Source: an uncultured bacterium (GTDB taxonomy: Bacteria; Verrucomicrobiota; Kiritimatiellia; RFP12; UBA1067). From it: a stretch of 64,000 nucleotides of DNA. This document shows, piece by piece, positions 1-64,000 of this stretch. The first letter of the stretch is position 1, and the number at the start of each line of letters is the position of its first letter. The DNA is taken from the NCBI GenBank assembly GCA_902764415.1, contig CACWVU010000001.1, forward strand, positions 1,133-65,132, in the 5' to 3' direction. The notes beneath the pieces were generated by a model. That model was not told where the DNA came from and ran no database searches. It saw nothing but the letters and a program-made list of their open reading frames with translations. The translations under genes and the position numbers were made by a program.

Positions 1-1
1 G

Positions 2-1207
2 AAGGTGTTCGTCCGCACGCTCGACTACAGGACTGGCAAGGTGGAGGTGGAAGTCGAAGGCGCTGGCGATTCCACGGCGACGATTGCTTTCGACGGAGGC
101 GCGGAAACAGACGTGAAACTGAGCAAAGGGAAGGTGATTGTCGCCGTTCCAGGCTATCACCTTTGGTCGCCAGAAAGGCCTGCGCTTCACAAGGTTTCCA
201 TCAGCCTTTCAACTTTTCGGCCTTTCAACCTTTCAACTCGTTTTGGCATCCGCCAGATCGAGGCGCGCGACAGGAAGATCTACCTGAACGGCAAGGAATT
301 GTTCCTCAAGGGTTTCAACCGACACGAGTCTGACTGGCTCAATGGCGCGGCTACCGGCGAGGCGCTGATGCTGCAGGACATCCAGCGGCTCAAGACCCTC
401 GGCGGCAACTTCATCCGCGGCGCGCACTACCAGCAGAGCGAAAGGTTCCTCGACCTCTGCGACGAGAACGGCGTTCTGGTCTGGGAGGAGTCGCTCGGCT
501 GGGGCAACGGCTGGGGCGTCGACTTTCCGCCGAACGAGCTTCAGGACGAGGAGTTCTGCGCGATGCAGGTGCGGCAGACGCGCGACATGGTCAGGACGAG
601 CTTCAACCACCCGTCGGTCATCATCTACGGATTCCTCAACGAGTGCGCGAGCCTGAAGCCGGAGTGCAAGGCGCTCGTCGACAGGCTCATCGAGACGGTC
701 CGCGCCGAGAATTCGGGGCGTCTCGTGACATTCGCCTGCAATATCGTAGATGACGATATCTGCAATGCGAACACGGACATTGTTGCGTTTAACGCGTATC
801 CAGGGATTTTCCCTCTGCAAATTGGAACGGCGACCTCTCTCGAGATGCGGGTGAAAGACAGGTTCAACGCCATTGTCTCGAAGTTTCGTGCACAATATCC
901 GGACAAGCCCATTATGGTGTCGGAGTCCGGTTGCGGCGGCGAGTTTGGACGGCGCGGCGAATATGCCTCGCCGAACACGGAGGAGTTCCAGGACGAGTAC
1001 CTGACGAACGTGTTCGAGACGCTCTGGGCGAATCCCGATGTCGTCGGCTTCTCGATCTGGCAGATGAACGACGGCAGAACGCGCGAGCGCTTTGGCGACA
1101 AAGCCGTGTCTGCGATGTTCGGAGGCTCGGTTGCCGGCGTGTTTGACCGTTTCCGAAGGCCGAAGACGTCGGCTGAGACTGTCCGCAAATATTTCAACCT
1201 TAAATGA
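2..1207 (+). CDS. Glycoside hydrolase family 2 (beta-glucuronidase/beta-galactosidase-like), N-terminus cut by window edge
   Basis: ORF track 5..1207, frame open back to base 2. GH2 TIM-barrel hallmarks GFNRHE, NFIRGAHY, VLVWEE, GFLNE. Confidence 0.8.
   Translation, partial: KVFVRTLDYRTGKVEVEVEGAGDSTATIAFDGGAETDVKLSKGKVIVAVPGYHLWSPERPALHKVSISLSTFRPFNLSTRFGIRQIEARDRKIYLNGKELFLKGFNRHESDWLNGAATGEALMLQDIQRLKTLGGNFIRGAHYQQSERFLDLCDENGVLVWEESLGWGNGWGVDFPPNELQDEEFCAMQVRQTRDMVRTSFNHPSVIIYGFLNECASLKPECKALVDRLIETVRAENSGRLVTFACNIVDDDICNANTDIVAFNAYPGIFPLQIGTATSLEMRVKDRFNAIVSKFRAQYPDKPIMVSESGCGGEFGRRGEYASPNTEEFQDEYLTNVFETLWANPDVVGFSIWQMNDGRTRERFGDKAVSAMFGGSVAGVFDRFRRPKTSAETVRKYFNLK
205..237 (-). repeat. 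GTTGAAAR octamer-array element (reverse orientation) embedded in-frame in the GH2 CDS
   Basis: cctttcaacttttcggcctttcaacctttcaac is the reverse complement of the gttgaaaggttgaaaggccg... arrays at 3779, 32294 and 32433. Here it is translated as STFRPFNLST. Confidence 0.7.
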
Positions 1208-1239
1208 AAAGGGTCAATTGGTGCGGCTCTGAAGCACGC

Positions 1240-1269
1240 TTTACAAGCCTGATTGAAATGTGCTATACT
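1240..1269 (+). promoter_or_regulatory. Sigma70-type promoter for the PaaK-like gene
   Basis: TTTACA (1240-1245), 18 nt spacer, TATACT (1264-1269). SD AAGGAGA at 1290-1296 precedes ATG 1302. Confidence 0.5.
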
Positions 1270-1301
1270 ATTTGACCAACACCAACAACAAGGAGACATA
1301 C

Positions 1302-2585
1302 ATGGGCATGTGGAACCGCGAAAAGGAGACGCTCTCGCGCGACGAGCTCGCCAAGGTGCAGCTCGAGGGACTGAAGAAGTCGCTCAGCCGCGTCTGGAAC
1401 AACGAGTTCTACCGCGAACGCCTGAAGAAGGGCGGCGTCGGCTCGCCCGAGGACGTGAAGTCGCTCGACGACCTCGCCAACCTGCCGTTCTACACCAAGG
1501 ACGACTTCCGCGACGCCTATCCGCTGAAGATGAACTGCGCCGACCGGAAGGACCTCCTGGAGTTCCACATGTCCTCCGGCTCCACCGGCACGCCGGTGGT
1601 CATGGCCTACACCAAGGGCGACCTCGTCCAGTGGGCCGAGTGCATGGCGCGCTGCTACGCGATGGCGGGGCTGGAGAAGGGCGACGCGTTCCAGATCATC
1701 CCCACCTTCGGCCTCTTCAACGGCGGCTTCGGCTTCTACCACGGCGCGCGCAAGGCCGGGCTCTTCACGGTGCCCGCCTCGTCCGGCAACACCGAGCGCC
1801 AGATCCGCCTGATGAAGGACTTCAAGTCCAAGGGCTTCGCGTCCGTCGTCTCCTACGTGCCGCGGCTCATCGAGAAACTCGACGAGTGCCCCGAGGGCGA
1901 GCGCGACCTCCCCTACCTCAAGGTCGGCATCTTCGGCTCCGAGACATTCTCGGACGAGACCCGCCGGCGCATCGAGTCGCGCCTCGGCATCGAGTGCTTC
2001 GACATCTACGGGATGACCGAGACCGGCGGCGTCGGCACGACCGGCCAGGACTGCCGCTTCCACTGCGGCCTCCACGTGTTCGAGGACCAGTACATCACCG
2101 AGATCATCGACCCGGCGACCGGCAAGCTCGTGCCCGACGGCGAGTACGGCGAGATCGTCTTCACCTCCCTCACCCGCGAGGCGATGCCGATCATCCGCTA
2201 CCGCACCCACGACATCACCCGCATCCTCTCGCGCGAGAAGTGCGAGTGCGGCCGCACCTCGCTCAGGATCGACCGCATCACCGGCCGCACCGACGACATG
2301 CTGATCGTCAAGGGCGTCAACTTCTACCCGCGCCAGGTGGAGCAGGCGCTGAAGGAGATCCCCGGCGTTGCCGACGAGTTCCAGATCATCCTCGAGGAGC
2401 ACAACGGCATGACCGACGTCACCGTCAACGTCGAGGCCGAGCCCGGCGTTACCGGCCATCAGGTCGCCAAGCACCTCCGCGAGCGCCTCGGGTTCCTGCC
2501 GAAGGGCGACGTCTTCCCGATCGGCGCGCTGCCGCGCACCGAGGGCAAGGCGAAGCGCGTCATCCGCCGCCAGGTCGAGGGCTGA
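1302..2585 (+). CDS. Phenylacetate-CoA ligase family (PaaK-like adenylate-forming enzyme)
   Basis: In frame with ORF 1260..2585; start moved to the SD-preceded ATG 1302. N-terminus MWNREKETLSRDEL, motifs HMSSGSTGTP, SSGNTERQI and the C-terminal KGVNFYP region typical of PaaK-like ligases. Confidence 0.85.
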   Translation: MGMWNREKETLSRDELAKVQLEGLKKSLSRVWNNEFYRERLKKGGVGSPEDVKSLDDLANLPFYTKDDFRDAYPLKMNCADRKDLLEFHMSSGSTGTPVVMAYTKGDLVQWAECMARCYAMAGLEKGDAFQIIPTFGLFNGGFGFYHGARKAGLFTVPASSGNTERQIRLMKDFKSKGFASVVSYVPRLIEKLDECPEGERDLPYLKVGIFGSETFSDETRRRIESRLGIECFDIYGMTETGGVGTTGQDCRFHCGLHVFEDQYITEIIDPATGKLVPDGEYGEIVFTSLTREAMPIIRYRTHDITRILSREKCECGRTSLRIDRITGRTDDMLIVKGVNFYPRQVEQALKEIPGVADEFQIILEEHNGMTDVTVNVEAEPGVTGHQVAKHLRERLGFLPKGDVFPIGALPRTEGKAKRVIRRQVEG

Positions 2586-2590
2586 GCGCC

Positions 2591-3799
2591 TTGAAGCGGC
2601 ATCTCATCGGCATCGGCGGCGTCGGGATGAGCGCGCTCGCGACCGCGCTCGTCCGGCTCGGGGACGAAGTGACCGGGGCCGACCGCACGCTCGGCACGCC
2701 GAACATCCGCTTTCTCGAGTCGCTCGGCGTAAAGGTGTTCCCGGACGACGGCTCCGGCGTCGACGCTGCGACCGGCGAGGTGGTCGTCTCCACCGCGATC
2801 GAGTCCGACAACCCCGGCCTCGTCCGCGCGGCGGAGCTGGGCATCCCGGTCGTCCACCGCGCCAAGGCGCTCGCCCATGCGCTCTCGGGCCATCGCCTCG
2901 TGGCCGTCGTCGGCACCTGCGGCAAGTCCACCGTCACCGCCATGCTCGGACACGTGCTCGCCGAGTGCGGGCTCGACCCGTTCTGCGTCAACGGTGCGAA
3001 CGTGCCCGGGTGGGAAGGGGCGGTGCGCTTCGGCCGCGGCGAATACGCCGTCGCCGAGGTGGACGAGAGCGACCGCTCGCTGGTGGCGTTCAGTCCCTAC
3101 GCGGCGATCGTCACCAACGCCTCCGCCGACCACTACTCGAAGGAGGAGATGGACCAGGTCTTCGACGACTTCGTGCGCAACTGCCCCGGTCCGGTCGTCG
3201 ACGGGCGCAAGTGCGATCCCGGCGAGGCGGAGACCACGATGCCCGGGCGTCACAACCGCCAGAACGCCGCGCTGGCGCTCAGGATGGCGGTGGCGCTGGG
3301 CGTTGACGAGGCGAAGGCGCGCGCGGCGCTTCTGACCTTCCGCGGCGTCGAGCGCCGCCTCCAGCGCGTCGGCGGCAACGTGTTCGACGACTACGCCCAC
3401 AACCCGGAGAAGCTCCGCGCGATGTGGACGACGCTGGCGGAGGAGTATCCCGGCGGAATCTGCGCGGTGTGGCGTCCCCACGGCTACGCGCCGCTCCGCA
3501 AGATGCTTGACGCGCTCGTCGAGATGTTCACCTCGACGATCCGCCCCCAGGACCGCCTGCTCGTGCTGCCGGTCTACGACGCCGGCGGCACCGCCGACCG
3601 CTCGATCAACTCGGATGCGCTCGTCGCGCGGCTCGGCGACAAGGCGGTGGCGGTCGGCGACTTCGACGAGGCGTATTCCTGGTGCCGCGCCCACAGCGGC
3701 GACTTCGCGGCCTTCGCGGTCTGCGGCGCCCGCGACCCCGGCCTCGCCCCGTTCGCCCGCCGCCTCGCCAGCCTTAAGGTTGAAAAGTTGAAAGGTTGA
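2591..3799 (+). CDS. Mur ligase family protein (short MurC/Mpl-like)
   Basis: 3' part of ORF 1253..3799. TTG 2591 is the only start upstream of the Rossmann motif IGIGGVGMS. ATP-binding GTCGKST and NASADH present. The last codons and the stop lie in the GTTGAAAR repeat. Confidence 0.7.
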   Translation: MKRHLIGIGGVGMSALATALVRLGDEVTGADRTLGTPNIRFLESLGVKVFPDDGSGVDAATGEVVVSTAIESDNPGLVRAAELGIPVVHRAKALAHALSGHRLVAVVGTCGKSTVTAMLGHVLAECGLDPFCVNGANVPGWEGAVRFGRGEYAVAEVDESDRSLVAFSPYAAIVTNASADHYSKEEMDQVFDDFVRNCPGPVVDGRKCDPGEAETTMPGRHNRQNAALALRMAVALGVDEAKARAALLTFRGVERRLQRVGGNVFDDYAHNPEKLRAMWTTLAEEYPGGICAVWRPHGYAPLRKMLDALVEMFTSTIRPQDRLLVLPVYDAGGTADRSINSDALVARLGDKAVAVGDFDEAYSWCRAHSGDFAAFAVCGARDPGLAPFARRLASLKVEKLKG

Positions 3800-3812
3800 A
3801 AAGTTGAAAGGC
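3779..3812 (+). repeat. GTTGAAAR octamer-array element forming the C-terminal tail and stop of the MurC-like CDS
   Basis: ggttgaaaagttgaaaggttgaaaagttgaaaggcc encodes ...LKVEKLKG followed by stop TGA 3797-3799. Confidence 0.75.
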
Positions 3813-3864
3813 CGCCCGCCTATGCCGAGGCTCCGGCGTGCAAGCGAACCACGAACCACGAAAA

Positions 3865-3873
3865 TGGTATAAT
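3865..3873 (+). promoter_or_regulatory. Extended -10 promoter module TGGTATAATACACGC
   Basis: tggtataat at 3865-3873 followed by acacgc. SD AGGAGG at 3883-3888, ATG 3897. Tandem cgaaccacgaaccacg lies just upstream. Confidence 0.6.
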
Positions 3874-3896
3874 ACACGCACAGGAGGAAAAACGCC

Positions 3897-4178
3897 ATGA
3901 TGACGAGGGAAGAGGAAGCTAACGAGTTCTGGCTACTGACGCTGGCGATACTCGAGGATTCGAGGGTCGAGACCAGCGAGGCCAAGGTGGTCCTGCGCTG
4001 GATCCAGGAACACCAGCGCGCCGACGAGTTCGCGCCGCAGCTCGCGAAGCTCCAGAAGTTCATGGACGACGGCTACATCGACCGGTTCGAGTCCAAGGAC
4101 ATCATCCAATCGATCAGCTCGGTGCTGCGGCGCCTGCGCGAATTGGCGAAGGACGAGGCCGCCGGAGCGGCGAAGTGA
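3897..4178 (+). CDS. Small hypothetical protein (93 aa, helical, acidic)
   Basis: ORF track. Has its own consensus promoter and SD. No family recognised. Confidence 0.55.
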   Translation: MMTREEEANEFWLLTLAILEDSRVETSEAKVVLRWIQEHQRADEFAPQLAKLQKFMDDGYIDRFESKDIIQSISSVLRRLRELAKDEAAGAAK

Positions 4179-4212
4179 CATATCAATCCGCAATCGAAAA
4201 AGGAGAAGGAAA

Positions 4213-7200
4213 ATGACCGTTTTGCTGGGTTCCGACGCGTTCTCGCCGTTCAGGATGGAAACGCTCAAGGACGCCATTGCCAAGGCCGATCCGTCGGTCG
4301 GCTACATCGACATCGACGCGAAGTGGACGTACGCGCTCGAGCCCGAGGAGGGCGCGGCGATCGAGCCCGCCGAGCTGGAGCGGGCCGCCTCGCTCCTCAA
4401 CGCGAATGGGCCGCTCGACGATGTCGACTTCTTCGTCTTTCCGCGCAAGGGCACCATTTCGCCGTGGAGCTCGAAGGCGACCGACATCTTCCGCAACTGC
4501 GCCCTCAAGTCCATCAAGCGCGTCGAGCGCGGCATCCGCTTCAGGGTCGCGTCCATCTCCTCTGGCTCCGCCGCCACGCGCGAGGACTTCAGGAAGTCGC
4601 TTCCGCGCGCGAAGTGGCTTGCCGCCATCTACGACAAGATGACCGAGGGCGTCTACGACGACATCTCCGACCTCTTCGACGTCGCCGCCCCGAAGCCGGG
4701 GCGCACGTTCGACGTCATGGCGAATGGTGTGGAGGCGATCCGCGAGGCGAACGCGGAGCTGGGACTCGCGATCTCCGAGCCCGAGATGGAGTACCTCGCC
4801 AAGAGCTTCGCCGCGGCGGGACGCAACCCGACCGACACCGAGCTCGTGATGTTCGGCCAGGTGAACTCCGAGCACTGCCGCCACAAGATCTTCGGCGCTG
4901 AGTTCGTCATCAACGGGAAAAAGCAGCCGAAGTCGCTCTTCGAGATGATCAAGAACACGCACAAGAAGCGCCCCCAGGACACGCTTTCCGCGTACCGGGA
5001 CAACTCCGCCGTCGTCGCGGGCTTCAAGACCGACGTCTTCGCGATCGACCCCAAGACGAACGAATACGGCTTCAGGAAAGACCAGCTCGACCAGCTGATG
5101 AAGGTCGAGACCCACAACCACCCGACGGCGATCTCGCCGTTCCCGGGCGCGGCCACCGGCGTCGGCGGCGAGATCCGCGACGAGGCGGCGACAGGTCAGG
5201 GCTCGCGCAGCGTTGCCGGCATCTGCGGCTTCATGGTCTCCAACCTCCGCATCCCCGGCTATCCGCAGCCCTGGGAGCGCGAGTTCGCCTCCTTCCCGTC
5301 CCGCCTCGCCACCCCACTCCAGATCATGGTCGAGGGGCCGATCGGCGGCGCGGCGTTCGGCAACGAGTTCGGCCGTCCGCAGCTCTGCGGATTCTTCCGC
5401 ACCTACGAGGGCGAGGTCGCCGGCGAGCTCCGCGGCTACCACAAGCCGATCATGCTCGCGGGCGGCATGGGCGTCATCCGCCATAGCCAGGTCCTCAAGA
5501 AGGATGTCAAGGTCGGCGCGCTGATCGTCCAGATCGGCGGTCCCGCGATGCGCATTGGCCTTGGCGGCGGCGCGGCCAGCTCGATGATGACCGGCACCAA
5601 CTCCGAGGCGCTCGACTTCAACTCCGTCCAGCGCGGCAACGCCGAGATGCAGCGCCGCTGCCAGGGCGTGATCGACGCGTGCTCCTACCTCGGCAAGGCC
5701 AACCCGATAATGTCGATCCACGACATCGGCGCAGGCGGCCTCTCCAACGGCTGCCCCGAGCTCGTCGAGGCGACCGGCGGCAAGTTCGAGCTGCGCGAGG
5801 TCCACAACGAGGAGCGCTCGATGAACCCGATGGAGATCTGGTGCTGCGAGGCGCAGGAGCGGTATGTGCTCGCGCTCCGGCCCGAGGCGCGCGGCTTCTT
5901 CGAGGAGCTCTGCCGCCGCGAGCGCTGCCCGGTCGCCTTCATCGGCGTCGCGACCGGCGACGGCAAGCTCGTCCTCGAGGACTCGCACTTCGGCGACTCG
6001 CCGATCGACATGGACATCAAGGTCCTCCTGGGCAAGCCCCCGCGCATGGTGCGGAAGGTGAAGCGCGTCGCGAAGAAGCACGCGGGCACGGACTTCGCGG
6101 GCGTGAAGCCGATCGACGCCTTCCAGCGCATCCTCCACCTCCCGGCCGTCGCGGACAAGACCTTCCTCATCACCATCACCGACCGCACCGTCACCGGGCG
6201 CGTCGCGCGCGACCAGATGGTCGGCCGCTACCAGCTTCCCGCGGCGGACTGCGCCGTCACCACGATGGGCTACAAGACCTACGAGGGCCAGGCGATGGCG
6301 ACCGGCGAGCGCTCGCCCGTCGCGCTCCTCGACGGCCCCGCGTCCGGCCGCGTGGCGATCGCCGAGGCGATCACCAACCTCGCCGCGGCGGATGTCGGCG
6401 ACATCTCGCAGATCCGCCTCTCCGCCAACTGGATGGCGCCGTGCGGCGAGCCCGGCGAGGACGCGGTCCTCTACGACACCGTCCAGGAAGTCGGCCTCAA
6501 GTTCTGCCCGAAGCTGGGCGTCTCCATCCCCGTCGGCAAGGACTCCTGCTCGATGCACACCGTGTGGAGCGACCCCGACGGCACCGCGCACAAGCAGGTC
6601 GCGCCGCTTTCGCTCGTCGTCTCGAGCTTCGCGCCGGTGAAGGACGTCAGGCTCACGCTTACGCCGGACCTCAAGCCCGATCCCGAGGGACAGTCGACGT
6701 TCCTCGTCTACGTCGACCTCTCCAAGGGCGAGATGCCGCTCGGCGCGACTGCGCTCGCGCAGGTCTACGGCCAGCTCGGCAACACCCACGCCGACGCGGA
6801 CGCGGCTCTTATCAAGCGCTTCTTCAACGCGATGCAGAAGATCGTCAAGTCCCGGAAGGCGCTCGCCTACCACGACCGCTCCGACGGCGGCATCGCCGTC
6901 ACGCTCGCGGAGATGGCGATCACCGGCGGGCGCGGACTCATCGCGAAGCTCCCCGACGGCGATGCGCTGGAGCAGCTCTTCAACGAGCAGCCGGGCGCCG
7001 TCCTGCAGGTCGCCGAGAAGAACGTTTCCGAGGTGCTGGCGGTCTTCAAGGCGGCACGCGTCCCGGCGTCCGTCGTCGGCACGGCGTCCCGCAGCTCGCG
7101 CGCCTTCGAGGTCTACGTCGGCGAGCGCCTCGCGCTCAAGACCGACCTCACGTTCATCCGCCGCGCCTGGAGCGAGACGACCTACAGGATGCAGGCGCTT

Positions 7201-8076
7201 CGCGACAACCCGGTCGCCGCCCGCGAGGAGTACGACAACGCCCTCGACGAGTCCGATCCCGGCATGACCTTCAAGCTCACCTACGACCCGGACGAAGCGG
7301 TTGCCTGCGGCGCGGCGCGTCCCCGCATGGCCATCCTCCGCGAGCAGGGCGTCAACGGCCACATCGAGATGGCCGCGGCGTTCGCGCTCGCCGGCTTCGA
7401 CTGCCAGGATGTCCACATGAGCGACCTGATCGAGGGCCGCGTGGACCTCGCCGACTTCAAGGGACTCGTCGCCTGCGGTGGCTTCTCCTACGGCGACGTC
7501 CTCGGCGCGGGCTCCGGCTGGGCTCGGTCGATCCTCTACAACGACCGCCTGCGCGAGATGTTCAGGACCTTCTTCCACCGCCCCGACACTTTCAGCCTCG
7601 GCGTCTGCAACGGCTGCCAGATGCTCTCGCAGCTCAAGGACCTCATTCCCGGCGCGGAGGGGTGGCCGAAGTTCGTCAAGAACGTCTCGGAGCAGTTCGA
7701 GGCACGTCTCGCCACGATCGAGATCGAGGAGTCGCCGTCCATCTTCTTCCGCGGCATGGCCGGCTCGCGCCTGCCGATCCCCGTCGCGCACGGCGAGGGC
7801 CGCGTCTGGACCGACGGCTTCGTGCCGTCCATCTGCGCCGCGCACTTCGTGGACGGACGCGGCCGCGCGACGATGCGCTATCCCTACAACCCGAACGGCT
7901 CCTACGGCGGCCAGACCGCGTTCACCACGGCCGACGGCCGCGCGACGATCATGATGCCGCACCCGGAGCGCGGCTTCCGCGCCTGCCAGCTCTCCTACAA
8001 CGACGGTTCGTTCGCCAAGGACGGCCCGTGGATGCGGATGTTCCGCAACGCCTACGCGTTCGCGACCGGGTCGTGA
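4213..8076 (+). CDS. purL: Phosphoribosylformylglycinamidine synthase, single-chain large form
   Basis: 1287 aa. SEHCRHKIF, duplicated AIR-synthase-like halves, C-terminal amidotransferase with nucleophile motif GVCNGCQ and MMPHPER. Confidence 0.95.
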   Translation: MTVLLGSDAFSPFRMETLKDAIAKADPSVGYIDIDAKWTYALEPEEGAAIEPAELERAASLLNANGPLDDVDFFVFPRKGTISPWSSKATDIFRNCALKSIKRVERGIRFRVASISSGSAATREDFRKSLPRAKWLAAIYDKMTEGVYDDISDLFDVAAPKPGRTFDVMANGVEAIREANAELGLAISEPEMEYLAKSFAAAGRNPTDTELVMFGQVNSEHCRHKIFGAEFVINGKKQPKSLFEMIKNTHKKRPQDTLSAYRDNSAVVAGFKTDVFAIDPKTNEYGFRKDQLDQLMKVETHNHPTAISPFPGAATGVGGEIRDEAATGQGSRSVAGICGFMVSNLRIPGYPQPWEREFASFPSRLATPLQIMVEGPIGGAAFGNEFGRPQLCGFFRTYEGEVAGELRGYHKPIMLAGGMGVIRHSQVLKKDVKVGALIVQIGGPAMRIGLGGGAASSMMTGTNSEALDFNSVQRGNAEMQRRCQGVIDACSYLGKANPIMSIHDIGAGGLSNGCPELVEATGGKFELREVHNEERSMNPMEIWCCEAQERYVLALRPEARGFFEELCRRERCPVAFIGVATGDGKLVLEDSHFGDSPIDMDIKVLLGKPPRMVRKVKRVAKKHAGTDFAGVKPIDAFQRILHLPAVADKTFLITITDRTVTGRVARDQMVGRYQLPAADCAVTTMGYKTYEGQAMATGERSPVALLDGPASGRVAIAEAITNLAAADVGDISQIRLSANWMAPCGEPGEDAVLYDTVQEVGLKFCPKLGVSIPVGKDSCSMHTVWSDPDGTAHKQVAPLSLVVSSFAPVKDVRLTLTPDLKPDPEGQSTFLVYVDLSKGEMPLGATALAQVYGQLGNTHADADAALIKRFFNAMQKIVKSRKALAYHDRSDGGIAVTLAEMAITGGRGLIAKLPDGDALEQLFNEQPGAVLQVAEKNVSEVLAVFKAARVPASVVGTASRSSRAFEVYVGERLALKTDLTFIRRAWSETTYRMQALRDNPVAAREEYDNALDESDPGMTFKLTYDPDEAVACGAARPRMAILREQGVNGHIEMAAAFALAGFDCQDVHMSDLIEGRVDLADFKGLVACGGFSYGDVLGAGSGWARSILYNDRLREMFRTFFHRPDTFSLGVCNGCQMLSQLKDLIPGAEGWPKFVKNVSEQFEARLATIEIEESPSIFFRGMAGSRLPIPVAHGEGRVWTDGFVPSICAAHFVDGRGRATMRYPYNPNGSYGGQTAFTTADGRATIMMPHPERGFRACQLSYNDGSFAKDGPWMRMFRNAYAFATGS

Positions 8077-9083
8077 AGGGTAAAACGCCAGCCTTCCGCG
8101 CGGTGATCCTCGCCGGCGGATCGGGCGAGCGGTTCTGGCCGCTCTCCACGCCCGAGCGCCCCAAGCAGTTCCTGCGCGTCTTCGGCGGCGAGAGCCTGAT
8201 CCGCCAGGCGCTCGCGCGGCTGGACGGACTCGTCGCGCCGGCGGACGCGTTCGTCGTGACGACGAAGAACCTCGTTGCGGCGACGCGGAAGGAGCTGCCA
8301 GAGGTTCCGAAGGGCAACATCGTCGGCGAGCCGATGCGCCGCGACACCGGTGCCGCGGTCGCGCTCGGAGTCGGCATGGCGTCCGGCGCGGGCGATCCTG
8401 TGGTCGGATTCTTCTCGAGCGACCAGATGGTCGCGAAGCCTAAGGAGTTCCGAAAGGTCGTGAAGCGGGCAGTCGCGATCGCGCGGCGCAGGAACGCGAT
8501 AGTCACGATCGGCATCAAGCCCGGCTATCCCGCCACCTGCTTCGGCTACATCTCGCCGAAGACGCGCGCGTTCGTCGAGAAGCCGGACGCGGAGAAGGCA
8601 AGGAAGTACGTCAGGGCGGGCTATCTCTGGAACGCCGGGATGTTCATCGCCCGCGCGTCGGTCTTCCGCGGCGCATTCGCCGCGCACGCGCCGGAGCTGG
8701 AGTGCCTGGCGAAGAGCGGCGGGGACGCGGGGCCTCTCGCGCCCGCGGCTCTGGCCAGGCTCTACGCCGCGCTCCCCAAGATCAGCTTTGACTACGCCGT
8801 CATGGAGAAGGCGAAGAACGTCGAGGTGGTGCCGGGTGACTTCGGCTGGGATGACGTCGGCAGTTTCGCCGCGTTCGACAAGTACTTCCCGCACGACCGC
8901 CGCGGCAACGTGCGCGAAGGGCCATGCAACGTCGTCGAGGCGGAGGGCAACATCTGCGTCGCCCGCTCGGCGCGCATCTCGCTTTTGGGGGTGAAGAACC
9001 TCGTCGTCGTCACCACGCCCGATTCGGTGCTGGTGGCGGACAAGTCGCGCGTCGCGGAGATGAAGAAGCTCTTCTCCAGGTGA
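8073..9083 (+). CDS. Mannose-1-phosphate guanylyltransferase (nucleotidyltransferase-only form)
   Basis: 3' part of ORF 5679..9083. GTG 8073 overlaps the purL stop (GTGA). LAGGSGERFWPLS...PKQFL motif. Confidence 0.8.
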   Translation: MKGKTPAFRAVILAGGSGERFWPLSTPERPKQFLRVFGGESLIRQALARLDGLVAPADAFVVTTKNLVAATRKELPEVPKGNIVGEPMRRDTGAAVALGVGMASGAGDPVVGFFSSDQMVAKPKEFRKVVKRAVAIARRRNAIVTIGIKPGYPATCFGYISPKTRAFVEKPDAEKARKYVRAGYLWNAGMFIARASVFRGAFAAHAPELECLAKSGGDAGPLAPAALARLYAALPKISFDYAVMEKAKNVEVVPGDFGWDDVGSFAAFDKYFPHDRRGNVREGPCNVVEAEGNICVARSARISLLGVKNLVVVTTPDSVLVADKSRVAEMKKLFSR

Positions 9084-9156
9084 TGCGCGGAGGCATAGAC
9101 GGTCAGATTGCCAATACTGGAAGCGGCGCTTTTGCTAACTACGCCCGCATTTGCCC

Positions 9157-9185
9157 TTGAACCGGCGGGGACGATTTGATATACT
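9157..9185 (+). promoter_or_regulatory. Promoter of the polyamine operon
   Basis: TTGAAC (9157-9162), 17 nt spacer, TATACT (9180-9185) preceded by TGA. Leaves a ~96 nt leader before TTG 9282. Confidence 0.5.
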
Positions 9186-9281
9186 CCGCCACCGTTCGCT
9201 CCATGACAGGCGACTCTCCGCGCGCGGGTGCGCGAGAGGAGGCGACGCCACTGTGGATAAACCGCCAGGGAGTTTCATGAA

Positions 9282-10727
9282 TTGGACCTTGAGCAGAATA
9301 CCGTGCCTCTTGCCGAGGCGTTGAACGCGCAGCGGATAAACCGCCTTGCGCATTTTGACGTGCCTGCGCACAAAGGCGGCCGCATGAACCCTGAACTGGC
9401 CGAATATTTCGGTAAACTCTGCATGGAGCTCGACGTGAACTCCATGAAGCCGCTGGACAACCTCGGCCATCCCGTGTCCGTCATCAGGGATGCGCAGACA
9501 CTTGCCGCGCAGGCGTTCGGGGCCGACAACGCGTTCTTCATGGTCAACGGGACGACGTCGGCGGTACAGACGATGATCTGGGCGTCGACTAGCCGCGGCG
9601 AGAAGATAATCCTCCCGCGCAACGTCCACAGGAGCGCCATCAACGCGCTCGTGGTCAACGGGGCGGTGCCGGTCTACATCAATCCTGGGCGCGACAGAAG
9701 GCTCGGCATCCCGCTGGGGATGCGAATCGCCGACGTCGAGAAGGCGATCGCGGAGCATCCCGACGCGAAGGCGATCCTCGTCAACAATCCGACCTACTAC
9801 GGGATATGCTCGGACCTGGCCACCATCGTGAAGCTCGCGCACGAAGCCGGGATGCTTGTGCTCGCCGACGAGGCGCACGGCACCCACTTCACCTTCCACG
9901 AGGATCTTCCCGTGTCCGCTATGGCGGCGGGCGCGGACATGGCGGCGTGCTCGATCCACAAGACGGGCGGCTCGCTCACGCAGAGTTCCATTCTCCTCTC
10001 GCGCAGACCGGTCAACCCTGACTATGTGCGGCAGATCATCACGCTCACGCAGTCGACGAGCGCGAACTACCTGCTCCTGTCGTCCCTCGACATTGCGCGC
10101 CACCATCTTTTCTTCAAGGGGCGCGCCGCCTATCAGAAGACGATGGACTTCGCGGACTACGCGCGCGAGGAGATAAACGACCTCGGCGGCTATTACGCGT
10201 TCGGACCGGAGCTCGTGGACGGCGACGCGGTGTTCGCCTTCGACAGGACCAAGCTTTCCGTGCACACGCGCGACATCGGGCTCGCCGGCATTGAGGTCTA
10301 CGACCACCTTCGCGACGACTACGGCATCCAGATCGAGTTCGGCGACGTCGGCAACCTGCTCGCGATACTTTCGGCTGGCGACCGCATGATGGACGTGGAG
10401 CGGCTCATTTCCGCGCTGGCCGAGATAAAGCGCCTGCACGAGCGCAGCCCGGCCGGGCTCTTCGACCACGAATACATCGATCCTGTGATCGACATGGCGC
10501 CGCAGGACGCGTTCTACGCGAAGAAGCGCCGCGTGCCGATGCGGGAGTCGACAGGGCTGGTGGCGGGCGAGTTCGTGATGAGCTATCCGCCGGGGATCCC
10601 GATCGTCGCGCCCGGCGAGCGCATCACGCCCGACATCCTCGAGCACATCCTGTTCGCCAAGGACAAGGGCTGCTTCATGACCGGCACCGAGGACATGAAT
10701 CTTGACTACATTCAGGTTGTGGAGTAG
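9282..10727 (+). CDS. speA: Orn/Lys/Arg decarboxylase family, fold-type I PLP enzyme (Bacillus SpeA-like arginine decarboxylase)
   Basis: TTG start with GGGAG 9 nt upstream. FDVPAHKGG N-terminus, PLP-lysine motif SIHKTGGSLTQ. Operon context with speE and speB. Confidence 0.75.
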   Translation: MDLEQNTVPLAEALNAQRINRLAHFDVPAHKGGRMNPELAEYFGKLCMELDVNSMKPLDNLGHPVSVIRDAQTLAAQAFGADNAFFMVNGTTSAVQTMIWASTSRGEKIILPRNVHRSAINALVVNGAVPVYINPGRDRRLGIPLGMRIADVEKAIAEHPDAKAILVNNPTYYGICSDLATIVKLAHEAGMLVLADEAHGTHFTFHEDLPVSAMAAGADMAACSIHKTGGSLTQSSILLSRRPVNPDYVRQIITLTQSTSANYLLLSSLDIARHHLFFKGRAAYQKTMDFADYAREEINDLGGYYAFGPELVDGDAVFAFDRTKLSVHTRDIGLAGIEVYDHLRDDYGIQIEFGDVGNLLAILSAGDRMMDVERLISALAEIKRLHERSPAGLFDHEYIDPVIDMAPQDAFYAKKRRVPMRESTGLVAGEFVMSYPPGIPIVAPGERITPDILEHILFAKDKGCFMTGTEDMNLDYIQVVE

Positions 10728-10730
10728 AAT

Positions 10731-11591
10731 ATGGAACTGTGGTACACCGACGAACACACTCGGGACGTGCGCTTCTCGATGAAGGTGGTCGAGCAGATCG
10801 CCTCGCGCAAAAGCGACGTCCAGCAGATCGACATCCTCGACACGCAGGCCTATGGGCGCGTGCTCGTCCTAGACGGCGGACTGATGATCACCGAGAAGGA
10901 CGAGTTCATCTACCACGAGATGATAACCCATGTCCCGATGGCGGTGCACCCGCGCGTGAAGAACGTGCTGGTGATCGGCGGCGGCGACGGCGGCACAGTG
11001 CGCGAGCTCGTGAAGTACAGGTCCATCGAATCCATCGACCTCGTGGAGGTCGACAAGCATGTCGTCCTGCTCGCGAAGAAGTATCTGCCGTTCACGTCTT
11101 CCAAGCTCAGGGACAGGCGCGTCAAGGTGTGGTTCGAGGAGGGACTCAGGTATGTGCGCGGCAAGAAGGCCGAGTATGACCTGATCATCGTCGATTCGTC
11201 CGATCCGTACGGGCCCGCCGAGGGTTTCTTCACCCGCGAGTTCTACGGCACCTGCTACAAGGCGCTGCGCGACGACGGCATCCTCATCAACCAGCACGAG
11301 TCGCCGTTCTACTCGGCCCACCAGAAGTCCGTGCGCGACGCCCACCGCCACATCGCGGTGGAGTTTCCGCTCGCAACGGTGTACCAGTGCCATATTCCGA
11401 GCTATCCCTCTGGCCACTGGCTCTTCGGCTTCGCCTCCAAGAAGTACCATCCCATCGGCGACCTCGACGAGGAGCGCTGGAACAGGCTCCGCATCAGGAC
11501 GCGCTACTACAATACCGCTCTCCACCGCGGGGCGTTCGCCCTGCCGAACTACGTGCTCGACATTCTCAAGGAGGAGGAGCTGCAGAAATGA
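10731..11591 (+). CDS. speE: Spermidine synthase-family aminopropyltransferase
   Basis: LVLDG...EFIYHEM, VLVIGGGDGGTVRE, IIVDSSDP motifs. Confidence 0.9.
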   Translation: MELWYTDEHTRDVRFSMKVVEQIASRKSDVQQIDILDTQAYGRVLVLDGGLMITEKDEFIYHEMITHVPMAVHPRVKNVLVIGGGDGGTVRELVKYRSIESIDLVEVDKHVVLLAKKYLPFTSSKLRDRRVKVWFEEGLRYVRGKKAEYDLIIVDSSDPYGPAEGFFTREFYGTCYKALRDDGILINQHESPFYSAHQKSVRDAHRHIAVEFPLATVYQCHIPSYPSGHWLFGFASKKYHPIGDLDEERWNRLRIRTRYYNTALHRGAFALPNYVLDILKEEELQK

Positions 11592-12451
11592 ACGCCCGTC
11601 CGAACCAGTTCATCGGGTGCGACCGGCCGTTTGCGGAGGCTCGGGTCGTCCTGTTCGGCGCACCGTACGATTCGACGACGTCGTTCCGCCCCGGCACGCG
11701 CTTCGGACCTTCCGCGATGCGCTCGGAGAGCTTCGGCATCGAGACGTATTCGATGCTCCAGGACCGCGACATCGCCGAGGACGCCGCCGTCTTCGATTCT
11801 GGCGACCTGGAGCTTCCGTTCGGCGCGCCCGACCGCGCGCTCGAAATGATAGAGGCGCGCGAGTCCGAAATCCTCGGCGCAGGCAAGATCCCGTTTCTGC
11901 TCGGCGGCGAACACCTTGTCACGCTCGGCGCCATGCGGGCGGCCGTGAAGCGTCATCCAGATCTGCGCATCGTCCACTTCGACGCGCACGCCGATCTGCG
12001 CGAGGACTACCTCGGCGTGGAGCTTTCGCACGCCTGCGTTCTCCGCCGCTGCCACGACCTCCTCGGCGACGGGCGCATCTTCCAGTTCGGCATCCGTTCC
12101 GGGACGCGCGACGAGCGCAGCTTCATGCTTGGCGGCCACGTCACGACGGAGCTCTTCTCGGACGCGACGCTGCCCGAAGTCGTCGAGAAGATCGGCAGAG
12201 ATGCGCCCGTCTACCTCACGGTCGACATGGACGTCCTCGACCCCGCGGAATTCCCGGGCACGGGGACGCCGGAGGCTGGCGGGCTTTCGTTCACGCGCCT
12301 CGTCGACGATGTGCGCCTGATCTGCGGGAAACTCAACATTGTCGCGCTCGACAACGTGGAACTTTCGCCCGCGCTCGATCCGACTGGACGCTCCACGGCG
12401 CTCGCATGCAAATTCCTGCGCGAGGAGCTGCTGTCCGTATGTAATCGGTGA
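11588..12451 (+). CDS. speB: Agmatinase / ureohydrolase family
   Basis: ATG 11588 overlaps the speE stop (ATGA). Mn-binding motifs HFDAHADLR and TVDMDVLDP...GTGTPEAGG. Confidence 0.85.
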   Translation: MNARPNQFIGCDRPFAEARVVLFGAPYDSTTSFRPGTRFGPSAMRSESFGIETYSMLQDRDIAEDAAVFDSGDLELPFGAPDRALEMIEARESEILGAGKIPFLLGGEHLVTLGAMRAAVKRHPDLRIVHFDAHADLREDYLGVELSHACVLRRCHDLLGDGRIFQFGIRSGTRDERSFMLGGHVTTELFSDATLPEVVEKIGRDAPVYLTVDMDVLDPAEFPGTGTPEAGGLSFTRLVDDVRLICGKLNIVALDNVELSPALDPTGRSTALACKFLREELLSVCNR

Positions 12452-12470
12452 TTTGGAAAGGAGAAATGAA

Positions 12471-13781
12471 ATGGCAAAGAAAGTGATGCTCATCGGTGCC
12501 GGCGGCGTTGCCGGCGTGGCGGCCGCGAAGATGGCCCAGAACCCCGACGTATTCGGCGAGCTCTTGATCGCCTCGCGCACGAAAGCCCGCTGCGACGCAA
12601 TCAAGGCGGACGTCGAGAAGCGCCCGTGGTTTGCCGCGAAGGGCGTGACGACGAAGATCTCCACCGCGCAGATCGACGCGATGGACGTGCCGCGCCTAAC
12701 CGCGCTCATCAAGGAATTCAAGCCGGACCTCGTGATGAACATCGCGCTTCCGTATCAGGACCTTGCGATCATGGACGCGTGTCTCGCCGCGGGCGTCAGC
12801 TACCTCGACACCGCCAACTACGAGCCGCCTGAAGAGGCGCACTTCGAGTACTCGTGGCAGTGGGCGTACCGCGAGATGTTCGAGAAGGCTGGGCTTACCG
12901 CAATCCTCGGCTGCGGCTTCGACCCCGGCGTCACCCAGGTGTTCTCCGCCTACGCGCAGAAGCACTACTTCGACGAGATCCACACGCTCGACATCCTCGA
13001 CTGCAACGGCGGCGACCACGGCTATCCCTTCGCCACCAACTTCAACCCCGAGATCAACATCCGCGAGGTCTCCGCGAAGGGGTCGTATTGGGTCGCAAAC
13101 CGCGAGCCCGAACTGCCGCCCGACGTCGACGAGTTCGACGAACACGGCGTCAAGGTCGAGTACAAGAAGGCGTTCGACAAGGGCTGGTGGGTCGAGACCG
13201 CGCCGATGGCGATCAAGCGCGAGTACGTGTTCGACGAGGTCGGCAAGAAGGACATGTACCTTCTTCACCACGAGGAGCTGGAGTCCCTGGGCTGCAACTT
13301 GAAGGGCATCAGCCGCATCCGCTTCTTCATGACCTTCGGCCAGAGCTACCTGACGCACTTGAAGTGCCTCGAGAACGTCGGCATGACGCGTATCGACCCG
13401 GTCGACTTCAAGGGACAGAAGATCGTCCCAATCGAGTTTTTAAAGGCGCTTCTCCCCGATCCTGCCACGCTTGGCCCGCGCACGAAGGGCAAGACAAACA
13501 TCGGCTGCATCTTCGAAGGCGTGAAGGACGGAAAACCCGTGAGCTACTACGTTTACAACGTCTGCGACCACCAGGAGTGCTACGCCGAAGTCGGCTCGCA
13601 GGCGATCAGCTACACGACGGGCGTCCCGGCGATGATCGGCGCGAAGATGTTCCTTGAAGGCAAGTGGACCGAGAATGGCGTCCACACCTGCGAGGAGTTC
13701 AACCCCGATCCGTTCATGGAAGAGCTGAACCGGCAGGGCCTTCCGTGGAAGGAGAATTTCAATCCCGTGAAAGTCCCTTGA
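12471..13781 (+). CDS. Carboxy(nor)spermidine dehydrogenase (saccharopine dehydrogenase family)
   Basis: ATG 12471 after SD GGAAAGGAG. Rossmann VMLIGAGGVAGV. Length and adjacency to the decarboxylase fit. Confidence 0.8.
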   Translation: MAKKVMLIGAGGVAGVAAAKMAQNPDVFGELLIASRTKARCDAIKADVEKRPWFAAKGVTTKISTAQIDAMDVPRLTALIKEFKPDLVMNIALPYQDLAIMDACLAAGVSYLDTANYEPPEEAHFEYSWQWAYREMFEKAGLTAILGCGFDPGVTQVFSAYAQKHYFDEIHTLDILDCNGGDHGYPFATNFNPEINIREVSAKGSYWVANREPELPPDVDEFDEHGVKVEYKKAFDKGWWVETAPMAIKREYVFDEVGKKDMYLLHHEELESLGCNLKGISRIRFFMTFGQSYLTHLKCLENVGMTRIDPVDFKGQKIVPIEFLKALLPDPATLGPRTKGKTNIGCIFEGVKDGKPVSYYVYNVCDHQECYAEVGSQAISYTTGVPAMIGAKMFLEGKWTENGVHTCEEFNPDPFMEELNRQGLPWKENFNPVKVP

Positions 13782-14897
13782 GTGAAGGCGCAGTACAGGA
13801 TAGATCTCGATAAACTCGCCAGGACGGCGGCCGTGGCGAAGGCGAACGCCGACCGGCTCGGTGTCCGCCTTCTGATGGCGCTCAAGGGCTTTCCTCTTCC
13901 CGCAGCGTTCCCGACGCTGGCACCGTATGTGGAGGGCGTGACCGCGTCAGGGCTTTTCGAGGCTCGGCTCGGGAAGCTGATGGGCAGGGAGGTCCATGTC
14001 CATGCGCCGGCGTACGCCGCCGACGAGATAGACGACCTTTGCGGGACTTGTACGCACATCGTCTTCAATTCGCTCTCCCAGCTCCGCAGGTTCGGCCCCG
14101 AGGCGAAGGCGAGGGGTTTGAGCGTCGGGCTGAGGCTCAATCCCGGCTTCTCCTCCGCCGACTGCCTCAAGTACGATCCGTGCTGCCCCGACTCGCGTTT
14201 CGGCGTGATGGCCGATGAGATCGAGGGGGATCTCGGGCTCGTTGACGGACTTCACGTCCATGCGCTCTGCGAGGGATATGCGGACGACTTCGCCGGGATG
14301 GTGGAGAGGCTCATCTCGCTGCTCGGAGGATCTGTTTTCCGGGAGCTGCTTCCGCGGCTGAAGTGGATCAACCTCGGCGGCGGCGAGGTGATTTGCGATT
14401 CCGCGTTCGCGACGCCGCGCGCGGTCGCCGCCGTCGCGGCGCTCAAGGCGCTCGGCAGGTTCGAGGTGATGATCGAGCCGAGCGAATACATGGTCAGGTA
14501 TTCCGGCTCGCTCGTCGCGCACGTGCTGGATGTGATTCGGCGCAAAGAGAAAGATATCGCGGTACTTGACGTTTCCGCTTCGTGCCACGCGACGGATCTG
14601 CTGCTTTTCGACATGCGCGCCGATATCGTCTCCCCCGCGCAGTCGGATGGTGGGCGCAGAACCGTCCTCGGGTGCGTGTCGTGCCTGGCGGGCGACGTGA
14701 TCGGCGAATACCGCTTCGCGAAGCCGCTCGAGACCGGCGACACCGTCGTCATCGGCGGGCTAGGCTGCTATTCTTTCGCGCAGCAGAGCTGGTTCAACGG
14801 CATCCGCCGCCCGGATGTGGTGCTGGTGTCGAAGGCCGGAGGCGAGAGAGTCGTCCTTTCGTGGGACTGGAGTGACTATCTGCGCGAATTCCAATAA
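13782..14897 (+). CDS. nspC: Carboxy(nor)spermidine decarboxylase (fold-type III PLP)
   Basis: GTG 13782 abuts the upstream stop. LMALKGF (PLP Lys), WINLGGGE, and C-terminal SFAQQSWFNG-type region. Confidence 0.8.
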   Translation: MKAQYRIDLDKLARTAAVAKANADRLGVRLLMALKGFPLPAAFPTLAPYVEGVTASGLFEARLGKLMGREVHVHAPAYAADEIDDLCGTCTHIVFNSLSQLRRFGPEAKARGLSVGLRLNPGFSSADCLKYDPCCPDSRFGVMADEIEGDLGLVDGLHVHALCEGYADDFAGMVERLISLLGGSVFRELLPRLKWINLGGGEVICDSAFATPRAVAAVAALKALGRFEVMIEPSEYMVRYSGSLVAHVLDVIRRKEKDIAVLDVSASCHATDLLLFDMRADIVSPAQSDGGRRTVLGCVSCLAGDVIGEYRFAKPLETGDTVVIGGLGCYSFAQQSWFNGIRRPDVVLVSKAGGERVVLSWDWSDYLREFQ

Positions 14898-14936
14898 AAG
14901 GGTCGGACCCTTCTGTATATGTTTTACTGTATATGC
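14896..14936. repeat. Left arm of a 41-nt inverted repeat bracketing the truA promoter
   Basis: Core cttctgtatatgttttactgtatatgc (14910-14936) is the perfect reverse complement of 15116-15142. The extended arms match at 38/41 positions. Confidence 0.9.
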
Positions 14937-15015
14937 TTGGAGGGATGTGACTGGACTCCGCAGATTGCGCGGGGGCTTGGATTTCGTCCGCACCGTAATC
15001 TCATCGCGGCGGATA

Positions 15016-15024
15016 TGGTATAAT
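15016..15024 (+). promoter_or_regulatory. Extended -10 promoter TGGTATAATACGCG inside the IR-bracketed 179-bp segment
   Basis: tggtataat at 15016-15024, pointing toward truA. Confidence 0.55.
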
Positions 15025-15106
15025 ACGCGACGTGAGACCGAGCAACATTCCGTGTGCTGATGCATTGTTCTCCGTTTCCGCCGCGCCGGCGGAGGCAGAG
15101 CATGAC

Positions 15107-15943
15107 ATGAACACGGCATATACAGTAAAACATATACAGAAGAGTCTGGCCCTTTTGCCCACAAGAGACGGCCAGCCGTCCCGTCCGGGACGCAAGTACA
15201 AGGTCGTCATCGCCTACGACGGCACCGGCTTCTCGGGCTGGCAGTTCCAGGAGAACGCCGTCGGCGTGCAGCAGGTGGTGGAGGAGGCGCTGGAGTGGAT
15301 CGAGCGCGCGCCGGTCAGGGTCTACGGCTCCTCGCGCACCGACGCCGGCGTGCACGCCCGCGGCTTCGTGGCCCACTTCGAGCTCACCAAGCCGGTGCCG
15401 CCGAAGAACCTCGTGCGCGCGCTCAATTCGCGCCTGCCGGAGTCGGTCAGGGTGCTGAAGGCGTCCTACGCCAAGCCGGACTTCGACGCGCGCCTCTCGG
15501 CGAAGGGCAAGGAATACCGCTACCAGCTCTACCAGGCGGACATCCTGCCGCCGCACCTGGCGCCGTACTGGACCTTCTGCCACCGGCCGCTCAACCTCGA
15601 GGCGATGCGCAAGGCGGCCGGCTATTTCGTCGGTCGTCACGACTTCCTCTCCTTCGCCGCGAACCCCAACCGCGAGCTGGAGACTACCGTGCGAACCGTC
15701 TTCTCCTTCGAGGTGCGCAGGAGCGGCCACCGCTACGTCTTCGTCGTGCGCGGCGACGGCTTCCTCTACAAGCAGGTGCGCTCGATGGTCGGCTTCCTAA
15801 TCTCCGTCGGCAAGGGCAACGAGCGCCCTGCGGCGGTGAAGGAGCTCCTCGCCGAGCATCCGCCGCGCACCGCCCGCGTTGAGACCGCGCCTTCGCGCGG
15901 ACTCTTCCTCTGGAAGGTCTTCTACGGAAGGGTGCCGAAGTGA
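15107..15943 (+). CDS. truA: tRNA pseudouridine(38-40) synthase
   Basis: YKVVIAYDGTGFSGWQ and catalytic SSRTDAGVHA. Start uncertain: ATG 15107 chosen, GTG 15032 and TTG 15155 also in frame. Confidence 0.85.
   Translation: MNTAYTVKHIQKSLALLPTRDGQPSRPGRKYKVVIAYDGTGFSGWQFQENAVGVQQVVEEALEWIERAPVRVYGSSRTDAGVHARGFVAHFELTKPVPPKNLVRALNSRLPESVRVLKASYAKPDFDARLSAKGKEYRYQLYQADILPPHLAPYWTFCHRPLNLEAMRKAAGYFVGRHDFLSFAANPNRELETTVRTVFSFEVRRSGHRYVFVVRGDGFLYKQVRSMVGFLISVGKGNERPAAVKELLAEHPPRTARVETAPSRGLFLWKVFYGRVPK
15116..15156. repeat. Right arm of the 41-nt inverted repeat (lies inside the 5' end of the annotated truA ORF)
   Basis: gcatatacagtaaaacatatacagaag followed by agtctggccctttt, pairing with 14896-14936. 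Confidence 0.9.
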
Positions 15944-17028
15944 GCGCCGCGCGCGTCCTCTTCTGCGGCGTCGGCTTCGGGCACGGCGGACTCGCCAGCT
16001 CGTTCCCGCCGGTCGCCGCCGCGCTGGAGCGCCGCGGCTTCGAGGTCAAGGTGCTCGTGCCCCACGCCGCCGACCGCGGCGCGCTCGACCTGCCGCCCGG
16101 CTACGAGACCGGTCCCGCCTTCCGCTGGCGCGTGCGCTCGATCTGGGCGGGACGCCTCCTGCGGCTTTTCCACCTCGCCACCTTCGGACGCCTCCGCTTC
16201 CTCTTCGCGCGCCGGGTCCCACACGACGTCTTCGTCGTCTACGGCGCGAGCTGCTGCATGGAGTGGTGCGGATATTCGTCGAAGCCGACCTGGGCGTTTC
16301 TACACTCCGAGCCGGAAATCGGGCTTTCGGGTCCGCTGCGTCCGGCGATCGTCCGCGACCTGCGCCGGTCCGCCGCGCGCGCGCAACGCGTCTTTGCGGT
16401 CTCGAACGCCGTCCACGACGCCTGGCTGAAGCTCGGGATCGACAGCGAGGTCCTGCGTCTGCCGCGCGCCTGCAAGCCGCCGAGCGCCGCCGTCGCGCGC
16501 GATCCGCGGCGCTGCGTCTACGTTGGCCGCCTTTCGTGGGAGAAGGGGGTGGACCGTCTTCTCGACGCAATCGCGAAGGTGCCGGAGCTTTCGCTCGATG
16601 TCGTCGGCGACGGACCCCTCCGCGGCGATCTCGAGCGCCGCGCCGCCGCGCTGGGACTGTCCGGCAGGGTGCGCTTCCTGGGCTGGATGGACGACACCAC
16701 GCCGGTCCTTGCCGCCGCTGCCCTGGCGGTGAGTCCGTCGCGGCTGGAAGGCCTTGGGCTTGCGGTCATGGAGGCGCTGGAGTCAGGGGTTCCCGTCATT
16801 GCCACCGACATCCCCGGCAGCCGCGAGGCGCTTGCCGGCGGCAGGTACGGGCGGCTCGTCCCTGATTCCGTGGACGGCCTCGCCGCCGCGCTCGCTGAAT
16901 TCGTCCGCGATCCGCGCTCGTGCGACCCCGCCGTCGGCTTCGAGACTGTGCGTGCGGAGCTGTCCGCCATGTCGGCGGAGTCGGAGCGCCGGCTCGCGGA
17001 GATTGCCCTTGCGTTCCTGCGTTCTTAG
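15940..17028 (+). CDS. Glycosyltransferase family 4 (GT-B)
   Basis: GTG 15940 overlaps the truA stop (GTGA). C-terminal GRLSWEKG ... PSRLEGLGLAVMEALESGVPVIATD (EX7E). Confidence 0.85.
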   Translation: MSAARVLFCGVGFGHGGLASSFPPVAAALERRGFEVKVLVPHAADRGALDLPPGYETGPAFRWRVRSIWAGRLLRLFHLATFGRLRFLFARRVPHDVFVVYGASCCMEWCGYSSKPTWAFLHSEPEIGLSGPLRPAIVRDLRRSAARAQRVFAVSNAVHDAWLKLGIDSEVLRLPRACKPPSAAVARDPRRCVYVGRLSWEKGVDRLLDAIAKVPELSLDVVGDGPLRGDLERRAAALGLSGRVRFLGWMDDTTPVLAAAALAVSPSRLEGLGLAVMEALESGVPVIATDIPGSREALAGGRYGRLVPDSVDGLAAALAEFVRDPRSCDPAVGFETVRAELSAMSAESERRLAEIALAFLRS

Positions 17029-17123
17029 CGGAAAACAATGGAGCTGCAATGCTGAATATCGCCGTCTTCGCCGCTCCAGTTCTTCGTGACCAAAACGGCT
17101 TCAATGTCTTCGGACTGAATTTT

Positions 17124-17132
17124 TGGTATAAT
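17124..17132 (+). promoter_or_regulatory. Extended -10 promoter for rubrerythrin
   Basis: tggtataat at 17124-17132. SD GAAGGAG before ATG 17172. Confidence 0.6.
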
Positions 17133-17171
17133 ACCAACATCAAAAACAAACATTAACGAAGGAGAAACACA

Positions 17172-17705
17172 ATGGAACTCAAGGGATCGAAGACGGAAGC
17201 GAACCTAATGGCGGCGTTTGCCGGCGAATCGCAGGCTCGCAACAAGTACGACTACTACGCCTCGCGCGCGAAGAAGGACGGCTACGAGCAGATCGCGGCC
17301 ATCTTCCAGGAGACGGCGCTCAACGAGAAAGAGCACGCCAAGATGTGGTTCAAGCTCTTCGCTGGCATCGGCGAGACGAAGGAGAACCTCCTTGCAGCCG
17401 CCGCGGGCGAGCACGAGGAGTGGACCGAGATGTACCGGCGCTTCGCCGAGGAGGCCGAGGCCGAGGGCTTCAAGGAGATCGCCGAGAAGTTCCGCAAGGT
17501 CGCCGAGGTCGAGGCGCATCACGAGGAACGCTACCGCAAGCTTGTCGCCAACATCGAGTCCGGCGAAGTGTGGGTCCGCGTCGGCAAGAACAGGTGGCAG
17601 TGCCGCAACTGCGGCGCGATCATCGAGTCCGAGCGCGCGCCGGAGAAGTGCCCCGTCTGCGACCACCCGAAGGCCTACTTCCAGCTCGAGCAGAACAACT
17701 TCTGA
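17172..17705 (+). CDS. rbr: Rubrerythrin
   Basis: Ferritin-like diiron helices (E..ARNKY, NEKEH, EAHHEE) plus a C-terminal rubredoxin CRNCG...CPVC. Confidence 0.95.
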
Positions 17706-17726
17706 TCCATAGGGTCGCCGGACGCA

Positions 17727-17758
17727 GCCACGCTCACGTATTCAAACGTGGGCGTGGC
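17727..17758 (+). terminator. Hairpin after rubrerythrin (no U-tract)
   Basis: gccacgctcacg / tattcaaa / cgtgggcgtggc: a 12-bp stem with one G-U pair. Confidence 0.35.
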
Positions 17759-17787
17759 GTTCACGGGATTCGTCGTGCGATGACATC

Positions 17788-18432
17788 ATGAAGATCGAGG
17801 AACTCATAGACCGAGGGGACGAGACGGGACAGCGCATCCGCGAGACGCTGAACGTCCTTCTTGAGTCGCCGTACTTCTATAAGACGGACGACGAACGGCT
17901 TTTTCTCGTCTTGACGCGCTACAAGCGCGCGTTCGAGGCGTTCTTCGACAAGTTTTTCGGATGGACGCTCGTGATGGATTCGAAATGTGCGCGCCTCTAC
18001 AAACCGAAATGGTTCAACGAGAAGATCACGCAGCCGAACCGCGACATGTTCGGCTTCACGAAGCGCGACGAGTGCATGGCGTTTCTAATCCTCATCGAGT
18101 TCTTCGAGCGCGAATGCCGGGAGCAGGGCGTGACGGCCGATGACCGCGAAAACCTGCGCTTCCGTTTCGGCGACTGGCTCGAATACGCAGCGACGCGCTT
18201 CCGAGCGCTGATGTCCGGCAAGGAGGAGAACTACACCGACGAGCGCGTGCGGCAGATACTGCGCGACATCATGCCCGACCTGGTACGGTACCGCTTTTTG
18301 CAAAAAGTGAGACCTTCGGCGGACGACAGCGTGAGCGAGTCAGAAACGATCTTCGAGTGCCTCCCCGCCCTCTGGCACTACCAGGCCGCGCAGCTCAACC
18401 AGCCCGTCGACAATGAGGAGGTCGCGGAATGA
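17788..18432 (+). CDS. JetB/MksE-like small subunit candidate of a Wadjet-like system
   Basis: 214 aa helical protein, first gene of a coupled four-gene set. Size and position next to the SMC-like ATPase fit DUF4194/DUF2398-type partners. No catalytic motif. Confidence 0.5.
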   Translation: MKIEELIDRGDETGQRIRETLNVLLESPYFYKTDDERLFLVLTRYKRAFEAFFDKFFGWTLVMDSKCARLYKPKWFNEKITQPNRDMFGFTKRDECMAFLILIEFFERECREQGVTADDRENLRFRFGDWLEYAATRFRALMSGKEENYTDERVRQILRDIMPDLVRYRFLQKVRPSADDSVSESETIFECLPALWHYQAAQLNQPVDNEEVAE

Positions 18433-21400
18433 AGCAGCGTGAATCATACAGGATAACCGCCGTGAGGGTTGTGGAGTTCCACAACCTCGGGACGACGACG
18501 ATTGAGATTCCCGAGGGCGGGCATCTGTTCCTTCTGGGCGACAACGGCTCGGGAAAGACGACCATCCTCGACGCAATACACCTCGTGCTGACCGCCGGAC
18601 GCGAAATGGAGTTCAACTCCGCCGCGCGCGTGGCGGGCGCGAAGGATTCCGGTGGACGCACCATCCAGGGAATCGTGCTTCGCTACAACGCCGTCACCGG
18701 ACGCCCCATGCGCGAGACGGGAATCACATACGCGGCGGTCGAGTTGAAGTCTGATGCCGGACGTGTCGTCTCGCTTGCCATCGGACTTTCCGCGGACGGA
18801 ATGGACGTTGCCTATGAACGCTGGGGCGGCATCGCGTCCGTTCCCGTCTCGGATCTTCCGCTCGCCGTAGAGGAAGAAGGCCGCCTCCGCGCCGCGACGC
18901 AGTCCGAATTCAAGCGCTCCGTTGCCATGCTCACCGGCGGCAAGTACTACGGGCACATCAACGACTACGCGGACGCGGTCGGCGCGCGGCTCTTCGGCGG
19001 CGAGGCGAAATACGCCGACGTCTGCAAGCTTCTCCGGACCGCCAAGGCCTACCGCGAAATCGCCGCGCGCGCGGCGAACTACGACGATCTTTTCCGCAGG
19101 CTTCTCGAGGATCCGAGCCGCGATACGTTTGAGCCGCTGCTGAAAGGACTCCGCGAGCTTGAGGAGAGCAAGGGACGTCTCGAGCAGATTGACGAGCGCG
19201 CGACCTACCTGAACGAACTGCGCCGCGAATCGGAGCGGCTGGCGACGCTGCGTCTCAAGACCGATCTCGTTGCATGGTCCGAAGCCGAGGCGAAGCGTAT
19301 TTCCGCGGTACGCGAAGGCGAGGCGCTTGCGGAATCAGAGCAGGCGGGACAGCGGGAGCTGTCCGCGCTTGAAGGCGAATGGGCGGCGCTGAAGGATGAT
19401 GCTGCCCGTGCGCGCGAGCGGCTTTCCGATCTGCGAGCGAAGGACAAAACCGGCCTCGTCGGACAGGAAAAGGCCGCCGCGCAGCGACTTTCCGAAGCGG
19501 AGAGAAAATCGGCCGATGCGGAGCGTGTGCTTGCAGAAGACCGCCGCGCCGCAGGTGCCGCGGAGAAAGCTGCGAAGGGCGCGTCAGAACATCGCGCGGC
19601 GGTATTGCGGAAGCACGCGGATGCATTGTCCGCAGCCGGCAAGGCGGCGAATGTTCCGGCAGGCGAAGTAGTCGATGCATTGTATGGAGCAGACGCGCAG
19701 GACCTGACCGGGTTGTTTGCGGAAGCGCGTGCCAGGGCCATGGCAGAGATCAATGTACGCACCGACGCAGCGTTTCAGGCGCGGTCCGAACTGGAGAGCG
19801 CGCACCGCGAAACCGAGGCGCGCCGCAGTGAACTTGATGCGATCCGCGAGCGCGGCGAGAATCTTCCGGATGTGCCGGGTTTCGATGAGGCGCGCACGGA
19901 GATTCGCGCAAAGATGCTGAATGCGCGTCCAATGTATGAGCTCATTGAGCCAGCGAGCGGATGCGATGCGCGTCATCTCGCGCTCCTCGAGCGGCTTGCC
20001 GGCGACGAGTTTCTCGCAACGTGGGTCGTGCGTCCCGACGAAGCCGACCAAGTGCGGCGGATTGCGTGGAAGAGTGCGGACGGCAGTGGAACGCCGTCCC
20101 TACCGAATGCGGTGCGCGGTAGGGTCGCCGTTCCACCGGCGACCGTTGCCGTGCGCGGCGGATCGGATGACGTGTCCGTCAACGACCTTGCGCCGTGGCT
20201 CGGGACGCAGGTGTCGTTCGAGGAGTCCGACGTTGAAGCCGTCGCGCTGCTGGCGCGGCACCTTGCGGCGAAGGGCGGTCCAGCGGGCGGAGATTTCCTT
20301 TCGCTGAAGACGTGGCTCTTCCGCGGGCGCGAGTGGCTTCTGCCCGATGCCAAGCCGCGCCTCATCGGCGCGAAGGCGCGCGCTGCCGAGCAGGCGCGCC
20401 TGGAAAAGGCGGCCGAAGCGCGTCTTGCGGAGGCGGAACGGACCGAAAAGGCGGCGGCGAAGGAAAGCGCCGCATGCGATCAGGCGCGTTTGAGTATGCA
20501 GACGTTTGTCGAGCGCCTCGAAGCGGCGCGGGACGATACCGCGCGCGAAGCGGCGTCCGTCGCCTCGGCAAACGCGGAGTTGCGCCGCGTGGACGAGCGC
20601 GCCTCGCTCTCGGCGGCGCGCGCGGAGGAGTGCCGCCGAGCGGCGTCGGCATGTCGCGAGGAGCTTGAGGACGTGCGCGTCAGGATGCGTGCCGAAGGGA
20701 TCGACGGATCGCTTGAAAAGCGCATTGCGTCCGCTGAAAAGACCTTGCAGGCGAAAGAGCGCGCGGCGGATGCGGCGCGGGAGCGGATCGGCGGCGTGCG
20801 CGGCCGGCTCGAAGGCCTCGCGAAGGCGCGGGCGGCGCGCGAAGCCGAGGCGGCGGAGTCCGCCGCGCGCGCGGCTGCGTCGCTGGCGCGTTTTTCCGCA
20901 CTCGTTCCGGAAGGGAAGGATGCCGCGCAGTTTGCGGCGGCGGAGTTCCCGCAGATTGCCGAAGTGGGAGCGGATTTCGCCGCGCTCCGCGAAGGGCTCG
21001 CGAAGGATTCCGGCGCTGCGGAGGCGAAGATCGAGCAGCGCATCCGCGACCAGAAGGGCGAGTCGTATGCGTTTTCGTTCGACCGCGCGTCGATCCGCAT
21101 CGTCGACCGGCGCGGCGTGTCGCTTGCGGAGGTGCTTGCGGACGAAACGCGGCGCCTGGACGAGCTTAAGGGCGTTCTCGACAAGAAGAGCCGCGAGGTG
21201 TTCGAGCAGATATTCATGGGTGAGGTCATGCGCAGGCTCTACCTCGACCTGATGCGGATCACCGACCTGACGGGACGCATCCAGCGTCAGCTCGCCGGAC
21301 GAAAATTCGGATCGAACCGCTATGCGTTTTCGCTCTCGCCGATTCCGGAATACGAGGGATTCGTCCGTCTTGTCCGCAAGGGCTACGCGCTCGACTCCGG

Positions 21401-21959
21401 CGGAGACAAGGACGAGCTTCGGGACTATCTCGAGCAGCACAGGGACGAAATCCTGAACGCAGACATCGACACGGTTCCTGATATCTTCGACTACCGCAAG
21501 TGGTTCCGCTTCGAGCTCAAGGTCGTGACGGAGAACGAGGAGGGACGCGTCATCGACCGCAAGGTGAAGAGCATGGGGTCCGGCGGCGAGCAGGCGGTGC
21601 CGAACTACCTCTTGATACTCACCGTTGCGGAATTCCTGTTCCACGGCGGCGACGGAGTGGAGCCTCCCAAGATGGCGCTCCTCCTCTTCGACGAGGCGTT
21701 CTACGGAATCGACGCGGCGCGGCGCGATCAGCTTCTCGCCTTCGCGGACGCGCTCGGGCTCCAGCTCTTCGTTTCGTCGCCTGACCAGGACGGAGTGAAG
21801 CGAGAGATAAAACACTCCGTCTCGCTTATCGTCGTAAAGGACGAAAACCTCGACGTGCACCTGACGCCTGTCGTCTGGCGCAACGTCGCCTCGCAAGGCG
21901 ATTTGCTGTCCGCCGCCGCGCCAGAAGTCGGCATGACGGTCAAGGAGGAGACGAAATGA
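18429..21959 (+). CDS. SMC/MukB/JetC-like ABC ATPase (1176 aa)
   Basis: Walker A LLGDNGSGKTT, FNSAAR, a long A/E/R-rich coiled-coil middle, signature GSGGEQ, Walker B LLLFDEAF. ATG overlaps the upstream stop (ATGA). Confidence 0.8.
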   Translation: MKQRESYRITAVRVVEFHNLGTTTIEIPEGGHLFLLGDNGSGKTTILDAIHLVLTAGREMEFNSAARVAGAKDSGGRTIQGIVLRYNAVTGRPMRETGITYAAVELKSDAGRVVSLAIGLSADGMDVAYERWGGIASVPVSDLPLAVEEEGRLRAATQSEFKRSVAMLTGGKYYGHINDYADAVGARLFGGEAKYADVCKLLRTAKAYREIAARAANYDDLFRRLLEDPSRDTFEPLLKGLRELEESKGRLEQIDERATYLNELRRESERLATLRLKTDLVAWSEAEAKRISAVREGEALAESEQAGQRELSALEGEWAALKDDAARARERLSDLRAKDKTGLVGQEKAAAQRLSEAERKSADAERVLAEDRRAAGAAEKAAKGASEHRAAVLRKHADALSAAGKAANVPAGEVVDALYGADAQDLTGLFAEARARAMAEINVRTDAAFQARSELESAHRETEARRSELDAIRERGENLPDVPGFDEARTEIRAKMLNARPMYELIEPASGCDARHLALLERLAGDEFLATWVVRPDEADQVRRIAWKSADGSGTPSLPNAVRGRVAVPPATVAVRGGSDDVSVNDLAPWLGTQVSFEESDVEAVALLARHLAAKGGPAGGDFLSLKTWLFRGREWLLPDAKPRLIGAKARAAEQARLEKAAEARLAEAERTEKAAAKESAACDQARLSMQTFVERLEAARDDTAREAASVASANAELRRVDERASLSAARAEECRRAASACREELEDVRVRMRAEGIDGSLEKRIASAEKTLQAKERAADAARERIGGVRGRLEGLAKARAAREAEAAESAARAAASLARFSALVPEGKDAAQFAAAEFPQIAEVGADFAALREGLAKDSGAAEAKIEQRIRDQKGESYAFSFDRASIRIVDRRGVSLAEVLADETRRLDELKGVLDKKSREVFEQIFMGEVMRRLYLDLMRITDLTGRIQRQLAGRKFGSNRYAFSLSPIPEYEGFVRLVRKGYALDSGGDKDELRDYLEQHRDEILNADIDTVPDIFDYRKWFRFELKVVTENEEGRVIDRKVKSMGSGGEQAVPNYLLILTVAEFLFHGGDGVEPPKMALLLFDEAFYGIDAARRDQLLAFADALGLQLFVSSPDQDGVKREIKHSVSLIVVKDENLDVHLTPVVWRNVASQGDLLSAAAPEVGMTVKEETK

Positions 21960-23203
21960 GCGACAACAGGCCATTGAACAAGACGGCAATCGCCGAGGCG
22001 GTTGAGAAGGCACCGCCGGTGGCGGATGTGCTGAGGAAGCTTGCTGGCAAGGTGGTGCGCGGAGTCGCGCTTCCTGGCTCCTTCACGGCGAAGGGGATCG
22101 ACTACGAAGCGCAGCGCGAGCTGGAGCGCCTGTTCGGCACGCTCGGGCAGCGCCAGCCGAATGGTTCGTTCCGCATTCAACTGCATGAGTTTCTTCGCGA
22201 TCCAGCGAAATGGTGCGAGGCGGTGGAGTATTTCGGGCTCGGGAAGGGAAAGGACGACGAAGGCGATGCCGAGGATGTCTTCGCACGGCTCAAACTGCTT
22301 GAACCAGATCTTTCGCAATTCATCGACAAGCTGTCCGCAAACGAGGAGGTGAGGCGGTTCCTGGTGACGGCGGAGAACCGGAAGGACTGGATGCATCTCT
22401 TTCGCTCCTTTGTCGAGAGATTCGACGGCCCTGAGTGCGGACTCGTTACGACGCTTTCCCAGCTTGGTTCTGACTGGTTCGGCGACAGCAAGAAGCTGAG
22501 GAGCGGCGGACTGCGCCGCCAGTTGGCCATAATCGCCGCAACGCTGGCCGATTCGCCTCTGGACGACGAAAGACGCGCGCTTGAAGGGGTTCTGGTCGTT
22601 GACAACCCCTACACGAGCAGCGTCACGTTCTCTGCGCCTGTGCATCTGGTCTTGAAGGACGGAGAGGTGCTTGACTATCCGTGTCGCTACTACGTCAACA
22701 GAATGGCGACGCAGCTTCCGCTTGAGACGGTACTTGAGCTTGCGGAGGTGAAATGGGCAGGGAAGATTCGTGCCGTGACGACAAGCGAAAACGCCGCGCC
22801 CTTTGCCAACATGGTGCGGAAAGGAGACGCCTGTGTCTATACAGGTGGCTATCCATGCCTGGCGGTGAAGATGTTCCTCCATAAGCTCGGTGCGACAGGG
22901 TCGGAATGCATCCATGAAGGAGACGCAGACCTAGACGGATTCAGAATCGCGTCTGAGGTCGGAAAGTGCATTCCGCTCAAGCGTGCCGTCGCGTCCGATG
23001 TTCTTGCGTGTGCTATGCCGGATGCAGGACGAGAACTAACGGCGGATCAGACAAGACGAGCCTGGTCGTTTCTCTCAAGTCCGCAATGGAAGGACTTCCG
23101 GTTCTCTGACGATGTGAGGCGAATAGTGTCTCGCGGCCGCTGGATCGAGCAGGAGTTGTTTGGCGCGATTTTTCGCAGGGCCAAGAAGGAGGCTGCGCGG
23201 TGA
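21956..23203 (+). CDS. JetD/MksG-like Toprim-domain protein (415 aa)
   Basis: C-terminal TSENAAPF (Toprim Glu) and HEGDADLDGFRIA (DxD). ATG overlaps the upstream stop (ATGA). Confidence 0.7.
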   Translation: MSDNRPLNKTAIAEAVEKAPPVADVLRKLAGKVVRGVALPGSFTAKGIDYEAQRELERLFGTLGQRQPNGSFRIQLHEFLRDPAKWCEAVEYFGLGKGKDDEGDAEDVFARLKLLEPDLSQFIDKLSANEEVRRFLVTAENRKDWMHLFRSFVERFDGPECGLVTTLSQLGSDWFGDSKKLRSGGLRRQLAIIAATLADSPLDDERRALEGVLVVDNPYTSSVTFSAPVHLVLKDGEVLDYPCRYYVNRMATQLPLETVLELAEVKWAGKIRAVTTSENAAPFANMVRKGDACVYTGGYPCLAVKMFLHKLGATGSECIHEGDADLDGFRIASEVGKCIPLKRAVASDVLACAMPDAGRELTADQTRRAWSFLSSPQWKDFRFSDDVRRIVSRGRWIEQELFGAIFRRAKKEAAR

Positions 23204-24846
23204 AACGGCGCATCGAGAGCCCAGAGGCGGATTTGTTCGCCCAAGCTGGAGGTGGCGGGGCGCCGCCACTGCCGATCTCCTCGCCGTTCGTCGATACGAC
23301 GCGTGAGATGCTCACCGGACGCGCCACGACGCTCGGCAACATGCTCGCGAGCGAACGCGCGGCCGAGTATGTCGCGATCCTGCGGGCGCTCGCGGAGTTC
23401 CGCGCCGAACACGAGCCTGAGCCGCTTCACGAGGACGTGGAGCGGAAGGTGTGCGGCGAAGAAGCGGATGCGTTTGCGTCCGCGGCGTTCAAGAGCGATC
23501 TCCGCCAGCTCAAGGAATGGAACCTCGTAGCGGAGCGCATCGAGAAGGAGCGGTTGCGCGGCTATCGCGACAACCGGCGCGCCAAGTTCCGCTATAGGAT
23601 GTGCGACGACGCGGCGGCCTTCGTGGAATGGCTGGCCGACCGCCATGCGCGCGACCTCATCCCGGGGGCGGGCGACGAAACGGGCAATCTCCTCGACATG
23701 CAGCGCTCCATACTTTCCGAGCTGCGGCGCATGCTCCATCGCGTGGATGCGGCAAAAGTCTCCTACGAAACCGCCGGCGACGTGCTGTTCCGCATCGATC
23801 AGGTGTCGCGCTACGTCGACGCGACGGCGAAGACCCTGCAGGAGCTAAACCTGCGGCTTCTGAGCTTCGGCATCGCCGAGTTTTCCGCGGACGAGGCCAA
23901 GCCCATCGTCGACGAGCTCGCGGTTTTCCTCGAGCGCTTCGGCAGGCGATTCGGAACGCTGCGCGAAGACATTTTGCGCGACGTCGAGGAGATGCGGCGC
24001 GACTGTCATGCGAAGAGATGGAAGGCATGCGCCGATACGCTCGCGGCGGAGACCTCGCGTTTCCGGCATATAGCGTCTGTGAAGATTCCGGACGCTGCGC
24101 GCATCCTTGCGGACGCCTCGCTCTTCTACGGCGCGGGCGGAACGCTCGTTTCGCTCATGTCGCGCATCGGCGACTCGGCGCGGAAGGTCTGGGGCAAGTT
24201 GAACGCGAAGCTGCGCGAGCTGGAGCGGCGCAACCACCGCATCGAGGATGTCGGCGCGCGTCTTGCGGAACTTGCGCGGCTCGGCGAGGATGAAGTTCCG
24301 CACGCCTGGATGCAGCGGCTCCTGGAGCCGGCGGCGATGTGCGGCGACGCGCAGGTGCGTCCGGGCGGAGAGAAGTCCGTTGCGCCACTCCCGAAGAAGT
24401 CGTCGCAGGTGAAGACGCGAAAGATCGTCTCCTGGATCACGCCGCGCAGGGTCGGGGAGCGTCCGGACGTCGCGTCCATCGCCGAGGAGCGCGCGAAGCG
24501 GCTCAGGGAGTGGATGTCTGCACGCGGGGTATATCCGACGGACGATGCGCTGTCGCTTTCCGGCGGAGCTTATTCCGAGTTCGGGGATTTCGCCAACCTT
24601 ATGAAGGTCATCGAGCATGTCTGGCTGGGCGGCGGCGAGAAGGCGCGGAAGCTTTTGGGCCTTCGCGGCACACCGACAGGCGTGGATGCCAGGGTTGAAA
24701 TCGACGGTGCAGCGTTGGCGTTTGAGGACATAACACTTGAGCTAATAAATGGATACGATACTCTGCCCGGACATTCATGCAGTCCGTCGGTCTCGTCAAC
24801 GACCACGCCCGCTTCTGCTTCCGCTACAAGGAACTCAAAAGGGTGA
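23200..24846 (+). CDS. JetA/MksF-like kleisin candidate (548 aa)
   Basis: The N-terminal segment ERAAEYVAILRALAEFRAE resembles the N-terminus of DUF2397/TIGR02677-type proteins as I recall them. The rest is helical. GTG overlaps the upstream stop (GTGA). Confidence 0.45.
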   Translation: MKRRIESPEADLFAQAGGGGAPPLPISSPFVDTTREMLTGRATTLGNMLASERAAEYVAILRALAEFRAEHEPEPLHEDVERKVCGEEADAFASAAFKSDLRQLKEWNLVAERIEKERLRGYRDNRRAKFRYRMCDDAAAFVEWLADRHARDLIPGAGDETGNLLDMQRSILSELRRMLHRVDAAKVSYETAGDVLFRIDQVSRYVDATAKTLQELNLRLLSFGIAEFSADEAKPIVDELAVFLERFGRRFGTLREDILRDVEEMRRDCHAKRWKACADTLAAETSRFRHIASVKIPDAARILADASLFYGAGGTLVSLMSRIGDSARKVWGKLNAKLRELERRNHRIEDVGARLAELARLGEDEVPHAWMQRLLEPAAMCGDAQVRPGGEKSVAPLPKKSSQVKTRKIVSWITPRRVGERPDVASIAEERAKRLREWMSARGVYPTDDALSLSGGAYSEFGDFANLMKVIEHVWLGGGEKARKLLGLRGTPTGVDARVEIDGAALAFEDITLELINGYDTLPGHSCSPSVSSTTTPASASATRNSKG

Positions 24847-24854
24847 AGTGAATC

Positions 24855-25892
24855 ATGGGTAAACGGTTGACAGGGTTTGACTATTCGCGACCGCTGTTCT
24901 ACATGGTAACGATCAAGTGCCATGAAGGGCGGCAGGCGCTGTCGGAGGTCGTCGCGCCCGGCAGATGCCAGATGAACGCGGTCACCCGCGCGATGGTGAA
25001 CTGCATTCGCAACTTTCATCTCGGCTGTAAGGCGATTGCGCCGATTGAGTGCTTTTCGATCATGCCCGATCATGTCCATTTGCTGATTAGGATAGTGGAG
25101 CAGGTAGGAGCAAGACTCTCAGGAGGGGACGCGATGGCGCGTTTAGACGGGGACGCCGGGGTTAAGAGTTTTGCTCCTTTCATCCCGCTTCGGCTTGAGG
25201 CGATTGTGGGCATGCTCATGCAGGCGCTGGAGGGGCGATATGCCGAGGTGACAGGTCGCAGGGAGGAAGTTTTCGAGGCGAGCTGGCACGACTGGATCGT
25301 GATGGCCGAGGGGCAACTCTCCGCCTTTACGCGGTATATTCGCGAAAATCCGCGCCGGGCGTGGCTGAGGCGAGAGAACCGCCGCTTTTTCACGCAGGTG
25401 AGGCGAGTTTCATTTGCCGGGCGCGAGTGGTTCGCCTACGGTAATGCGGCGCTTCTGGAACTGCCCGTGATCGAGCCGTTCAGATGCTCTCGCAAATGGA
25501 CCGAGGACGGCGACGAGTGGCGCGAGGCCGTCGGCAGGGCCGCGCGCATCGGCCCCGGCGGGGCGGGCGCGGGAACATTCATGAGCCCTTGTGAAAAGCT
25601 CTGCGGCAACCAAATATTCAAGGCGGGCGGTGCGCTGATCGTGCTTTCTCCCGAGGGCTTTGGCCCGAGATGGCACCCGACGCGCAACAAGGAGGCGCTC
25701 TGTGCGAAAGGGCGCATGCTATTTCTCTCGCTATGGGAGCCGCAGGCCGCGAGGCCCGACAACGCCACGCTCTACAGGCGCTGCCACGAGATGGGCGACG
25801 CGATTTTAGGGGCAAAACGCTTAGATAGGAGCAAGACTCTTACGAGTGTATCTTCTAAGAGTTTTGCTCTTAAAGGGGTTGATGATGAATAG
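24855..25892 (+). CDS. HUH Y1 transposase-like protein (IS200/RAYT-like fold) with C-terminal extension
   Basis: PDHVHLLI (HUH) and YIRENP (catalytic Tyr helix). 345 aa, longer than IS200 TnpA. Starts 8 nt after the upstream gene and overlaps the next gene. No flanking IS ends seen. Confidence 0.6.
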   Translation: MGKRLTGFDYSRPLFYMVTIKCHEGRQALSEVVAPGRCQMNAVTRAMVNCIRNFHLGCKAIAPIECFSIMPDHVHLLIRIVEQVGARLSGGDAMARLDGDAGVKSFAPFIPLRLEAIVGMLMQALEGRYAEVTGRREEVFEASWHDWIVMAEGQLSAFTRYIRENPRRAWLRRENRRFFTQVRRVSFAGREWFAYGNAALLELPVIEPFRCSRKWTEDGDEWREAVGRAARIGPGGAGAGTFMSPCEKLCGNQIFKAGGALIVLSPEGFGPRWHPTRNKEALCAKGRMLFLSLWEPQAARPDNATLYRRCHEMGDAILGAKRLDRSKTLTSVSSKSFALKGVDDE

Positions 25893-27615
25893 CGATAGCG
25901 ACAAATCCGAACTTCGGCGGGAGATGAAGGCGCGGCGGAAGGCGCTCGCGGCGGACGCGAAGGCCGCGGCGGATGCCGTCGTCTGCGAAAAGCTCAAGGC
26001 CAGGAGCGACATCTACGTGATGGTCGATCCGCTTGACTTCGGTGGTGCATTGGCCGTCTATCTCGCCTCGCCCGACGAAATTAACATCGATCCCTACATC
26101 GAGTATGTGCTTCACATGGACGTCGAGGTTGTCGCGCCGCGCTGGAACGGCGAGACTTACGAGCTCGCAAAGCTGAAGGGACTGGACGAGAAGAACCTGC
26201 GGCGCGGCCCGATGGGGATTCGCGAACCCGCCGACGCCGACATAGTGGAGCCGAAGAACGTCTATGCATGGATCATTCCAGGTCTTGCGTTCACGCGCGG
26301 CGGCAAGCGCCTTGGCTATGGCGGAGGATGGTACGACCGATTTCTCGCATCCGCGCCGAAAGGCGCAATCAAGATTGGCGTTGGCCATTCGTTCCAGATT
26401 GTCGATGACCTTCCAAGTGAACCGCACGACATCCAGCTTACCGACGTTGTTGACGGCTCTCTCGAAGACGATGCGCTTGAATTCAAGGAGATGGACGACG
26501 GTTTTCTGGCAAAGATCAAGATAAAGGACAGGGCGCAACGGTTTAAGGCGGTCGGTGTGTGTCTGTTGAGGACTCTTCTCTCGCCTGTCATCGGATTTGC
26601 CGTGTTCAGTTTGCTGTATGCGCTTGCGAAGTCGGGGCTGTATGTGCCGACGCGGCTAGTTCTGTTCATCGTGCTGCTTGGTGTTCTCGCGAGTTTCGTA
26701 TTCCCGGTTGCCGTGCTGATAAAGGCAATCGCCGCATGTGTGGAATGCGCGGCGGAGATACGCTTCGCGAATGGCGAGGGCGTGTGCCGCCGCTGGCTCT
26801 TTGGCCGGCTGCCGCTTCCTACGCGGCGGTTCACGCTGTCGCCATGGTCGCGGACGACTGGCGGAACGTGCGACTCTGCGTTGAAGGCATACGACTTTGA
26901 CACCGTTAAGATATGGCCGGACGGCGAGTATGTCCAACCCTGCCGACCACTGGTCAGGACATACGCCCACACGGCATTGATGCTGGCGATTCAGATCAAT
27001 CGCGCGAACAAATATGACGACGCGTCATACATTGCCGCACGCAAGACCCGTCTCGCCAATCTGCCGCGCGGGATGAAAATCTGCCCGACCGAGGACGGAC
27101 TGGGACGGATAGCCGTTATTCGCCCGCGTTCGCCGAATATATCACTCGAGGGCGTTGCGTGTGCTCTTATCGTGCTTATGCTGGCAACGTTCCTGATTTA
27201 TATCCCTTGTGTAGGATGGGCATTGTTCGGCGTTGTGGCGTTGGCTGTTTTCGCAATATGTCTTTACGGAATGCTTAGGGGGCTTTTCGGTTGCGTCAGA
27301 TGTGAAATTAGAAGCGGACGGATGGACTGTGTATCGGGGCTGTGGCCTTTTGTGCGGGAATGCAGAGTCTCGCTTGAAGGCAAGAGTCCGTCGCCATGCA
27401 GTGAACCTGATTGGCTGTATAACCTGTTTGCAGAGGCTGGCTGCTATCCGTTCTCGTGGCTGCCGCCGAAATACAGACTGCCGTTGCGGCTCTTCGTGGA
27501 AGAAGTGCTTGCGATAGATGCTTCAGATGATAAGGTTCGGGGGGATGTTTTTAGCCACAAAGTTCAGGAGGGACAGGAGAATTTAGCCACAAAGGGCAGG
27601 AGGGACATGAGATGA
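25882..27615 (+). CDS. 5-formyltetrahydrofolate cyclo-ligase domain fused to a ~390 aa Cys-rich polytopic membrane domain
   Basis: N-terminal ELRREMKARR..., GLAFTRGGKRLGYGGGWYDRFL. Downstream are two pairs of hydrophobic helices and CxxC-like motifs (CVECAAE, CVRCEIRSGRMDC). The last ~20 codons lie in the TTTAGCCACAAAG repeat. Confidence 0.65.
   Translation: MMNSDSDKSELRREMKARRKALAADAKAAADAVVCEKLKARSDIYVMVDPLDFGGALAVYLASPDEINIDPYIEYVLHMDVEVVAPRWNGETYELAKLKGLDEKNLRRGPMGIREPADADIVEPKNVYAWIIPGLAFTRGGKRLGYGGGWYDRFLASAPKGAIKIGVGHSFQIVDDLPSEPHDIQLTDVVDGSLEDDALEFKEMDDGFLAKIKIKDRAQRFKAVGVCLLRTLLSPVIGFAVFSLLYALAKSGLYVPTRLVLFIVLLGVLASFVFPVAVLIKAIAACVECAAEIRFANGEGVCRRWLFGRLPLPTRRFTLSPWSRTTGGTCDSALKAYDFDTVKIWPDGEYVQPCRPLVRTYAHTALMLAIQINRANKYDDASYIAARKTRLANLPRGMKICPTEDGLGRIAVIRPRSPNISLEGVACALIVLMLATFLIYIPCVGWALFGVVALAVFAICLYGMLRGLFGCVRCEIRSGRMDCVSGLWPFVRECRVSLEGKSPSPCSEPDWLYNLFAEAGCYPFSWLPPKYRLPLRLFVEEVLAIDASDDKVRGDVFSHKVQEGQENLATKGRRDMR
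27582..27602. repeat. Left arm of the IR bracketing the GxxExxY remnant
   Basis: tttagccacaaagggcaggag. The reverse complement at 27837-27857 differs at 1 position. A further partial direct copy is at 27548-27562. Confidence 0.8.
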
Positions 27616-27637
27616 GAAGCAGGAGAGGAAAAACGGC

Positions 27638-27856
27638 ATGACAGAAGAAGAGGTTAATGCGAAATGCGTGGATGGCATTGTGATTGAGTTGAAGGCCGTG
27701 TCCACGCTCTTGAATGTGCACATAGCGCAAACGATCAACTACTTGGTCGCCATGAAAATCGATTATGGTATGTTGATTAATTTTGGTTCACACAAGTACG
27801 AGACGAGAAAGCTTGCTCGCCCCCACACTCCTGCATCTCCTGTCCTTTGTGGCTAA
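27638..27856 (+). pseudogene. C-terminal half of a GxxExxY-family (PD-(D/E)XK-like) protein
   Basis: IVIELKAV...HIAQTINYL...GMLINFG matches the C-terminal half of the family. The N-terminal half carrying GxxExxY is absent. Confidence 0.55.
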
Positions 27857-27857
27857 A
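27837..27857. repeat. Right arm of the IR bracketing the GxxExxY remnant
   Basis: ctcctgtcctttgtggctaaa. Confidence 0.8.
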
Positions 27858-27886
27858 AAACCTTGGAATCAAAAGACGGAGTTTTA

Positions 27887-27895
27887 TGGTATAAT
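27887..27895 (+). promoter_or_regulatory. Extended -10 promoter for the Nudix gene
   Basis: tggtataat at 27887-27895; ATG 27924. Confidence 0.55.
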
Positions 27896-27923
27896 TATCT
27901 CAAAAGCGACTTAAATCACGACA

Positions 27924-28466
27924 ATGAAAACGACAGACCTCACTGAAAAGACGCTCGCGACGGAGCGGAAGTATACCGGCAAGATCATCAGCGTCGACCT
28001 GCTCGACATCGAGCTGCCCGACGGACGAAAGGCGAAGCGCGAGGTTATACGCCACGGCAACGCCGTCGCGATACTCGCACGCAGACCGGACGGAAAGTTC
28101 GTGTTCGTGAAGCAGTACCGCAAGGCCGCGGAAGAGGCGCTCATCGAAGTCATCGCGGGCGGGCTCGAGCCGAGCGAGGACCCGGTCGAAGGCGCGAAGC
28201 GCGAGACCGCCGAGGAGACGGGCTACGAGGTGACGAGCATAAAGTTCCTCACGACGATCATCTGCACGCCTGGATACTGCGAGGAGCGGATACACCTCTA
28301 TTTTGCGGAGCTTTCAGAAACGGCGCACTCACAGGACCAGGACCCGGACGAGAACGTCTACCCCGTCGTCCTTTCGGCGGAAGAGGTCGAGGATGGCATC
28401 TGCAATGGGGCGATTTTCGATTCCAAGACGCTGTCCGCCTGGCTCTGCTGGAAGATTGCGAAGTAG
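27924..28466 (+). CDS. NUDIX hydrolase (ADP-ribose pyrophosphatase-like)
   Basis: Nudix box GGLEPSEDPVEGAKRETAEETGY. Confidence 0.85.
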   Translation: MKTTDLTEKTLATERKYTGKIISVDLLDIELPDGRKAKREVIRHGNAVAILARRPDGKFVFVKQYRKAAEEALIEVIAGGLEPSEDPVEGAKRETAEETGYEVTSIKFLTTIICTPGYCEERIHLYFAELSETAHSQDQDPDENVYPVVLSAEEVEDGICNGAIFDSKTLSAWLCWKIAK

Positions 28467-28532
28467 AAATCAAGCCCGTCGAGAAAGGAAAATCATGAAG
28501 CCATGCGAATATGCGTTGGAGGAGAAGCGCGC

Positions 28533-29216
28533 ATGATTCCCAATACCATTCACTGCTGCTGGCTGGGCAGCGGACCGAAGACCGCGCTGGCGGAGAAGTG
28601 CCGCGGGAGCTGGCGCAAGTTCGCGCCCGGCAGGGAGATCCGCGAATGGACTGCCGCGGACCTCGCCGCACTCGATCCGCCGCCGTTCGTGGACGAGGCG
28701 ATGCGGCGGGGGAAGTGGGCGTTCGCGGCGGACTGGCTGCGCTTTGCCGCGCTCGCGGCGGAAGGGGGAGTCTACCTCGACTACGACGTCGAGCTGGTCC
28801 GTCCGCTTGTGGTCGAAGGCGAGTTCGTGGCGGGACAGTGGCTGCCTGGCGGCAAGGTTGGCATGGAGCCGGCGGTGCTCGCGCTCGAAAAGGGCAGCGC
28901 CGTCGCCGCGGCGATGCTCGAGGCGTACCGTGGCGCTTCGTTCGACGCCGTCCGCACTGTCGGCGAGCGGCTCGGCGAGGCGCTGGACGCGAAGGGGATT
29001 TCCGTCAAGGTGCTGCCGCCGGAGGTGTTCTGTCCGATCGACGTCGACGGCTCGCTGCACTCTACCGCCGCCACCCGCGGCATTCACCGCTATGCGATGA
29101 GCTGGGCGACGCCGACTCGCCGCCTTGCGCGCTGGCTGAGCTGGCACGGAATGCGCCGCGCGGTGGACGCGCTGCTCCGGCTCCGCGGCCGCATTCTGCC
29201 GCGGGAAACGATGTAG
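28533..29216 (+). CDS. Glycosyltransferase with DXD sugar-binding region (GT32 / capsular Gly_transf_sug-like)
   Basis: ATG 28533 after SD GGAGGAG. IHCCWLGSGP...SWRKFAPG...W and GGVYLDYDVEL. Confidence 0.7.
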   Translation: MIPNTIHCCWLGSGPKTALAEKCRGSWRKFAPGREIREWTAADLAALDPPPFVDEAMRRGKWAFAADWLRFAALAAEGGVYLDYDVELVRPLVVEGEFVAGQWLPGGKVGMEPAVLALEKGSAVAAAMLEAYRGASFDAVRTVGERLGEALDAKGISVKVLPPEVFCPIDVDGSLHSTAATRGIHRYAMSWATPTRRLARWLSWHGMRRAVDALLRLRGRILPRETM

Positions 29217-29234
29217 TATATGCAAGGTCGGGTG

Positions 29235-30386
29235 ATGAAATCGATCGGCAGGGTGCTGATGGCGGTTGGCGTGGCGCTGGCGGCGGTCAGCGTGGTGCAG
29301 GGGTTCAGGAACGGGCTTGGTCTAGTCGACTTTCACTGGGAATCCGCCGCGCTCTTTCTGCGGGGGGAGAATCCGTACCGGTGGTTCTTCGACGGACGCC
29401 TTTACGATGGAGTGGTCGTCGACGCGACCCAGGCGCCGAGCACGATCGCCTTCATCCTGCCTTTCGGGCTCATGCCACACTCGCTCGCCAACACGCTCTG
29501 GGACATCTCCAACCTCCTATTCACCGCGGCGTTTCTCTTCTTTGTCCATCGGCTCTTCTTCCGCCAGGCCAGTTCACCGCGGGCATTCTTTGCCTTTGCC
29601 GTCCTATTCCTCTGCGGCGTTCCGTGGCGGGTGGGGATGGGCTGCGGCCAGCATACGATGTTCTCCCTGGCGTTCTTCGCCGCGGCGCTTTGGGCGATGG
29701 AGCGCAGGCTCCACTGGACGCTTGCCGGCGCGCTGATTTCCGCCGCGCTCTTCAAGTACACGGTCACCGCGCCGCTGGCGCTCGTGTTTGTCATCCGCCG
29801 CCAGTGGAAGGCGGTCGGCTTCGCGGCGGTGGTTCATCTGGCGCTTACCGCCGCGCTCGGCTGGTGGACGCACACTTCGCCAGTCGAGCTGGTTCTCGGT
29901 TCGATCCGCGTCGGCGCGGCGCTCAATCCGGCCGGCGGCGACGCCGATCTCGCGGGGCTGGCGCGGTGGTTTGGCGCGACGGACCTGTGGCCGTGGGCGT
30001 TCGCCGGCTACGCCGTCTTCGGCGTGGCGATGCTGGCGTTTGTGGCGCGGCGGTTCGCGCGCAGGCCGGCGGCGGCGGACGCAACAGCGCTCATGTTTGA
30101 CCTCTCGGTGCTGGCGCTTCTTTCCAATGTCCTCTTCTACCACCGCTGCTACGACTTCGTTTCACTGGCGTTTCCTCTTGTGTGCTGTCTGCTGGCAAAG
30201 CCGTCGGTGTTCACGGCGCTGTGCTGGCTCGTCGTCCTCAACACCTTCTTCTTCCTCCGCCTGGACTTCGCGCTCGGCCTCGGCGTCTACGTGCCAGTCA
30301 ACTTCGCCCTCCACCTCGCCGCGCTCACCCTCGCCGCGCTCACCGCGCTCACCTGCTGCCGTTCGCGTAAGGCCCCTGAGGCCTAA
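29235..30386 (+). CDS. Polytopic membrane protein, GT-C-like (DUF2029/GT87-like) candidate
   Basis: About 10 hydrophobic segments, adjacent to the GT32-like gene. Start is ATG 29220 or 29235. Family assignment is weak. Confidence 0.45.
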   Translation: MKSIGRVLMAVGVALAAVSVVQGFRNGLGLVDFHWESAALFLRGENPYRWFFDGRLYDGVVVDATQAPSTIAFILPFGLMPHSLANTLWDISNLLFTAAFLFFVHRLFFRQASSPRAFFAFAVLFLCGVPWRVGMGCGQHTMFSLAFFAAALWAMERRLHWTLAGALISAALFKYTVTAPLALVFVIRRQWKAVGFAAVVHLALTAALGWWTHTSPVELVLGSIRVGAALNPAGGDADLAGLARWFGATDLWPWAFAGYAVFGVAMLAFVARRFARRPAAADATALMFDLSVLALLSNVLFYHRCYDFVSLAFPLVCCLLAKPSVFTALCWLVVLNTFFFLRLDFALGLGVYVPVNFALHLAALTLAALTALTCCRSRKAPEA

Positions 30387-30395
30387 GCGCCTTTG

Positions 30396-30442
30396 TCCCC
30401 AGAGTCTGTCCCCGCGGCGTTATGGGGGACAGTCCCTGGGGA
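30396..30442. repeat. Imperfect palindrome containing a GGGAC-N-GTCCC core (REP-like / terminator-like)
   Basis: tccccagagtctgtcccc ... gggggacagtccctgggga, directly after stop 30386. Confidence 0.6.
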
Positions 30443-30491
30443 AAGTGATGAATGGCTGAAATTGAGGTGGTTGCGCGAGGGGGCGGGATTA

Positions 30492-30500
30492 TGGTAAAAT
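30492..30500 (+). promoter_or_regulatory. Extended -10 promoter (TGGTAAAAT) for the heparinase-like gene
   Basis: tggtaaaat at 30492-30500; ATG 30510/30513 only ~10 nt downstream. Confidence 0.5.
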
Positions 30501-30509
30501 ACCGGACAA

Positions 30510-32273
30510 ATGATGAACATTCGGAAAGTTGCGTTGATGTCGGCAGTTGCCGCGGGTGGTCTTGGCTTGGCGGCGGTCGCCGGGTCTGTCCCCCAGTCGT
30601 TGGTGTCTGTCCCCCAGTCGTTGATCGCGGAGGCGGACCGCGCCGCCCGCGGCGAAGTGACCGTGGTCGCGATCCCATGGAGCTTCCAGTCCAACCGCGT
30701 CGACTGGCTCTTCAACCCCACCAAGGCGAAGGGGCCGTTCAACCCCGAGTGGACCTGGCAGCTCAACCGCATGCAGTTCTGGTCGACGCTTGCGCGGGCC
30801 TACGTCGCCACCCGCGACGAGAAGTACGCCTGCGCCTTTGCGCGCCAGCTCGAGGACTGGCTTGCCCAGACCGGCGGCGTGCCGGCTGAGAATGGCTACA
30901 ACGGCGTCGGCAGCCCCTGGCGCACGATCGAGGAGGGGCTGCGCCTTATGAACAGCTGGCCGGAGGCATGGCGCGCCTTCTCCACCTCTCCGTCGTTCCC
31001 GTCGCCGCTCCGCGAGCGGTTCCGGGAGTCGATGCGCGCGCAGGCGCGGCACATCCTCGCGCACCGGTCGCGCGGGAACAACTGGCTTCTGATGGAGCTG
31101 AACGGCGTCCACTCCTGCGCAGTCCTCTTCCCGGACCTGCCCGAGTCCGCGGCCTGGCGGCGCGAGTCGGCGCGTCTCTTCGCCGAGGCGGCGAGCGAGC
31201 AGCTGCTGCCCGACGGCCTCCACTGCGAGCTTTCGCCCGACTACCACCTGGTCTTCTACGTCTGCGCGGCGCAGCTCTACCGCCGCGCGCTGGAGAGCGG
31301 CACGCTCGACGAGATTCCCCCCGCCTACAAGGAGCTGATGGTGCGCGGCGCCGAGGGTCCGCTCGCGATGACGACACCTTCGTTCGTGCAGCCGCGGTTC
31401 AACGACTGCTACACTGTTGCCGCAGAGGCGGTGCTGAAGACCGCGTCGGAGTTCTTCCCGGACCGGGCCGACTTCCGCTGGGGCGCCACGCACGGACGCG
31501 AGGGCGCGCCGCCGGCGGGCGAGACGGCGTCGCGTTTCCTGCCTTGGTCCGGGTTCGTGGTGATGCGCTCGGGCTGGGAGCCGGACGCGACGTACCTCGC
31601 GTTCGACGTCGGGCCGCTAGGCATCGGCCACTGGCACCAGGACAAGCTGTCGTTCACGCTCTGGAAGGGCGGCGAGGAGCTGGTCTTCGACGACGGCGGC
31701 GGACAGTACGAGCGCTCGGCGTACCGGGATTACGCGCTTTCTGGCTACGACCACAACACGCTGCTGGTGGACGGCCTCGCCCAGAACCGCCGCGGTCCGC
31801 GCAGGCTGGAGCGCCCGGTAGACGCAGGCTGGGAGTCGACGCCGGAGCGGGACTTCGCGCGCGGCGTCTACGACCAGGGGTTTGGTCCCCGCGAGGTCCG
31901 CCTGGCCGTGCACGAGCGTCGGATCGAGTTCCTGAAGCCGGACCGGTTCGTCGTCACCGACGTCGCGACGTCGGTTGACGGCAAGGCGCACGACTACGAG
32001 GTGCTCTTCCAGCTCGACACCACGAACACGGTCGTCTCCGCCGACGGCCGCACGCTCGTCGCTCGCTACGGCCGCGTCTGGGATCTGCGGCTGACGGTCG
32101 AGGAGGGCGGCGAAATCGCCACTGCGAGCGGGCAGCGCTCCCCGCGCCTCTCCGGCTGGTTCGTCGGCCGCAATGACCTCGTGATCCATCCCGCCACCAC
32201 GGTCTCGGTTCGCGCCCTCGCCAGAACCAACCACGTCTTCCGCACCGTCCTCGAGCCAGTTAAGGCAAAGTAG
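30510..32273 (+). CDS. Heparinase II/III-like polysaccharide lyase family protein with signal peptide
   Basis: Hydrophobic N-terminus. NRMQFW...RAY, NNWLLME, HWHQDKLSF, YDHNTLLVDG motifs of the alginate_lyase/Hepar_II_III architecture. Confidence 0.8.
   Translation: MMNIRKVALMSAVAAGGLGLAAVAGSVPQSLVSVPQSLIAEADRAARGEVTVVAIPWSFQSNRVDWLFNPTKAKGPFNPEWTWQLNRMQFWSTLARAYVATRDEKYACAFARQLEDWLAQTGGVPAENGYNGVGSPWRTIEEGLRLMNSWPEAWRAFSTSPSFPSPLRERFRESMRAQARHILAHRSRGNNWLLMELNGVHSCAVLFPDLPESAAWRRESARLFAEAASEQLLPDGLHCELSPDYHLVFYVCAAQLYRRALESGTLDEIPPAYKELMVRGAEGPLAMTTPSFVQPRFNDCYTVAAEAVLKTASEFFPDRADFRWGATHGREGAPPAGETASRFLPWSGFVVMRSGWEPDATYLAFDVGPLGIGHWHQDKLSFTLWKGGEELVFDDGGGQYERSAYRDYALSGYDHNTLLVDGLAQNRRGPRRLERPVDAGWESTPERDFARGVYDQGFGPREVRLAVHERRIEFLKPDRFVVTDVATSVDGKAHDYEVLFQLDTTNTVVSADGRTLVARYGRVWDLRLTVEEGGEIATASGQRSPRLSGWFVGRNDLVIHPATTVSVRALARTNHVFRTVLEPVKAK
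30584..30625 (+). repeat. 21-bp tandem duplication inside the signal-peptide region
   Basis: gtctgtcccccagtcgttggt followed by gtctgtcccccagtcgttgat, encoding SVPQSLV SVPQSLI. Contains the gtctgtcccc core seen in intergenic palindromes. Confidence 0.9.
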
Positions 32274-32470
32274 TGGGGACAGACCACGGGACAGTTGAAA
32301 AGTTGAAAGGTTGAAGGGTTGAAAAGTTGAAGCAGTGGGGACAGACCCCAGGGCAGGTAGACCCCAGGGCAGGTAGAAAGGTTGAAGCAGTGGGGACAGA
32401 CCCCAGGGCAGGTAAAAGGTTGGGCTTTGCCAGTTGAAAGGTTGAAAAGTTGAAAGGTTGAAAGGCCGCG
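32273..32470. repeat. Compound repeat array: GGGGACAGACC cores, GTTGAAAR octamer arrays, duplicated gcagtggggacagaccccagggcaggta units
   Basis: Octamer arrays at 32294-32333 and 32433-32466. The ggggacagaccccagggcaggta unit occurs twice, with an extra gaccccagggcaggta. Confidence 0.85.
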
Positions 32471-32558
32471 GTGATGCGCAAAACCGCCGCGGCGATGCGC
32501 GAAAACGCCGCGCAGGCTCGCGTGGCCGCCGTCCAATCTGCCGCGGAAAGTGCCGCGT

Positions 32559-32587
32559 CGCAGTTGCAATCTGCCGCGGAAAATGAG
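32559..32587 (+). repeat. 29-bp direct repeat, copy A
   Basis: cgcagttgcaatctgccgcggaaaatgag, identical at 32743-32771. Partial third copy tccaatctgccgcggaaagtg at 32531-32551. Confidence 0.9.
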
Positions 32588-32600
32588 ATAATACGCACTA

Positions 32601-32690
32601 ATGAATGTAGTGGTAAAAGAACTGCAGCTGCCATGGCATGGCGACGAGCGCGGCAAGTTGATTGCGCTGGAAGCGCTGACTGACCTTGCG
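32601..32690 (+). pseudogene. N-terminal remnant of a WxcM/FdtA-like sugar 3,4-ketoisomerase
   Basis: VKELQLPWHGDERGKLIALE resembles the start of the cupin-type FdtA/WxcM family. Similarity stops after ~25 codons. Sits between the 29-bp direct repeats. Confidence 0.35.
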
Positions 32691-32742
32691 CATCCGCAAA
32701 GCCTAAGACCTTCAGGCTGTGGGTATTCGGGGAATGCCACGC

Positions 32743-32771
32743 CGCAGTTGCAATCTGCCGCGGAAAATGAG
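32743..32771 (+). repeat. 29-bp direct repeat, copy B
   Basis: Identical to 32559-32587. Confidence 0.9.
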
Positions 32772-32856
32772 CTTATGCATATTAGCAGGGGAGTTTGACT
32801 CGCTTGAACACAAGCGGAAATCGTTTTTCCACAAACAGTAGACATCTAACCGTGAC

Positions 32857-33987
32857 TTGACAGTGAAAAAAGTGTTATTGCTAGGCGGTACTGGGGCGAT
32901 GGGTGTCTACCTATCTGAAAGGCTTTTGCATAACTATGAGGTTTATGTAACCTCACGTAAGCGTTGTTCTTCATGTGACGACAAAGACTCGGCTGTTGTT
33001 TTTGTCAATGGCGATGCCCAAGATGATGATTTCTTGAAACATGTCATTGAGAGTGTACGCCCAGATGGAATCGTGGACTTCATGACTTATACGACAGAAC
33101 ATTTCAAAGGAAGGGTAGACTGGCTCCTTAAAGGCTGCGAACATTATGTCTTTCTTTCCACCTACCGCGTGTTTGCCGGACAAGTTCCATTGACTGAGCG
33201 ATCTCCGCGGTTATTGGATGTTTGTACCGATGCTGAGTATCTGGCAACAGATGAATATGCCATGGCGAAGGCGAGGCAGGAAGATATACTGCGAAAGTTG
33301 GTTCTGAAGAATTGGACAATCATACGTCCAGCGATTACATTCTCTAAGGCTCGATTCCAATTTGGTTGTCTCGAGGCTTGGGAAGTGTGTTATCGATCTT
33401 TGGCCGGACTGCCTGTCATAATGCCGCGAGAAATGATGGATCGGCAGGCGACGCTCACTTGGGCAAATGATGTCGCGCAGATGATAGAAAAATTGCTATT
33501 CAACGGGAAGGCATATTCAGAAGACTTTAATGTGGCTACATCCGAGCATATGACATGGCGTGAGATTGGGAATATCTATGCCAAGGAAATAGGCATGACC
33601 GTGGAGGAGTGCTCTTTGAATGAATATATTGAGGTCATTGGATCACGCTATCAGGTGATGTATGACAGGATGTTCAATAGAATAGTCGATAATTCGAAGG
33701 TGTTGGCGACTACTGGAATGTCACAAAAGGACTTGACTCCGACAACATTGGCTTTAGAACGAGAACTTCAGTCTTTTAAAAAAGCCCCATACTATCCGGT
33801 TTTTATTGTTTCAAGGCTGGCTAGGATTGATAAGATTGTTGGAACAAGGATTCCTATGAATGGTCTTACTTTAGGGCAGAAAGAGGAGTACCTAAAGATT
33901 CGCTACCCGTTTCTGAACAACAAGGTAATGGATTTTGCAGAACGGGCCATAAGAAAAGCGATGCGTCTTGTGAAGAAAGGAGTCTAA
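32857..33987 (+). CDS. NAD(P)-dependent epimerase/dehydratase-family SDR
   Basis: VLLLGGTGAMGVYL Rossmann and YAMAKARQE (YxxxK). AT-richer than the backbone. Start is TTG 32857 or GTG 32863. Confidence 0.75.
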   Translation: MTVKKVLLLGGTGAMGVYLSERLLHNYEVYVTSRKRCSSCDDKDSAVVFVNGDAQDDDFLKHVIESVRPDGIVDFMTYTTEHFKGRVDWLLKGCEHYVFLSTYRVFAGQVPLTERSPRLLDVCTDAEYLATDEYAMAKARQEDILRKLVLKNWTIIRPAITFSKARFQFGCLEAWEVCYRSLAGLPVIMPREMMDRQATLTWANDVAQMIEKLLFNGKAYSEDFNVATSEHMTWREIGNIYAKEIGMTVEECSLNEYIEVIGSRYQVMYDRMFNRIVDNSKVLATTGMSQKDLTPTTLALERELQSFKKAPYYPVFIVSRLARIDKIVGTRIPMNGLTLGQKEEYLKIRYPFLNNKVMDFAERAIRKAMRLVKKGV

Positions 33988-33989
33988 TA

Positions 33990-35735
33990 ATGTATACCAG
34001 CGAGGAGAATTGTCAAATCTTGATTGCACTGCTCAAGGCTCATGGCGTGCGCACGGTGATAGTGAATCCAGGGACTGCGAATATGTCTTTTGTGGGGAGC
34101 ATACAAAGCGATCCCTGGTTTAAGGTGTATTCTGGTGTGGATGAAAGGCATTCTGCGTACATGGCAGTAGGCATGGCTGCTGAGATGCGTGCTCCTGTTG
34201 CTCTAAGCTGCACGGGTGCAACTGCAAGTCGAAATTATCTACCGGGTTTAACAGAGGCCTACTATCGGAAATTGCCTATCCTCGCCATTACAAGCACCCA
34301 GGAATTTACACAAGTCGGGCAGCTGAACAATCAAGTTTTGGATAGGTCGCAACCGCCGAAAGACGCGGTCGTTTTAAGTGTATCGTGTCCTTTAGTGAAG
34401 GATGCACAGACTCGGCGCTACTGTGAGAGGGTGGTTAACCGCGCCATTCTTGAGTTAATGCGGCATGGGGGTGGCCCGGTCCACATTAATCTAGAGACTC
34501 GCTACCCATTAAAATTTGATGTAGAAAAACTCCCTGATGTCGCCAAGATAACGCGCCATTTCCTTGACGGCGAATGGCCTCTGTTGCCTGATAAGAAGAA
34601 GATTGTTTTGTGGATAGGCGAACATGCCCCATTTGAAAGCAGAGAAAAGAAAGCCATAGAGCAGTTCCTTAGGTCGCATCAAGCTGTTGCATTGGTGAAT
34701 AAGCAGAGTTCGTACTATGAATATGGAGCCGTTTCGTCAGAGTTGTTGGCTGCCAATGGAATAAGACATGGCGAGTTGGGGGAGAGATTGAAGCCAGATC
34801 TTATCATTCATATAGGTAATATAACGGCTGGACATTTTACGAATGGATACCTTGAAAACATGGCTCCTGTGTGGCGTGTCAATCCAGATGGAGAAATCCG
34901 AGATACCCTGTTAAAGAATGAAAGAGTTTTTGAAATGGAAGAGTTCGCGTTCTTCTCCCATTATTCAGCGGACCATGTTGAGAACAAATATTTCGAAGAA
35001 TGGTTTGCCGCTGATGCGAGTTTGCGCAGCCAAATTCCAGAACTGCCGTTCTCCAACTACTGGGTCGCGCAGTCGCTAAATGGGAGATTGCCAGAGGGGT
35101 CAAATCTGCATCTCGGGATTTTGAGTTCTGTTAGAGCCTGGAGTTTTGCTCCAAATACGCCGGGGATAACTTCATATTGTAATTCAGGAGGCTTTGGGAT
35201 TGACGGGAATCTCTCAACATTGATAGGAGCATCACTTGCAGCGCCTCATAGACTGCACTTTGGTGTATTCGGCGATCTTTCGTTCTTTTACGACATGAAT
35301 GCCTTGGGCAATCGTCATATCGGCAACAACCTTCGAATTCTTGTCATCAACAATGGCGAGGGTGTTGAATTCTCGCTTTTCTGCAATCCAGGCGCCGTTT
35401 TTGGTGACAAAACTTCTGACTTCATTGGGGCTGGTGGCCATTTTGGGCGAAAGTCGCGAACTATCATAAAGCATTATTCTACAGACCTAGGCTTTAAATA
35501 TCTTTCTGCCTCAACAAAGGATGAATTCAACTCGGTCATAGGCGAATTCCTTGTGCGTAATGCCGACAATCCCATCCTTCTTGAATGTTTTGTGGAAAAA
35601 ACAGATGATACGGCGGCATTCAAGGCGCTTTTGTCGCTTCGTAAGTTTGAGGATCATGGCCTTAATACTTTGAAGTCTCGGATATCAAGATGCTTGCCGA
35701 AGAGTGTAAAGGATGCAATAAAAAAAGTGATTTGA
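33990..35735 (+). CDS. Thiamine-diphosphate-dependent enzyme (MenD/acetolactate-synthase-like fold)
   Basis: N-terminal Pyr domain (VNPGTANMSF...DERHSAYMAVGMA...SCTGATASRNY). C-terminal PP domain with GDLSFFYDMNAL...NNGEG. Confidence 0.75.
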   Translation: MYTSEENCQILIALLKAHGVRTVIVNPGTANMSFVGSIQSDPWFKVYSGVDERHSAYMAVGMAAEMRAPVALSCTGATASRNYLPGLTEAYYRKLPILAITSTQEFTQVGQLNNQVLDRSQPPKDAVVLSVSCPLVKDAQTRRYCERVVNRAILELMRHGGGPVHINLETRYPLKFDVEKLPDVAKITRHFLDGEWPLLPDKKKIVLWIGEHAPFESREKKAIEQFLRSHQAVALVNKQSSYYEYGAVSSELLAANGIRHGELGERLKPDLIIHIGNITAGHFTNGYLENMAPVWRVNPDGEIRDTLLKNERVFEMEEFAFFSHYSADHVENKYFEEWFAADASLRSQIPELPFSNYWVAQSLNGRLPEGSNLHLGILSSVRAWSFAPNTPGITSYCNSGGFGIDGNLSTLIGASLAAPHRLHFGVFGDLSFFYDMNALGNRHIGNNLRILVINNGEGVEFSLFCNPGAVFGDKTSDFIGAGGHFGRKSRTIIKHYSTDLGFKYLSASTKDEFNSVIGEFLVRNADNPILLECFVEKTDDTAAFKALLSLRKFEDHGLNTLKSRISRCLPKSVKDAIKKVI

Positions 35736-36850
35736 TGGCGATGCGCAAGAGACTAGGCATAGTTACCTGGTACGGAACGAATCCCAATGGGTATAATTTT
35801 GGGACCGCTCTTCAGTCATATGCGCTGCAGAGGGTGTTGTGCGATATGGGATATGATGCCAGAATGTTCTTGTTCAAGAGTCAGGGAAATAAAGGTATTG
35901 TTAAATCGGTTCTTGATTACATCGGGTTTCTTGGTGTCTTGCGTTGTGCTCGGCGTTTTATGCGCAGCGGGCATTTTTTTGAGGATGGTGCCGTTCGTAG
36001 ACTAAGGAGATGGAATAAAAGACACTATCGTGAGACAACGCAGGAGGGTGTTAGCTGCTTCGTCAGTGGGAGTGATCAGATATGGAATACTTACCACCAT
36101 TTTGACCCGCATTTTTTCTTGGATTTTGTCGGCAATGCAAAGCGGGTTTCTTACGCGAGCAGTATTGGCACAAGGGGCGTCAATCCCCAATGTGCCGAAA
36201 AGGTGAAGGGGCTTCTTTCCTCCTTCAACTACATAACGGCGAGGGAGGAGTCGGGCGCAGAAGCTCTTAGGGAGTTAACAGGCCGCAGTGACATCAGAAG
36301 GGTGCAGGATCCTACATTGCTGATGCGGCCAGATGACTGGCGCAGGTTTGGTCTAGAGGAGAATCTACATCAGAAACCGGAGCGAGAATATCTCTTGTGT
36401 TATCTTCTTTCCAAGAAGTCAGAATACATAGATCAGGTCCAAGATGTAGCTTTGAGATTGGGTTTAGATAAGATTGTCATTGTTCCGGCACTTGAAAATG
36501 AAGGTTTTTTTGTGGATGGTGCTGTGCGATACGTCAATGCGACGCCATGTGAATTCGTCCGTTTAATAGATGAGGCTAAATTTGTATGCACAGACAGTTT
36601 CCACGCAACTGTACTCAGCATGTTGTTGTCCAGGCCGTTTGTTGAATTTATGAGGTTTGACGACGGCGACACACATTCCCAGAATTCGAGAATCTACGAG
36701 ATTCTGGGCAGATACGGGCTTATGGAGAGGATATATAACCATGATTCTGAAAAATGGACGGAGTCGATTGATTATGTGCCTATTCATAGCGCGATGGAAT
36801 GCGATCGCGAGGAGAGTCTGGCTTTGCTCAGGAAGATGATAGAGGAATGA
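35735..36850 (+). CDS. Polysaccharide pyruvyl transferase family protein
   Basis: ATG 35735 shares one base with the upstream stop (TGATG). GIVTWYG..NYGTALQSYAL N-terminus and the DSFHATVLSML region. Confidence 0.7.
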   Translation: MAMRKRLGIVTWYGTNPNGYNFGTALQSYALQRVLCDMGYDARMFLFKSQGNKGIVKSVLDYIGFLGVLRCARRFMRSGHFFEDGAVRRLRRWNKRHYRETTQEGVSCFVSGSDQIWNTYHHFDPHFFLDFVGNAKRVSYASSIGTRGVNPQCAEKVKGLLSSFNYITAREESGAEALRELTGRSDIRRVQDPTLLMRPDDWRRFGLEENLHQKPEREYLLCYLLSKKSEYIDQVQDVALRLGLDKIVIVPALENEGFFVDGAVRYVNATPCEFVRLIDEAKFVCTDSFHATVLSMLLSRPFVEFMRFDDGDTHSQNSRIYEILGRYGLMERIYNHDSEKWTESIDYVPIHSAMECDREESLALLRKMIEE

Positions 36851-36851
36851 T

Positions 36852-37805
36852 ATGAATAAACCTGTAGTTACCATTGGCATACCGGCCTTTAAGGGAGGAC
36901 ACTTCGAAGAAGCGTTGCAGTGCTGGAAGCGTCAGACGTTCGCAGATTTTGATGTATTTGTTCAGGACGACTGTTCTCCAGATAATCTGAGGGGAATCTT
37001 TGAAAAGGTTTGTGGCGATGATCCTCGCTTCCACTTTGAACGAAACGAGATTGGAACTTATCCTAACTTCGTAGACAACTGGCACAAGACGCTTGATAAG
37101 GCGGATGGAGAATTCTTTGTGCTAGGGTCTGATGATGATCTATATGAACCGAATTTCTTGGAGGAAATGCTTCGTCTGGAGAAGAAATATCCCAGTGTAG
37201 ACATGTTTAATGCGCACCATGATCTTTTCGATGAAAAGGGTATCGTTTATCTTTCGCCTAGAGGGGCTGAGTATGAACGACAGATTGAATGGATATATGC
37301 CTTGGTGTGCTTTAGACGCTATGAGGTCGCGCAAAGTGTAATGGTTCGGACGGAGGCACTGCGTAGGGCTGGAGGGTTTGTTAATTTGCCAGCTGGGTGG
37401 GGCGCGTGTGATTGGTTAAGTTGGTGCAGACTTGCAAAAAACGGAGTGGTGAATTCGTCCAAACGTTTGATGCACTGGCGCATGGATGGGGGGAATACAT
37501 CCTTTAATCAGTCTCCGGCAAGTCTTCAAAACAAGATAGAGGCGATAATGCTGGCAAGGCCGATGTGGATTGACATGGCAAATCAACTAAAGCCAGACAA
37601 TGAGGAAGAGCGGTACATGGTAGATGCCATACGCAACAAGCTCTCAACGGGGTTTCATGACTGGCTTGGGTTCCCTACATACCGAAACCTTCCATTTGGG
37701 CCATATGTGCGACTCATGTGGAGGTTGTACAAGGATGGTGTAATTAGTTTCCGGAGATTCATTGCGGAGGTTCGTTATGGAGCTAGGAGGGTTTTGAAGA
37801 AATGA
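36852..37805 (+). CDS. Glycosyltransferase family 2
   Basis: TIGIPAFKG...QTFADFDVFVQDDCSPD, LGSDDD. Confidence 0.8.
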   Translation: MNKPVVTIGIPAFKGGHFEEALQCWKRQTFADFDVFVQDDCSPDNLRGIFEKVCGDDPRFHFERNEIGTYPNFVDNWHKTLDKADGEFFVLGSDDDLYEPNFLEEMLRLEKKYPSVDMFNAHHDLFDEKGIVYLSPRGAEYERQIEWIYALVCFRRYEVAQSVMVRTEALRRAGGFVNLPAGWGACDWLSWCRLAKNGVVNSSKRLMHWRMDGGNTSFNQSPASLQNKIEAIMLARPMWIDMANQLKPDNEEERYMVDAIRNKLSTGFHDWLGFPTYRNLPFGPYVRLMWRLYKDGVISFRRFIAEVRYGARRVLKK

Positions 37806-38653
37806 AACTAACCTGTGTTACGGCTACATTTAACTGCATTAAGGCGGGGAATCGGGAAAGGTTGATCCGGTGTGTTGAGTCTGTCGCGAAACTGAAGACA
37901 GCGCACGAGCACTTAGTCTACGATGGTGCATCAACAGATGGAACTGCAGAACTGCTGCACGAGCTGGAGGCGAAAGCCCCTGGGCTTAAGGTCGTTTCAG
38001 AACCAGACGCTGGCGTTTATGATGCGCTGAACAAAGGTCTGCGCGCAGCGAAAGGCGAGTGGTTCTATGTGCTGGGGGCAGATGATTTTATTGTCCATCC
38101 CGAAGTTCTCGACGACATATTCAAAAGCGATATCAAAGCTTCGGCGATTGTTTCACCAGTCGAGCGTGACGGAGGGTATTCATTCTTCAGGTCAAAAAAG
38201 GATTTGCGGGTAATTTTCTGGGGGGTTCCATATAGCCATCAAGGTCTGCTTGTCCGGACTGAGTTGATGAGGCAGAAGGGTGGCTTTGACATGCGCTACA
38301 AGATCTGCGCAGATTGGGATTTCATGCTGAAGATGCACGAGTCAAATGTGCGGTTTGACTATAGGCAAGCCCCGTTCGCATATTATTCTTCTGGTGGAAT
38401 GTCTGAGATTGCCGGTGCTGGCCGGAAAGAGGTAGCGGCCGTTCTGTCAGAGCATCTGCGGTTGTCTGAACATGAGAAGAGAATGCTTGTTGAGCGTCGC
38501 GTTCTCCCTATCGTGAAGATGCTTCCATACATGTTCCATTCCGATCTTGCCTTCCGATTGGGCGCTCGATATATGATACTTCGGCGTCTGCTGGATTTGT
38601 GCGGTCTCATTGATTCGAGTGGAGCGCCGCGGCTGAGGAAAGGATTGAGATAG
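37802..38653 (+). CDS. Glycosyltransferase family 2
   Basis: ATGA overlap with the upstream gene. CVTATFN...YDGASTDGT, LGADDF. Confidence 0.75.
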   Translation: MKLTCVTATFNCIKAGNRERLIRCVESVAKLKTAHEHLVYDGASTDGTAELLHELEAKAPGLKVVSEPDAGVYDALNKGLRAAKGEWFYVLGADDFIVHPEVLDDIFKSDIKASAIVSPVERDGGYSFFRSKKDLRVIFWGVPYSHQGLLVRTELMRQKGGFDMRYKICADWDFMLKMHESNVRFDYRQAPFAYYSSGGMSEIAGAGRKEVAAVLSEHLRLSEHEKRMLVERRVLPIVKMLPYMFHSDLAFRLGARYMILRRLLDLCGLIDSSGAPRLRKGLR

Positions 38654-38656
38654 CCA

Positions 38657-40471
38657 ATGACCATGCTGACAAAAGAGTTTTTGGCGGGGTTTGAACTCAT
38701 CAGCTTCGATGTGTTTGACACGTTGCTGCTGAGGCCGTTCGCGAGGCCGACGGACCTTTTCCGGAAGCTCGAACACGACACCGGGGCGAATGGGTTCGCC
38801 GAGGCGCGAATTGCCGCGGAGAAAAGGGCGAACCGCCGCGCGCGGCAAAATGGGCTGACGGAGGCGAGGTTCGACGAAATCTACGCCGAGATCCCCAAGT
38901 GGGCGGCGATGAAGGAGAAGGAGCTGGAGGCGGAGCGCCAGTGCCTCGTTGCCAATCCGGAGGTCGTGGCAGTCTGGAACGCGGCGAAGGCGATGGGCAA
39001 GAAAGTCGTCATCGCGTCTGACATGTATCTGCCGGCGCCGTTCCTGAAGGATGTCTTGACTTCCAATGGCATTGACGGATGGGATGGATTCTATCTCAGC
39101 AACGAATGTCAGGCGCAGAAGTGGTCCGGAGCCCTGTATGACCTGGTGCTGAAGGATTTTGGACTGCCGCCGGAGAAGGTGCTGCATATCGGCGACAACA
39201 ACCATTCCGACGTCCTGTCGGCAAATCAGCGAGGAATCGTCGCCTACGGCTATCAGAAGGTGATCGACAGGTTCTTTGCCGAATGTCCGTTTGCAAAGCC
39301 GTTCTCCAGAGCCGGGGAAAACGACTTCCTGTGCGGCGCGTTGTCCCTGGGTTGGCATCTATACAAGTTTAACCATCCGGACTGGACGTACTGGAACCGG
39401 CTGGGATTCCTTTTTGCCGGCGTCTTGGGGTTCGCGTACATGAGCATGGTGGGCGAGGACGCCAGGCGCCGGGGCATGGACCGCCTGCTGTTCGTCATGC
39501 GTGACGGATACGTGCTGGAGCGGATATTCAAGATGCTGTTCCCGGATTTGCGGACGGATTTGATCTGGGGGTCGAGGGCGCAGGCCGTTCTTGCGACCCG
39601 GTACATGGGGCGTACCGCCATTGGAATCGATGCGCGGCGGAAATACATTCTGAAATGCCTGAGGGACAGGCTCGGCGTTAGTCTGAGCGATTGCGAGGAG
39701 TCGGAATATCTTCAGACTGGGAAGTTGCCGCGACATGCGGACAGCGCCCTTGATCAGGCTGGCAGAGAAGTCGCGAATGAGGTCAAGGCATACGTCGAGC
39801 AGTTCCAGATAGACCCGGTGCATACGGCGATAGTTGACGGCACCTCTACGCATTTCACGATGCAGCGCTTTTTTGGCAGCATGGTCGGCAGAGACCTCTT
39901 TACATATTACCTGTTCACCAATCTTCCGGTGGAGAACGGGCTGACAATGACCTGCGCGGACTGGGATCTGCGGTATCTGAGGTTCGCCGAGTTCCTGTTC
40001 GGGTCGCCGCATCCGCCGCTGGAGGGAATCAGGGACGGCAAAACCGTGTTTGCGGAAGAGGTCCATGTCTTCGAGCGCTTCAAGATGCAGCATAGCGAGG
40101 AGATTGCCGCTGGCGCGGCAGATTGCGCGGCGGTTTTGAAGCGGTTCGGGGTTGGAGTGTCGCATTCGCTCTGGATGGACTGGAACGACGCTTTCATGGA
40201 CAATCAGTCTCCGGAGGATTGCGAGCACATGGCGTTGGCGCGGGATTCAATCGCCATCGACCACACAAAGGAGTTCTCGCCGGTGATTGTGCCACCGGCG
40301 GCGAGGGTTCCGGTCGTCAAGGTGTTTGGCCGGACACTGCTTGGCGCGAGAAGGTGCAGAATCGGGACTGTCAGGAGCGTTGAAGTGTATTTCCTGAATC
40401 GCATCCGCATTGCCAAGTTCAAGCGCAGGGCTTTGTTTAATCGCATAGAGAAACTGGTGTTGAAGCGGTGA
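38657..40471 (+). CDS. HAD-superfamily hydrolase domain protein with ~400 aa uncharacterised C-terminal region
   Basis: Motif I FDVFDTLL, motif IV HIGDNNHSDV. 604 aa. Confidence 0.6.
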   Translation: MTMLTKEFLAGFELISFDVFDTLLLRPFARPTDLFRKLEHDTGANGFAEARIAAEKRANRRARQNGLTEARFDEIYAEIPKWAAMKEKELEAERQCLVANPEVVAVWNAAKAMGKKVVIASDMYLPAPFLKDVLTSNGIDGWDGFYLSNECQAQKWSGALYDLVLKDFGLPPEKVLHIGDNNHSDVLSANQRGIVAYGYQKVIDRFFAECPFAKPFSRAGENDFLCGALSLGWHLYKFNHPDWTYWNRLGFLFAGVLGFAYMSMVGEDARRRGMDRLLFVMRDGYVLERIFKMLFPDLRTDLIWGSRAQAVLATRYMGRTAIGIDARRKYILKCLRDRLGVSLSDCEESEYLQTGKLPRHADSALDQAGREVANEVKAYVEQFQIDPVHTAIVDGTSTHFTMQRFFGSMVGRDLFTYYLFTNLPVENGLTMTCADWDLRYLRFAEFLFGSPHPPLEGIRDGKTVFAEEVHVFERFKMQHSEEIAAGAADCAAVLKRFGVGVSHSLWMDWNDAFMDNQSPEDCEHMALARDSIAIDHTKEFSPVIVPPAARVPVVKVFGRTLLGARRCRIGTVRSVEVYFLNRIRIAKFKRRALFNRIEKLVLKR

Positions 40472-40514
40472 CGCGGCATGTTGCGTGAATCCTTCTGCGC
40501 GGCGTGGCGAAATA

Positions 40515-40523
40515 TGGTAAAAT
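40515..40523 (+). promoter_or_regulatory. Extended -10 promoter (TGGTAAAATACACGC) for the IspD-SDR-LicD module
   Basis: tggtaaaat at 40515-40523 followed by acacgc. SD AGGAGG at 40554-40559, ATG 40564. Confidence 0.55.
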
Positions 40524-40563
40524 ACACGCAGCTAAAGGGGTGAGAAGGGAATCAGGAGGCGGA

Positions 40564-41286
40564 ATGACGGTGGCGATAGTGATAGCGGGCGGCGTCGGCT
40601 CTCGGATGGGCGCGGACATCCCCAAGCAGTTCGTGCTTGTCGACGGCAAGCCGGTGCTCTTCTACACCCTGGAGGCGTTTGAGCGGCATCCGCTCGTGGA
40701 CGCCATCGAACTGGTGCTGATCGAGGGCTGGGAGAAGGACGTCGACGCCTGGAAGGAGCAGTACGGCATAACCAAGCTCAAGTGGGTGGTCAAGGGTGGG
40801 GCGACCGGCCAGGAGTCGATCCGGAACGGCGTCTTCGGGCTCGAGGGGAAGTGCGCCGCCGGCGACATCGTGGTCGTCCACGACGGGATTCGTCCGCTGG
40901 TCGAGACGAGCGTGCTCGACGACGTGATCGCCAAGGCGAAGGAGTTCGGCACCGGCGTCACCAGCATGCCCTACAACGAGCAGATATTCCTGGTGGACGA
41001 GCGGGACCCTGCGGTCACGCGCAAGTACATTCCGCGCGAGACGCTGCGCCGCGTGGCGACGCCGCAGGCCTACCGGTTCGACCTGCTCGACCAGGCGTAT
41101 CACGAGGCGTTCGAGCGCAAGATCGGCATCTACGGCTCCTCGTACACGAACACGATGATGGTGGAGCTCGGGCACGAGCTTCATTTTGCCGCGGGCAGCG
41201 ACACCAACATGAAGCTGACCACGCCCGGCGACCTGGAGATATTCAAGGCGTATCTGGCTGGGCGAAAGGAGCGGCATGTATCCTGA
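40564..41286 (+). CDS. IspD/TarI-family cytidylyltransferase (CDP-alditol or MEP cytidylyltransferase)
   Basis: IAGGVGSRMG..IPKQF, VHDGIRP. The LicD/SDR context favours a TarI-like role. Confidence 0.8.
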   Translation: MTVAIVIAGGVGSRMGADIPKQFVLVDGKPVLFYTLEAFERHPLVDAIELVLIEGWEKDVDAWKEQYGITKLKWVVKGGATGQESIRNGVFGLEGKCAAGDIVVVHDGIRPLVETSVLDDVIAKAKEFGTGVTSMPYNEQIFLVDERDPAVTRKYIPRETLRRVATPQAYRFDLLDQAYHEAFERKIGIYGSSYTNTMMVELGHELHFAAGSDTNMKLTTPGDLEIFKAYLAGRKERHVS

Positions 41287-42271
41287 CCTGAAGCCGCTCG
41301 AAGGCAAGACGCTGCTCGTCACCGGCGGCACCGGGATGATCGGGAAGTGGATGATCGACCGGCTGCTGGACGAGGTGGACTGCCGGATCGTCGTGACCGG
41401 GCGGAGCCGGGAGAAGTTCGACGAGCGGTTCCCGGGGCGCAGGCTCGGGTTCGTCAGGTGGGACATCGCGCACGAGCGCATTCCGGCGATAGACGGTCCG
41501 GTCGACTACATCGTGCACCTCGCGAGCAACACGCATCCGGTGGCGTACGCGACGGATCCAGTGGCGACGATCGCGATGAACGTAACCGCCGCGAAGGAGC
41601 TGCTCGACCTGGGCGTGGAGAAGAAGGTCGCGCGGTTCGTGTACGCGTCGAGCGTGGAGGTGTACGGGCAGAACCGCGGCGACGTGGAGAGGTTCGCCGA
41701 GGACTACTGCGGCTACATCGACTGCAACACGCTGCGGGCGGGATATCCGGAGTCGAAGCGCTGCGGCGAGGCGCTGTGCCAGGCATACGCGAAGCAGTAC
41801 GGGCTGGACGTCGTCATCCCGCGCATCGCCCGCGTGTACGGTCCGACGCTGCTCAAGACCGACACCAAGGCGCTGAGTCAGTTCATCGCCGACGCGCTGG
41901 CCGGCCGGGACATTGTCCTCAAGAGCGAGGGGATGCAGTATTACTCCTATCTTCACGTGGACGACGCCGCGGGCGGAATCCTCTTCGCGATGCTCCGGGG
42001 AGGGCGCGGCGAAGCGTACAACGTGGCGGACGAGCGCAGCGACATCCGCCTCCGCGACCTGGCGGCGCTGATTGCGCGCGAGTGCGGGCGGAAGGTGGTG
42101 TTCGATCTGCCGACGGCGGCGGAGGCGGCCGGGTTCAGCACCGCGACTGTCGCGCGGCTCGATCCCGGCAAGATCGCCGCGCTGGGATGGAAGGCGGACT
42201 GGGGGATCGAGGAAGGCATCCGCCAGACCCTGCGCGAGCTGGCCGGGGGCAAACGAACGGAGGCGAGATGA
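41276..42271 (+). CDS. NAD-dependent epimerase/dehydratase-family SDR
   Basis: LLVTGGTGMIGKW, YPESKRCGE (YxxxK). Overlaps the upstream gene by 11 nt. Confidence 0.8.
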   Translation: MYPDLKPLEGKTLLVTGGTGMIGKWMIDRLLDEVDCRIVVTGRSREKFDERFPGRRLGFVRWDIAHERIPAIDGPVDYIVHLASNTHPVAYATDPVATIAMNVTAAKELLDLGVEKKVARFVYASSVEVYGQNRGDVERFAEDYCGYIDCNTLRAGYPESKRCGEALCQAYAKQYGLDVVIPRIARVYGPTLLKTDTKALSQFIADALAGRDIVLKSEGMQYYSYLHVDDAAGGILFAMLRGGRGEAYNVADERSDIRLRDLAALIARECGRKVVFDLPTAAEAAGFSTATVARLDPGKIAALGWKADWGIEEGIRQTLRELAGGKRTEAR

Positions 42272-43107
42272 AGATTCCGGTAGGATACATGGACAGAAGG
42301 CGCGAGGGCGATACGGTCCTCAGGCAGACGCAGTTGGTGCTTCTGCACCTGCTGCACGTCATTGACCGGATCTGTAGCGAGAACGGGATTCGCTACTGGC
42401 TTGCCTGGGGTTCGTGTCTGGGGGCGATGCGGCACGACGGCTTCATTCCGTGGGACGACGACCTGGACATCGGCCTTTCTGTAAAGGACTTCAAGCGGCT
42501 GATCAAGCTTCTGCCGCGGGAACTGCCGGAGGATGCGCGCCTGCAGGTTCCGGCGGACTGTCCCAAGGTGGCGATTCCGTTTCCAAAGGTGCGGGACTGC
42601 AGTTCGTTCCTGTTTGAGTCGCGTCCGGACATCAGCACGGCCGATCCGAGCGGAATCTACATCGACATCTTCCCGTTTGTCGAGATTCCGAAGGTTCCGA
42701 AGGTGGTGTCGGATGTCTTTTACACCGTCTGCGGATCGTCGTACCACCGCTATCACTTCTTCCTCAACAAGGGAGCGCGCTCGGTGCGGAGTGCGCTGTG
42801 GTGCGTTCCGCTGGCGGCGGCGTGTCGCGTGGTGAACCTGGCGGCGAAGGGGGTGCTGTGGCTTTTGCGGAAGATTCTTCCATGTCCGTATGTCGGAGAC
42901 GTCTTCGACCACGGGTGTAGTTTCCGCTATCGGAAGGAATGGTTCCTGTCGACGAAGATGCACAAGTTCGAAGACGGGGAGTTTCCGGTGCCGGTTGGAG
43001 CGGAGGACTATCTTTCGGTCCGCTACGGCGACTGGCACGAGATCCCGCCGCCGGAGGAGCGTCCGAGCCACGCGCGGATAGTCGACCCATTCCGCGCGGC
43101 GATGTAG
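42268..43107 (+). CDS. LicD-family phosphotransferase
   Basis: ATGA overlap. YWLAWGSCLGAMRHDGFIPWDDDLDIGL is the LicD signature. Confidence 0.85.
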   Translation: MKIPVGYMDRRREGDTVLRQTQLVLLHLLHVIDRICSENGIRYWLAWGSCLGAMRHDGFIPWDDDLDIGLSVKDFKRLIKLLPRELPEDARLQVPADCPKVAIPFPKVRDCSSFLFESRPDISTADPSGIYIDIFPFVEIPKVPKVVSDVFYTVCGSSYHRYHFFLNKGARSVRSALWCVPLAAACRVVNLAAKGVLWLLRKILPCPYVGDVFDHGCSFRYRKEWFLSTKMHKFEDGEFPVPVGAEDYLSVRYGDWHEIPPPEERPSHARIVDPFRAAM

Positions 43108-43173
43108 ACGCAGGGGGGGGGCTGGCCCCGAATTGCCTGGATTTTCAATACTATAGCGCACGGCGATAAGGGC

Positions 43174-43257
43174 TGATGGTGCTAAAAAGTGCAAAACTCA
43201 TTCGCTTGATGGTGCTAAAAAGTGTAGCCCGCTATTGCATGATGGTGCAGAAAAGTG
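43174..43257 (+). repeat. Three copies of TGATGGTGC(T/A)(A/G)AAAAGTG at exact 33-bp spacing upstream of ATPase cassette 1
   Basis: Copies start at 43174, 43207 and 43240. The third overlaps the -35/-10 spacer. Confidence 0.9.
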
Positions 43258-43263
43258 TATACT
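43235..43263 (+). promoter_or_regulatory. Promoter with apparently leaderless start
   Basis: TTGCAT (43235-43240), 17 nt spacer, TATACT (43258-43263), then acacgcc and ATG 43271. No room for an SD. Confidence 0.55.
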
Positions 43264-43270
43264 ACACGCC

Positions 43271-44623
43271 ATGAAAAGGGATTCTTACATCAAAAAACTT
43301 GAGGAATGGAAGCTTTCGCCGCGGAGAAAGCCACTTATCCTAGAGGGTGCGCGTCAAGTTGGGAAAACTTGGCTAATGATGGAGTTTGCCAAGACGCATT
43401 ACAAGAACTTCGTATATGCCCGATTTGATAAGGACCAGACCTTGCGTAGGATATTCTCATCAGATTTTGACATAGGGCGTATCGTGCGTGAACTTGAGAT
43501 TCTGTTTCATGCAAGAATCTGTCCAGATGATACCGTTTTGCTATTTGATGAAATCCAGGCCTGCCGAAACGCGCTGACCTCGTTGAAATATTTTTGCGAG
43601 GATCGTCCAGACCTTCATGTCATAGCCGCAGGATCTCTTCTTGGTTTGACATATCGTGACGACAATCAGAAGGATGAAGATGTCGGAGAGACTACCGGAT
43701 TCCCCGTCGGCAAAGTCAACACCATGCCGGTATATCCTCTGTCATTCAACGAGTACTTGGTGGCGTCGGGCGAGGAAGAAATTGCCGCGGCGATTCACAA
43801 TGAAGAGTGGAGCATTTTGAATTCACTTCATGGACGCGTGATCGACAAATTGCGCTATTATTATGTAATTGGCGGGATGCCTGAAGCGGTTGCGTCCTAT
43901 GTTGAATCGCAAAACTTTTTGGATGTGCGGGAGATTCATCGTGAAATTCTGGAAGGGTATCGTCGTGACATTTCCAAACATGCTCCGAAGTCCGATGTGA
44001 GGAAGATTGAATTGTGCTGGCAATCCATTCCGGCGCAGCTTGCGAAGGAGAACAAGAGATTTTCCTATGCCAAACTCAAGAAGGGTTCGAGAGCGGCAGA
44101 ATTCCGAGATCCAATCGCATGGCTCGAGGATGCTGGGTTGATAGGCATCAACCGTCGGGTAGTTGCGCCGCAGATACCGCTTGATGCCTATTCCAACGGC
44201 GGATTCAAGGTTTACGCTCTTGATGTCGGGTTGCTGTCTACGATGTCCGGGTTGGCGCCAGAAGTCATTTTGCAGGGGTCGCGCGTGTTTCGCGAATTCA
44301 AGGGCGCACTTGCCGAGCAGTATGTCTTTCAGCAGATGCTTGCCGTCGCTGATTTGCGGCCTTGCTACTGGAGTACGGACGATTCGAGGACGGAAATTGA
44401 TTTTGTTTTCCAGAAAGGCATGGCCATTTGTCCGCTTGAAGTAAAATCAGGCGGCAATGTAAGATCGCAAAGCTTGAAGTCGTATATTCGCAGATATCGC
44501 CCCGACGTGGCTTACCGCGCATCCATACTGCCGTATGAAAAACAGGAGGTGACGCTTGATGATGGCCGCAAATGTCTTTTGATCAATTTGCCGCTCTATG
44601 CTGTCACTTCCTGCGCAGAGTAG
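43271..44623 (+). CDS. AAA+ ATPase, AAA_14 + DUF4143-type (cassette 1)
   Basis: Walker A EGARQVGKTW, Walker B VLLFDEIQ, 450 aa. Architecture typical of the ATP-binding protein / DUF4143 family. Confidence 0.75.
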   Translation: MKRDSYIKKLEEWKLSPRRKPLILEGARQVGKTWLMMEFAKTHYKNFVYARFDKDQTLRRIFSSDFDIGRIVRELEILFHARICPDDTVLLFDEIQACRNALTSLKYFCEDRPDLHVIAAGSLLGLTYRDDNQKDEDVGETTGFPVGKVNTMPVYPLSFNEYLVASGEEEIAAAIHNEEWSILNSLHGRVIDKLRYYYVIGGMPEAVASYVESQNFLDVREIHREILEGYRRDISKHAPKSDVRKIELCWQSIPAQLAKENKRFSYAKLKKGSRAAEFRDPIAWLEDAGLIGINRRVVAPQIPLDAYSNGGFKVYALDVGLLSTMSGLAPEVILQGSRVFREFKGALAEQYVFQQMLAVADLRPCYWSTDDSRTEIDFVFQKGMAICPLEVKSGGNVRSQSLKSYIRRYRPDVAYRASILPYEKQEVTLDDGRKCLLINLPLYAVTSCAE

Positions 44624-44630
44624 TGCTGTT

Positions 44631-44643
44631 GGGGACTGTCCCC
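44631..44643. repeat. GGGGAC-N-GTCCCC palindrome
   Basis: ggggactgtcccc, 8 nt after the stop of ATPase 1. Same core at 46733-46745 (ggggacggtcccc) and 30425-30437. Confidence 0.8.
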
Positions 44644-45055
44644 ATTGGCTGCCATAGTTTCATTCGCGAGGTAATAAACTCCGATCCGTGGGGCTCTCGC
44701 GGCCTTCGGCTGTCTCGCTTCGCTCGGCTGTCCCGCTCCGCAGAATGGACTATGCTTCGCATTTGACATTCGTCTTACACGGTCATACTGACCTTGTTTT
44801 ATATCTGCGGCTTCGTCGCAGGGGGTCTGGGGGATGTGCCCCCAGATATAAAAACTGGCAACAATGGAATTGTAAGCATGGTTGTCCTGGGCGAAGCTGC
44901 GGAGCGGGAATGCGCCCGCGCCGAAGGCGCCGGGTCGGCCGAGGGCGAAGCCCGAGCCGCGTAGCGGCCGCAAGGGCCCGCGCGGGAGCCACAACCATCG
45001 GAGTTTAAAACAACAGCAGCAAGGAGCCTGAGTTCGCGCACGAGGCGGCGAAATT

Positions 45056-45064
45056 TGGTATACT
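45056..45064 (+). promoter_or_regulatory. Extended -10 promoter (TGGTATACT)
   Basis: tggtatact at 45056-45064, upstream of the short NTase-like ORF. Confidence 0.45.
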
Positions 45065-45098
45065 ATACATCACAAAAGACAATAGGGAGTGAGTTGTC

Positions 45099-45251
45099 AT
45101 GCCATCCGCGAACGAACGATTGCTGAATCCAGACTACCGGGACATGGTCGAGTGCCTTTTGAAGGAAGGCGTAGATTTCATGCTCGTTGGTGGGTATGCC
45201 GTTGAGTTTTACGGTTGGACATTGCCGACGCGCTGGCGTTGGAGAATCTGA
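45099..45251 (+). pseudogene. Truncated nucleotidyltransferase-like fragment (50 codons)
   Basis: Hand translation MPSANERLLNPDYRDMVECLLKEGVDFMLVGGYAVEFYG..., then an early stop. Resembles the N-terminus of small NTase-fold proteins. Below the ORF-track size cut-off. Confidence 0.3.
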
Positions 45252-45264
45252 AGGCGAGGTGAGG

Positions 45265-45438
45265 ATGGATAGGACTGTAGTAAAGATGACGACGCTTAAG
45301 GATGCGGACGAGGCGATCTGCCCGTCGCTGAGCATTGACGAGCGCATAAGGGTTCTTGAAGAGTTGAACCGCATCGGAAGGCTTGCGGTTGGCTATCCTA
45401 ATTCGCGCCTTGACCGAAGCGTCGCGCATTTCGTTTAA
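45265..45438 (+). CDS. Small hypothetical protein (57 aa)
   Basis: Internal ATG of ORF 45187..45438, preceded by AGGTGAGG. The DADEA...SIDERIRVLEELNR pattern is seen in small accessory proteins. Confidence 0.3.
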   Translation: MDRTVVKMTTLKDADEAICPSLSIDERIRVLEELNRIGRLAVGYPNSRLDRSVAHFV

Positions 45439-45447
45439 GTTCTCGTT

Positions 45448-46566
45448 ATGGACTCAAGTAAACTCACAGTTGTTGGCGCGGGGCTGTTCGGCGCGGTGGT
45501 GGCGCATGAGGCGGCGGAGCGCGGCGTGAAGGTGACGGTGATTGACCGGCGCCGGCACATCGGCGGCAACTGCTACACTAGGAACGAGGACGGCATCAAT
45601 GTCCACGTCTACGGCGCGCACATCTTCAGGACGAGCCGTCGCGACATCTGGGACTACGTCCGCTCCTTCGCCGACTTCAACCACTACGTCAACTCGCCGA
45701 TTGCCATGTACCACGGCAAGGTGTACAACCTGCCGTTCAACATGAACACCTTCCGGCAGATGTGGGGCATCAGCACGCCGGCGGCGGCGAAGGCGAAGAT
45801 CGAGGAGCAGCGCCGCGAGATCAAGGGCGAGCCGCGCAACTTAGAGGAGCAGGCGATTTCGCTGGTCGGGCGCGACGTCTACGAGATCCTGATCAAGGAG
45901 TACACCGAGAAGCAGTGGGGGCGTCCGTGCAGCGAGCTGCCGGCGTCGATCATCCGTCGCCTGCCGGTGAGGTTCGTCTACGACAACAACTACTTCAACG
46001 ATCCGTACCAGGGGATTCCGATCGGCGGCTATACCCATATCTTCGAGAAGCTGCTCGCCGGCTGCGAAGTGCTGCTCGGAGTGGACTGGCGCGACTACCG
46101 CGCGCAGACCGGCGAGGTTGGGCGCGTCGTCTACACCGGGCCGATCGACGAGTACTACGGCTACTCCTTCGGTCCGCTCGAGTACCGCTCGCTCCGCTTC
46201 GAGCACGAGCGGCACGACGAGACGGACAACCTCCAGGGCAACGCGGTGGTGAACTACACCGACGCGTCCGTGCCGTACACCCGCACGATCGAGCACAAGC
46301 ACTTCGAGTTCCAGTGCGCGCAGGGCTACACCGGCGTGCGGACGCCGTTCACGATCGTCTCGAAGGAGTACTCGTCGGAGTGGAAGCCCGGCGTCGAGCC
46401 GTATTATCCGGTGAACGACGAGCGGAACCAGGCGAAGTACGCGCAGTACGCGGAGCTCGCCGCGTCAGAGAAGGGCATCGCCTTCGGCGGCCGCCTCGGC
46501 TCCTACCGCTACTACGACATGCAGGATGCGATAGCAGCTGCGCTCAAGTTCGTGGAGGAGATATAA
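45448..46566 (+). CDS. glf: UDP-galactopyranose mutase
   Basis: VVGAGLFGAV FAD motif, GGNCYT, HIFRTS, YPVNDERN, GRLGSYRYYDMQDAI. Confidence 0.92.
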   Translation: MDSSKLTVVGAGLFGAVVAHEAAERGVKVTVIDRRRHIGGNCYTRNEDGINVHVYGAHIFRTSRRDIWDYVRSFADFNHYVNSPIAMYHGKVYNLPFNMNTFRQMWGISTPAAAKAKIEEQRREIKGEPRNLEEQAISLVGRDVYEILIKEYTEKQWGRPCSELPASIIRRLPVRFVYDNNYFNDPYQGIPIGGYTHIFEKLLAGCEVLLGVDWRDYRAQTGEVGRVVYTGPIDEYYGYSFGPLEYRSLRFEHERHDETDNLQGNAVVNYTDASVPYTRTIEHKHFEFQCAQGYTGVRTPFTIVSKEYSSEWKPGVEPYYPVNDERNQAKYAQYAELAASEKGIAFGGRLGSYRYYDMQDAIAAALKFVEEI

Positions 46567-46584
46567 ATCTCGCTGGGGATACGG

Positions 46585-46647
46585 CCAACGCATCAAAAAT
46601 TCCTTCTCCCCGCTGACGCGAGGTAGAACGAATTTTTGATGCGTTGG
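46585..46647 (+). terminator. Perfect 18-bp stem hairpin after glf (27-nt loop, no U-tract)
   Basis: ccaacgcatcaaaaattc (46585-46602) pairs with gaatttttgatgcgttgg (46630-46647). Confidence 0.4.
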
Positions 46648-46775
46648 AAGTATTCCAGCAGCCAGCAGCCAGTAGCCAGCGACCAGTGGGGAGAGGGCTC
46701 CCGTCCGCTTCCCACTGGACGCTAAACGCATAGGGGACGGTCCCCGAATTGCTGAGCTGATGGTGTGTATACTAC

Positions 46776-46840
46776 GCGCCAAGTTCCACAACGAAAACGC
46801 GCCAAGTTCCACAACGAAAACGCGCCAAGTTCCACAACGG
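46776..46840 (+). repeat. Three tandem copies of GCGCCAAGTTCCACAACGAAAAC (23-bp period) upstream of ATPase cassette 2
   Basis: Copies start at 46776, 46799 and 46822 (the last is truncated). Preceded by a degenerate promoter module tgtgtatactacgcgcc at 46764-46780. Confidence 0.9.
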
Positions 46841-46842
46841 CA

Positions 46843-46872
46843 TTGACAGTCTTACGGTGGATATGCTACAAT
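46843..46872 (+). promoter_or_regulatory. Promoter with apparently leaderless start
   Basis: TTGACA (46843-46848), 18 nt spacer, TGcTACAAT (-10 at 46867-46872), then acacgcc and ATG 46880. Confidence 0.6.
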
Positions 46873-46879
46873 ACACGCC

Positions 46880-48163
46880 ATGAAAACCTATAAAAATAGA
46901 ATTTATGACGCAATTCTCCGCGATGCTTTGGAGGCCAAAGGAGCGGTTCTTATTGAAGGGGCGAAATGGTGTGGAAAAACAACTACGGCGGAGCAGATAG
47001 CCCAAAGCGTCATTTATGTGAATGACCCCAAGCAGCTCAAGCAGAACCTTGTGACGGCACAGACGAATCCGCAACGCCTGCTTGCGGGGGCAAATCCGCG
47101 CTTGATTGATGAATGGCAGATTGTGCCGGAAATCTGGGATGCTATTCGTTTTGATGTAGACCATTCTGATGGAGACGGTAAGTACATTCTTACTGGAAGC
47201 GCAGTGCCGATTGATGACGAGGCAAAGAGGAAGATCCGGCATTCAGGGACTGGCCGGTTTGCATGGATAAGGATGCGTCCAATGTCGCTGTTTGAGAGCC
47301 TCGAATCATCGGGAAGTGTTTCGTTTGCCGACTTGTTCGCCGGGAAAGGGAACCTTGGAGACGCCAAACAGCATACACTTGAGGAAATGGCATATCTTAC
47401 CTGCCGCGGTGGCTGGCCCAGGGCAACCGACAAGAGCGGCAAGGCTGCGCTTCGTCAGGCGTTTGACTATGTTGATGCAATTGTCAACACCGACATCTCG
47501 CGAGTTGACTCGGTGCAGCGCGATCCTGACTTGTCGATCCGGATAATGAAGTCGCTCGCCAGATTGCAGGGGACGCAGGCGTCTGTTTCGGCAATTAAGG
47601 CCGATCTGGCCCCAAACGCTCCGAATGCCGTTCACGAAAACACGGTTTATTCTTATGTTGGGGCGCTTAAAAAGATGTTTGTTGTCGAGGACATGCCGGC
47701 CTGGTGTCCGAATCTGCGCTGCAAAACCCCAGTCCGCACAACCGACACCAGGTATTTCACCGATCCGTCCATCGCGACGGCGGCGCTAGGTCTCGGTCCG
47801 GACGGATTGATGGATGACCTAAAGACATTTGGATTTTTGTTTGAGACGCTGGTAGCGAGGGACCTGCGAACATACGCGGCGGCGAATGACGGCAAGGTTA
47901 GCCACTATCGCGACAAGAGCGGCCTTGAATGTGACGCGGTGATGCATCTGCGAGATGGTAGGTATGGACTTATCGAGGTGAAGATCGGCGGAGAGGCACT
48001 TATTGCCGACGGGCTAAAGAAGCTGAATCGTCTCGCGAGCGAGATTGATACCAAAACGATGAAGGAGCCCGCGTTCCGGATGATAGTCGTTGCCGAAGGT
48101 GAATATGCGTATGAGGAATCCGACGGCACGTTAATCTGCCCCATTGGCTGCCTAAAACCTTGA
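46880..48163 (+). CDS. AAA+ ATPase, AAA_14 + DUF4143-type (cassette 2)
   Basis: Walker A EGAKWCGKTT, Walker B RLIDEWQ, 427 aa. Confidence 0.75.
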   Translation: MKTYKNRIYDAILRDALEAKGAVLIEGAKWCGKTTTAEQIAQSVIYVNDPKQLKQNLVTAQTNPQRLLAGANPRLIDEWQIVPEIWDAIRFDVDHSDGDGKYILTGSAVPIDDEAKRKIRHSGTGRFAWIRMRPMSLFESLESSGSVSFADLFAGKGNLGDAKQHTLEEMAYLTCRGGWPRATDKSGKAALRQAFDYVDAIVNTDISRVDSVQRDPDLSIRIMKSLARLQGTQASVSAIKADLAPNAPNAVHENTVYSYVGALKKMFVVEDMPAWCPNLRCKTPVRTTDTRYFTDPSIATAALGLGPDGLMDDLKTFGFLFETLVARDLRTYAAANDGKVSHYRDKSGLECDAVMHLRDGRYGLIEVKIGGEALIADGLKKLNRLASEIDTKTMKEPAFRMIVVAEGEYAYEESDGTLICPIGCLKP

Positions 48164-48202
48164 AAACGCACTGCATAGTCATCAAGTCACTGACCATGAA
48201 TA

Positions 48203-48211
48203 TGGTATAAT
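48203..48211 (+). promoter_or_regulatory. Extended -10 promoter TGGTATAATACACGC upstream of the deleted glf copy and wzx
   Basis: tggtataat at 48203-48211 followed by acacgc; ATG 48227. Confidence 0.6.
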
Positions 48212-48226
48212 ACACGCAACCAACTT

Positions 48227-48427
48227 ATGGACTCAAGTAAACTCACAGTCGTTGGCGCGGGGCTGTTCGGCGCGGTGGTGGCGCACGAGGCGGCGGAGCG
48301 CGGCATGAAGGTGACGGTGATCGACCGGCGCCGGCACGTCGGCGGGCGCCTCGGCTCCTACCGCTACTACGACATGCAGGATGCGATTTCCGCCGCGTTT
48401 AAGTGTGCAGGACGCATGCTGGATTAG
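48227..48427 (+). pseudogene. glf: Internally deleted glf copy (66 codons: first 39 plus last ~27 of glf)
   Basis: The first ~117 nt align to 45448-45566 with ~5 substitutions and then jump to the equivalent of 46491. Junction at TCGGCGG microhomology (45560-45566 / 46484-46490 / 48339-48345). Confidence 0.85.
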
Positions 48428-48442
48428 GATGTCTTCCTCGCT

Positions 48443-50032
48443 ATGTCGCCTAACCGCAGAATATTCCTGAATGTAGTCGCCACCTATGGCCGATCGCTGT
48501 ATGCGCTGGCCATAGGGCTGTTCTGCGGGCGCTGGACGCTAATGCTCCTTGGTCAGACGGATTACGGCTTGATGGGTCTTGTCGGTGGATTGACCGGATT
48601 CATTACATTCTTCAATGGAATCTTTGCCGGCTCCGTCGGCCGTTTTTATGCATTCTACATCGGCAAGGAGAAGGCGGCGGAAAACTCCGCGGATGGAATA
48701 GAGGAGTGCCGCAGATGGTTCTCGCTTGCGGTCTTGATCCATTTGTCAATACCAGTTCTTCTTGTCATTGTCGGTTATCCAGTAGGAGTGTGGGCGGTTA
48801 GGAATTTTCTAAACATTCCGCCGGATCGTGTTGAGGCATGCGTGTGGGTTCTTCGCTTCGTCTGTGCATCTTGTTTCGTGGGGATGGCCAATGTTCCGTT
48901 TCAGGCGATGTATACGGCCAAGCAGGAGATTGCCGAGCTGACGATTTATAGTTTCATTACGACGACGGCAAACTTTGTGTTCCTTTATTTTGCAATACAG
49001 CACCCCGGCAACTGGCTGGTAAAGTTCATGCTGTGGACCTGCTGCCTGAGCATGGCTCCGCAAATGGTGATTGCATGGCGGGCGGTGGTCAAATATCCCG
49101 AATGCAGGTTGCGGCTAAGGTATTTCTGGGATAAGACCAGGTTTGTGCAGCTATTTGGCTACGCGGCGGCAAGGTTCTGGACTGCATTTACCGACATGTT
49201 TGCCACGCAGAGTCGGAATATCCTGGTAAACAAGTTTCTCGGTCCAAAGTGCAATGCTGCGATGCAGGTCGGCGGGGCGGTTTCCGGGCACGCGATGACG
49301 CTTTCAAATGCGCTTTCCCAGGCCTTTTGGCCCGCGCTGGTGAACAAGGCGGGGGAGGGCGATACGGAAAAGGTCTTCAAGATGGCGTTCTTTGCCTGCC
49401 GAATAGGAACTGCCGCAGTTATGCTGTTTGCCTTGCCGCTTATGCTTGAAGCGAAAGAGGTTCTGGTGCTGTGGCTCGTTGATCCTCCGTATTTCTCTTC
49501 CATGCTGTGCGTTGCAGCGCTCCTGGTGATGATTATGGAGCGGCTTACCGATGGGTACTGGATGGTAATCCTGGGGATGGGGAAAGGCGTGAAAACATAT
49601 TCGCTGGTTATTGGGTGGTCTGCCGTCCCCTGCATCCTGGTCCTTTATCTCTTCTTTTTCATGGGGATGGGATTTTGGAGCGTTTTCTGGGGGGCTATGG
49701 TTTGGGGTTTGTGCATATTGGTTCTTAGGCTTGTCTTGGGCAGCAGGCTGGTCGGACTTCGGTTCTGTCGGTGGCTTCGGAGCGTTTTCGTTCCAATGTG
49801 CACCATTGCAGCGGTTGCGCTGTGCGCAGGTCTTATGCCGCGCTCGCTGATGGACGGTTCATTTCTTCGTGTTGTCGTCACCACCTGCGCGGTCGAAGCT
49901 GTTTTCTTGCCGTTGGCGTGGAGATTTGCGCTGGAGCGCGACGAGCGAGGCTATGTCTTGGAACGGCTGAAGAGGATGTCGCCTTTCAAGGCAAGGTTTT
50001 CTGGACAATGTTCGAAAGGGGTGGATCGATGA
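48443..50032 (+). CDS. Wzx-like polysaccharide flippase (MOP superfamily membrane protein)
   Basis: 529 aa, ~12-14 hydrophobic segments. N-terminus and context are typical of polysaccharide biosynthesis / O-unit flippases. Confidence 0.6.
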   Translation: MSPNRRIFLNVVATYGRSLYALAIGLFCGRWTLMLLGQTDYGLMGLVGGLTGFITFFNGIFAGSVGRFYAFYIGKEKAAENSADGIEECRRWFSLAVLIHLSIPVLLVIVGYPVGVWAVRNFLNIPPDRVEACVWVLRFVCASCFVGMANVPFQAMYTAKQEIAELTIYSFITTTANFVFLYFAIQHPGNWLVKFMLWTCCLSMAPQMVIAWRAVVKYPECRLRLRYFWDKTRFVQLFGYAAARFWTAFTDMFATQSRNILVNKFLGPKCNAAMQVGGAVSGHAMTLSNALSQAFWPALVNKAGEGDTEKVFKMAFFACRIGTAAVMLFALPLMLEAKEVLVLWLVDPPYFSSMLCVAALLVMIMERLTDGYWMVILGMGKGVKTYSLVIGWSAVPCILVLYLFFFMGMGFWSVFWGAMVWGLCILVLRLVLGSRLVGLRFCRWLRSVFVPMCTIAAVALCAGLMPRSLMDGSFLRVVVTTCAVEAVFLPLAWRFALERDERGYVLERLKRMSPFKARFSGQCSKGVDR

Positions 50033-50751
50033 AAGTGGCTGCATTGCTGACTGGTCGCGGCAACAATACATTGCGGGACAAAAACGTTTTGCCGGTGTTG
50101 GGCAAACCGCTTTTGTATTATCCGGCAATGGCGGCGAAGGCGTGTCCTGACATAACTGCGTTCTATTGTTCTAGTGACTGCGACAAGATTCTTGATGCCG
50201 CTGCGGCATGTGGTTATAATCCAATCAAGCGCCCACCAGAGCTCGCGCTACCATCTGCTCAGCATGTCGACGCAATACTCCATGGCTTGAAGGAAATGAA
50301 AAAGGATGGCGTCAGTCCGGATGTGCTTGTAGTGTTGCTTGCGAATTCCGGCATCGTCAAGCCAGAATGGATACAGCAGTCGATCCAGATAATTGCAGCC
50401 AGCCCAGAGACATCAGCAGTCTGCCCCGTTGAGATAGATCAGGATCACCATCCGTTTCGGGCCAAGAGGCTGCGCGCGGACGGATGTCTTGAGCCGTTCT
50501 TCGATTTTAGCGGGCGAAAGATATCCACCAACCGCCAGGACCTCTGCGACTGCTATTACTTTTGCCATAACTTCTGGACTCTCAACCTCAAAGAGTCAGT
50601 CTTCTCCGGCAAGCCCGGCCAGCCGCCGTGGGGATTCATGGGGGACAGGATCAGGCCGATAGTTGTTGAGGATTGTTTCGATGTGCACGACATGGACGAC
50701 ATTGTGCGCACCGAGAAGTGGCTCGTCGCCAATGGGATTTCTTATGCCTGA
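50029..50751 (+). CDS. CMP-sugar synthetase (acylneuraminate cytidylyltransferase family, CTP_transf_3)
   Basis: ATGA overlap with wzx. AALLTGRGNNTLRDKNVLPVLGKPLLYY resembles the NeuA/KdsB-type N-terminus. Confidence 0.65.
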   Translation: MKVAALLTGRGNNTLRDKNVLPVLGKPLLYYPAMAAKACPDITAFYCSSDCDKILDAAAACGYNPIKRPPELALPSAQHVDAILHGLKEMKKDGVSPDVLVVLLANSGIVKPEWIQQSIQIIAASPETSAVCPVEIDQDHHPFRAKRLRADGCLEPFFDFSGRKISTNRQDLCDCYYFCHNFWTLNLKESVFSGKPGQPPWGFMGDRIRPIVVEDCFDVHDMDDIVRTEKWLVANGISYA

Positions 50752-51760
50752 TGTCAAGTCACTGCTGCCGTATTCTGTGCGGAATCTGCTACGGCGTGTC
50801 AAGGCTCGTTATAATGCCTTCCATTCGCCGATGAGGGCGTATCTCCTTTGCGATGACATTGAGAGGGTGGTCAAGAAATTGGAGAAAGTGGCGAAGCACA
50901 AGAGGCTGGACACGTCACCGGATCGCGAGTTTTGGTTCTCGTACACGTCCGCCTTGCTTGAAATGGGTTGTCGAGAGAAGGCAAGCCGCGTAATGGCGTG
51001 GTATCGCGATCGTTACGGAAATGTCGACGGCGCGGCGTCGTATTTGCGCGTGGCGAATCTGGTGGTTGAGTGCAGTATGGCAGAATCCCATGAACTGATG
51101 TCGGCCAAGAAAGCATATGATCTGATTTCGACAATTGACTCGAGAGGCGTTATGTCCGATTTCTTCAAGGGGAAATCAGTCGCAATTGTGGGCAATGGGC
51201 CGAGGGAGCAAGGCCGTGGTCTTGGAGCGGAAATCGACGGGCATGACATTGTGGTGAGGTTCAACAACATAGATTTGGCTGGGTACGAGCAGGATTATGG
51301 GCGTCGTACAGATGTCTGGGTAAAGCATATGCAGAAAACCCTCCGTCATCACCTTGACGATCCATCCCTGAAAATGGTCGTTTATGAATCTGACTTGCTG
51401 AGATTTCCGCTCGTGTCAGGATATGCCGACGCGATAATCAAGGATGCTGAGGCTCGTAGCATAGCATACTGTGACTCTGCTCACCACGCGTTTTTCACGC
51501 GCAGGTACAATCTGTATCCGACATCTGGCATATTGTTGATAGAAATGATTCGGCATTTGCCGGTGAAGTACCTTGACGTGTATGGTTTTTCGTTCCTTGA
51601 CCAAGTCAAAATCTCGTCGTACTCCCATTATTCATCTCGTAGATCTGTGCAAGAGAAGACGGCCGATATTGGTTGGCATGATATGAATGTAGAGGCATCA
51701 TATCTTCGCAAACTGTTCAAGAATGGCAGGAGGTTGGAATGTGAGCCGTCGGCGAATTGA
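50744..51760 (+). CDS. Sialyltransferase-like glycosyltransferase (GT42/GT29-like GNGP...RFN motif) with helical N-terminal domain
   Basis: KSVAIVGNGPREQGRG...HDIVVRFNN parallels the CstII-type IIAGNGPS...DVFRCN motif (from memory). 8-nt overlap with the CMP-sugar synthetase gene. Confidence 0.5.
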   Translation: MPDVKSLLPYSVRNLLRRVKARYNAFHSPMRAYLLCDDIERVVKKLEKVAKHKRLDTSPDREFWFSYTSALLEMGCREKASRVMAWYRDRYGNVDGAASYLRVANLVVECSMAESHELMSAKKAYDLISTIDSRGVMSDFFKGKSVAIVGNGPREQGRGLGAEIDGHDIVVRFNNIDLAGYEQDYGRRTDVWVKHMQKTLRHHLDDPSLKMVVYESDLLRFPLVSGYADAIIKDAEARSIAYCDSAHHAFFTRRYNLYPTSGILLIEMIRHLPVKYLDVYGFSFLDQVKISSYSHYSSRRSVQEKTADIGWHDMNVEASYLRKLFKNGRRLECEPSAN

Positions 51761-52730
51761 GAAAATATTGGCCGTCGTTTCCTACTTTAGCGGCTTCGAC
51801 GCCGTCTGCCGCTTTCTTACCCGGGGGCGGAAGCGGGTGATCATGTATCACAATGTCTTGCCAGAATCGCTTATGCGGAAAGATGTGGCGAATTCATTCA
51901 CGACATCAGAGGCTGAGTTCAGGCGGGAAATTCGTTACTTCAAAAGCAAATACGGAATATCAAATGATATGAACGATGTGTCGCGAGTCGCCATATCGTT
52001 TGATGATGGGTTCAAAAGCCAGGGGGAGATCGCCGGCAGGATCATGGAATCGGAAGGGGATTTGCCGGCAATGATATTTTGCGCGGGCGGGGTCCTTGAT
52101 TCCACATCACCAGCTAATACACTTGCTGTGGAAAGAGTGCTCCATTGGGTTTCAAATGCGCCCGACGAGGCGATAGCAAAGCTTGGCGTTAATACTCGCG
52201 AAGAGGCTTGGCCAAAGGTGTTATGGCCAAGATTCCGCGGTGATTGGCGCGAAAAGGGGGAGGGCGTCTGCAGGTGGCTGGATGGCATTTATCCGTTTGC
52301 CAAGGTGATTGCATCGCTTCCTGCCGAATATGTGAGGTTGCGTCTGACCGGTCTAACGCGGGAGGAGTTGGATGCGTTAAGGCGGAAAGGATGGCTGGTG
52401 TGCTGGCATACGCAATCGCATTTTCCACTGAAAATGTTGCCAGAGGAGGAGCAGAAGCGCGAAATGGCGCCGCCGGATGAAATGCGTGGGCTGCCGTTTG
52501 CATATCCTTATGGAGATGCCGGATGTGTAGGTGGAGAAACGATTCGACTTGCGCAGGACCTCGGCTTTGAGGTCGCATTCGCGTCATGTCCTCAGAAACA
52601 GGACAATCCATATTTCATTTCAAGATATGCCACTTCTGAAGGTAGGATTATGTTTCATTATCATTTCAGTGGAGCGCGTTTTGCAATTAGGCGTATGCTG
52701 AAAGCGTTGGGCATTGTGAAGGTTGTGTGA
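51741..52730 (+). CDS. Polysaccharide deacetylase (NodB-like) family protein
   Basis: ISFDDGFKSQ motif. GTG 51741 preferred (AGGAGG 7 nt upstream) over ATG 51723. Confidence 0.6.
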   Translation: MSRRRIEKILAVVSYFSGFDAVCRFLTRGRKRVIMYHNVLPESLMRKDVANSFTTSEAEFRREIRYFKSKYGISNDMNDVSRVAISFDDGFKSQGEIAGRIMESEGDLPAMIFCAGGVLDSTSPANTLAVERVLHWVSNAPDEAIAKLGVNTREEAWPKVLWPRFRGDWREKGEGVCRWLDGIYPFAKVIASLPAEYVRLRLTGLTREELDALRRKGWLVCWHTQSHFPLKMLPEEEQKREMAPPDEMRGLPFAYPYGDAGCVGGETIRLAQDLGFEVAFASCPQKQDNPYFISRYATSEGRIMFHYHFSGARFAIRRMLKALGIVKVV

Positions 52731-52731
52731 T

Positions 52732-53709
52732 ATGCCGAAGTTCTCGATAGTCATGCCAGTTTACAATCTGCGACCATGGCTGGTCGATGCGATTGAGTCT
52801 GTTAGGGCTCAGGACTTTGAGGACTGGGAATTAATCTGCGTCGACGACGGTTCGACGGACGGCTCTGGCGAAGTCCTCGACGGGTATTTAGTCAAGGAAT
52901 CTCGCATACATGTTGTCCATCAGGCCAATGGCGGTGAGGGGGCTGCCAGAAACGCGGCGCTTGAAATCGCAACCGGTGAATGGCTGGCGTATCTGGACGG
53001 TGACGATTTATGGCATCCGCAGTTCCTTTCCACTGCAGTGTCTGGTATGGCGCAGTTTCCCGATGCGCAGATAGTTCGTATGGCCCATGTTGATTTCCCC
53101 GACGGAGGCGAGCCGCATTGGCCCGATCAAAAGAGCGGATTTAGGTATATCGATTACTCGAAAAGATTGACAAGCGACGTATATTCAGGGGGATTCCTCG
53201 ACGCGGTATATTTGAGAGCGGGCGTAAAGAACATTAGATTTAAGGATTATTCCGTTGGGGCCGATCGCGTCTGCTACAACGAGTGCTTGGCCGCGACTGT
53301 CGGCATGGCGGCGTCGAAGGTGGTCAGGTATGCGTATCGTCGTCGCCAAGGTTCGGCTTATAATGCTCCTGAAACCTCGCGAAAGAGCATCTCGCAGTTG
53401 TCGTGGCAGATGGATCAGTGGCGATTTTGGGAGAATGGCGGGCGATCTGTTGACAGGCCATTGATTAGACGTGCGGCGCAAATGTTGACGGAATTGCATG
53501 CATATTCTCTTTGGTCGCTTCCGTCCGAAGAGCTGGCGCCTTCATGGAAGGCGTGGATTTTGGCGCTGCGTGAATTGAAGGACTCGCGGATGTTACCTGG
53601 CTGGCAGAGGTTTGTTGCCGGAATAATCGTGGCGCTGCCTGTCCGCATAATAGCGTGGACGCTTTGTGCATTCCCGTATTGGTTGAAACTGAAGGGCGTT
53701 CATCGGTAG
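52732..53709 (+). CDS. Glycosyltransferase family 2
   Basis: FSIVMPVYN...QDFEDWELICVDDGSTDGS, LDGDDL. Confidence 0.85.
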   Translation: MPKFSIVMPVYNLRPWLVDAIESVRAQDFEDWELICVDDGSTDGSGEVLDGYLVKESRIHVVHQANGGEGAARNAALEIATGEWLAYLDGDDLWHPQFLSTAVSGMAQFPDAQIVRMAHVDFPDGGEPHWPDQKSGFRYIDYSKRLTSDVYSGGFLDAVYLRAGVKNIRFKDYSVGADRVCYNECLAATVGMAASKVVRYAYRRRQGSAYNAPETSRKSISQLSWQMDQWRFWENGGRSVDRPLIRRAAQMLTELHAYSLWSLPSEELAPSWKAWILALRELKDSRMLPGWQRFVAGIIVALPVRIIAWTLCAFPYWLKLKGVHR

Positions 53710-53722
53710 ATTGGATTTGATA

Positions 53723-54808
53723 ATGAAGTCCCTTTCCGTTATCGTTCCTGCCTACAATATGGAGAATTATCTCGCGAAGTGTTGCGAGAGCATGGTGGTG
53801 GCGTCGGAGCTGATGGAGAGGCTCGAGGTGCTGGTGGTCAACGACGGTTCCACCGACAAGACGAGCGAGATTGGCCATTCGTTCGAGCGACGGTATCCGG
53901 GAACTTTCCGCGTCATTGACAAGGAGAACGGACACTACGGCAGCTGCGTCAATCGCGGGCTTGCCGAGGCGAAGGGCGAGTTCGTGAAACTGCTCGATGC
54001 CGACGACACATTCGACACGGCTGGATTCGCGAGATTGCTCAGGTTTCTGGTAGAGGGATCGGCGAATGGCGCGCTTGACAAAATCGACCTTGTGCTGACC
54101 GACTATTGCATAGTTGACAAGCGCGGCAAAACGCTGCGCGTCGTTTCCTTTGGCGGCGATGCAGACGCGGCGTTTGGAGTCGACGAGTCAATCGAGGGGC
54201 GATGTTGTTCGGCGATGTGTGTTTTCCGCACTCGGATGCTACGTGACATCGGCTATCGCCAGACCGAGGGAATCCTCTACACCGATCTTGAGTGGGGAAC
54301 ATTTCCGATGCTTGGAGTTCGGAAGATCAAGTATCTGCCCGTTGTCGTCTACCGCTATTTCCAGGGACGCGAAGGGCAGAGCATATCTGCCGCGGTGGCT
54401 GGCAGTCGTTCAGGCGATCTTGAGCGGGTGCTGTCGCGCATGGTGGACGAGCTTGGCGGCTACCGCGGAGACAAGGGTAAGGAGTCGTTTTTCGCATCCC
54501 GGCTCAACAGCGTGGCGACCAACCTCTACCATAACTACCTTATTTGTGCGCCGCTCGGCGAGGTCGATGCGGGATTTGCCCGTGCCGATGCCATCGTCAG
54601 CCGGCTCTCAGGCCTGCACGCCTCAACAGAGAATGTGCGTCTTTCCAACCGTCTTCGGTTTCGCTATGTTGGCGCATGGCGTCGCCGCCGCCATTTACCG
54701 CGCCTTGTCGTTCTGTTTGCCCGTGCCTACTCTTGCCTCGCGAGCGGAATCATGCGTTGGATTGTTAGGATGATACCAGTTGCTGCGATAACGGCGGATT
54801 TGCTATAA
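53723..54808 (+). CDS. Glycosyltransferase family 2
   Basis: LSVIVPAYNMENYL...VNDGSTDKT, LDADD. Confidence 0.85.
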   Translation: MKSLSVIVPAYNMENYLAKCCESMVVASELMERLEVLVVNDGSTDKTSEIGHSFERRYPGTFRVIDKENGHYGSCVNRGLAEAKGEFVKLLDADDTFDTAGFARLLRFLVEGSANGALDKIDLVLTDYCIVDKRGKTLRVVSFGGDADAAFGVDESIEGRCCSAMCVFRTRMLRDIGYRQTEGILYTDLEWGTFPMLGVRKIKYLPVVVYRYFQGREGQSISAAVAGSRSGDLERVLSRMVDELGGYRGDKGKESFFASRLNSVATNLYHNYLICAPLGEVDAGFARADAIVSRLSGLHASTENVRLSNRLRFRYVGAWRRRRHLPRLVVLFARAYSCLASGIMRWIVRMIPVAAITADLL

Positions 54809-54819
54809 TCCACACCACA

Positions 54820-55839
54820 GTGAAGATTTCCGTCATAGTTCCCATGTACAATGTGGCGTCGCTTGTCGCGGACGCGGTGTCGTCCATTCGGACAGCTGCC
54901 GATCGAGCAAAGTCGGTTGCAGACATTGATGTCATCCTGGTCGACGATGGCAGTACGGACGCGACGCTTGCTGCGGCGGAGTCGGCCGTCGCCGGCGATG
55001 GCCGCTTTAGAGTCGTGAGGAAGGCGAATGGCGGCGAGGGCAGCGCGAGGAATGCCGGCATTGAGGTTGCGGATGGGGACTGGCTCATGTTCTTTGATTC
55101 GGACGATGTGGTGTCTCCGACCATGTTCTCCGATGTCGTCCGCGCGCTTGAGATGCATCCCGAAGTTGACCTTGTCAGGTGCGGCACCTGCGTGTTCAAT
55201 GATGGCGGAACGCCAGAGTGGTGCGGGAGCGGGTCGGTGCGACTTCTCGACATCTCGCACGAGTTGCCCGATGAGCTATCCATGTTCGGCGTTACCGAGA
55301 TGGCTTACAGGAGAGAGAAATTTGCCAATCTTCGCTTTAGCGCGTACTGCATTGGCGCCGATCTGGTTTACACGAGCGCGTGTTTCGCCAGAGCCAGCGG
55401 CATGGCAGTGATCGACAGAAGAAACTATGGTTACAGGATCAGGTCTGACAGCGCGGCCCATTCGTCGCCGACAGCAAAGAAGCTCATGGACAGCATCGGC
55501 AGCACCGAGGAGATGTTCGTGAATTTTGCATTTGGCGGCAAGCGTATCGGCAGGTCGCTTTCTCGCGGTCGGGGCAATGCCTGGATAGAGAGGCTGCCGT
55601 CTGAAATAGCCGGCTTGCCGAGTTCCTGCGATGTCCCACAGGTCTGGCGCAAATGGGCGCAGTCGATGCGAACTGCCGCGCGGATGCCGTTTTTCACAAA
55701 TTGGCAGAAGATGGTTGTGCGCACCATTGTCCTGGCGGGAGATTCAGTTGCCATTGTGAAGGCGTTTGCGTTTGCGCTTTGCGTAGTGCTATATAGGCTG
55801 AAGTTGATGATTCTGCGTCGCAGGAGGCGGCGGAGATGA
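54820..55839 (+). CDS. Glycosyltransferase family 2
   Basis: ISVIVPMYN...VDDGSTDAT, FDSDD. GTG start. Confidence 0.8.
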   Translation: MKISVIVPMYNVASLVADAVSSIRTAADRAKSVADIDVILVDDGSTDATLAAAESAVAGDGRFRVVRKANGGEGSARNAGIEVADGDWLMFFDSDDVVSPTMFSDVVRALEMHPEVDLVRCGTCVFNDGGTPEWCGSGSVRLLDISHELPDELSMFGVTEMAYRREKFANLRFSAYCIGADLVYTSACFARASGMAVIDRRNYGYRIRSDSAAHSSPTAKKLMDSIGSTEEMFVNFAFGGKRIGRSLSRGRGNAWIERLPSEIAGLPSSCDVPQVWRKWAQSMRTAARMPFFTNWQKMVVRTIVLAGDSVAIVKAFAFALCVVLYRLKLMILRRRRRRR

Positions 55840-56690
55840 CTTACGTCAAGGTAGACCCGTGTTCGACGCGGCTTGGCAACTGGATGTTTCAGTATGCTGC
55901 GGCAAAATGCGCGGCACCCGGCGAACCGGTCGCTTTCGTCATTGCCGGCGGGCAGAGCATCGAAGCCGTGCGGAAGTACGCGGCACTTTGGCCGGAGGCG
56001 GAGTATGTGCGCGCCGCGCCGGAGGGCGCATCGGTGCGCATTGGACTGTTCCAGGACTGGAAGAGGCTTGAGCCTGACATTGTCCGCCGTCTGTTCAAGT
56101 GTCCGGCGGAGGTGGAGACGCGGATCGAGGCGAAGTATGGACGGGCGGTAGCTGACTGGGACGACGTCGTCTCCGTCCATGTCCGCAGAGGCGACTATCT
56201 CTCGCTGCCCCATCGCCATCCGTTCGTCGGAGTGAAGTATCTTGAAAGGGCGGTCGCCATGTTTGCCGCGCGAGGCGGCGGGCGCAGGATGCGCTTCTTG
56301 GTCTGTTCAGACGACATAGCGTGGTGCCGAAGGTTCTTTTCGCGCAAGGAGTTCAAAGGGCATGACTTCATATTCTCGGAAGGCAATGACGTGATGACGG
56401 ACCTTTTCCTGATGGCGAAGTGCTGCGGCGGCCACATCTGCTCGAACTCGTCGTTTTCGTTCTGGGGCGCATATCTCGGCGCACTTGATTCGCTGCCTGG
56501 TGCGCAGCTCACGGTTTTCCCGTCGATGTGGTTCGGGATGGCGATCAAGGACCAGGATGGTTCGGGCATGTATTTCCCCGGCAGCCAGGTGATTGAGAAC
56601 AGCTATTCGCTTTCGCAGCGCCTTTCGGCACTCTTGCACATGGCCAAAACCGCCGCGGGAAATGTCTTGAGAAGGATTGGCAGAAGATGA
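55836..56690 (+). CDS. Alpha-1,2-fucosyltransferase (GT11)
   Basis: ATGA overlap. GNWMFQYA, VHVRRGDYL (HxRRxD) and SNSSFSFWGAYL motifs. Confidence 0.85.
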   Translation: MTYVKVDPCSTRLGNWMFQYAAAKCAAPGEPVAFVIAGGQSIEAVRKYAALWPEAEYVRAAPEGASVRIGLFQDWKRLEPDIVRRLFKCPAEVETRIEAKYGRAVADWDDVVSVHVRRGDYLSLPHRHPFVGVKYLERAVAMFAARGGGRRMRFLVCSDDIAWCRRFFSRKEFKGHDFIFSEGNDVMTDLFLMAKCCGGHICSNSSFSFWGAYLGALDSLPGAQLTVFPSMWFGMAIKDQDGSGMYFPGSQVIENSYSLSQRLSALLHMAKTAAGNVLRRIGRR

Positions 56691-57661
56691 AGCGCAATGC
56701 GTCGATAGAACTGTTTCGTTTGTTGCTGATGTTCGGGATATGCCTATTGCATTCAGCAATCAATCCCGGATATTCAAGAGCGTGGTTCATAAACATCACC
56801 TGTTTCTGCGTTACGGCGTTTGCGTTCATTTCTGGATATTATGGTGCTTCTTTTCGTCCTTCTAAGATAGTGAGACTTGTGGGTACAGGTGTCATCTGCG
56901 CATTGATTTGCGGAAGGGGCAACATTTCGCGTGCATGGGGAATATATGGAGGGTACTGGTTCCTGCACGCCTATGTGCTGATGATGTGTCTTGCACCGCT
57001 TGTTGATGGAGCAATCTCGCGAAAGGGTGCGATTGCCGTTGCGATGCCTTTGCTGGTGGCCGTTTTCGTGTGGGGCGACCTGCCGTCACTTCCGTTCTTC
57101 AGCAGGCTGAACATTCCTGTAACGCCAGGCCTTGAAGCTTATTCCGGATTGACGTTGCTTGGGGCGTATGTCGCCGCTCGCATATATCGGCTTTATGGTT
57201 TGGAAAGGATGCGTGGCCGTTGGGTTGTAGTCATTATTCCAATATTGGTTTGCTTTGCGGCCTTGGGGATGAATGAATACAACAACATCGTTGCATTGTT
57301 CTTGTCGGCAATGTTCTTTACGGCATTTGACAAGATTAGACTTCCGTCCTGGTTGAGCCGAGTTGTCTTAATCCTGTCTCCTTCCGTGTTTGCCATCTAT
57401 CTGCTGCATCAGCCAGAAATTGATTTCGAGGTTGGGATTGTTAGGTCGTGGATAGACCGCGGTTGCAATATTTACATCGCGTATTTCGCCGCTGCCTTAA
57501 CGGTGTTCTTTCTTGCGATGGCTGTAGATCTGCCGCGTCGTGTGGCTGCGTGGCTTATGCGTCCAATCCTAGTCAGGGCGTATGCGTTGATTGATGGCTG
57601 CTATGACAACGTTCTGGCATGGATTGATGGGGCGCTTGGAAAGATTGGGAGCGAATCATGA
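56687..57661 (+). CDS. Acyltransferase family 3 (membrane O-acyltransferase)
   Basis: ATGA overlap. NASIELFRLLLMFGICLLH and ~9 hydrophobic segments. Confidence 0.75.
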   Translation: MKRNASIELFRLLLMFGICLLHSAINPGYSRAWFINITCFCVTAFAFISGYYGASFRPSKIVRLVGTGVICALICGRGNISRAWGIYGGYWFLHAYVLMMCLAPLVDGAISRKGAIAVAMPLLVAVFVWGDLPSLPFFSRLNIPVTPGLEAYSGLTLLGAYVAARIYRLYGLERMRGRWVVVIIPILVCFAALGMNEYNNIVALFLSAMFFTAFDKIRLPSWLSRVVLILSPSVFAIYLLHQPEIDFEVGIVRSWIDRGCNIYIAYFAAALTVFFLAMAVDLPRRVAAWLMRPILVRAYALIDGCYDNVLAWIDGALGKIGSES

Positions 57662-58620
57662 AGAAGAAAATCAAGCTTGGCTTTGCGGACAAGTGGGGCG
57701 GGTTCGTTCCCGAAGAGGACTTTTACTACAAGCTTCTCGCCAGGCACTACGATATCGAGCTGTCCGATACCCCCGACTACCTGATCTGCAGTCAGAACGG
57801 TCACTCGCACATCAAGTACGACTGCGTGAAGATAGTGGACATTGGCGAGAACATAGTCCCGGACTTCAACGAGTTTGACTATGCCGTCGGGTTCGACCAC
57901 CTCGAGTTCGGCGACCGCTATCTGCGCGTGCCGCTCTACGTGTTCTTCGCCGAGTATCCGAAGCTGGCCGAAAGGGCGACGCCTCCGCCTGACGATGTGC
58001 TGCTCAACCGCAAGTTCTGCAGTTTTGTCGTCACCAACGGCGGCTACGGAGACCCGATGCGCACCAAGTTCTTCCATGCGCTTTCCAAGTACAAGCGGGT
58101 AGATAGTGGCGGCAGGTATTTGAACAATATCGGCGGCAACGTCAAGGACAAGATGGAGTTCTGCAGCCAGTACAAGTTCAACATTGCGTTCGAGAACAGT
58201 TCTTCGCCGGGATATACGACCGAGAAGGTGATGCAGCCGCTCTCATGCTTTTCGGTTCCGATTTACTGGGGCAATCCGTTGATAGCGAAGGATTTCACCC
58301 CTGCATCGATGGTCTGTGTAAAGGACGAGGCGGACATAGACAGGGCGGTCGAGGAGATAATCCGCCTTGACACTGACGACGCGGCGTATCTTGAGAAGGT
58401 CAAGGCGCCGTGTCTTGTCCAGCCGCACGACTTCTACGAGAAGGAGCTGGAGAAGTTTCTTTGCCACATCATCGACCAGCCGCTTGAAGAGGCCCGTCGT
58501 CTCAACCGGTACGGTTTTCAGACGATCCACCGGTTCAGGATGCGCAGGCTGTATGCAATCCAAGATGCGCTTGCCGCGCCGGTAAAGCTGATGCGCCGCG
58601 TGAAGTCGGTGCTGCGCTGA
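57658..58620 (+). CDS. Alpha-1,3/4-fucosyltransferase (GT10)
   Basis: ATGA overlap. FCSFVVTN, YKFNIAFENSSSPGYTTEKVMQPL (GT10 motif). Confidence 0.85.
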   Translation: MKKKIKLGFADKWGGFVPEEDFYYKLLARHYDIELSDTPDYLICSQNGHSHIKYDCVKIVDIGENIVPDFNEFDYAVGFDHLEFGDRYLRVPLYVFFAEYPKLAERATPPPDDVLLNRKFCSFVVTNGGYGDPMRTKFFHALSKYKRVDSGGRYLNNIGGNVKDKMEFCSQYKFNIAFENSSSPGYTTEKVMQPLSCFSVPIYWGNPLIAKDFTPASMVCVKDEADIDRAVEEIIRLDTDDAAYLEKVKAPCLVQPHDFYEKELEKFLCHIIDQPLEEARRLNRYGFQTIHRFRMRRLYAIQDALAAPVKLMRRVKSVLR

Positions 58621-58708
58621 TGCTTCGCATTTCGCCAATCCCAATTCAGATGCGGCACAGACTTTTCTCACACAGAGACACAGAGACACAGAGGTTTTTT
58701 CTGTGCTG

Positions 58709-58763
58709 CAAAATGACGGCGGTTTCGTCATATTGTGTCTCAAAATGACGGCGGCTTCGTCAT
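58709..58763 (+). repeat. Two copies of CAAAATGACGGCGG(T/C)TTCGTCAT at 32-bp spacing upstream of ATPase cassette 3
   Basis: Copies at 58709-58731 and 58741-58763. Each contains the internal palindrome TGACG-N7-CGTCA. Confidence 0.9.
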
Positions 58764-58770
58764 TTTGCCA

Positions 58771-58800
58771 TTGACAACAGCGACGAATTTTGGGTATAAT
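58771..58800 (+). promoter_or_regulatory. Promoter with apparently leaderless start
   Basis: TTGACA (58771-58776), 18 nt spacer, TGgGTATAAT (-10 at 58795-58800), then tcgcgtc and ATG 58808. Confidence 0.6.
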
Positions 58801-58807
58801 TCGCGTC

Positions 58808-59938
58808 ATGAAGAGTATAAATAGGTTAATTGCGCCATTGCGCGAGAGCTTCTTCCTGTTTGGGCCTAGGGGAACGGGAAAATCTACTTGGCTTGAAATG
58901 GCTTTCCCAAAGGCGCTTAGGGTAGATCTTCTTGACTCTGAGACTTTTCGCAACTACAAGGCAAGACCTGAACGCCTTTCCGACCTAATAGCTGCAAACC
59001 CGTCGGCGCGCACTGTGGTTGTTGATGAAGTCCAGAAGGTGCCGGAAATCCTTGATGTAGTCCATTTGATAATGGAGAACAACAAGTCCATTCAGTTCGT
59101 CCTTACTGGGTCGAGTGCGAGGAAACTGCGTAGGGCCGGCGTGAATCTCCTGGGCGGAAGGGCGCTGAAGCTTTCGATGCACCCGTTTGTGGCAAAGGAA
59201 CTGCAGGGAGAGTTCAGCCTTGAAGGCGCGCTTGTGCACGGCATGCTGCCAATCGTGTACGGCGCTGCGTCGCCGTTGCGGAAGCTTGAGGCCTACATTG
59301 ACCTGTATATCCGCGAGGAAATCCAGCAAGAAGGGCTGGTGAGGGATCTCGGGTCGTTCACTCGTTTCCTGGAGGCGATCTCGTTTTCGCATGGATCTCA
59401 ACTTTCAATTTCGTCGGTGGCGCGGGAGTGCGGAGTCAAGCGCACGACTGTGAACGGATACGTTGACATTCTCCAGGATCTCCTTGTCGCCGATGTCGTG
59501 CCGGTCTTTTCGAAGCGTGCCAAGCGCGAACTGGTGTCCCACGGGAAGTTCTATTTCTTCGACACCGGGGTTTGGCGGACTTTGCGCCCCAAGGGCCCGT
59601 TGGACAACCCGTCGGAGATCGACGGCGCAGCGCTTGAGGGACTCGTCTATCAGCACCTTCGCGCGAAGCTGGACCTCGACGGCGTTCGCGACGGTCTATT
59701 TTTCTGGCGCACACGCAGCGGAGTGGAGGTCGATTTCGTCGTCTACACCCAGCAGACCTTCATGGCCGTGGAGGTGAAGAACGCCACGAGGGTGCAGCCG
59801 TCGGATGTGGCCGGTCTTCGTGCCTTCGTGGAAGACTACCCTGGCGCGACGCCGGTGCTGGTGTATCGCGGGACGGAGCGCATCATGTTCAATGGCGTGC
59901 TGCTTGTGCCGGCCGGAGAGTTTCTGCTGTCGCTTTGA
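58808..59938 (+). CDS. AAA+ ATPase, DUF4143-type (cassette 3)
   Basis: Walker A FGPRGTGKST, Walker B VVVDEVQ, 376 aa. Confidence 0.75.
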   Translation: MKSINRLIAPLRESFFLFGPRGTGKSTWLEMAFPKALRVDLLDSETFRNYKARPERLSDLIAANPSARTVVVDEVQKVPEILDVVHLIMENNKSIQFVLTGSSARKLRRAGVNLLGGRALKLSMHPFVAKELQGEFSLEGALVHGMLPIVYGAASPLRKLEAYIDLYIREEIQQEGLVRDLGSFTRFLEAISFSHGSQLSISSVARECGVKRTTVNGYVDILQDLLVADVVPVFSKRAKRELVSHGKFYFFDTGVWRTLRPKGPLDNPSEIDGAALEGLVYQHLRAKLDLDGVRDGLFFWRTRSGVEVDFVVYTQQTFMAVEVKNATRVQPSDVAGLRAFVEDYPGATPVLVYRGTERIMFNGVLLVPAGEFLLSL

Positions 59939-59996
59939 TCTGGAAATGCCAATGCCGCGGAAAGGTGCCTGCACTGAAAGAACTGGAGGAAGGGAC

Positions 59997-60380
59997 ATGA
60001 AGGCGAAGATGTCGGGAACGGTGGTGGCGGGATTTCCCTCGCCGGCGGAGCAGTACCTCGAGCCGCCGCTCGACCTCAACGAGCTGCTGGTGAAGCGTCC
60101 GGCGGCGACGTTCTTCGTGCGCGTGAGCGGCGACTCGATGACCGGCGAGGGGATACACGACGGCGACATACTCGTCGTCGACCGCTCGCTGCGTCCCGCA
60201 TCCGGCGACGTGATCATCGCCAGCGTCGACGGCGAGTTCACCGTGAAGACGTATCGCCGCGACCGCGGCGGCGTGCGGCTCGAGCCCGCGAATCCTGCCT
60301 TTCCGGTCATCCGCATCAAGTCCGGACAGGAGCTCGACTACTTCGGCAAGGTCACCGCGTGCATCCATCGCTTCGCGTGA
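59997..60380 (+). CDS. umuD: S24 peptidase, UmuD-like (nearly lacking the pre-cleavage N-terminal arm)
   Basis: VVAGFPSPAEQY...LDLNELL...FFVRVSGDSMTGEGIHDGDILVVD...DGEFTVK aligns by eye with E. coli UmuD (CGFPSPAADY, SGDSM, FTVK; from memory). SD GGAGGAAGGG upstream. Confidence 0.85.
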   Translation: MKAKMSGTVVAGFPSPAEQYLEPPLDLNELLVKRPAATFFVRVSGDSMTGEGIHDGDILVVDRSLRPASGDVIIASVDGEFTVKTYRRDRGGVRLEPANPAFPVIRIKSGQELDYFGKVTACIHRFA

Positions 60381-60440
60381 GGCGCCTGTCGACGCAGAAC
60401 GAAAAAGAAAATTTTTTCATTTTCCCCCTTGCGCGCGTGC

Positions 60441-60464
60441 GAGTGAATATGGTATTATTCACTC
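60441..60464 (+). promoter_or_regulatory. Perfect palindrome GAGTGAATA-N6-TATTCACTC overlapping the -10 (TGGTATTAT) of the H1-like gene: operator candidate
   Basis: gagtgaatatggtattattcactc. 9-bp arms, with the -10 hexamer TATTAT at 60453-60458 inside it. Confidence 0.55.
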
Positions 60465-60531
60465 AGATGTTGCGGATGTTGCGCTCGAATTGGGCGTGCC
60501 GACAACACCGACAAGGAAAAAGGATCAAACT

Positions 60532-60720
60532 ATGGCTACCAAGAAGGTTGCTGCTAAGAAGGCCCCGGCCAAGAAGGCGTGCTGCAAGAAGGCGTGCTGC
60601 AAGAAGGCCCCGGCGAAGAAGGCTCCGGCCAAGAAGGCGGTCGCTAAGAAGGCTCCCGCGAAGAAGGCGGTCGCCAAGAAGGCCCCTGCGAAGAAGGCTG
60701 CTAAGAAGGCGAAGAAGTAA
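60532..60720 (+). CDS. Histone H1-like Lys/Ala/Pro-rich DNA-binding protein (62 aa)
   Basis: [30 protein letters not shown]...: [10 protein letters not shown] repeats. Has its own promoter and a strong terminator. Confidence 0.75.
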
Positions 60721-60726
60721 GACGGA

Positions 60727-60782
60727 GCGGTTCTCGGAACCGCATGGCGCGTCGGCTCGAAAAGCCGGCGCGCCCTTTTTTT
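60727..60782 (+). terminator. Rho-independent terminator (two hairpins, second followed by T7)
   Basis: gcggttc-tcg-gaaccgc, then ggcgcgtcggct-cgaaa-agccggcgcgcc followed by ttttttt. Confidence 0.8.
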
Positions 60783-60795
60783 CGCCGCGCCAGTT

Positions 60796-60804
60796 TGGTA
60801 TAAT
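60796..60804 (+). promoter_or_regulatory. Extended -10 promoter TGGTATAAT with ATG 8 nt downstream (leaderless candidate)
   Basis: tggtataat at 60796-60804, then atgcgccg and ATG 60813. Confidence 0.55.
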
Positions 60805-60812
60805 ATGCGCCG

Positions 60813-61745
60813 ATGACAGACAACAGAGATTGGTTCGTGAAGTCCGTGGACGGAAAGGTCTACGGTCCGGCAAAGATTTCCAAGCTCGTCGAGTGGGCGA
60901 AGGACGGCAGGATAGAGCCTACCGGCTTCGTCTCCGTCGACCGCGTCGAATGGCTCGAGGCGTGCACCGTCGACGAGCTGGAGATGAAGTGGCTCGTCGA
61001 GATCTCGCCCGGCGACGTCTTCGGTCCGTTCCACCGCGAGCTGGTGATCAACCTCTTCAAGAACGGTACTGTCCCCGCGACCGCGCGCGCGTACCGCCTG
61101 CACGAATTTCCAATTGACCAGGACCCGCCGCCGGTGGAGAAGATCGTTGAGAAGGAAGTCCCGGTCGAAGTTGAGAAGATCGTAGAGAAGGAAGTGCGCG
61201 TTGAGGTTCCGGTAGAAGTTGAGAAGATCGTAGAGAAGGAAGTACGTGTCGAAGTTCCGGTTGAGGTCGAGAAGATAGTCGAGAAAGAAGTACGTGTCGA
61301 GGTGCCAGTGCCGGTCGAAGTGGAGAAGATCGTTGAAAAAGAAGTTCGTGTCGAGGTGCCGGTCGAGAAGATCGTGGAGAAGGAAGTGCGTGTAGAAGTT
61401 CCGGTCGAGAAGATTGTCGAAAAGGAAGTGCGCGTCGAGGTGCCAGTCGAGGTGGAGAAGATTGTCGAGAAGGTGGTCGAGAAGGAAGTGCGCGTTGAAG
61501 TTCCGGTCGAAAAGATCGTCGAGAAGGAAGTGCGGGTTGAGGTCCCGGTGGAGAAGGTGGTAGAGGTCCTGCCGCCGCCAGACGATTCGGAGCCGGAGCC
61601 GGGCGAGCCGCCGCCGAAGATCGCCGACCTGCGCTTCGGCGGACTTGACCGCGCGCGCCTCGCCGCGCTGGAGAAGGCGGCGCGGCAGGAGCTGATGCGC
61701 GGGCGGCGCATGGGCATGCGCGGAAATCTATTTGGGAGGAGGTAA
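60813..61745 (+). CDS. GYF_2 (DUF4339)-like double-domain protein with nine EKIVEKEV(R/P)VEVPV repeats
   Basis: [13 protein letters not shown]...[10 protein letters not shown]...V and [14 protein letters not shown]...LFKNGTV match the GYF_2 pattern. Repeat tract at 61134-61568. Confidence 0.7.
61134..61568 (+). repeat. In-frame coding tandem repeat (42-54 nt units) with synonymous divergence between units
   Basis: Nine EKIVEK-containing units. Units are near-identical in amino acids but differ at many third-codon positions. Confidence 0.9.
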
Positions 61746-61750
61746 AACCG

Positions 61751-63109
61751 ATGAGCGAAACGACATGGTGGCTGCGTACGCAGGACGAGACGTTTGGTCC
61801 CGAGCCCGAGAGCAGGCTCGTGGAGTGGGCGAGGATGGGACGCATCCAGCCTGGGCAGGAGGTCTCGTCCGACGAGATCGTCTGGCGCCGGGTTGAGGAG
61901 GTGCCATTCCTCGACATGCGCTTCTCGATCGACATCGGCGACGGCAACCCGCGCGGTCCGTTCAACAAGGCGGCGGCCGAGGCGCTGCTCGCGAGCGGGA
62001 GGCTGCCGCCGACGGCATCGCTCGTCGAGGTGCGCGCGCCGTTCGAGGAGCCGGCGTCGGAGGAACCGCCGCCCGCGCCGGCGGCGGAAGACTCCGCGGC
62101 GACGGATGCGACGACGGATGCGAAGCCGGACGAGAAGGTAGTCGAGAAGATCGTCGAGAAGGAAGTGCGCGTCGAAGTGCCGGTGGAGAAGATCGTAGAG
62201 AAGGTGGTCGAGAAGGTGGTGGTGGACGAGTCGCGCGTCAAGGAGCTGGAGGGCCTGCTCGAGGAGGAGCGCCGCCACACCGCCGACCTCCAGCGGCGGC
62301 TTGACGAGACGATCAAGTCCTCGGCCGACGCGCGCTCGGAGCTCATCTCGAAGAACGAGGCGCTCGTCGCCCAGCGCGACGTGTACGCGGGCGAGATCCG
62401 CGAGGCCAACGCCCGCGCCGAGAAGCTGTCCGAGCAGGTGGTGGCGCTCGAGGACGAGCTCAAGCGCCTGCCGGCGGCGGCGAGCGAGATCGCCGACACC
62501 CAGGCCGCGGTGTTCAAGATCATGCAGGACGAGATCTCGGAACTCGACGGGGTGATCGCGGGCGAGCAGGCGGAGTTCGAGGAGTTCCGCCGCCGCCACC
62601 AGGCCCGCGCCGACCGGCTGGCCGAGCGCCGCCGCGAGATCCTGCGCCGCTCCGGCGGCAACATCGAGGAGATGACCCGCCGCGCGCTGGTGGAGCGTCC
62701 CGAGGATCCGCGCACGGCGCAGCTCCGGCGCGAGCTCGAGGAGCTCCGGCGCGTGCACGAGAAGTCGGTGCTCGACAACGAGGCGAAGGTCCGCTCGCTC
62801 AACGACAGCCTCCGCCGCGAGCAGACCGACCGCGCCCGCGCCGACCAGGACATGCGCGACGTCAAGGAGCTGCGCGAGGAGGCTCAGCGCCTCCGCGAGA
62901 AGCTGCAGCTCGCCGAGAAGGAGCTCCTCAACGAGCGCCAGCGCAGCGAGGAGCTGCGCCAGCGCGAGGCGATGGGCAAGCAGGCGCTGATGGCGCGGCT
63001 CGCGACGCTTGAGTCGCCGGCCCTCGGCGCCGCCAGCACCGCCGCGTCCAACCAGAGCCGCGAGGCGAAGCTCGTGAAGCTTCCGAGCTGGATGCGCCTC
63101 AAGAACTGA
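61751..63109 (+). CDS. GYF_2-like double-domain protein with one [21 protein letters not shown] unit and a long C-terminal coiled coil
   Basis: WWLRTQDETFGPE...LVEWARMGRI and the second module GDGNPRGPFNKAAAEALLASGRL. Repeat at 62132-62226. ~250 aa E/R/L-rich heptad-like region. Confidence 0.7.
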   Translation: MSETTWWLRTQDETFGPEPESRLVEWARMGRIQPGQEVSSDEIVWRRVEEVPFLDMRFSIDIGDGNPRGPFNKAAAEALLASGRLPPTASLVEVRAPFEEPASEEPPPAPAAEDSAATDATTDAKPDEKVVEKIVEKEVRVEVPVEKIVEKVVEKVVVDESRVKELEGLLEEERRHTADLQRRLDETIKSSADARSELISKNEALVAQRDVYAGEIREANARAEKLSEQVVALEDELKRLPAAASEIADTQAAVFKIMQDEISELDGVIAGEQAEFEEFRRRHQARADRLAERRREILRRSGGNIEEMTRRALVERPEDPRTAQLRRELEELRRVHEKSVLDNEAKVRSLNDSLRREQTDRARADQDMRDVKELREEAQRLREKLQLAEKELLNERQRSEELRQREAMGKQALMARLATLESPALGAASTAASNQSREAKLVKLPSWMRLKN

Positions 63110-64000
63110 TGAACGCAGTCCTCGCACTGCTGGCCGTGCTGTCGGTCTGGGACTACCCGGCGCGGCAGCCGAGGCACGACGCGCTCCGGCGGCAGTTCGT
63201 CGCCGCGGTCCGCGAAGGCGACACCGCGACGATGGAGGAGACGAGCCGCAGGGGAATGGAGCTCCTTCCCGATGACCCGACCTGGCGCTACAACCACGCC
63301 TGCTCGCTCGCGTGGTTTCCCGACCGCGCGAAGGAGGCGCTGGACGAGCTCGAGAAGGCGATCGACCTCGGCTACCGCGACAGCGCGGCGATCGCGAAGG
63401 ACTCCGACCTCAGCCGGCTCGCGGGCGAGCGCCGCTTCGAGGAGCTGGTCGAGTACGCGAAGCTGATGAAGTCGCGTCCGATCCTCTTCGGCCCGATGGC
63501 GGTCGTCAGCGCGACTGGCGTCGTCGGCACGCCGGTCGCGCTCGGCGAGCAGAACCTCGCCTGGGACTTCGACACCGGCTCCTTCGAGGCGAAGCTGAAG
63601 CTCGCCCCCGGCACCGCGGGCGGAAACGCCGGCGACCTCTACATGAACCGCGACGGCGACCACTCGCGTCCGCGCCTCGCCAACTTCCCGGGGATCACCG
63701 AGGTCAGGTTCGACCAGGAGGGGCGCCGCCGGCAGATGGACATCGGCGAGCCCAACGTGTGCTTCCCGTATCCGCTCTTCGGCAACTGCTCGCGCGCCTA
63801 CACCGAGGAGGTGTTCGGCAAGTTCTGGCGGTCGATCCCGCGCGCGATGACGACGACCCACGCCTACCGGCTAAGGGCGATGCAGAAGTTCTACCTCTCC
63901 AACCAGGTCTGGGTGATCCCCGGCCACGCGGACACCGCGCCGGTCGGCACCAACGGCGACGTCTTCGCCTCCATCACCCCCTACTGGCTCACGACCGCCG
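63109..64000 (+). CDS. Hypothetical protein with N-terminal hydrophobic segment and TPR-like motif, 3' end beyond window
   Basis: Not in the ORF track because there is no stop in the window. Hand translation MNAVLALLAVLSVWDYP...DPTWRYNHACSLAWFPDRAKEALDELEKAIDLGYRD... is open for 297 codons. ATG shares a base with the upstream stop (TGATG). GC3-rich like its neighbours. Confidence 0.6.
   Translation, partial: MNAVLALLAVLSVWDYPARQPRHDALRRQFVAAVREGDTATMEETSRRGMELLPDDPTWRYNHACSLAWFPDRAKEALDELEKAIDLGYRDSAAIAKDSDLSRLAGERRFEELVEYAKLMKSRPILFGPMAVVSATGVVGTPVALGEQNLAWDFDTGSFEAKLKLAPGTAGGNAGDLYMNRDGDHSRPRLANFPGITEVRFDQEGRRRQMDIGEPNVCFPYPLFGNCSRAYTEEVFGKFWRSIPRAMTTTHAYRLRAMQKFYLSNQVWVIPGHADTAPVGTNGDVFASITPYWLTTA

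What the first reader, a model, noticed from the sequence alone, without database searches (positions are those of the whole stretch)
17788..24846. Wadjet-like SMC/Toprim four-gene system in a permuted B-C-D-A order
Four + strand genes are chained by 4-nt start/stop overlaps: ATGA at 18429, ATGA at 21956 and GTGA at 23200.
- A 214-aa helical protein.
- A 1176-aa ABC/SMC-type ATPase with Walker A GDNGSGKTT, a very long A/E/R-rich coiled coil, signature GSGGEQ and Walker B LLLFDEAF.
- A 415-aa protein whose C-terminus carries a Toprim-like Glu (TSENAAPF) and DxD (GDADLDG).
- A 548-aa helical protein whose N-terminus (ERAAEYVAILRALAEF) resembles JetA/DUF2397-type kleisin N-termini.

This parts list matches the plasmid-restricting condensin family Wadjet/JetABCD (MksBEFG, EptABCD). 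As I recall, canonical loci are ordered A-B-C-D with the kleisin first. Here nothing kleisin-like lies upstream (rubrerythrin plus a hairpin), the kleisin-like gene is last, and the operon continues 8 nt later into an HUH Y1 transposase-like gene. The small subunit is short, while the A-like protein looks like the long DUF2397 type, which suggests a mix of subtype features. This may be a circularly permuted Wadjet subtype or a distinct SMC-Toprim defence family.
Basis: partly seen in the sequence, partly recalled or inferred. Interest (0 to 1): 0.75.

Follow-up and report, generated by a model that had tools for sequence, protein, structure and literature searches.

The report
Divergent Wadjet anti-plasmid operon, kleisin gene last
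This is a real, intact but very divergent member of the known Wadjet (JetABCD) plasmid-cutting SMC defence family from a rumen Kiritimatiellae bacterium; its unusual gene order (kleisin gene last) is a local, recurrent rearrangement within a small unnamed clade, not a new kind of system.

Summary
Four translationally coupled + strand genes (17788-24846) encode a KITE protein (JetB-like, 214 aa), an SMC ATPase (JetC, 1176 aa), a Toprim nuclease (JetD, 415 aa) and a kleisin (JetA-like, 548 aa), in the order B-C-D-A. Profile matches, AlphaFold models and Foldseek hits assign every subunit to Wadjet. All four genes are under purifying selection and keep their catalytic motifs.

The system belongs to a small, uncharacterised Wadjet clade found in metagenomes, mainly from rumen Kiritimatiellae. 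Its kleisin and KITE are type II-like in sequence. Its KITE, however, is a single lobe rather than the ~390-aa tandem KITE of type II, and its SMC is short (1176 aa against ~1400).

The permuted order does not define the clade. Of 103 related loci, 45 are canonical A-B-C-D, including every outgroup, and 22 are B-C-D-A. On a JetC tree the B-C-D-A loci are not monophyletic, so at least two order changes occurred.

The downstream Y1-transposase-like gene is absent from all relatives. It sits beside a scar of a deleted tag gene and is not part of the system.

Verdict: a new variant of a known kind, of moderate interest.

The parts
17727..17758 (+). 12-bp hairpin (one G-T wobble, 8-nt loop) in the 82-nt spacer between the rubrerythrin gene and jetB. 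No T-run follows it, so a terminator role is not shown.
   Evidence: Read directly from the sequence. It is not called by the terminator scan.
17788..18432 (+). jetB-like gene: a single-lobe KITE subunit (214 aa, two winged-helix domains)
   Evidence: Pfam DUF2398 scores 37.1 bits (cut-off 26.9) but covers only profile positions 2-84 of 363. DUF4194 and MksE match weakly. PADLOC JetB2 and JetB1 both match. 31/31 family members hit DUF2398. The AF2 model has pLDDT 83. Foldseek top hits are nvJetB 9qe0_D, ecJetB 8as8_C, paJetB 8dk1_E and MukE. hhalign places it on lobe 1 of tandem DUF2398 proteins. dN/dS is 0.04-0.06.
18429..21959 (+). jetC: SMC/MukB-like ATPase (1176 aa). Walker A is at nt 18537-18563, the signature at 21576-21593 and Walker B at 21678-21701, with two coiled-coil arms and a central hinge.
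   Evidence: Pfam AAA_29 and SbcC_Walker_B match. The best PADLOC hit is JetC1 at 141 bits, with JetC2 at 87 bits. The only PDB sequence hit is JetC of N. vireti, 9qe0_A, at 5.8e-8. Walker A and SGGE are kept in 44/44 relatives.
21956..23203 (+). jetD: Toprim nuclease subunit (415 aa). The catalytic Glu is in TSENAAPF (nt 22781-22804) and the DxDxD in GDADLDG (nt 22919-22939).
   Evidence: Pfam DUF2399 scores 29.8 (cut-off 23.4) and JetD_C 27.7 (cut-off 22). PADLOC JetD1 scores 58.8 bits and JetD2 39.2. 21/21 relatives hit both JetD1 and JetD2 models. E278, D323, D325 and D327 are invariant in 21 diverse sequences. The DLDGF motif aligns to MksG 8b7f.
23200..24846 (+). jetA-like gene: kleisin (548 aa) with an N-terminal WHD (aa ~54-134), helical bundle (~136-360), disordered linker (~376-418) and C-terminal WHD (~427-515). 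The tail after aa ~514 is not conserved.
   Evidence: Pfam DUF2397 scores 29.3 (cut-off 28.5). 32/35 family members hit DUF2397 and nothing else. The AF2 model has pLDDT 74. The Foldseek top hit is nvJetA 9qe0_E at 7.6e-8, followed by MukF 3rpu_X and 1t98_B. dN/dS is 0.10-0.31.
24771..24851 (+). Remnant of the last ~25 codons of a tag (DNA-3-methyladenine glycosylase I) gene, in a different frame from jetA. The non-conserved jetA tail reads through it, so it is a deletion scar.
   Evidence: It translates to FMQSVGLVNDHARFCFRYKELKRVK*. tblastn with Tag of L012 matches at 5.7e-10. L012 has the full tag gene immediately after jetA (Adenine_glyco, 217 bits). DNA homology to close relatives stops at ~24740.
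24855..25892 (+). ORF5, a Y1 (HUH) transposase-like protein (345 aa). It is adjacent and probably co-transcribed, but it is NOT part of the Wadjet system.
   Evidence: The matches are faint: Pfam Y1_Tnp at 14 bits and NCBIfam REP_Tyr_transpos at 25 bits against a cut-off of 80. An HUH-like MPDHVHLLI and a YIRENP motif can be read in the translation. tblastn finds no homologue in any of the 103 related loci.

Best explanation
The locus is an intact, chromosomally encoded Wadjet (JetABCD) system of a rumen Kiritimatiellae bacterium.

Mechanism, inferred from characterised Wadjet types I and II: JetC dimers are closed by the JetA kleisin. A homodimer of the single-lobe JetB KITE decorates the kleisin, and the kleisin N-terminal WHD and bundle pair two such motors. 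The complex loads on DNA and extrudes loops. It completes extrusion only on small circular DNA, and then the JetD Toprim dimer cleaves that DNA. The outcome is restriction of plasmids.

Placement and history, shown here: the system belongs to a small, discrete and uncharacterised Wadjet clade. Its kleisin and KITE are type II-like in sequence (DUF2397; DUF2398 lobe 1). Its KITE is unfused and its SMC is short. The clade's ancestral order is the canonical A-B-C-D. In one sub-clade jetA was relocated from the 5' end to the 3' end, giving B-C-D-A, and the order changed again at least once. Translational coupling was rebuilt in the new order, as 4-nt overlaps with Shine-Dalgarno sites, and all four genes stay under purifying selection. 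The permuted operon therefore appears to be functional.
For: Component identity:
- Pfam, PADLOC and NCBIfam hits go only to Jet families.
- Foldseek top hits of confident models are JetB and MukE and JetA and MukF.
- JetC matches only N. vireti JetC in the PDB.
- Motifs are intact and conserved across the clade.

Functional constraint: dN/dS is 0.04-0.38 for all four genes among B-C-D-A loci.

Reality of the order: B-C-D-A occurs in 22 independent contigs from ENA, JGI and NCBI MAGs. A further 15 contigs have B first with no A upstream.

Derived and recurrent order:
- All outgroup clades are A-B-C-D.
- The JetC NJ tree gives clade X 100% bootstrap and B-C-D-A monophyly 0%.
- The window group is sister to A-B-C-D lineages at 96%.
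- The Fitch minimum is 2 changes, with an A-B-C-D root.

Discrete clade: the B profile finds only 107 of 1.84 billion representatives. All full-length hits are 210-270 aa. Tandem DUF2398 proteins appear only at E ~1e-4 to 1e-5.

Canonical control: a Bacillus type II locus reads A(510)-B(400)-C(1400)-D(444). mksFEBG order is reported as conserved (PMC10123090).
Against: - No experiment exists. Anti-plasmid activity, the JetB homodimer and complex assembly are inferred from homology.
- Sequence similarity to characterised Wadjets is marginal. The Pfam scores for A and D are just above the cut-offs. The TIGR02677-02680 scores are far below theirs. Profiles of A, B and D find nothing in the PDB by sequence.
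- The JetA model has pTM 0.40, so its domain arrangement is uncertain.
- The native C-terminal tail of JetA was replaced through a deletion. That could impair it, although the predicted cWHD (to aa ~515) is intact.
- The trees are NJ trees on metagenomic sequences. Recombination is evident for jetD and could distort the count of order changes.
Confidence: 0.8

Rival explanations
1. A distinct SMC-Toprim defence family that only resembles Wadjet, with B-C-D-A as its defining architecture.
For: Scores against curated Wadjet models are weak. A, B and D have no sequence-level PDB relatives. The subunits mix type I and type II features.
Against: All four proteins hit only Jet models. The folds match JetB and JetA first. 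The same clade is mostly A-B-C-D (45 loci, all outgroups), so the order is not a defining trait.
Confidence: 0.05
2. A chromosome-organising MksBEF-like condensin rather than a defence system, with JetD as a vestigial passenger.
For: It is chromosomal and flanked by housekeeping genes such as truA, glycosyltransferases and rubrerythrin. MksBEF systems without a defence role are known (bioRxiv 10.1101/2025.03.10.642339).
Against: JetD keeps an invariant Toprim Glu and DxDxD and is under purifying selection. jetD alleles are swapped between otherwise similar operons. Relatives carry restriction and other defence genes inside the operon. Distribution is patchy, with degraded copies and orphan jetB genes. 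These are typical defence-system dynamics.
Confidence: 0.07
3. A decaying, non-functional operon: the rearrangement, the tag-deletion scar and the adjacent Y1 transposase-like gene mark a locus on its way to loss.
For: The jetA tail (aa ~515-548) is a frameshifted read-through into a tag remnant. Relatives include degraded loci: L007 has lost B and most of C, and L081 holds an orphan jetB.
Against: There are no internal stops. All catalytic motifs are intact. Start/stop overlaps with SD sites are preserved. dN/dS to the closest relatives is 0.04-0.38. The conserved part of JetA, including the predicted cWHD, is complete.
Confidence: 0.08

Closest known systems
Wadjet type II (JetABCD of Neobacillus vireti; PDB 9QE0/9QE1; TIGR02677-02680, Pfam DUF2397/DUF2398/DUF2399)
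   Same: The kleisin matches only DUF2397, and its best structural match is nvJetA. The KITE's best profile match is DUF2398 and its best structural match is nvJetB. JetC's only PDB sequence hit is nvJetC. JetD hits DUF2399. Both have the same four subunits.
   Different: The KITE is a single lobe of 214 aa that matches only lobe 1. Type II has a ~380-400-aa tandem KITE with four WHDs. JetC is 1176 aa against 1371-1400 aa. All TIGR scores are far below their cut-offs. The gene order here is B-C-D-A, against A-B-C-D.
Wadjet type I / MksBEFG / EptABCD (E. coli GF4-3, P. aeruginosa PA14, C. glutamicum; PDB 8AS8, 8DK1, 8B7F)
   Same: The KITE is of single-lobe size and presumably forms a homodimer. 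JetC length and its best PADLOC model are type I-like (JetC1, 141 bits). The best JetD model is JetD1, and Pfam JetD_C scores above its cut-off. The KITE fold matches ecJetB and paJetB.
   Different: The kleisin gives no match to the type I JetA family. DUF4194 scores below its cut-off (21.3 against 32.7). The mksFEBG order is reported as conserved (PMC10123090), whereas here the kleisin gene is last.
MukBEF / MksBEF condensins
   Same: The SMC-kleisin-KITE architecture is shared. MukE and MukF are among the top structural hits.
   Different: Those systems have no Toprim nuclease subunit and act in chromosome organisation. Their gene order is kleisin-KITE-SMC.

Membership tests
Wadjet (JetABCD) | SMC-family ATPase (JetC) with Walker A, Walker B and signature motifs, long coiled coil and hinge | tested here: met
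Wadjet (JetABCD) | Kleisin (JetA) with N-terminal WHD plus helical bundle and C-terminal WHD | tested here: met
   DUF2397 matches in 32/35 members. The AF2 model shows the domain order. Foldseek top hits are nvJetA at 7.6e-8 and then MukF.
Wadjet (JetABCD) | KITE subunit (JetB) with two winged-helix domains | tested here: met
   The AF2 model has pLDDT 83 and two H-H-H-hairpin modules. Foldseek top hits are JetB from three Wadjet structures and MukE.
Wadjet (JetABCD) | Toprim nuclease subunit (JetD) with catalytic Glu and DxD | tested here: met
   DUF2399 and JetD_C score above their cut-offs. 21/21 members hit JetD models. E278, D323, D325 and D327 are invariant. The fold itself was not modelled.
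Wadjet (JetABCD) | Four genes in one operon in the order A-B-C-D | tested here: not met
   The window is B-C-D-A, so the one-operon part is met and the order is not. Order is a description rather than a functional criterion. 45 loci of the same clade are A-B-C-D.
Wadjet (JetABCD) | ATP-dependent restriction or cleavage of small circular DNA | not testable with these tools
   Needs transformation and in vitro cleavage assays.
Wadjet type II | Tandem KITE (JetB ~380-400 aa, four WHDs; full-length DUF2398/TIGR02678) | tested here: not met
   The protein is 214 aa and covers DUF2398 positions 2-84 of 363. TIGR02678 scores 30 bits against a cut-off of 125. It aligns to lobe 1 only. True tandem proteins score 239-274 bits. 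The clade's B proteins are 209-270 aa.
Wadjet type II | JetA of DUF2397/TIGR02677 type | tested here: inconclusive
   Pfam scores 29.3 against a cut-off of 28.5, with a family best of 1.9e-13. TIGR02677 scores 24 against a cut-off of 166. The fold is closest to nvJetA.
Wadjet type II | Long JetC (~1370-1400 aa; TIGR02680) | tested here: not met
   JetC is 1176 aa. TIGR02680 scores 55 against a cut-off of 463. Canonical lengths are 1371 aa and 1400 aa.
Wadjet type I | Type I kleisin and KITE families (DUF3375 as recalled from memory; DUF4194) | tested here: not met
   JetA gives no type I hit in Pfam or PADLOC. DUF4194 scores 21.3, below its cut-off of 32.7.
Wadjet type III | Type III-specific subunit families | tested here: inconclusive
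   No type III-labelled model appeared among the PADLOC hits. I could not verify how that library labels type III models.

The most novel reading that the evidence does not exclude
The clade would be an unrecognised fourth Wadjet lineage. It would preserve the unfused, homodimeric KITE state from which the type II tandem KITE arose by duplication and fusion. Its operon would also be unusually plastic: the kleisin gene toggles between the first and last position, jetD alleles are swapped as cassettes, and other defence genes (GmrSD, MmeI-type R-M, ApeA, PIN7, Schlafen/AlbA proteins and others) insert between the subunit genes on the same strand. The Wadjet operon itself would then act as a defence-gene integration hotspot.
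Probability: 0.3. Interest if true: 0.6.

Novelty: new variant of a known kind. Interest (0 to 1): 0.45.

Why it matters
- Defence-finder coverage. Current Wadjet models match this clade only marginally. NCBI names its proteins 'hypothetical', and the TIGR models fail. Wadjet is therefore probably under-counted in PVC bacteria and in rumen microbiomes.
- KITE evolution. The type II structure paper suggests that most or all type II KITEs are tandem and arose by gene duplication and fusion. A type II-like system with a single-lobe KITE is a natural comparison for testing that idea, and for asking what each KITE lobe contributes to loop extrusion.
- Gene order. The order kleisin-KITE-SMC is otherwise conserved from MukFEB to mksFEBG. 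A functional-looking operon with the kleisin last, alongside close A-B-C-D relatives, offers matched pairs for testing whether operon order matters for SMC complex assembly.
- Operon plasticity. The cargo insertions inside related operons point to a recombination hotspot worth a dedicated look.

Tried and rejected
- Sequence searches of the PDB found no true relatives. This held for JetA, JetB and JetD, both as single sequences and as family profiles. Only folds and Pfam/PADLOC profiles link them to Wadjet.
- hhalign of the family profiles against single canonical Bacillus type II proteins was uninformative: JetA probability 10%, JetD 0.5%. A single-sequence template is too weak.
- The promoter and terminator scan gave nothing above the shuffled expectation.
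- I considered whether rubrerythrin marks a circular-permutation junction, because L007 has it downstream of jetA. I rejected this. L007 is a degraded copy lacking B and most of C, and no other locus shows that arrangement.
- I considered tag as a stable chromosomal anchor showing that the operon was rearranged in place. I rejected this too. Homology between loci stops at the tag gene's borders, so tag behaves as another shuffled module.
- I considered ORF5 as a fifth component and rejected it, because it is absent from all relatives.
- Literature searches for a fourth Wadjet type, a permuted order, DUF2397/DUF2398 or Kiritimatiellae together with Wadjet found nothing.
- The paper that defined the Wadjet types (Doron et al. 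2018) is not held. The type definitions rest on later papers and on my own knowledge.
- The genome-collection scan with a single protein returned only close relatives. The metagenome scan with the B-family alignment was needed for the survey.
Full report
**1. The observation**

The three 4-nt start/stop overlaps (ATGA, ATGA, GTGA) are real. Each internal start has a GGAGG Shine-Dalgarno site 7-9 nt upstream.

All quoted motifs are present:
- Walker A at JetC aa 37-45.
- Signature GSGGEQ at aa 1050-1055.
- Walker B at aa 1084-1091.
- TSENAAPF at JetD aa 276-283.
- GDADLDG at JetD aa 322-328.

JetC has the SMC layout: head, arm, P/G-rich hinge (~550-650), arm, head. Upstream lie rubrerythrin and a 12-bp hairpin at 17727-17758. 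ORF5 starts 8 nt after the jetA stop.

**2. What the proteins are**

- *JetB-like (214 aa).* Pfam matches DUF2398 above its cut-off, but only over profile positions 2-84 of 363. DUF4194 and MksE match weakly.
- *JetC (1176 aa).* It matches AAA_29 and SbcC_Walker_B.
- *JetD (415 aa).* It matches DUF2399 and JetD_C, both above their cut-offs.
- *JetA-like (548 aa).* It matches DUF2397, just above the cut-off.

PADLOC hits go to Jet models for A, B and D. JetC's best hits are Jet models too, followed by generic ATPase N-terminal matches:
- JetB: JetB2 and JetB1.
- JetC: JetC1 best at 141 bits, JetC2 at 87.
- JetD: JetD1 at 58.8 bits, JetD2 at 39.2.
- JetA: JetA2 only, at 22 bits.

The NCBIfam type II models TIGR02677-02680 are all hit, but far below their cut-offs. 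That explains why NCBI names these proteins 'hypothetical'.

At family level:
- 32/35 JetA-like homologues hit DUF2397 and nothing else.
- 31/31 JetB-like homologues hit DUF2398.
- 21/21 JetD homologues hit both JetD1 and JetD2 models.

Structure predictions add independent support.
- The JetB-like model (pLDDT 83) has two winged-helix modules. Its best PDB matches are JetB of N. vireti (type II), E. coli and P. aeruginosa (type I), and then MukE.
- The JetA-like model (pLDDT 74, pTM 0.40) shows an N-terminal WHD, a helical bundle, a disordered linker and a C-terminal WHD. Its best match is N. vireti JetA at E 7.6e-8, followed by MukF.
- JetC's only sequence relative in the PDB is N. vireti JetC.
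- In 21 diverse JetD sequences, the Toprim Glu (E278) and D323/D325/D327 are invariant.

The system is a Wadjet.

**3. Which Wadjet**

The clade is discrete. A profile of the JetB-like family finds only 107 proteins among 1.84 billion representatives. Every full-length hit is 210-270 aa. Tandem-size DUF2398 proteins (371-380 aa) appear only at E ~1e-4 to 1e-5, and those score 239-274 bits on DUF2398. The JetB-like profile aligns to lobe 1 of such a tandem protein.

A canonical Bacillus type II locus, fetched as a control, reads A(510)-B(400)-C(1400)-D(444). The N. vireti structure paper describes the tandem KITE as a hallmark of type II. It suggests that most or all type II KITEs are tandem.

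This clade instead combines:
- a type II-like kleisin;
- a KITE that resembles lobe 1 of the type II KITE in sequence but is unfused;
- a short, type I-sized SMC;
- a JetD that matches both types equally.

No paper I could search describes this combination.

**4. The gene order**

I collected 103 related loci. I annotated them with the window's proteins. The counts are as follows:

| Order | Loci |
|---|---|
| A-B-C-D | 45 |
| B-C-D-A | 22 |
| B first, no A upstream | 15 |
| Undetermined | 21 |

All distant branches are A-B-C-D with the same short JetB. In these branches JetB is 49-58% identical to the window's, and the samples come from lakes, digesters and rumen. B-C-D-A occurs only inside one sub-clade, which has 100% bootstrap on a JetC tree.

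Within that sub-clade the B-C-D-A loci are not monophyletic (0% bootstrap). The window's group is sister to A-B-C-D lineages at 96% and is nested within a grade of B-C-D-A lineages. Parsimony needs at least two changes from an A-B-C-D root. Locus L036 is A-B-C-D and nests near the window group in the JetB and JetA trees, which suggests a third change.

The permutation is therefore real, common in rumen Kiritimatiellae and evidently viable. dN/dS is 0.04-0.38 for all four genes among B-C-D-A loci. It is nonetheless a recurrent local rearrangement, not the signature of a subtype. The mechanism of the relocation is not shown. Duplication followed by loss, or recombination between co-resident variants, are inferences only.

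**5. The edges of the locus**

ORF5 (24855-25892) has only faint Y1/HUH transposase similarity. It has no homologue in any of the 103 loci.

DNA homology with the closest relatives ends at ~24740. The last ~35 residues of the window's JetA are not conserved. They read, in a different frame, through a remnant of the last ~25 codons of a tag (3-methyladenine glycosylase I) gene at 24771-24851. In L012 a complete tag gene follows jetA directly (Adenine_glyco, 217 bits).

The window therefore carries a deletion scar that replaced the variable JetA tail. The predicted C-terminal WHD, which ends at ~515, is intact. ORF5 is a lineage-specific neighbour and not a fifth subunit.

**6. Mechanism**

Shown here: the parts list, the intact catalytic motifs, the translational coupling, the purifying selection and the evolutionary history of the order.

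Inferred from characterised type I and II systems: a dimer of JetA-JetB2-JetC2 motors extrudes DNA, senses small circular molecules and activates the JetD Toprim dimer to cleave them. A JetB homodimer is expected because the protein is a single lobe.

**7. Rivals**

- A non-Wadjet family is contradicted by the profiles, the folds and the A-B-C-D relatives.
- A housekeeping condensin is unlikely. JetD is conserved, jetD alleles are swapped, defence cargo sits inside related operons, and the distribution is patchy with degraded copies.
- A decaying pseudo-operon is unlikely given the intact ORFs and motifs and the low dN/dS. The altered JetA tail remains a caveat.
- An assembly artefact is excluded by the many independent contigs.

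**8. Verdict**

The locus is a new variant of a known kind: a divergent, type II-related Wadjet clade with an unfused KITE and a labile position of the kleisin gene. Interest is moderate (0.45).

Noticed in passing
L010:6182-8615; L011:722-4736; L013:7457-8660; L015:5317-7483; L028:12860-16067; L051:7885-11896; L004:15852-16940 (C-D junction). L012:2773-4002; L038:10824-18410; L047:2974-5487; L042:2705-3910 (B-C junction).: In many relatives, 1-8 kb of same-strand cargo sits between the Wadjet subunit genes. The window's operon is uninterrupted. The cargo includes GmrSD, AAA_14+DUF4143, T5orf172, ORF6N (with or without PLD), PRiA4_ORF3+SEC-C, PIN7, a Y1_Tnp-like gene, an MmeI-type R-M enzyme, Schlafen-AlbA_2/HATPase_c_4 proteins, ApeA (HEPN), Nmad3 and DUF1016/YhcG. 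The modules recur in different combinations. The operon junctions behave as a defence-gene insertion hotspot.
   Followed up: partly
jetD in L009, L011-L016 and L056, compared with window 21956-23203: jetD is mosaic. In operons where B, C and A are 80-97% identical to the window's, JetD is either 81-94% or only 45-52% identical. dS is saturated (2.7-3.7) against 0.6-1.0 for the neighbouring genes. The first ~110 aa are shared between the two alleles. This suggests cassette replacement of the nuclease subunit.
   Followed up: partly
window 24771-24851; L012:10599-11195; L064:7144-7716; L034:7707-8279 and 11244-11441; L062:18467-19036; L025:224-286: A tag (3-methyladenine glycosylase I) gene or its fragments recur next to these Wadjet operons: after jetA, after jetD or upstream of jetB. 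They are 84-93% identical at the nucleotide level, while the flanks and the Wadjet genes are much more divergent. Homology stops at the borders of tag, so it moves as a discrete module. The window keeps only its last ~25 codons.
   Followed up: partly
window 24855-25892 (ORF5), overlapped at its 3' end by ORF 25846-27615: ORF5 is a 345-aa protein with an HUH-like motif (MPDHVHLLI) and a YIRENP motif, but only faint Y1_Tnp and REP-tyrosine-transposase scores. It also has a ~165-aa C-terminal extension. A different 222-aa Y1-like gene sits inside the operon of L013. I did not establish what these domesticated-looking Y1 proteins do.
   Followed up: partly
L007:1-6573: This is a degraded or rearranged copy in MAG SIG88. 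Only the last 24 codons of jetC remain, followed by a PIN7-like gene, jetD, jetA and then rubrerythrin DOWNSTREAM; in the window rubrerythrin is upstream of jetB. The same MAG holds a second D-A fragment (L014).
   Followed up: partly
L081:9938-10603 (also L089, L090): Orphan jetB-like genes lie among housekeeping genes (radical SAM, SOD, PFOR) with no jetA, jetC or jetD nearby. They are presumably remnants of lost systems.
   Followed up: partly
window 32001-38000: G+C drops to 0.46-0.50, against 0.60-0.69 in the first 32 kb. GC skew is positive from ~18 kb to the end of the window. This may be a horizontally acquired segment. I did not examine it.
   Followed up: no
window 17727-17758: A 12-bp hairpin with an 8-nt loop lies between rubrerythrin and jetB. 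It has no T-run. jetB is the only one of the four genes without an obvious GGAGG upstream of its start.
   Followed up: no

Follow-up and report, generated by a model that had tools for sequence, protein, structure and literature searches.

Three genes in the window (the whole stretch of 64,000 nucleotides that we analysed) encode ATPases, each preceded by a repeat array and a promoter of its own (Table 1). The initial annotation had assigned them to the AAA_14 plus DUF4143 architecture and described them as divergent. Pfam profile searches bear this out: PF13173 and PF13635 matched all three proteins (E 1e-13 to 1e-34), with AAA_14 N-terminal and DUF4143 after it. All six domain matches exceeded the Pfam gathering score, and the mutual identity of the proteins is only 24-25%. 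The PADLOC profile HMMs for PDC-S01 also matched the three proteins end to end (E 1e-52 to 1e-160), with scores of 531.7 bits for ATPase 1 (PDLC04786), 216 bits for ATPase 2 (04790), and 174 and 156 bits for ATPase 3 (04790 and 04789, respectively). All three thus have the AAA_14 plus DUF4143 architecture that defines PDC-S01 (COG1373), and their PD-(D/E)XK motif is intact.

Table 1. Coordinates in the window of the three ATPase genes and their associated elements.
Feature	Position	Strand	Description
Cassette 1 indel unit	43103..44653	+	1551 bp: G-run/hairpin and ccccgaattgc leader, array, promoter, gene, downstream hairpin, attggctgcc
Array 1	43174..43272	+	3 units, 33-bp period, at 43174/43207/43240; core TGATGGTGC(T/A)(A/G)AAAAGTG
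Promoter 1	43235..43270	+	TTGCAT (43235)-N17-TATACT (43258), acacgcc, ATG 43271
ATPase 1	43271..44623	+	450 aa; AAA_14 + DUF4143; best PADLOC model 04786
Hairpin 3' of ATPase 1	44631..44653	+	GGGGACTGTCCCC then attggctgcc
Decayed cassette-1-type 5' region	46733..46780	+	hairpin, ccccgaattgc, gctgatggtg, tgTATACTacgcgcc (direct reading)
Array 2	46774..46842	+	three tandem 23-nt units GCCAAGTTCCACAACGAAAACGC at 46774/46797/46820; end abuts -35
Promoter 2	46843..46879	+	TTGACA (46843)-N18-TACAAT (46867), acacgcc, ATG 46880
ATPase 2	46880..48163	+	427 aa; AAA+ 1-210, winged helix 216-293, PD-(D/E)XK D352/E366/K368; model 04790
Array 3	58709..58767	+	two 27-nt palindromes CAAAATGACG-N7-CGTCAT(A/T)TTG; centres 32 bp apart
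Promoter 3	58771..58807	+	TTGACA (58771)-N18-TATAAT (58795), tcgcgtc, ATG 58808
ATPase 3	58808..59938	+	376 aa; AAA_14 + DUF4143; PDC-S01 models 04790/04789

The Walker A (GxxGK(T/S)), Walker B (hhhhDE), and nuclease (E-x-D...E-V-K) motifs are invariant in the three proteins and in 62 relatives. An AF2 model (pLDDT 91) comprises AAA+, winged-helix, and nuclease domains. By structure comparison, the closest solved folds are archaeal proteins with an ATPase and a winged helix (2qen, 2fna), MalT (8bob, third among the structural matches), and DNA-bound Orc1/Cdc6. The resemblance to the latter lies at the level of the fold (2qby, E 4.5e-6, with low TM-scores of 0.24-0.29) and a sequence search against PDB chains gave no match, so we rejected membership in Orc1/Cdc6.

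Few candidate defence genes are as common in prokaryotes as those of PDC-S01: the family is reported to rank fourth among defence candidates, its role in defence being experimentally unvalidated (PMC12988326), and to be the single locus found most often in rumen genomes (PMC13356809). An anti-phage function is thus far a putative, candidate one. The literature that we searched covers the protein family and its abundance, with no description of a linked cis element, promoter layout, or cassette boundaries.

All three cassettes show the layout first described for them: a private repeat array, a -35/-10 pair, 7 nt, and the ATG. The third unit of array 1 is the source of both the promoter spacer and the extended -10. 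The units of array 3, with a 32-nt period (58702 and 58734), are each internally palindromic (CAAAATGACG-N7-CGTCATTTTG), and the array ends 3 nt short of the -35. The arrays abut or overlap the core promoter, an operator-like placement. Arrays 2 and 3, which end just 5' of the -35, would suit activation equally well. An orthologue of ATPase 2 (L001) has TTGACA-N18-TAGAAT, atctacc, and ATG at the corresponding place.

The 7-nt string preceding the ATG is present in all three cassettes, but it does not mark them. It is a promoter signature of the genome at large, because a -10 followed by ACACGC also occurs at promoters of the window that lead to a Shine-Dalgarno sequence (3868, 40518, and 48206). 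A -10 at 5-9 nt from the first start was found for just two others of the 49 crude ORFs of the window, truA (15032) and a heparinase gene (30510). The leaderless-type layout described in the initial annotation is present at the three genes, where the -10 lies 6-8 nt 5' of the ATG, as it does in about 12-14 relatives. It fails as a property of the family, since relatives in Bacteroidetes, Akkermansia, and Firmicutes have leaders; it is a lineage-specific adaptation, found in Kiritimatiellae-like, higher-GC relatives. Sparse RNA data point both ways: one contig begins at 46880, the ATG of ATPase 2, and another spans 43181-43331, covering the array and the ATG of cassette 1. From the promoter layout, the cassettes may be transcribed leaderless.

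Orthologues keep the repeats 5' of the gene, and arrays accompany the gene across phyla. In subfamily 2, a direct repeat with a 23-bp period (unit consensus GCCAAAYnnnnGAAYRAAAwnnn) was found in 66 of 68 non-redundant relatives, against 1.4 of 68 in shuffles (~2%) and 8 of 172 random windows. Repeats with a 32-33-bp period are present in 20 of the 23 relatives of subfamily 1, which belong to Kiritimatiellae, Akkermansia, Bacteroidales, Erysipelotrichaceae, and Puniceicoccales. The motif of this subfamily, AAA[AG][ATG]GT[GA], keeps the 32-33-bp phasing 5' of homologues in five phyla and is 27-fold enriched upstream; its final copy lies over the -10 or within the 5'UTR. The paired palindromes of subfamily 3, ~32 bp apart, are kept in close relatives of 71-99% identity (L106, L108, L118, and L122). 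Distant members on alphaproteobacterial plasmids have 22-bp arrays, but two of the four lack a clear one. Arrays have 2-5 phased units, and up to 7-8. Cognate units concentrate 5' of the gene, with 165 within 200 nt upstream against 6 elsewhere in 483 kb. Each gene has a single array, invariably located at its promoter, with units upstream only and no inverted or direct copy downstream. DNA homology among relatives is sharply bounded by the first repeat and the stop codon.

The cassettes were said to lie at junctions of glycan modules, and we recovered LicD, GLF, and GT10 as neighbours, with a step in GC content at each cassette. They are not syntenic housekeeping genes: no family of flanking ORFs is common to more than three of 65 relatives' loci, and the inspected contexts all differ. 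Cassette 1 is a 1551-bp presence/absence polymorphism in contigs of rumen metagenomes. Two independent studies (X7 and X16) yielded contigs with its empty site, which joins 43102 to 44654 with CCTA between; the occupied form is present as well. A further contig (X13) enters the cassette out of another upstream context and becomes homologous at ~43104. The 43102/44654 joint carries no target-site duplication, and no linked transposase family was found among the flanking ORFs of the relatives' loci. We rejected a transposon or insertion sequence on these two grounds and because the units are upstream only. An integron gene cassette was rejected because each cassette has its own promoter and the annotated region of the window has no integrase.

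Cassettes 1 and 2 do share ccccgaattgc and gctgatggtg, in the same order, and we found a third shared string, the 16-nt gtgtatactacRcgcc, which also keeps its order. Exact copies of GGGGACNGTCCCC lie at 44631 and 46733. The decayed cassette-1-type 5' region is joined to array 2 via a common acgcgcc, and ccccattggctgcc, from the element at 44631..44653, recurs in the last coding stretch of ATPase 2 (48140-48153). The GGGGAC palindromes flank cassettes 1 and 2 as reported, but they are not cassette-specific: one-mismatch copies at 30425, 32337, and 32392 are away from any ATPase. They are genome-wide REP-like elements. The initial annotation had proposed autoregulated, possibly mobile cassettes. 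Exchange, boundaries, polymorphism, and indirect signs of self-regulation speak for this, whereas we found no signature of a recombinase or of transposition.

The divergence of the repeat core follows that of the distal half of the protein. It covaries with the winged helix (partial Mantel rho 0.39, p <=0.001) and with the nuclease (rho 0.29, p <=0.001), both figures being inflated by shared ancestry, and not with the AAA domain, which is physically adjacent to the array (rho -0.07, p 0.85). Because the nuclease covaries with the core too, this does not pin down the reading domain. Self-regulation is supported indirectly, by this covariation and by the last repeat of subfamily 1 at the -10 or in the 5'UTR. 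No flanking family is widely shared, cognate units concentrate upstream of the gene, and one genome harbours three distinct arrays; hence no conserved candidate reader of the array is left but the protein itself. Since the same arrays accompany the gene across phyla, their most probable role is that of docking and self-control sites for the protein itself. On balance, we think it fairly probable that each gene is a self-contained, horizontally exchanged, self-regulated single-gene PDC-S01 cassette, in which self-binding and the sign of regulation are predictions.

Such a cassette would comprise the ORF, its near-consensus promoter, and a private array in which 2-5 putative binding sites are phased. 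The ATPase-nuclease would recognise its own array through the winged-helix/C-terminal half and might bind cooperatively at sites two or three helical turns apart. In cassettes 2 and 3 the bound protein would then cover the -35, and in cassette 1 the spacer and the -10; this would keep a potentially toxic nuclease low, independently of host regulators. The core promoter and translation start may be re-tailored to each host lineage; in the Kiritimatiellae lineage, placing the -10 6-8 nt 5' of the ATG would give a leaderless or near-leaderless mRNA. The cassettes sit between genes, at junctions within a rapidly changing glycan locus, beside REP-like hairpins and multi-copy repeats, where insertion and recombination may be tolerated.

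The arrays could have other roles. An ORC/STAND-like ATPase-nuclease might oligomerise on them, on DNA of its own cell, as on an assembly track, a parking or licensing site that would keep the nuclease inactive until a trigger arrives, gene regulation being a by-product. The fold, nearest to Orc1/Cdc6-DNA complexes, MalT, and NLR-type oligomerising NTPases, would suit such a role, as would the strict helical phasing (23 or 32-33 bp, in 2-5 and up to 7-8 copies) and the covariation of the nuclease domain with the core. Yet a parking site needs no particular place, whereas the single array of each gene is always at the promoter, and simple autoregulation covers the same facts with fewer assumptions; we regard the assembly track as unlikely. 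Quite unlikely, in our view, is positive control, in which the protein or its ATP-bound oligomer would activate its own promoter from sites just 5' of the -35, in the manner of MalT at its phased MalT boxes. MalT is among the top structural matches and arrays 2 and 3 stop 0-3 nt upstream of the -35, but the -35/-10 are already near consensus (TTGACA / TATAAT), so that activation is not needed, and the last repeat of subfamily 1, over the -10 or in the transcribed leader, is typical of repression.

The repeats might also be sites of mobility, i.e., recombination or transposition ends, homing sites, or iteron-type replication sites, with the ATPase-nuclease as the mobility enzyme. The sharp homology boundaries from first repeat to stop codon, the 1551-bp indel with its second upstream context, the unrelated genomic contexts across loci, the remaining 5'-end scars, and the nuclease domain all fit. 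This is nevertheless very unlikely: the repeats are one-sided, the cassette 1 joint is unduplicated and the indel begins 70 nt 5' of the array, there is neither an AT-rich unwinding element nor a plasmid context, and ordinary recombination between the REP-like hairpins and multi-copy repeats of the junctions can explain the turnover. A combined reading, in which the array is both the assembly track of an ORC-like oligomer and the cis site defining the moving unit of plug-and-play cassettes, is rather unlikely. If true, the cassette, running from the 5' leader or first repeat to shortly after the stop codon, would use recombination driven by its own nuclease to move between genomes and phyla, and cassettes would seed the junctions where surface-glycan modules are swapped. 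Finally, slippage can generate tandem repeats, and the arrays could be neutral duplications or sites of a host transcription factor with no relation to the ATPase. We give this very little credence, given the same motif and period alongside the gene in different phyla, the three unrelated arrays within one genome, a period kept in nearly all subfamily 2 loci (66/68, against ~2% in shuffles), and the covariation of the core with the distal half of the protein.

The self-regulated cassette that we favour recalls known systems. The controller proteins C.PvuII and C.AhdI belong to mobile defence modules and have phased C-boxes directly 5' of the regulator start; their transcripts are reported leaderless, and their expression is host-independent and self-limited. 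The regulator there is a small XRE-type HTH dimer, and the R and M genes that it controls are separate. Cassette 3 has the same geometry (two palindromes, promoter, ATG), but here the presumed regulator and the effector are one winged-helix ATPase-nuclease of 376-450 aa, and only array 3 is palindromic, arrays 1 and 2 being direct repeats. The iterons of theta plasmids (pPS10, R6K, RK2, and F) are replicon-private, phased direct repeats of ~22 bp located immediately 5' of the autoregulated gene of the winged-helix Rep initiator that binds them, and archaeal ORB elements adjoin orc1/cdc6. Our arrays are likewise phased direct repeats immediately 5' of the gene of a winged-helix protein, and Orc1/Cdc6 shares the AAA+ and winged-helix fold. 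In contrast, our cassettes are chromosomal, number three in 17 kb, encode a nuclease domain, and have neither an AT-rich unwinding element nor a replicon context. We rejected an iteron/Rep replicon on the chromosomal location, the three units in 17 kb, and the lack of an AT-rich tract adjoining the arrays. The likeness to MalT and other STAND activators consists of an NTPase with a direct-repeat array next to the -35; the oligomerisation is that of MalT. MalT, of ~900 aa, includes a sensor domain, binds DNA through a LuxR-type domain, and activates weak promoters, whereas the proteins described here have no sensor domain and their promoters are near consensus.

Both AAA_14 and DUF4143 scored above the curated Pfam cut-offs in all three ATPases of the window, and models of the PADLOC family PDC-S01 spanned the three proteins end to end, although with different sub-models. 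Pairwise identities are only 24-25%, which bears out the divergent copies of one architecture described in the initial annotation. The three proteins keep both Walker motifs (A and B) as well as a nuclease motif, E-x-D...E-V-K. An AlphaFold model of ATPase 2 (input alignment of 62 sequences; pLDDT 91.3, pTM 0.91) consists of an AAA+ domain (residues 1-210), a winged helix (216-293) and a PD-(D/E)XK domain in which D352, E366 and K368 are invariant. Its closest solved folds are the archaeal proteins 2qen and 2fna, which combine an ATPase and a winged helix. ATPase 1 had no match among PDB sequences, and no relative of ATPase 3 was found in viral contigs. DUF4143 is described as a PD-(D/E)XK family with no assigned function (PMC3424549). 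PDC-S01 is reported to rank fourth in abundance among prokaryotic defence candidates (PMC12988326) and to outnumber every other single locus in rumen genomes (PMC13356809); the literature searched, including these two studies, treats it only as an abundant defence candidate, with no mention of the arrays described here.

Repeat analysis confirmed that each ATPase gene is preceded by a private array, which runs into a -35/-10 pair, with a gap of 7 nt between the -10 and the ATG in the three cassettes (see table). In a crude list of 49 ORFs of the window, a -10 was placed 5-9 nt 5' of the first start in 3/3 ATPases and 2/46 other ORFs (about 5e-4 in our own hypergeometric count). The near-leaderless layout is therefore rare, yet the ATPases have no monopoly, because truA and a heparinase gene show it too. 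At truA (PseudoU_synth_1), TGGTATAAT is followed by acgcgac and then GTG; this housekeeping gene may be leaderless too in the host organism, provided that the GTG is the true start. The 7-nt string ahead of the ATG had been taken as part of the cassette signal. This did not hold: at three promoters with leaders, too, ACACGC comes right after a -10 (TATAAT/TAAAAT). The combination is a signature of the genome's promoter/discriminator region, and the trait specific to the ATPases is the ATG immediately after the string, rather than the string itself. A described RNA element is unlikely, since an Rfam scan of 42900-60500 (E ≤ 1) gave no match.

Cassettes and associated features in the window (positions in nt)
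Feature	Position	Description
ATPase 1	43271-44623	+ strand
ATPase 2	46880-48163	+ strand
ATPase 3	58808-59938	+ strand
Array 1	from 43174	three units, 33-bp period
Array 2	from 46774	three tandem 23-nt units
Array 3	from 58702	two units, 32 bp apart; internal palindrome CAAAATGACG-N7-CGTCATTTTG
Promoter 1		TTGCAT-17-TATACT, array 1 runs into it
Promoter 2		TTGACA-18-TACAAT, array 2 runs into it
Promoter 3		TTGACA-18-TATAAT, array 3 runs into it
Cassette 2, limits of DNA similarity	46775-46787 to 48153-48163	first repeat to stop codon; five related loci
Cassette 3, limits of DNA similarity	58707-58710 to 59899-59934	relatives
Non-ATPase ORFs with close -10	15032, 30510	truA, heparinase
TGGTATAAT at truA	15015-15034	
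-10 plus ACACGC, leader present	3868, 40518, 48206	
GGGGACNGTCCCC palindrome	44631, 46733	exact
GGGGACNGTCCCC palindrome	30425, 32337, 32392	one mismatch
High-copy segments	44660-44990, 46580-46720	beside cassettes 1 and 2; loose ends at 44676, 44734-44748, 46580
7-nt tandem run	58663-58693	cacagag-acacagag-acacagag, just 5' of array 3
50-aa ORF	45099-45251	between cassette 1 and glf
57-aa ORF	45265-45438	between cassette 1 and glf
Extended -10 promoter	45056	

The arrays are conserved upstream of orthologues. Relatives of gene 1 (43-45% identity) in Akkermansia, Bacteroidales, Prevotella, Parabacteroides, Erysipelotrichaceae and Puniceicoccales genomes have two to five upstream repeats sharing the core AAA(A/G)(A/T/G)GT(G/A), e.g., GTGCAGAAAAGTGTA in Parabacteroides for GGTGCAGAAAAGTGTA in the window. 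The top autocorrelation fell at 32-33 bp or its double in 20 of 23 gene 1 loci, and the density of the core in the 200 nt upstream was 27 times that in the rest of the loci. For gene 2 we used 80 metagenome loci (55-82% identity) and one Kiritimatiellae MAG. Of the 68 non-redundant upstream regions, 66 had a repeat of 14 nt or longer, allowing up to two mismatches, always with a period of 23 bp (controls: 1.4/68 in shuffles, 8/172 in random windows from the same loci). In the unit consensus, GCCAAAYnnnnGAAYRAAAwnnn, C3, A4 and A5 are invariant, while positions 8-11 are constant inside one locus and differ from locus to locus. Relatives of gene 3 (71-99% identity) retain two AAAATGACG-N7-CGTCATTTT palindromes about 32 bp apart, and more remote ones have other palindromes upstream. 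The feature extends to Alphaproteobacteria, since plasmid members with 27-29% identity have three to four repeats with a 22-bp period and a (T/C)CCAA core. The Agrobacterium vitis and Novosphingobium plasmids (L123 1270-1494, L124 1400-1494) have a common (A/T)TTCCAATTATCAT-like unit; in two other plasmid members checked, neither had a clear array.

The leaderless layout, initially regarded as general to these cassettes, is not a family trait. Among the 68 subfamily-2 loci (relatives of gene 2), about 36 have a Bacteroidetes TAnnTTTG box with a leader of 25-30 nt, 11 have Shine-Dalgarno leaders, and about 12-14, of higher GC, have a sigma-70 -10 at 6-9 nt 5' of the start. The latter include the Kiritimatiellae MAG orthologue (TTGACA-18-TAGAAT-atctacc-ATG). 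The near-leaderless layout recurs in three Kiritimatiellae-type relatives of gene 3 (L106, L108, L118) and in L112, and in Akkermansia the relatives of gene 1 carry a leader of 23 nt. Since leaders vary by host, the putatively leaderless design is a lineage adaptation. Low-depth metatranscriptome contigs, too thin for start mapping, showed that gene 2 is transcribed, one of them starting at 46880; a similarly thin 151-nt RNA contig (43181-43331) crosses array 1 and the ATG of gene 1. Cassette 3 had zero coverage in these contigs.

No flanking ORF family was present in more than three of 65 loci searched for a conserved neighbour, so a conserved partner gene was rejected; the neighbourhoods vary (chorismate synthase, tRNA synthetase, polysaccharide genes), in agreement with the initial view that these are not stable syntenic genes. 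Cognate units numbered 165 within 200 nt upstream of the genes and six elsewhere in 483 kb, with none inverted or downstream across the loci searched. Hence, with no conserved flanks and units clustered upstream, the encoded protein is the only conserved trans candidate. We correlated pairwise distances of the repeat core (positions 6-14) with those of parts of the protein, each time correcting for the remainder of the sequence. The core correlated with the winged helix (rho 0.39, p ≤ 0.001) and the nuclease (rho 0.29, p ≤ 0.001), and not with the AAA domain (rho -0.07, p 0.85). The array adjoins the AAA-coding end, so that linkage alone would give the reverse pattern. These sequence comparisons suggest covariation with the winged helix and nuclease beyond linkage, short of conclusively because shared ancestry inflates such tests.

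We favour, with moderate confidence, a portable single-gene module: an ATPase/winged-helix/nuclease ORF behind a strong promoter and a phased operator private to it, through which its product would restrict its own expression. After the archaeal proteins, the folds closest to the ATPase 2 model are MalT, DNA-bound Orc1/Cdc6, ORC subunits and NLRs; that the array is an assembly track for an ORC-like oligomer is conceivable but unlikely. The last copy of the gene 1 core lies over the -10 in the window and inside the 5'UTR in two relatives (L011, L015), and arrays acting as positive control sites seem improbable. We regard as very improbable that they are cis sites for mobility: neither target duplication, nor terminal repeats, nor a recombinase was found for the cassettes, and only five of the 124 other loci have a second PDC-S01 gene in their flanks. 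This is roughly chance level for multi-copy families, and tandem clustering as a rule was rejected, as were transposon ends, since cognate units are never downstream or inverted. A Prevotella MAG (L009 1316-6601) has three co-oriented PDC-S01 genes in 6.6 kb, of which two resemble gene 1 and one resembles gene 2, and is a second case of the triple tandem arrangement of the window.

Under the self-limiting module that we favour, a DNA word that is conserved, specific to its gene, fixed in phasing and placed on the gene's own promoter would be the first concrete experimental handle on PDC-S01. The array leads one to expect that each protein has a cognate DNA ligand, points to the winged helix and C-terminal half as the specificity-determining region, and would account for the insertion of a nuclease gene into unrelated hosts. 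The increment of the window over this general feature is detail rather than discovery: a translation-start design refitted per host lineage, putatively leaderless here, a cassette that is a clean presence/absence polymorphism in natural populations, and cassettes and 5' scars that flag sites of glycan-module exchange.

The polymorphic cassette is cassette 1. Contigs from two independent rumen studies have the joint 43102-CCTA-44654 (with short sides of 30-35 nt, the right one within a segment present in many copies in metagenomes), from which exactly 1551 bp are absent, i.e., cassette 1 and its flanking hairpins, leaving LicD intact. They were found alongside contigs of the occupied form. In a third study, cassette 1 has another upstream context, and homology begins at about 43104. 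In the Kiritimatiellae MAG (L001), a gene-1 homologue that lacks its 5' end lies 150 bp ahead of a cassette-2 homologue, which has four repeats. In the window, a collapsed cassette-1-type 5' region (hairpin, ccccgaattgc, gctgatggtg, tgTATACTacgcgcc) is fused to array 2 via a common acgcgcc, and the string ccccattggctgcc 3' of gene 1 is identical to the 3' coding end of gene 2. One low-depth contig of run X7 joins, with a 25-nt side, the end of LicD (43097) to 48192, 29 nt past the ATPase 2 stop, omitting cassette 1, glf and cassette 2; it weakly hints at a possible haplotype in which the promoter of the short copy of glf comes directly after LicD.

The cassettes lie among LicD, GLF, GT29-like, GT2, GT11, acyltransferase and GT10 genes, and GC content shifts stepwise at each of them, as initially annotated. 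They probably occupy permissive junctions of a fast-recombining glycan locus. The GGGGAC palindromes said to flank cassettes 1 and 2 are indeed exact there, but are not cassette-specific: GGGGACNGTCCCC has five matches in the window (0.11 expected), the three imperfect ones far from any ATPase, and behaves like a REP-type intergenic element. The segments beside cassettes 1 and 2 had rumen contig depths of 100-400, against 7-15 for neighbour genes, and adjoin many different sequences, which is the behaviour of multi-copy MITE/REP-like elements at module junctions. Other copies of the junction segments 44624-45060, 46567-46775 and 58621-58707 were not found inside the window, and two of the three are high-copy in metagenomes.

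A conspecific contig (L122) has a gene 3 99% identical to that of the window (GT11 98.9%, ATPase 3 and S24 peptidase 98%). At 871-3480 it has 2.6 kb of other genes, a 122-aa ORF and an amino-oxidase-like 416-aa ORF, where the window has the acyltransferase and GT10 fucosyltransferase (56693-58621), and homology is back one base past the GT10 stop. This is a strain-level swap of a glycan module. At 3243-3330 the contig has a decayed extra cassette-3 5' region (CACAGAG repeats, one palindrome, the start of a -35) which gives way to unrelated sequence within the -35; it looks like the scar of a lost or replaced cassette. The 7-nt tandem run 5' of array 3 is kept both in L122 and in this scar copy. 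The two small ORFs between cassette 1 and glf, which follow the extended -10 promoter, had no Pfam match; by eye, the 50-aa one resembles the N-terminus of a nucleotidyltransferase-type toxin or antitoxin fragment.
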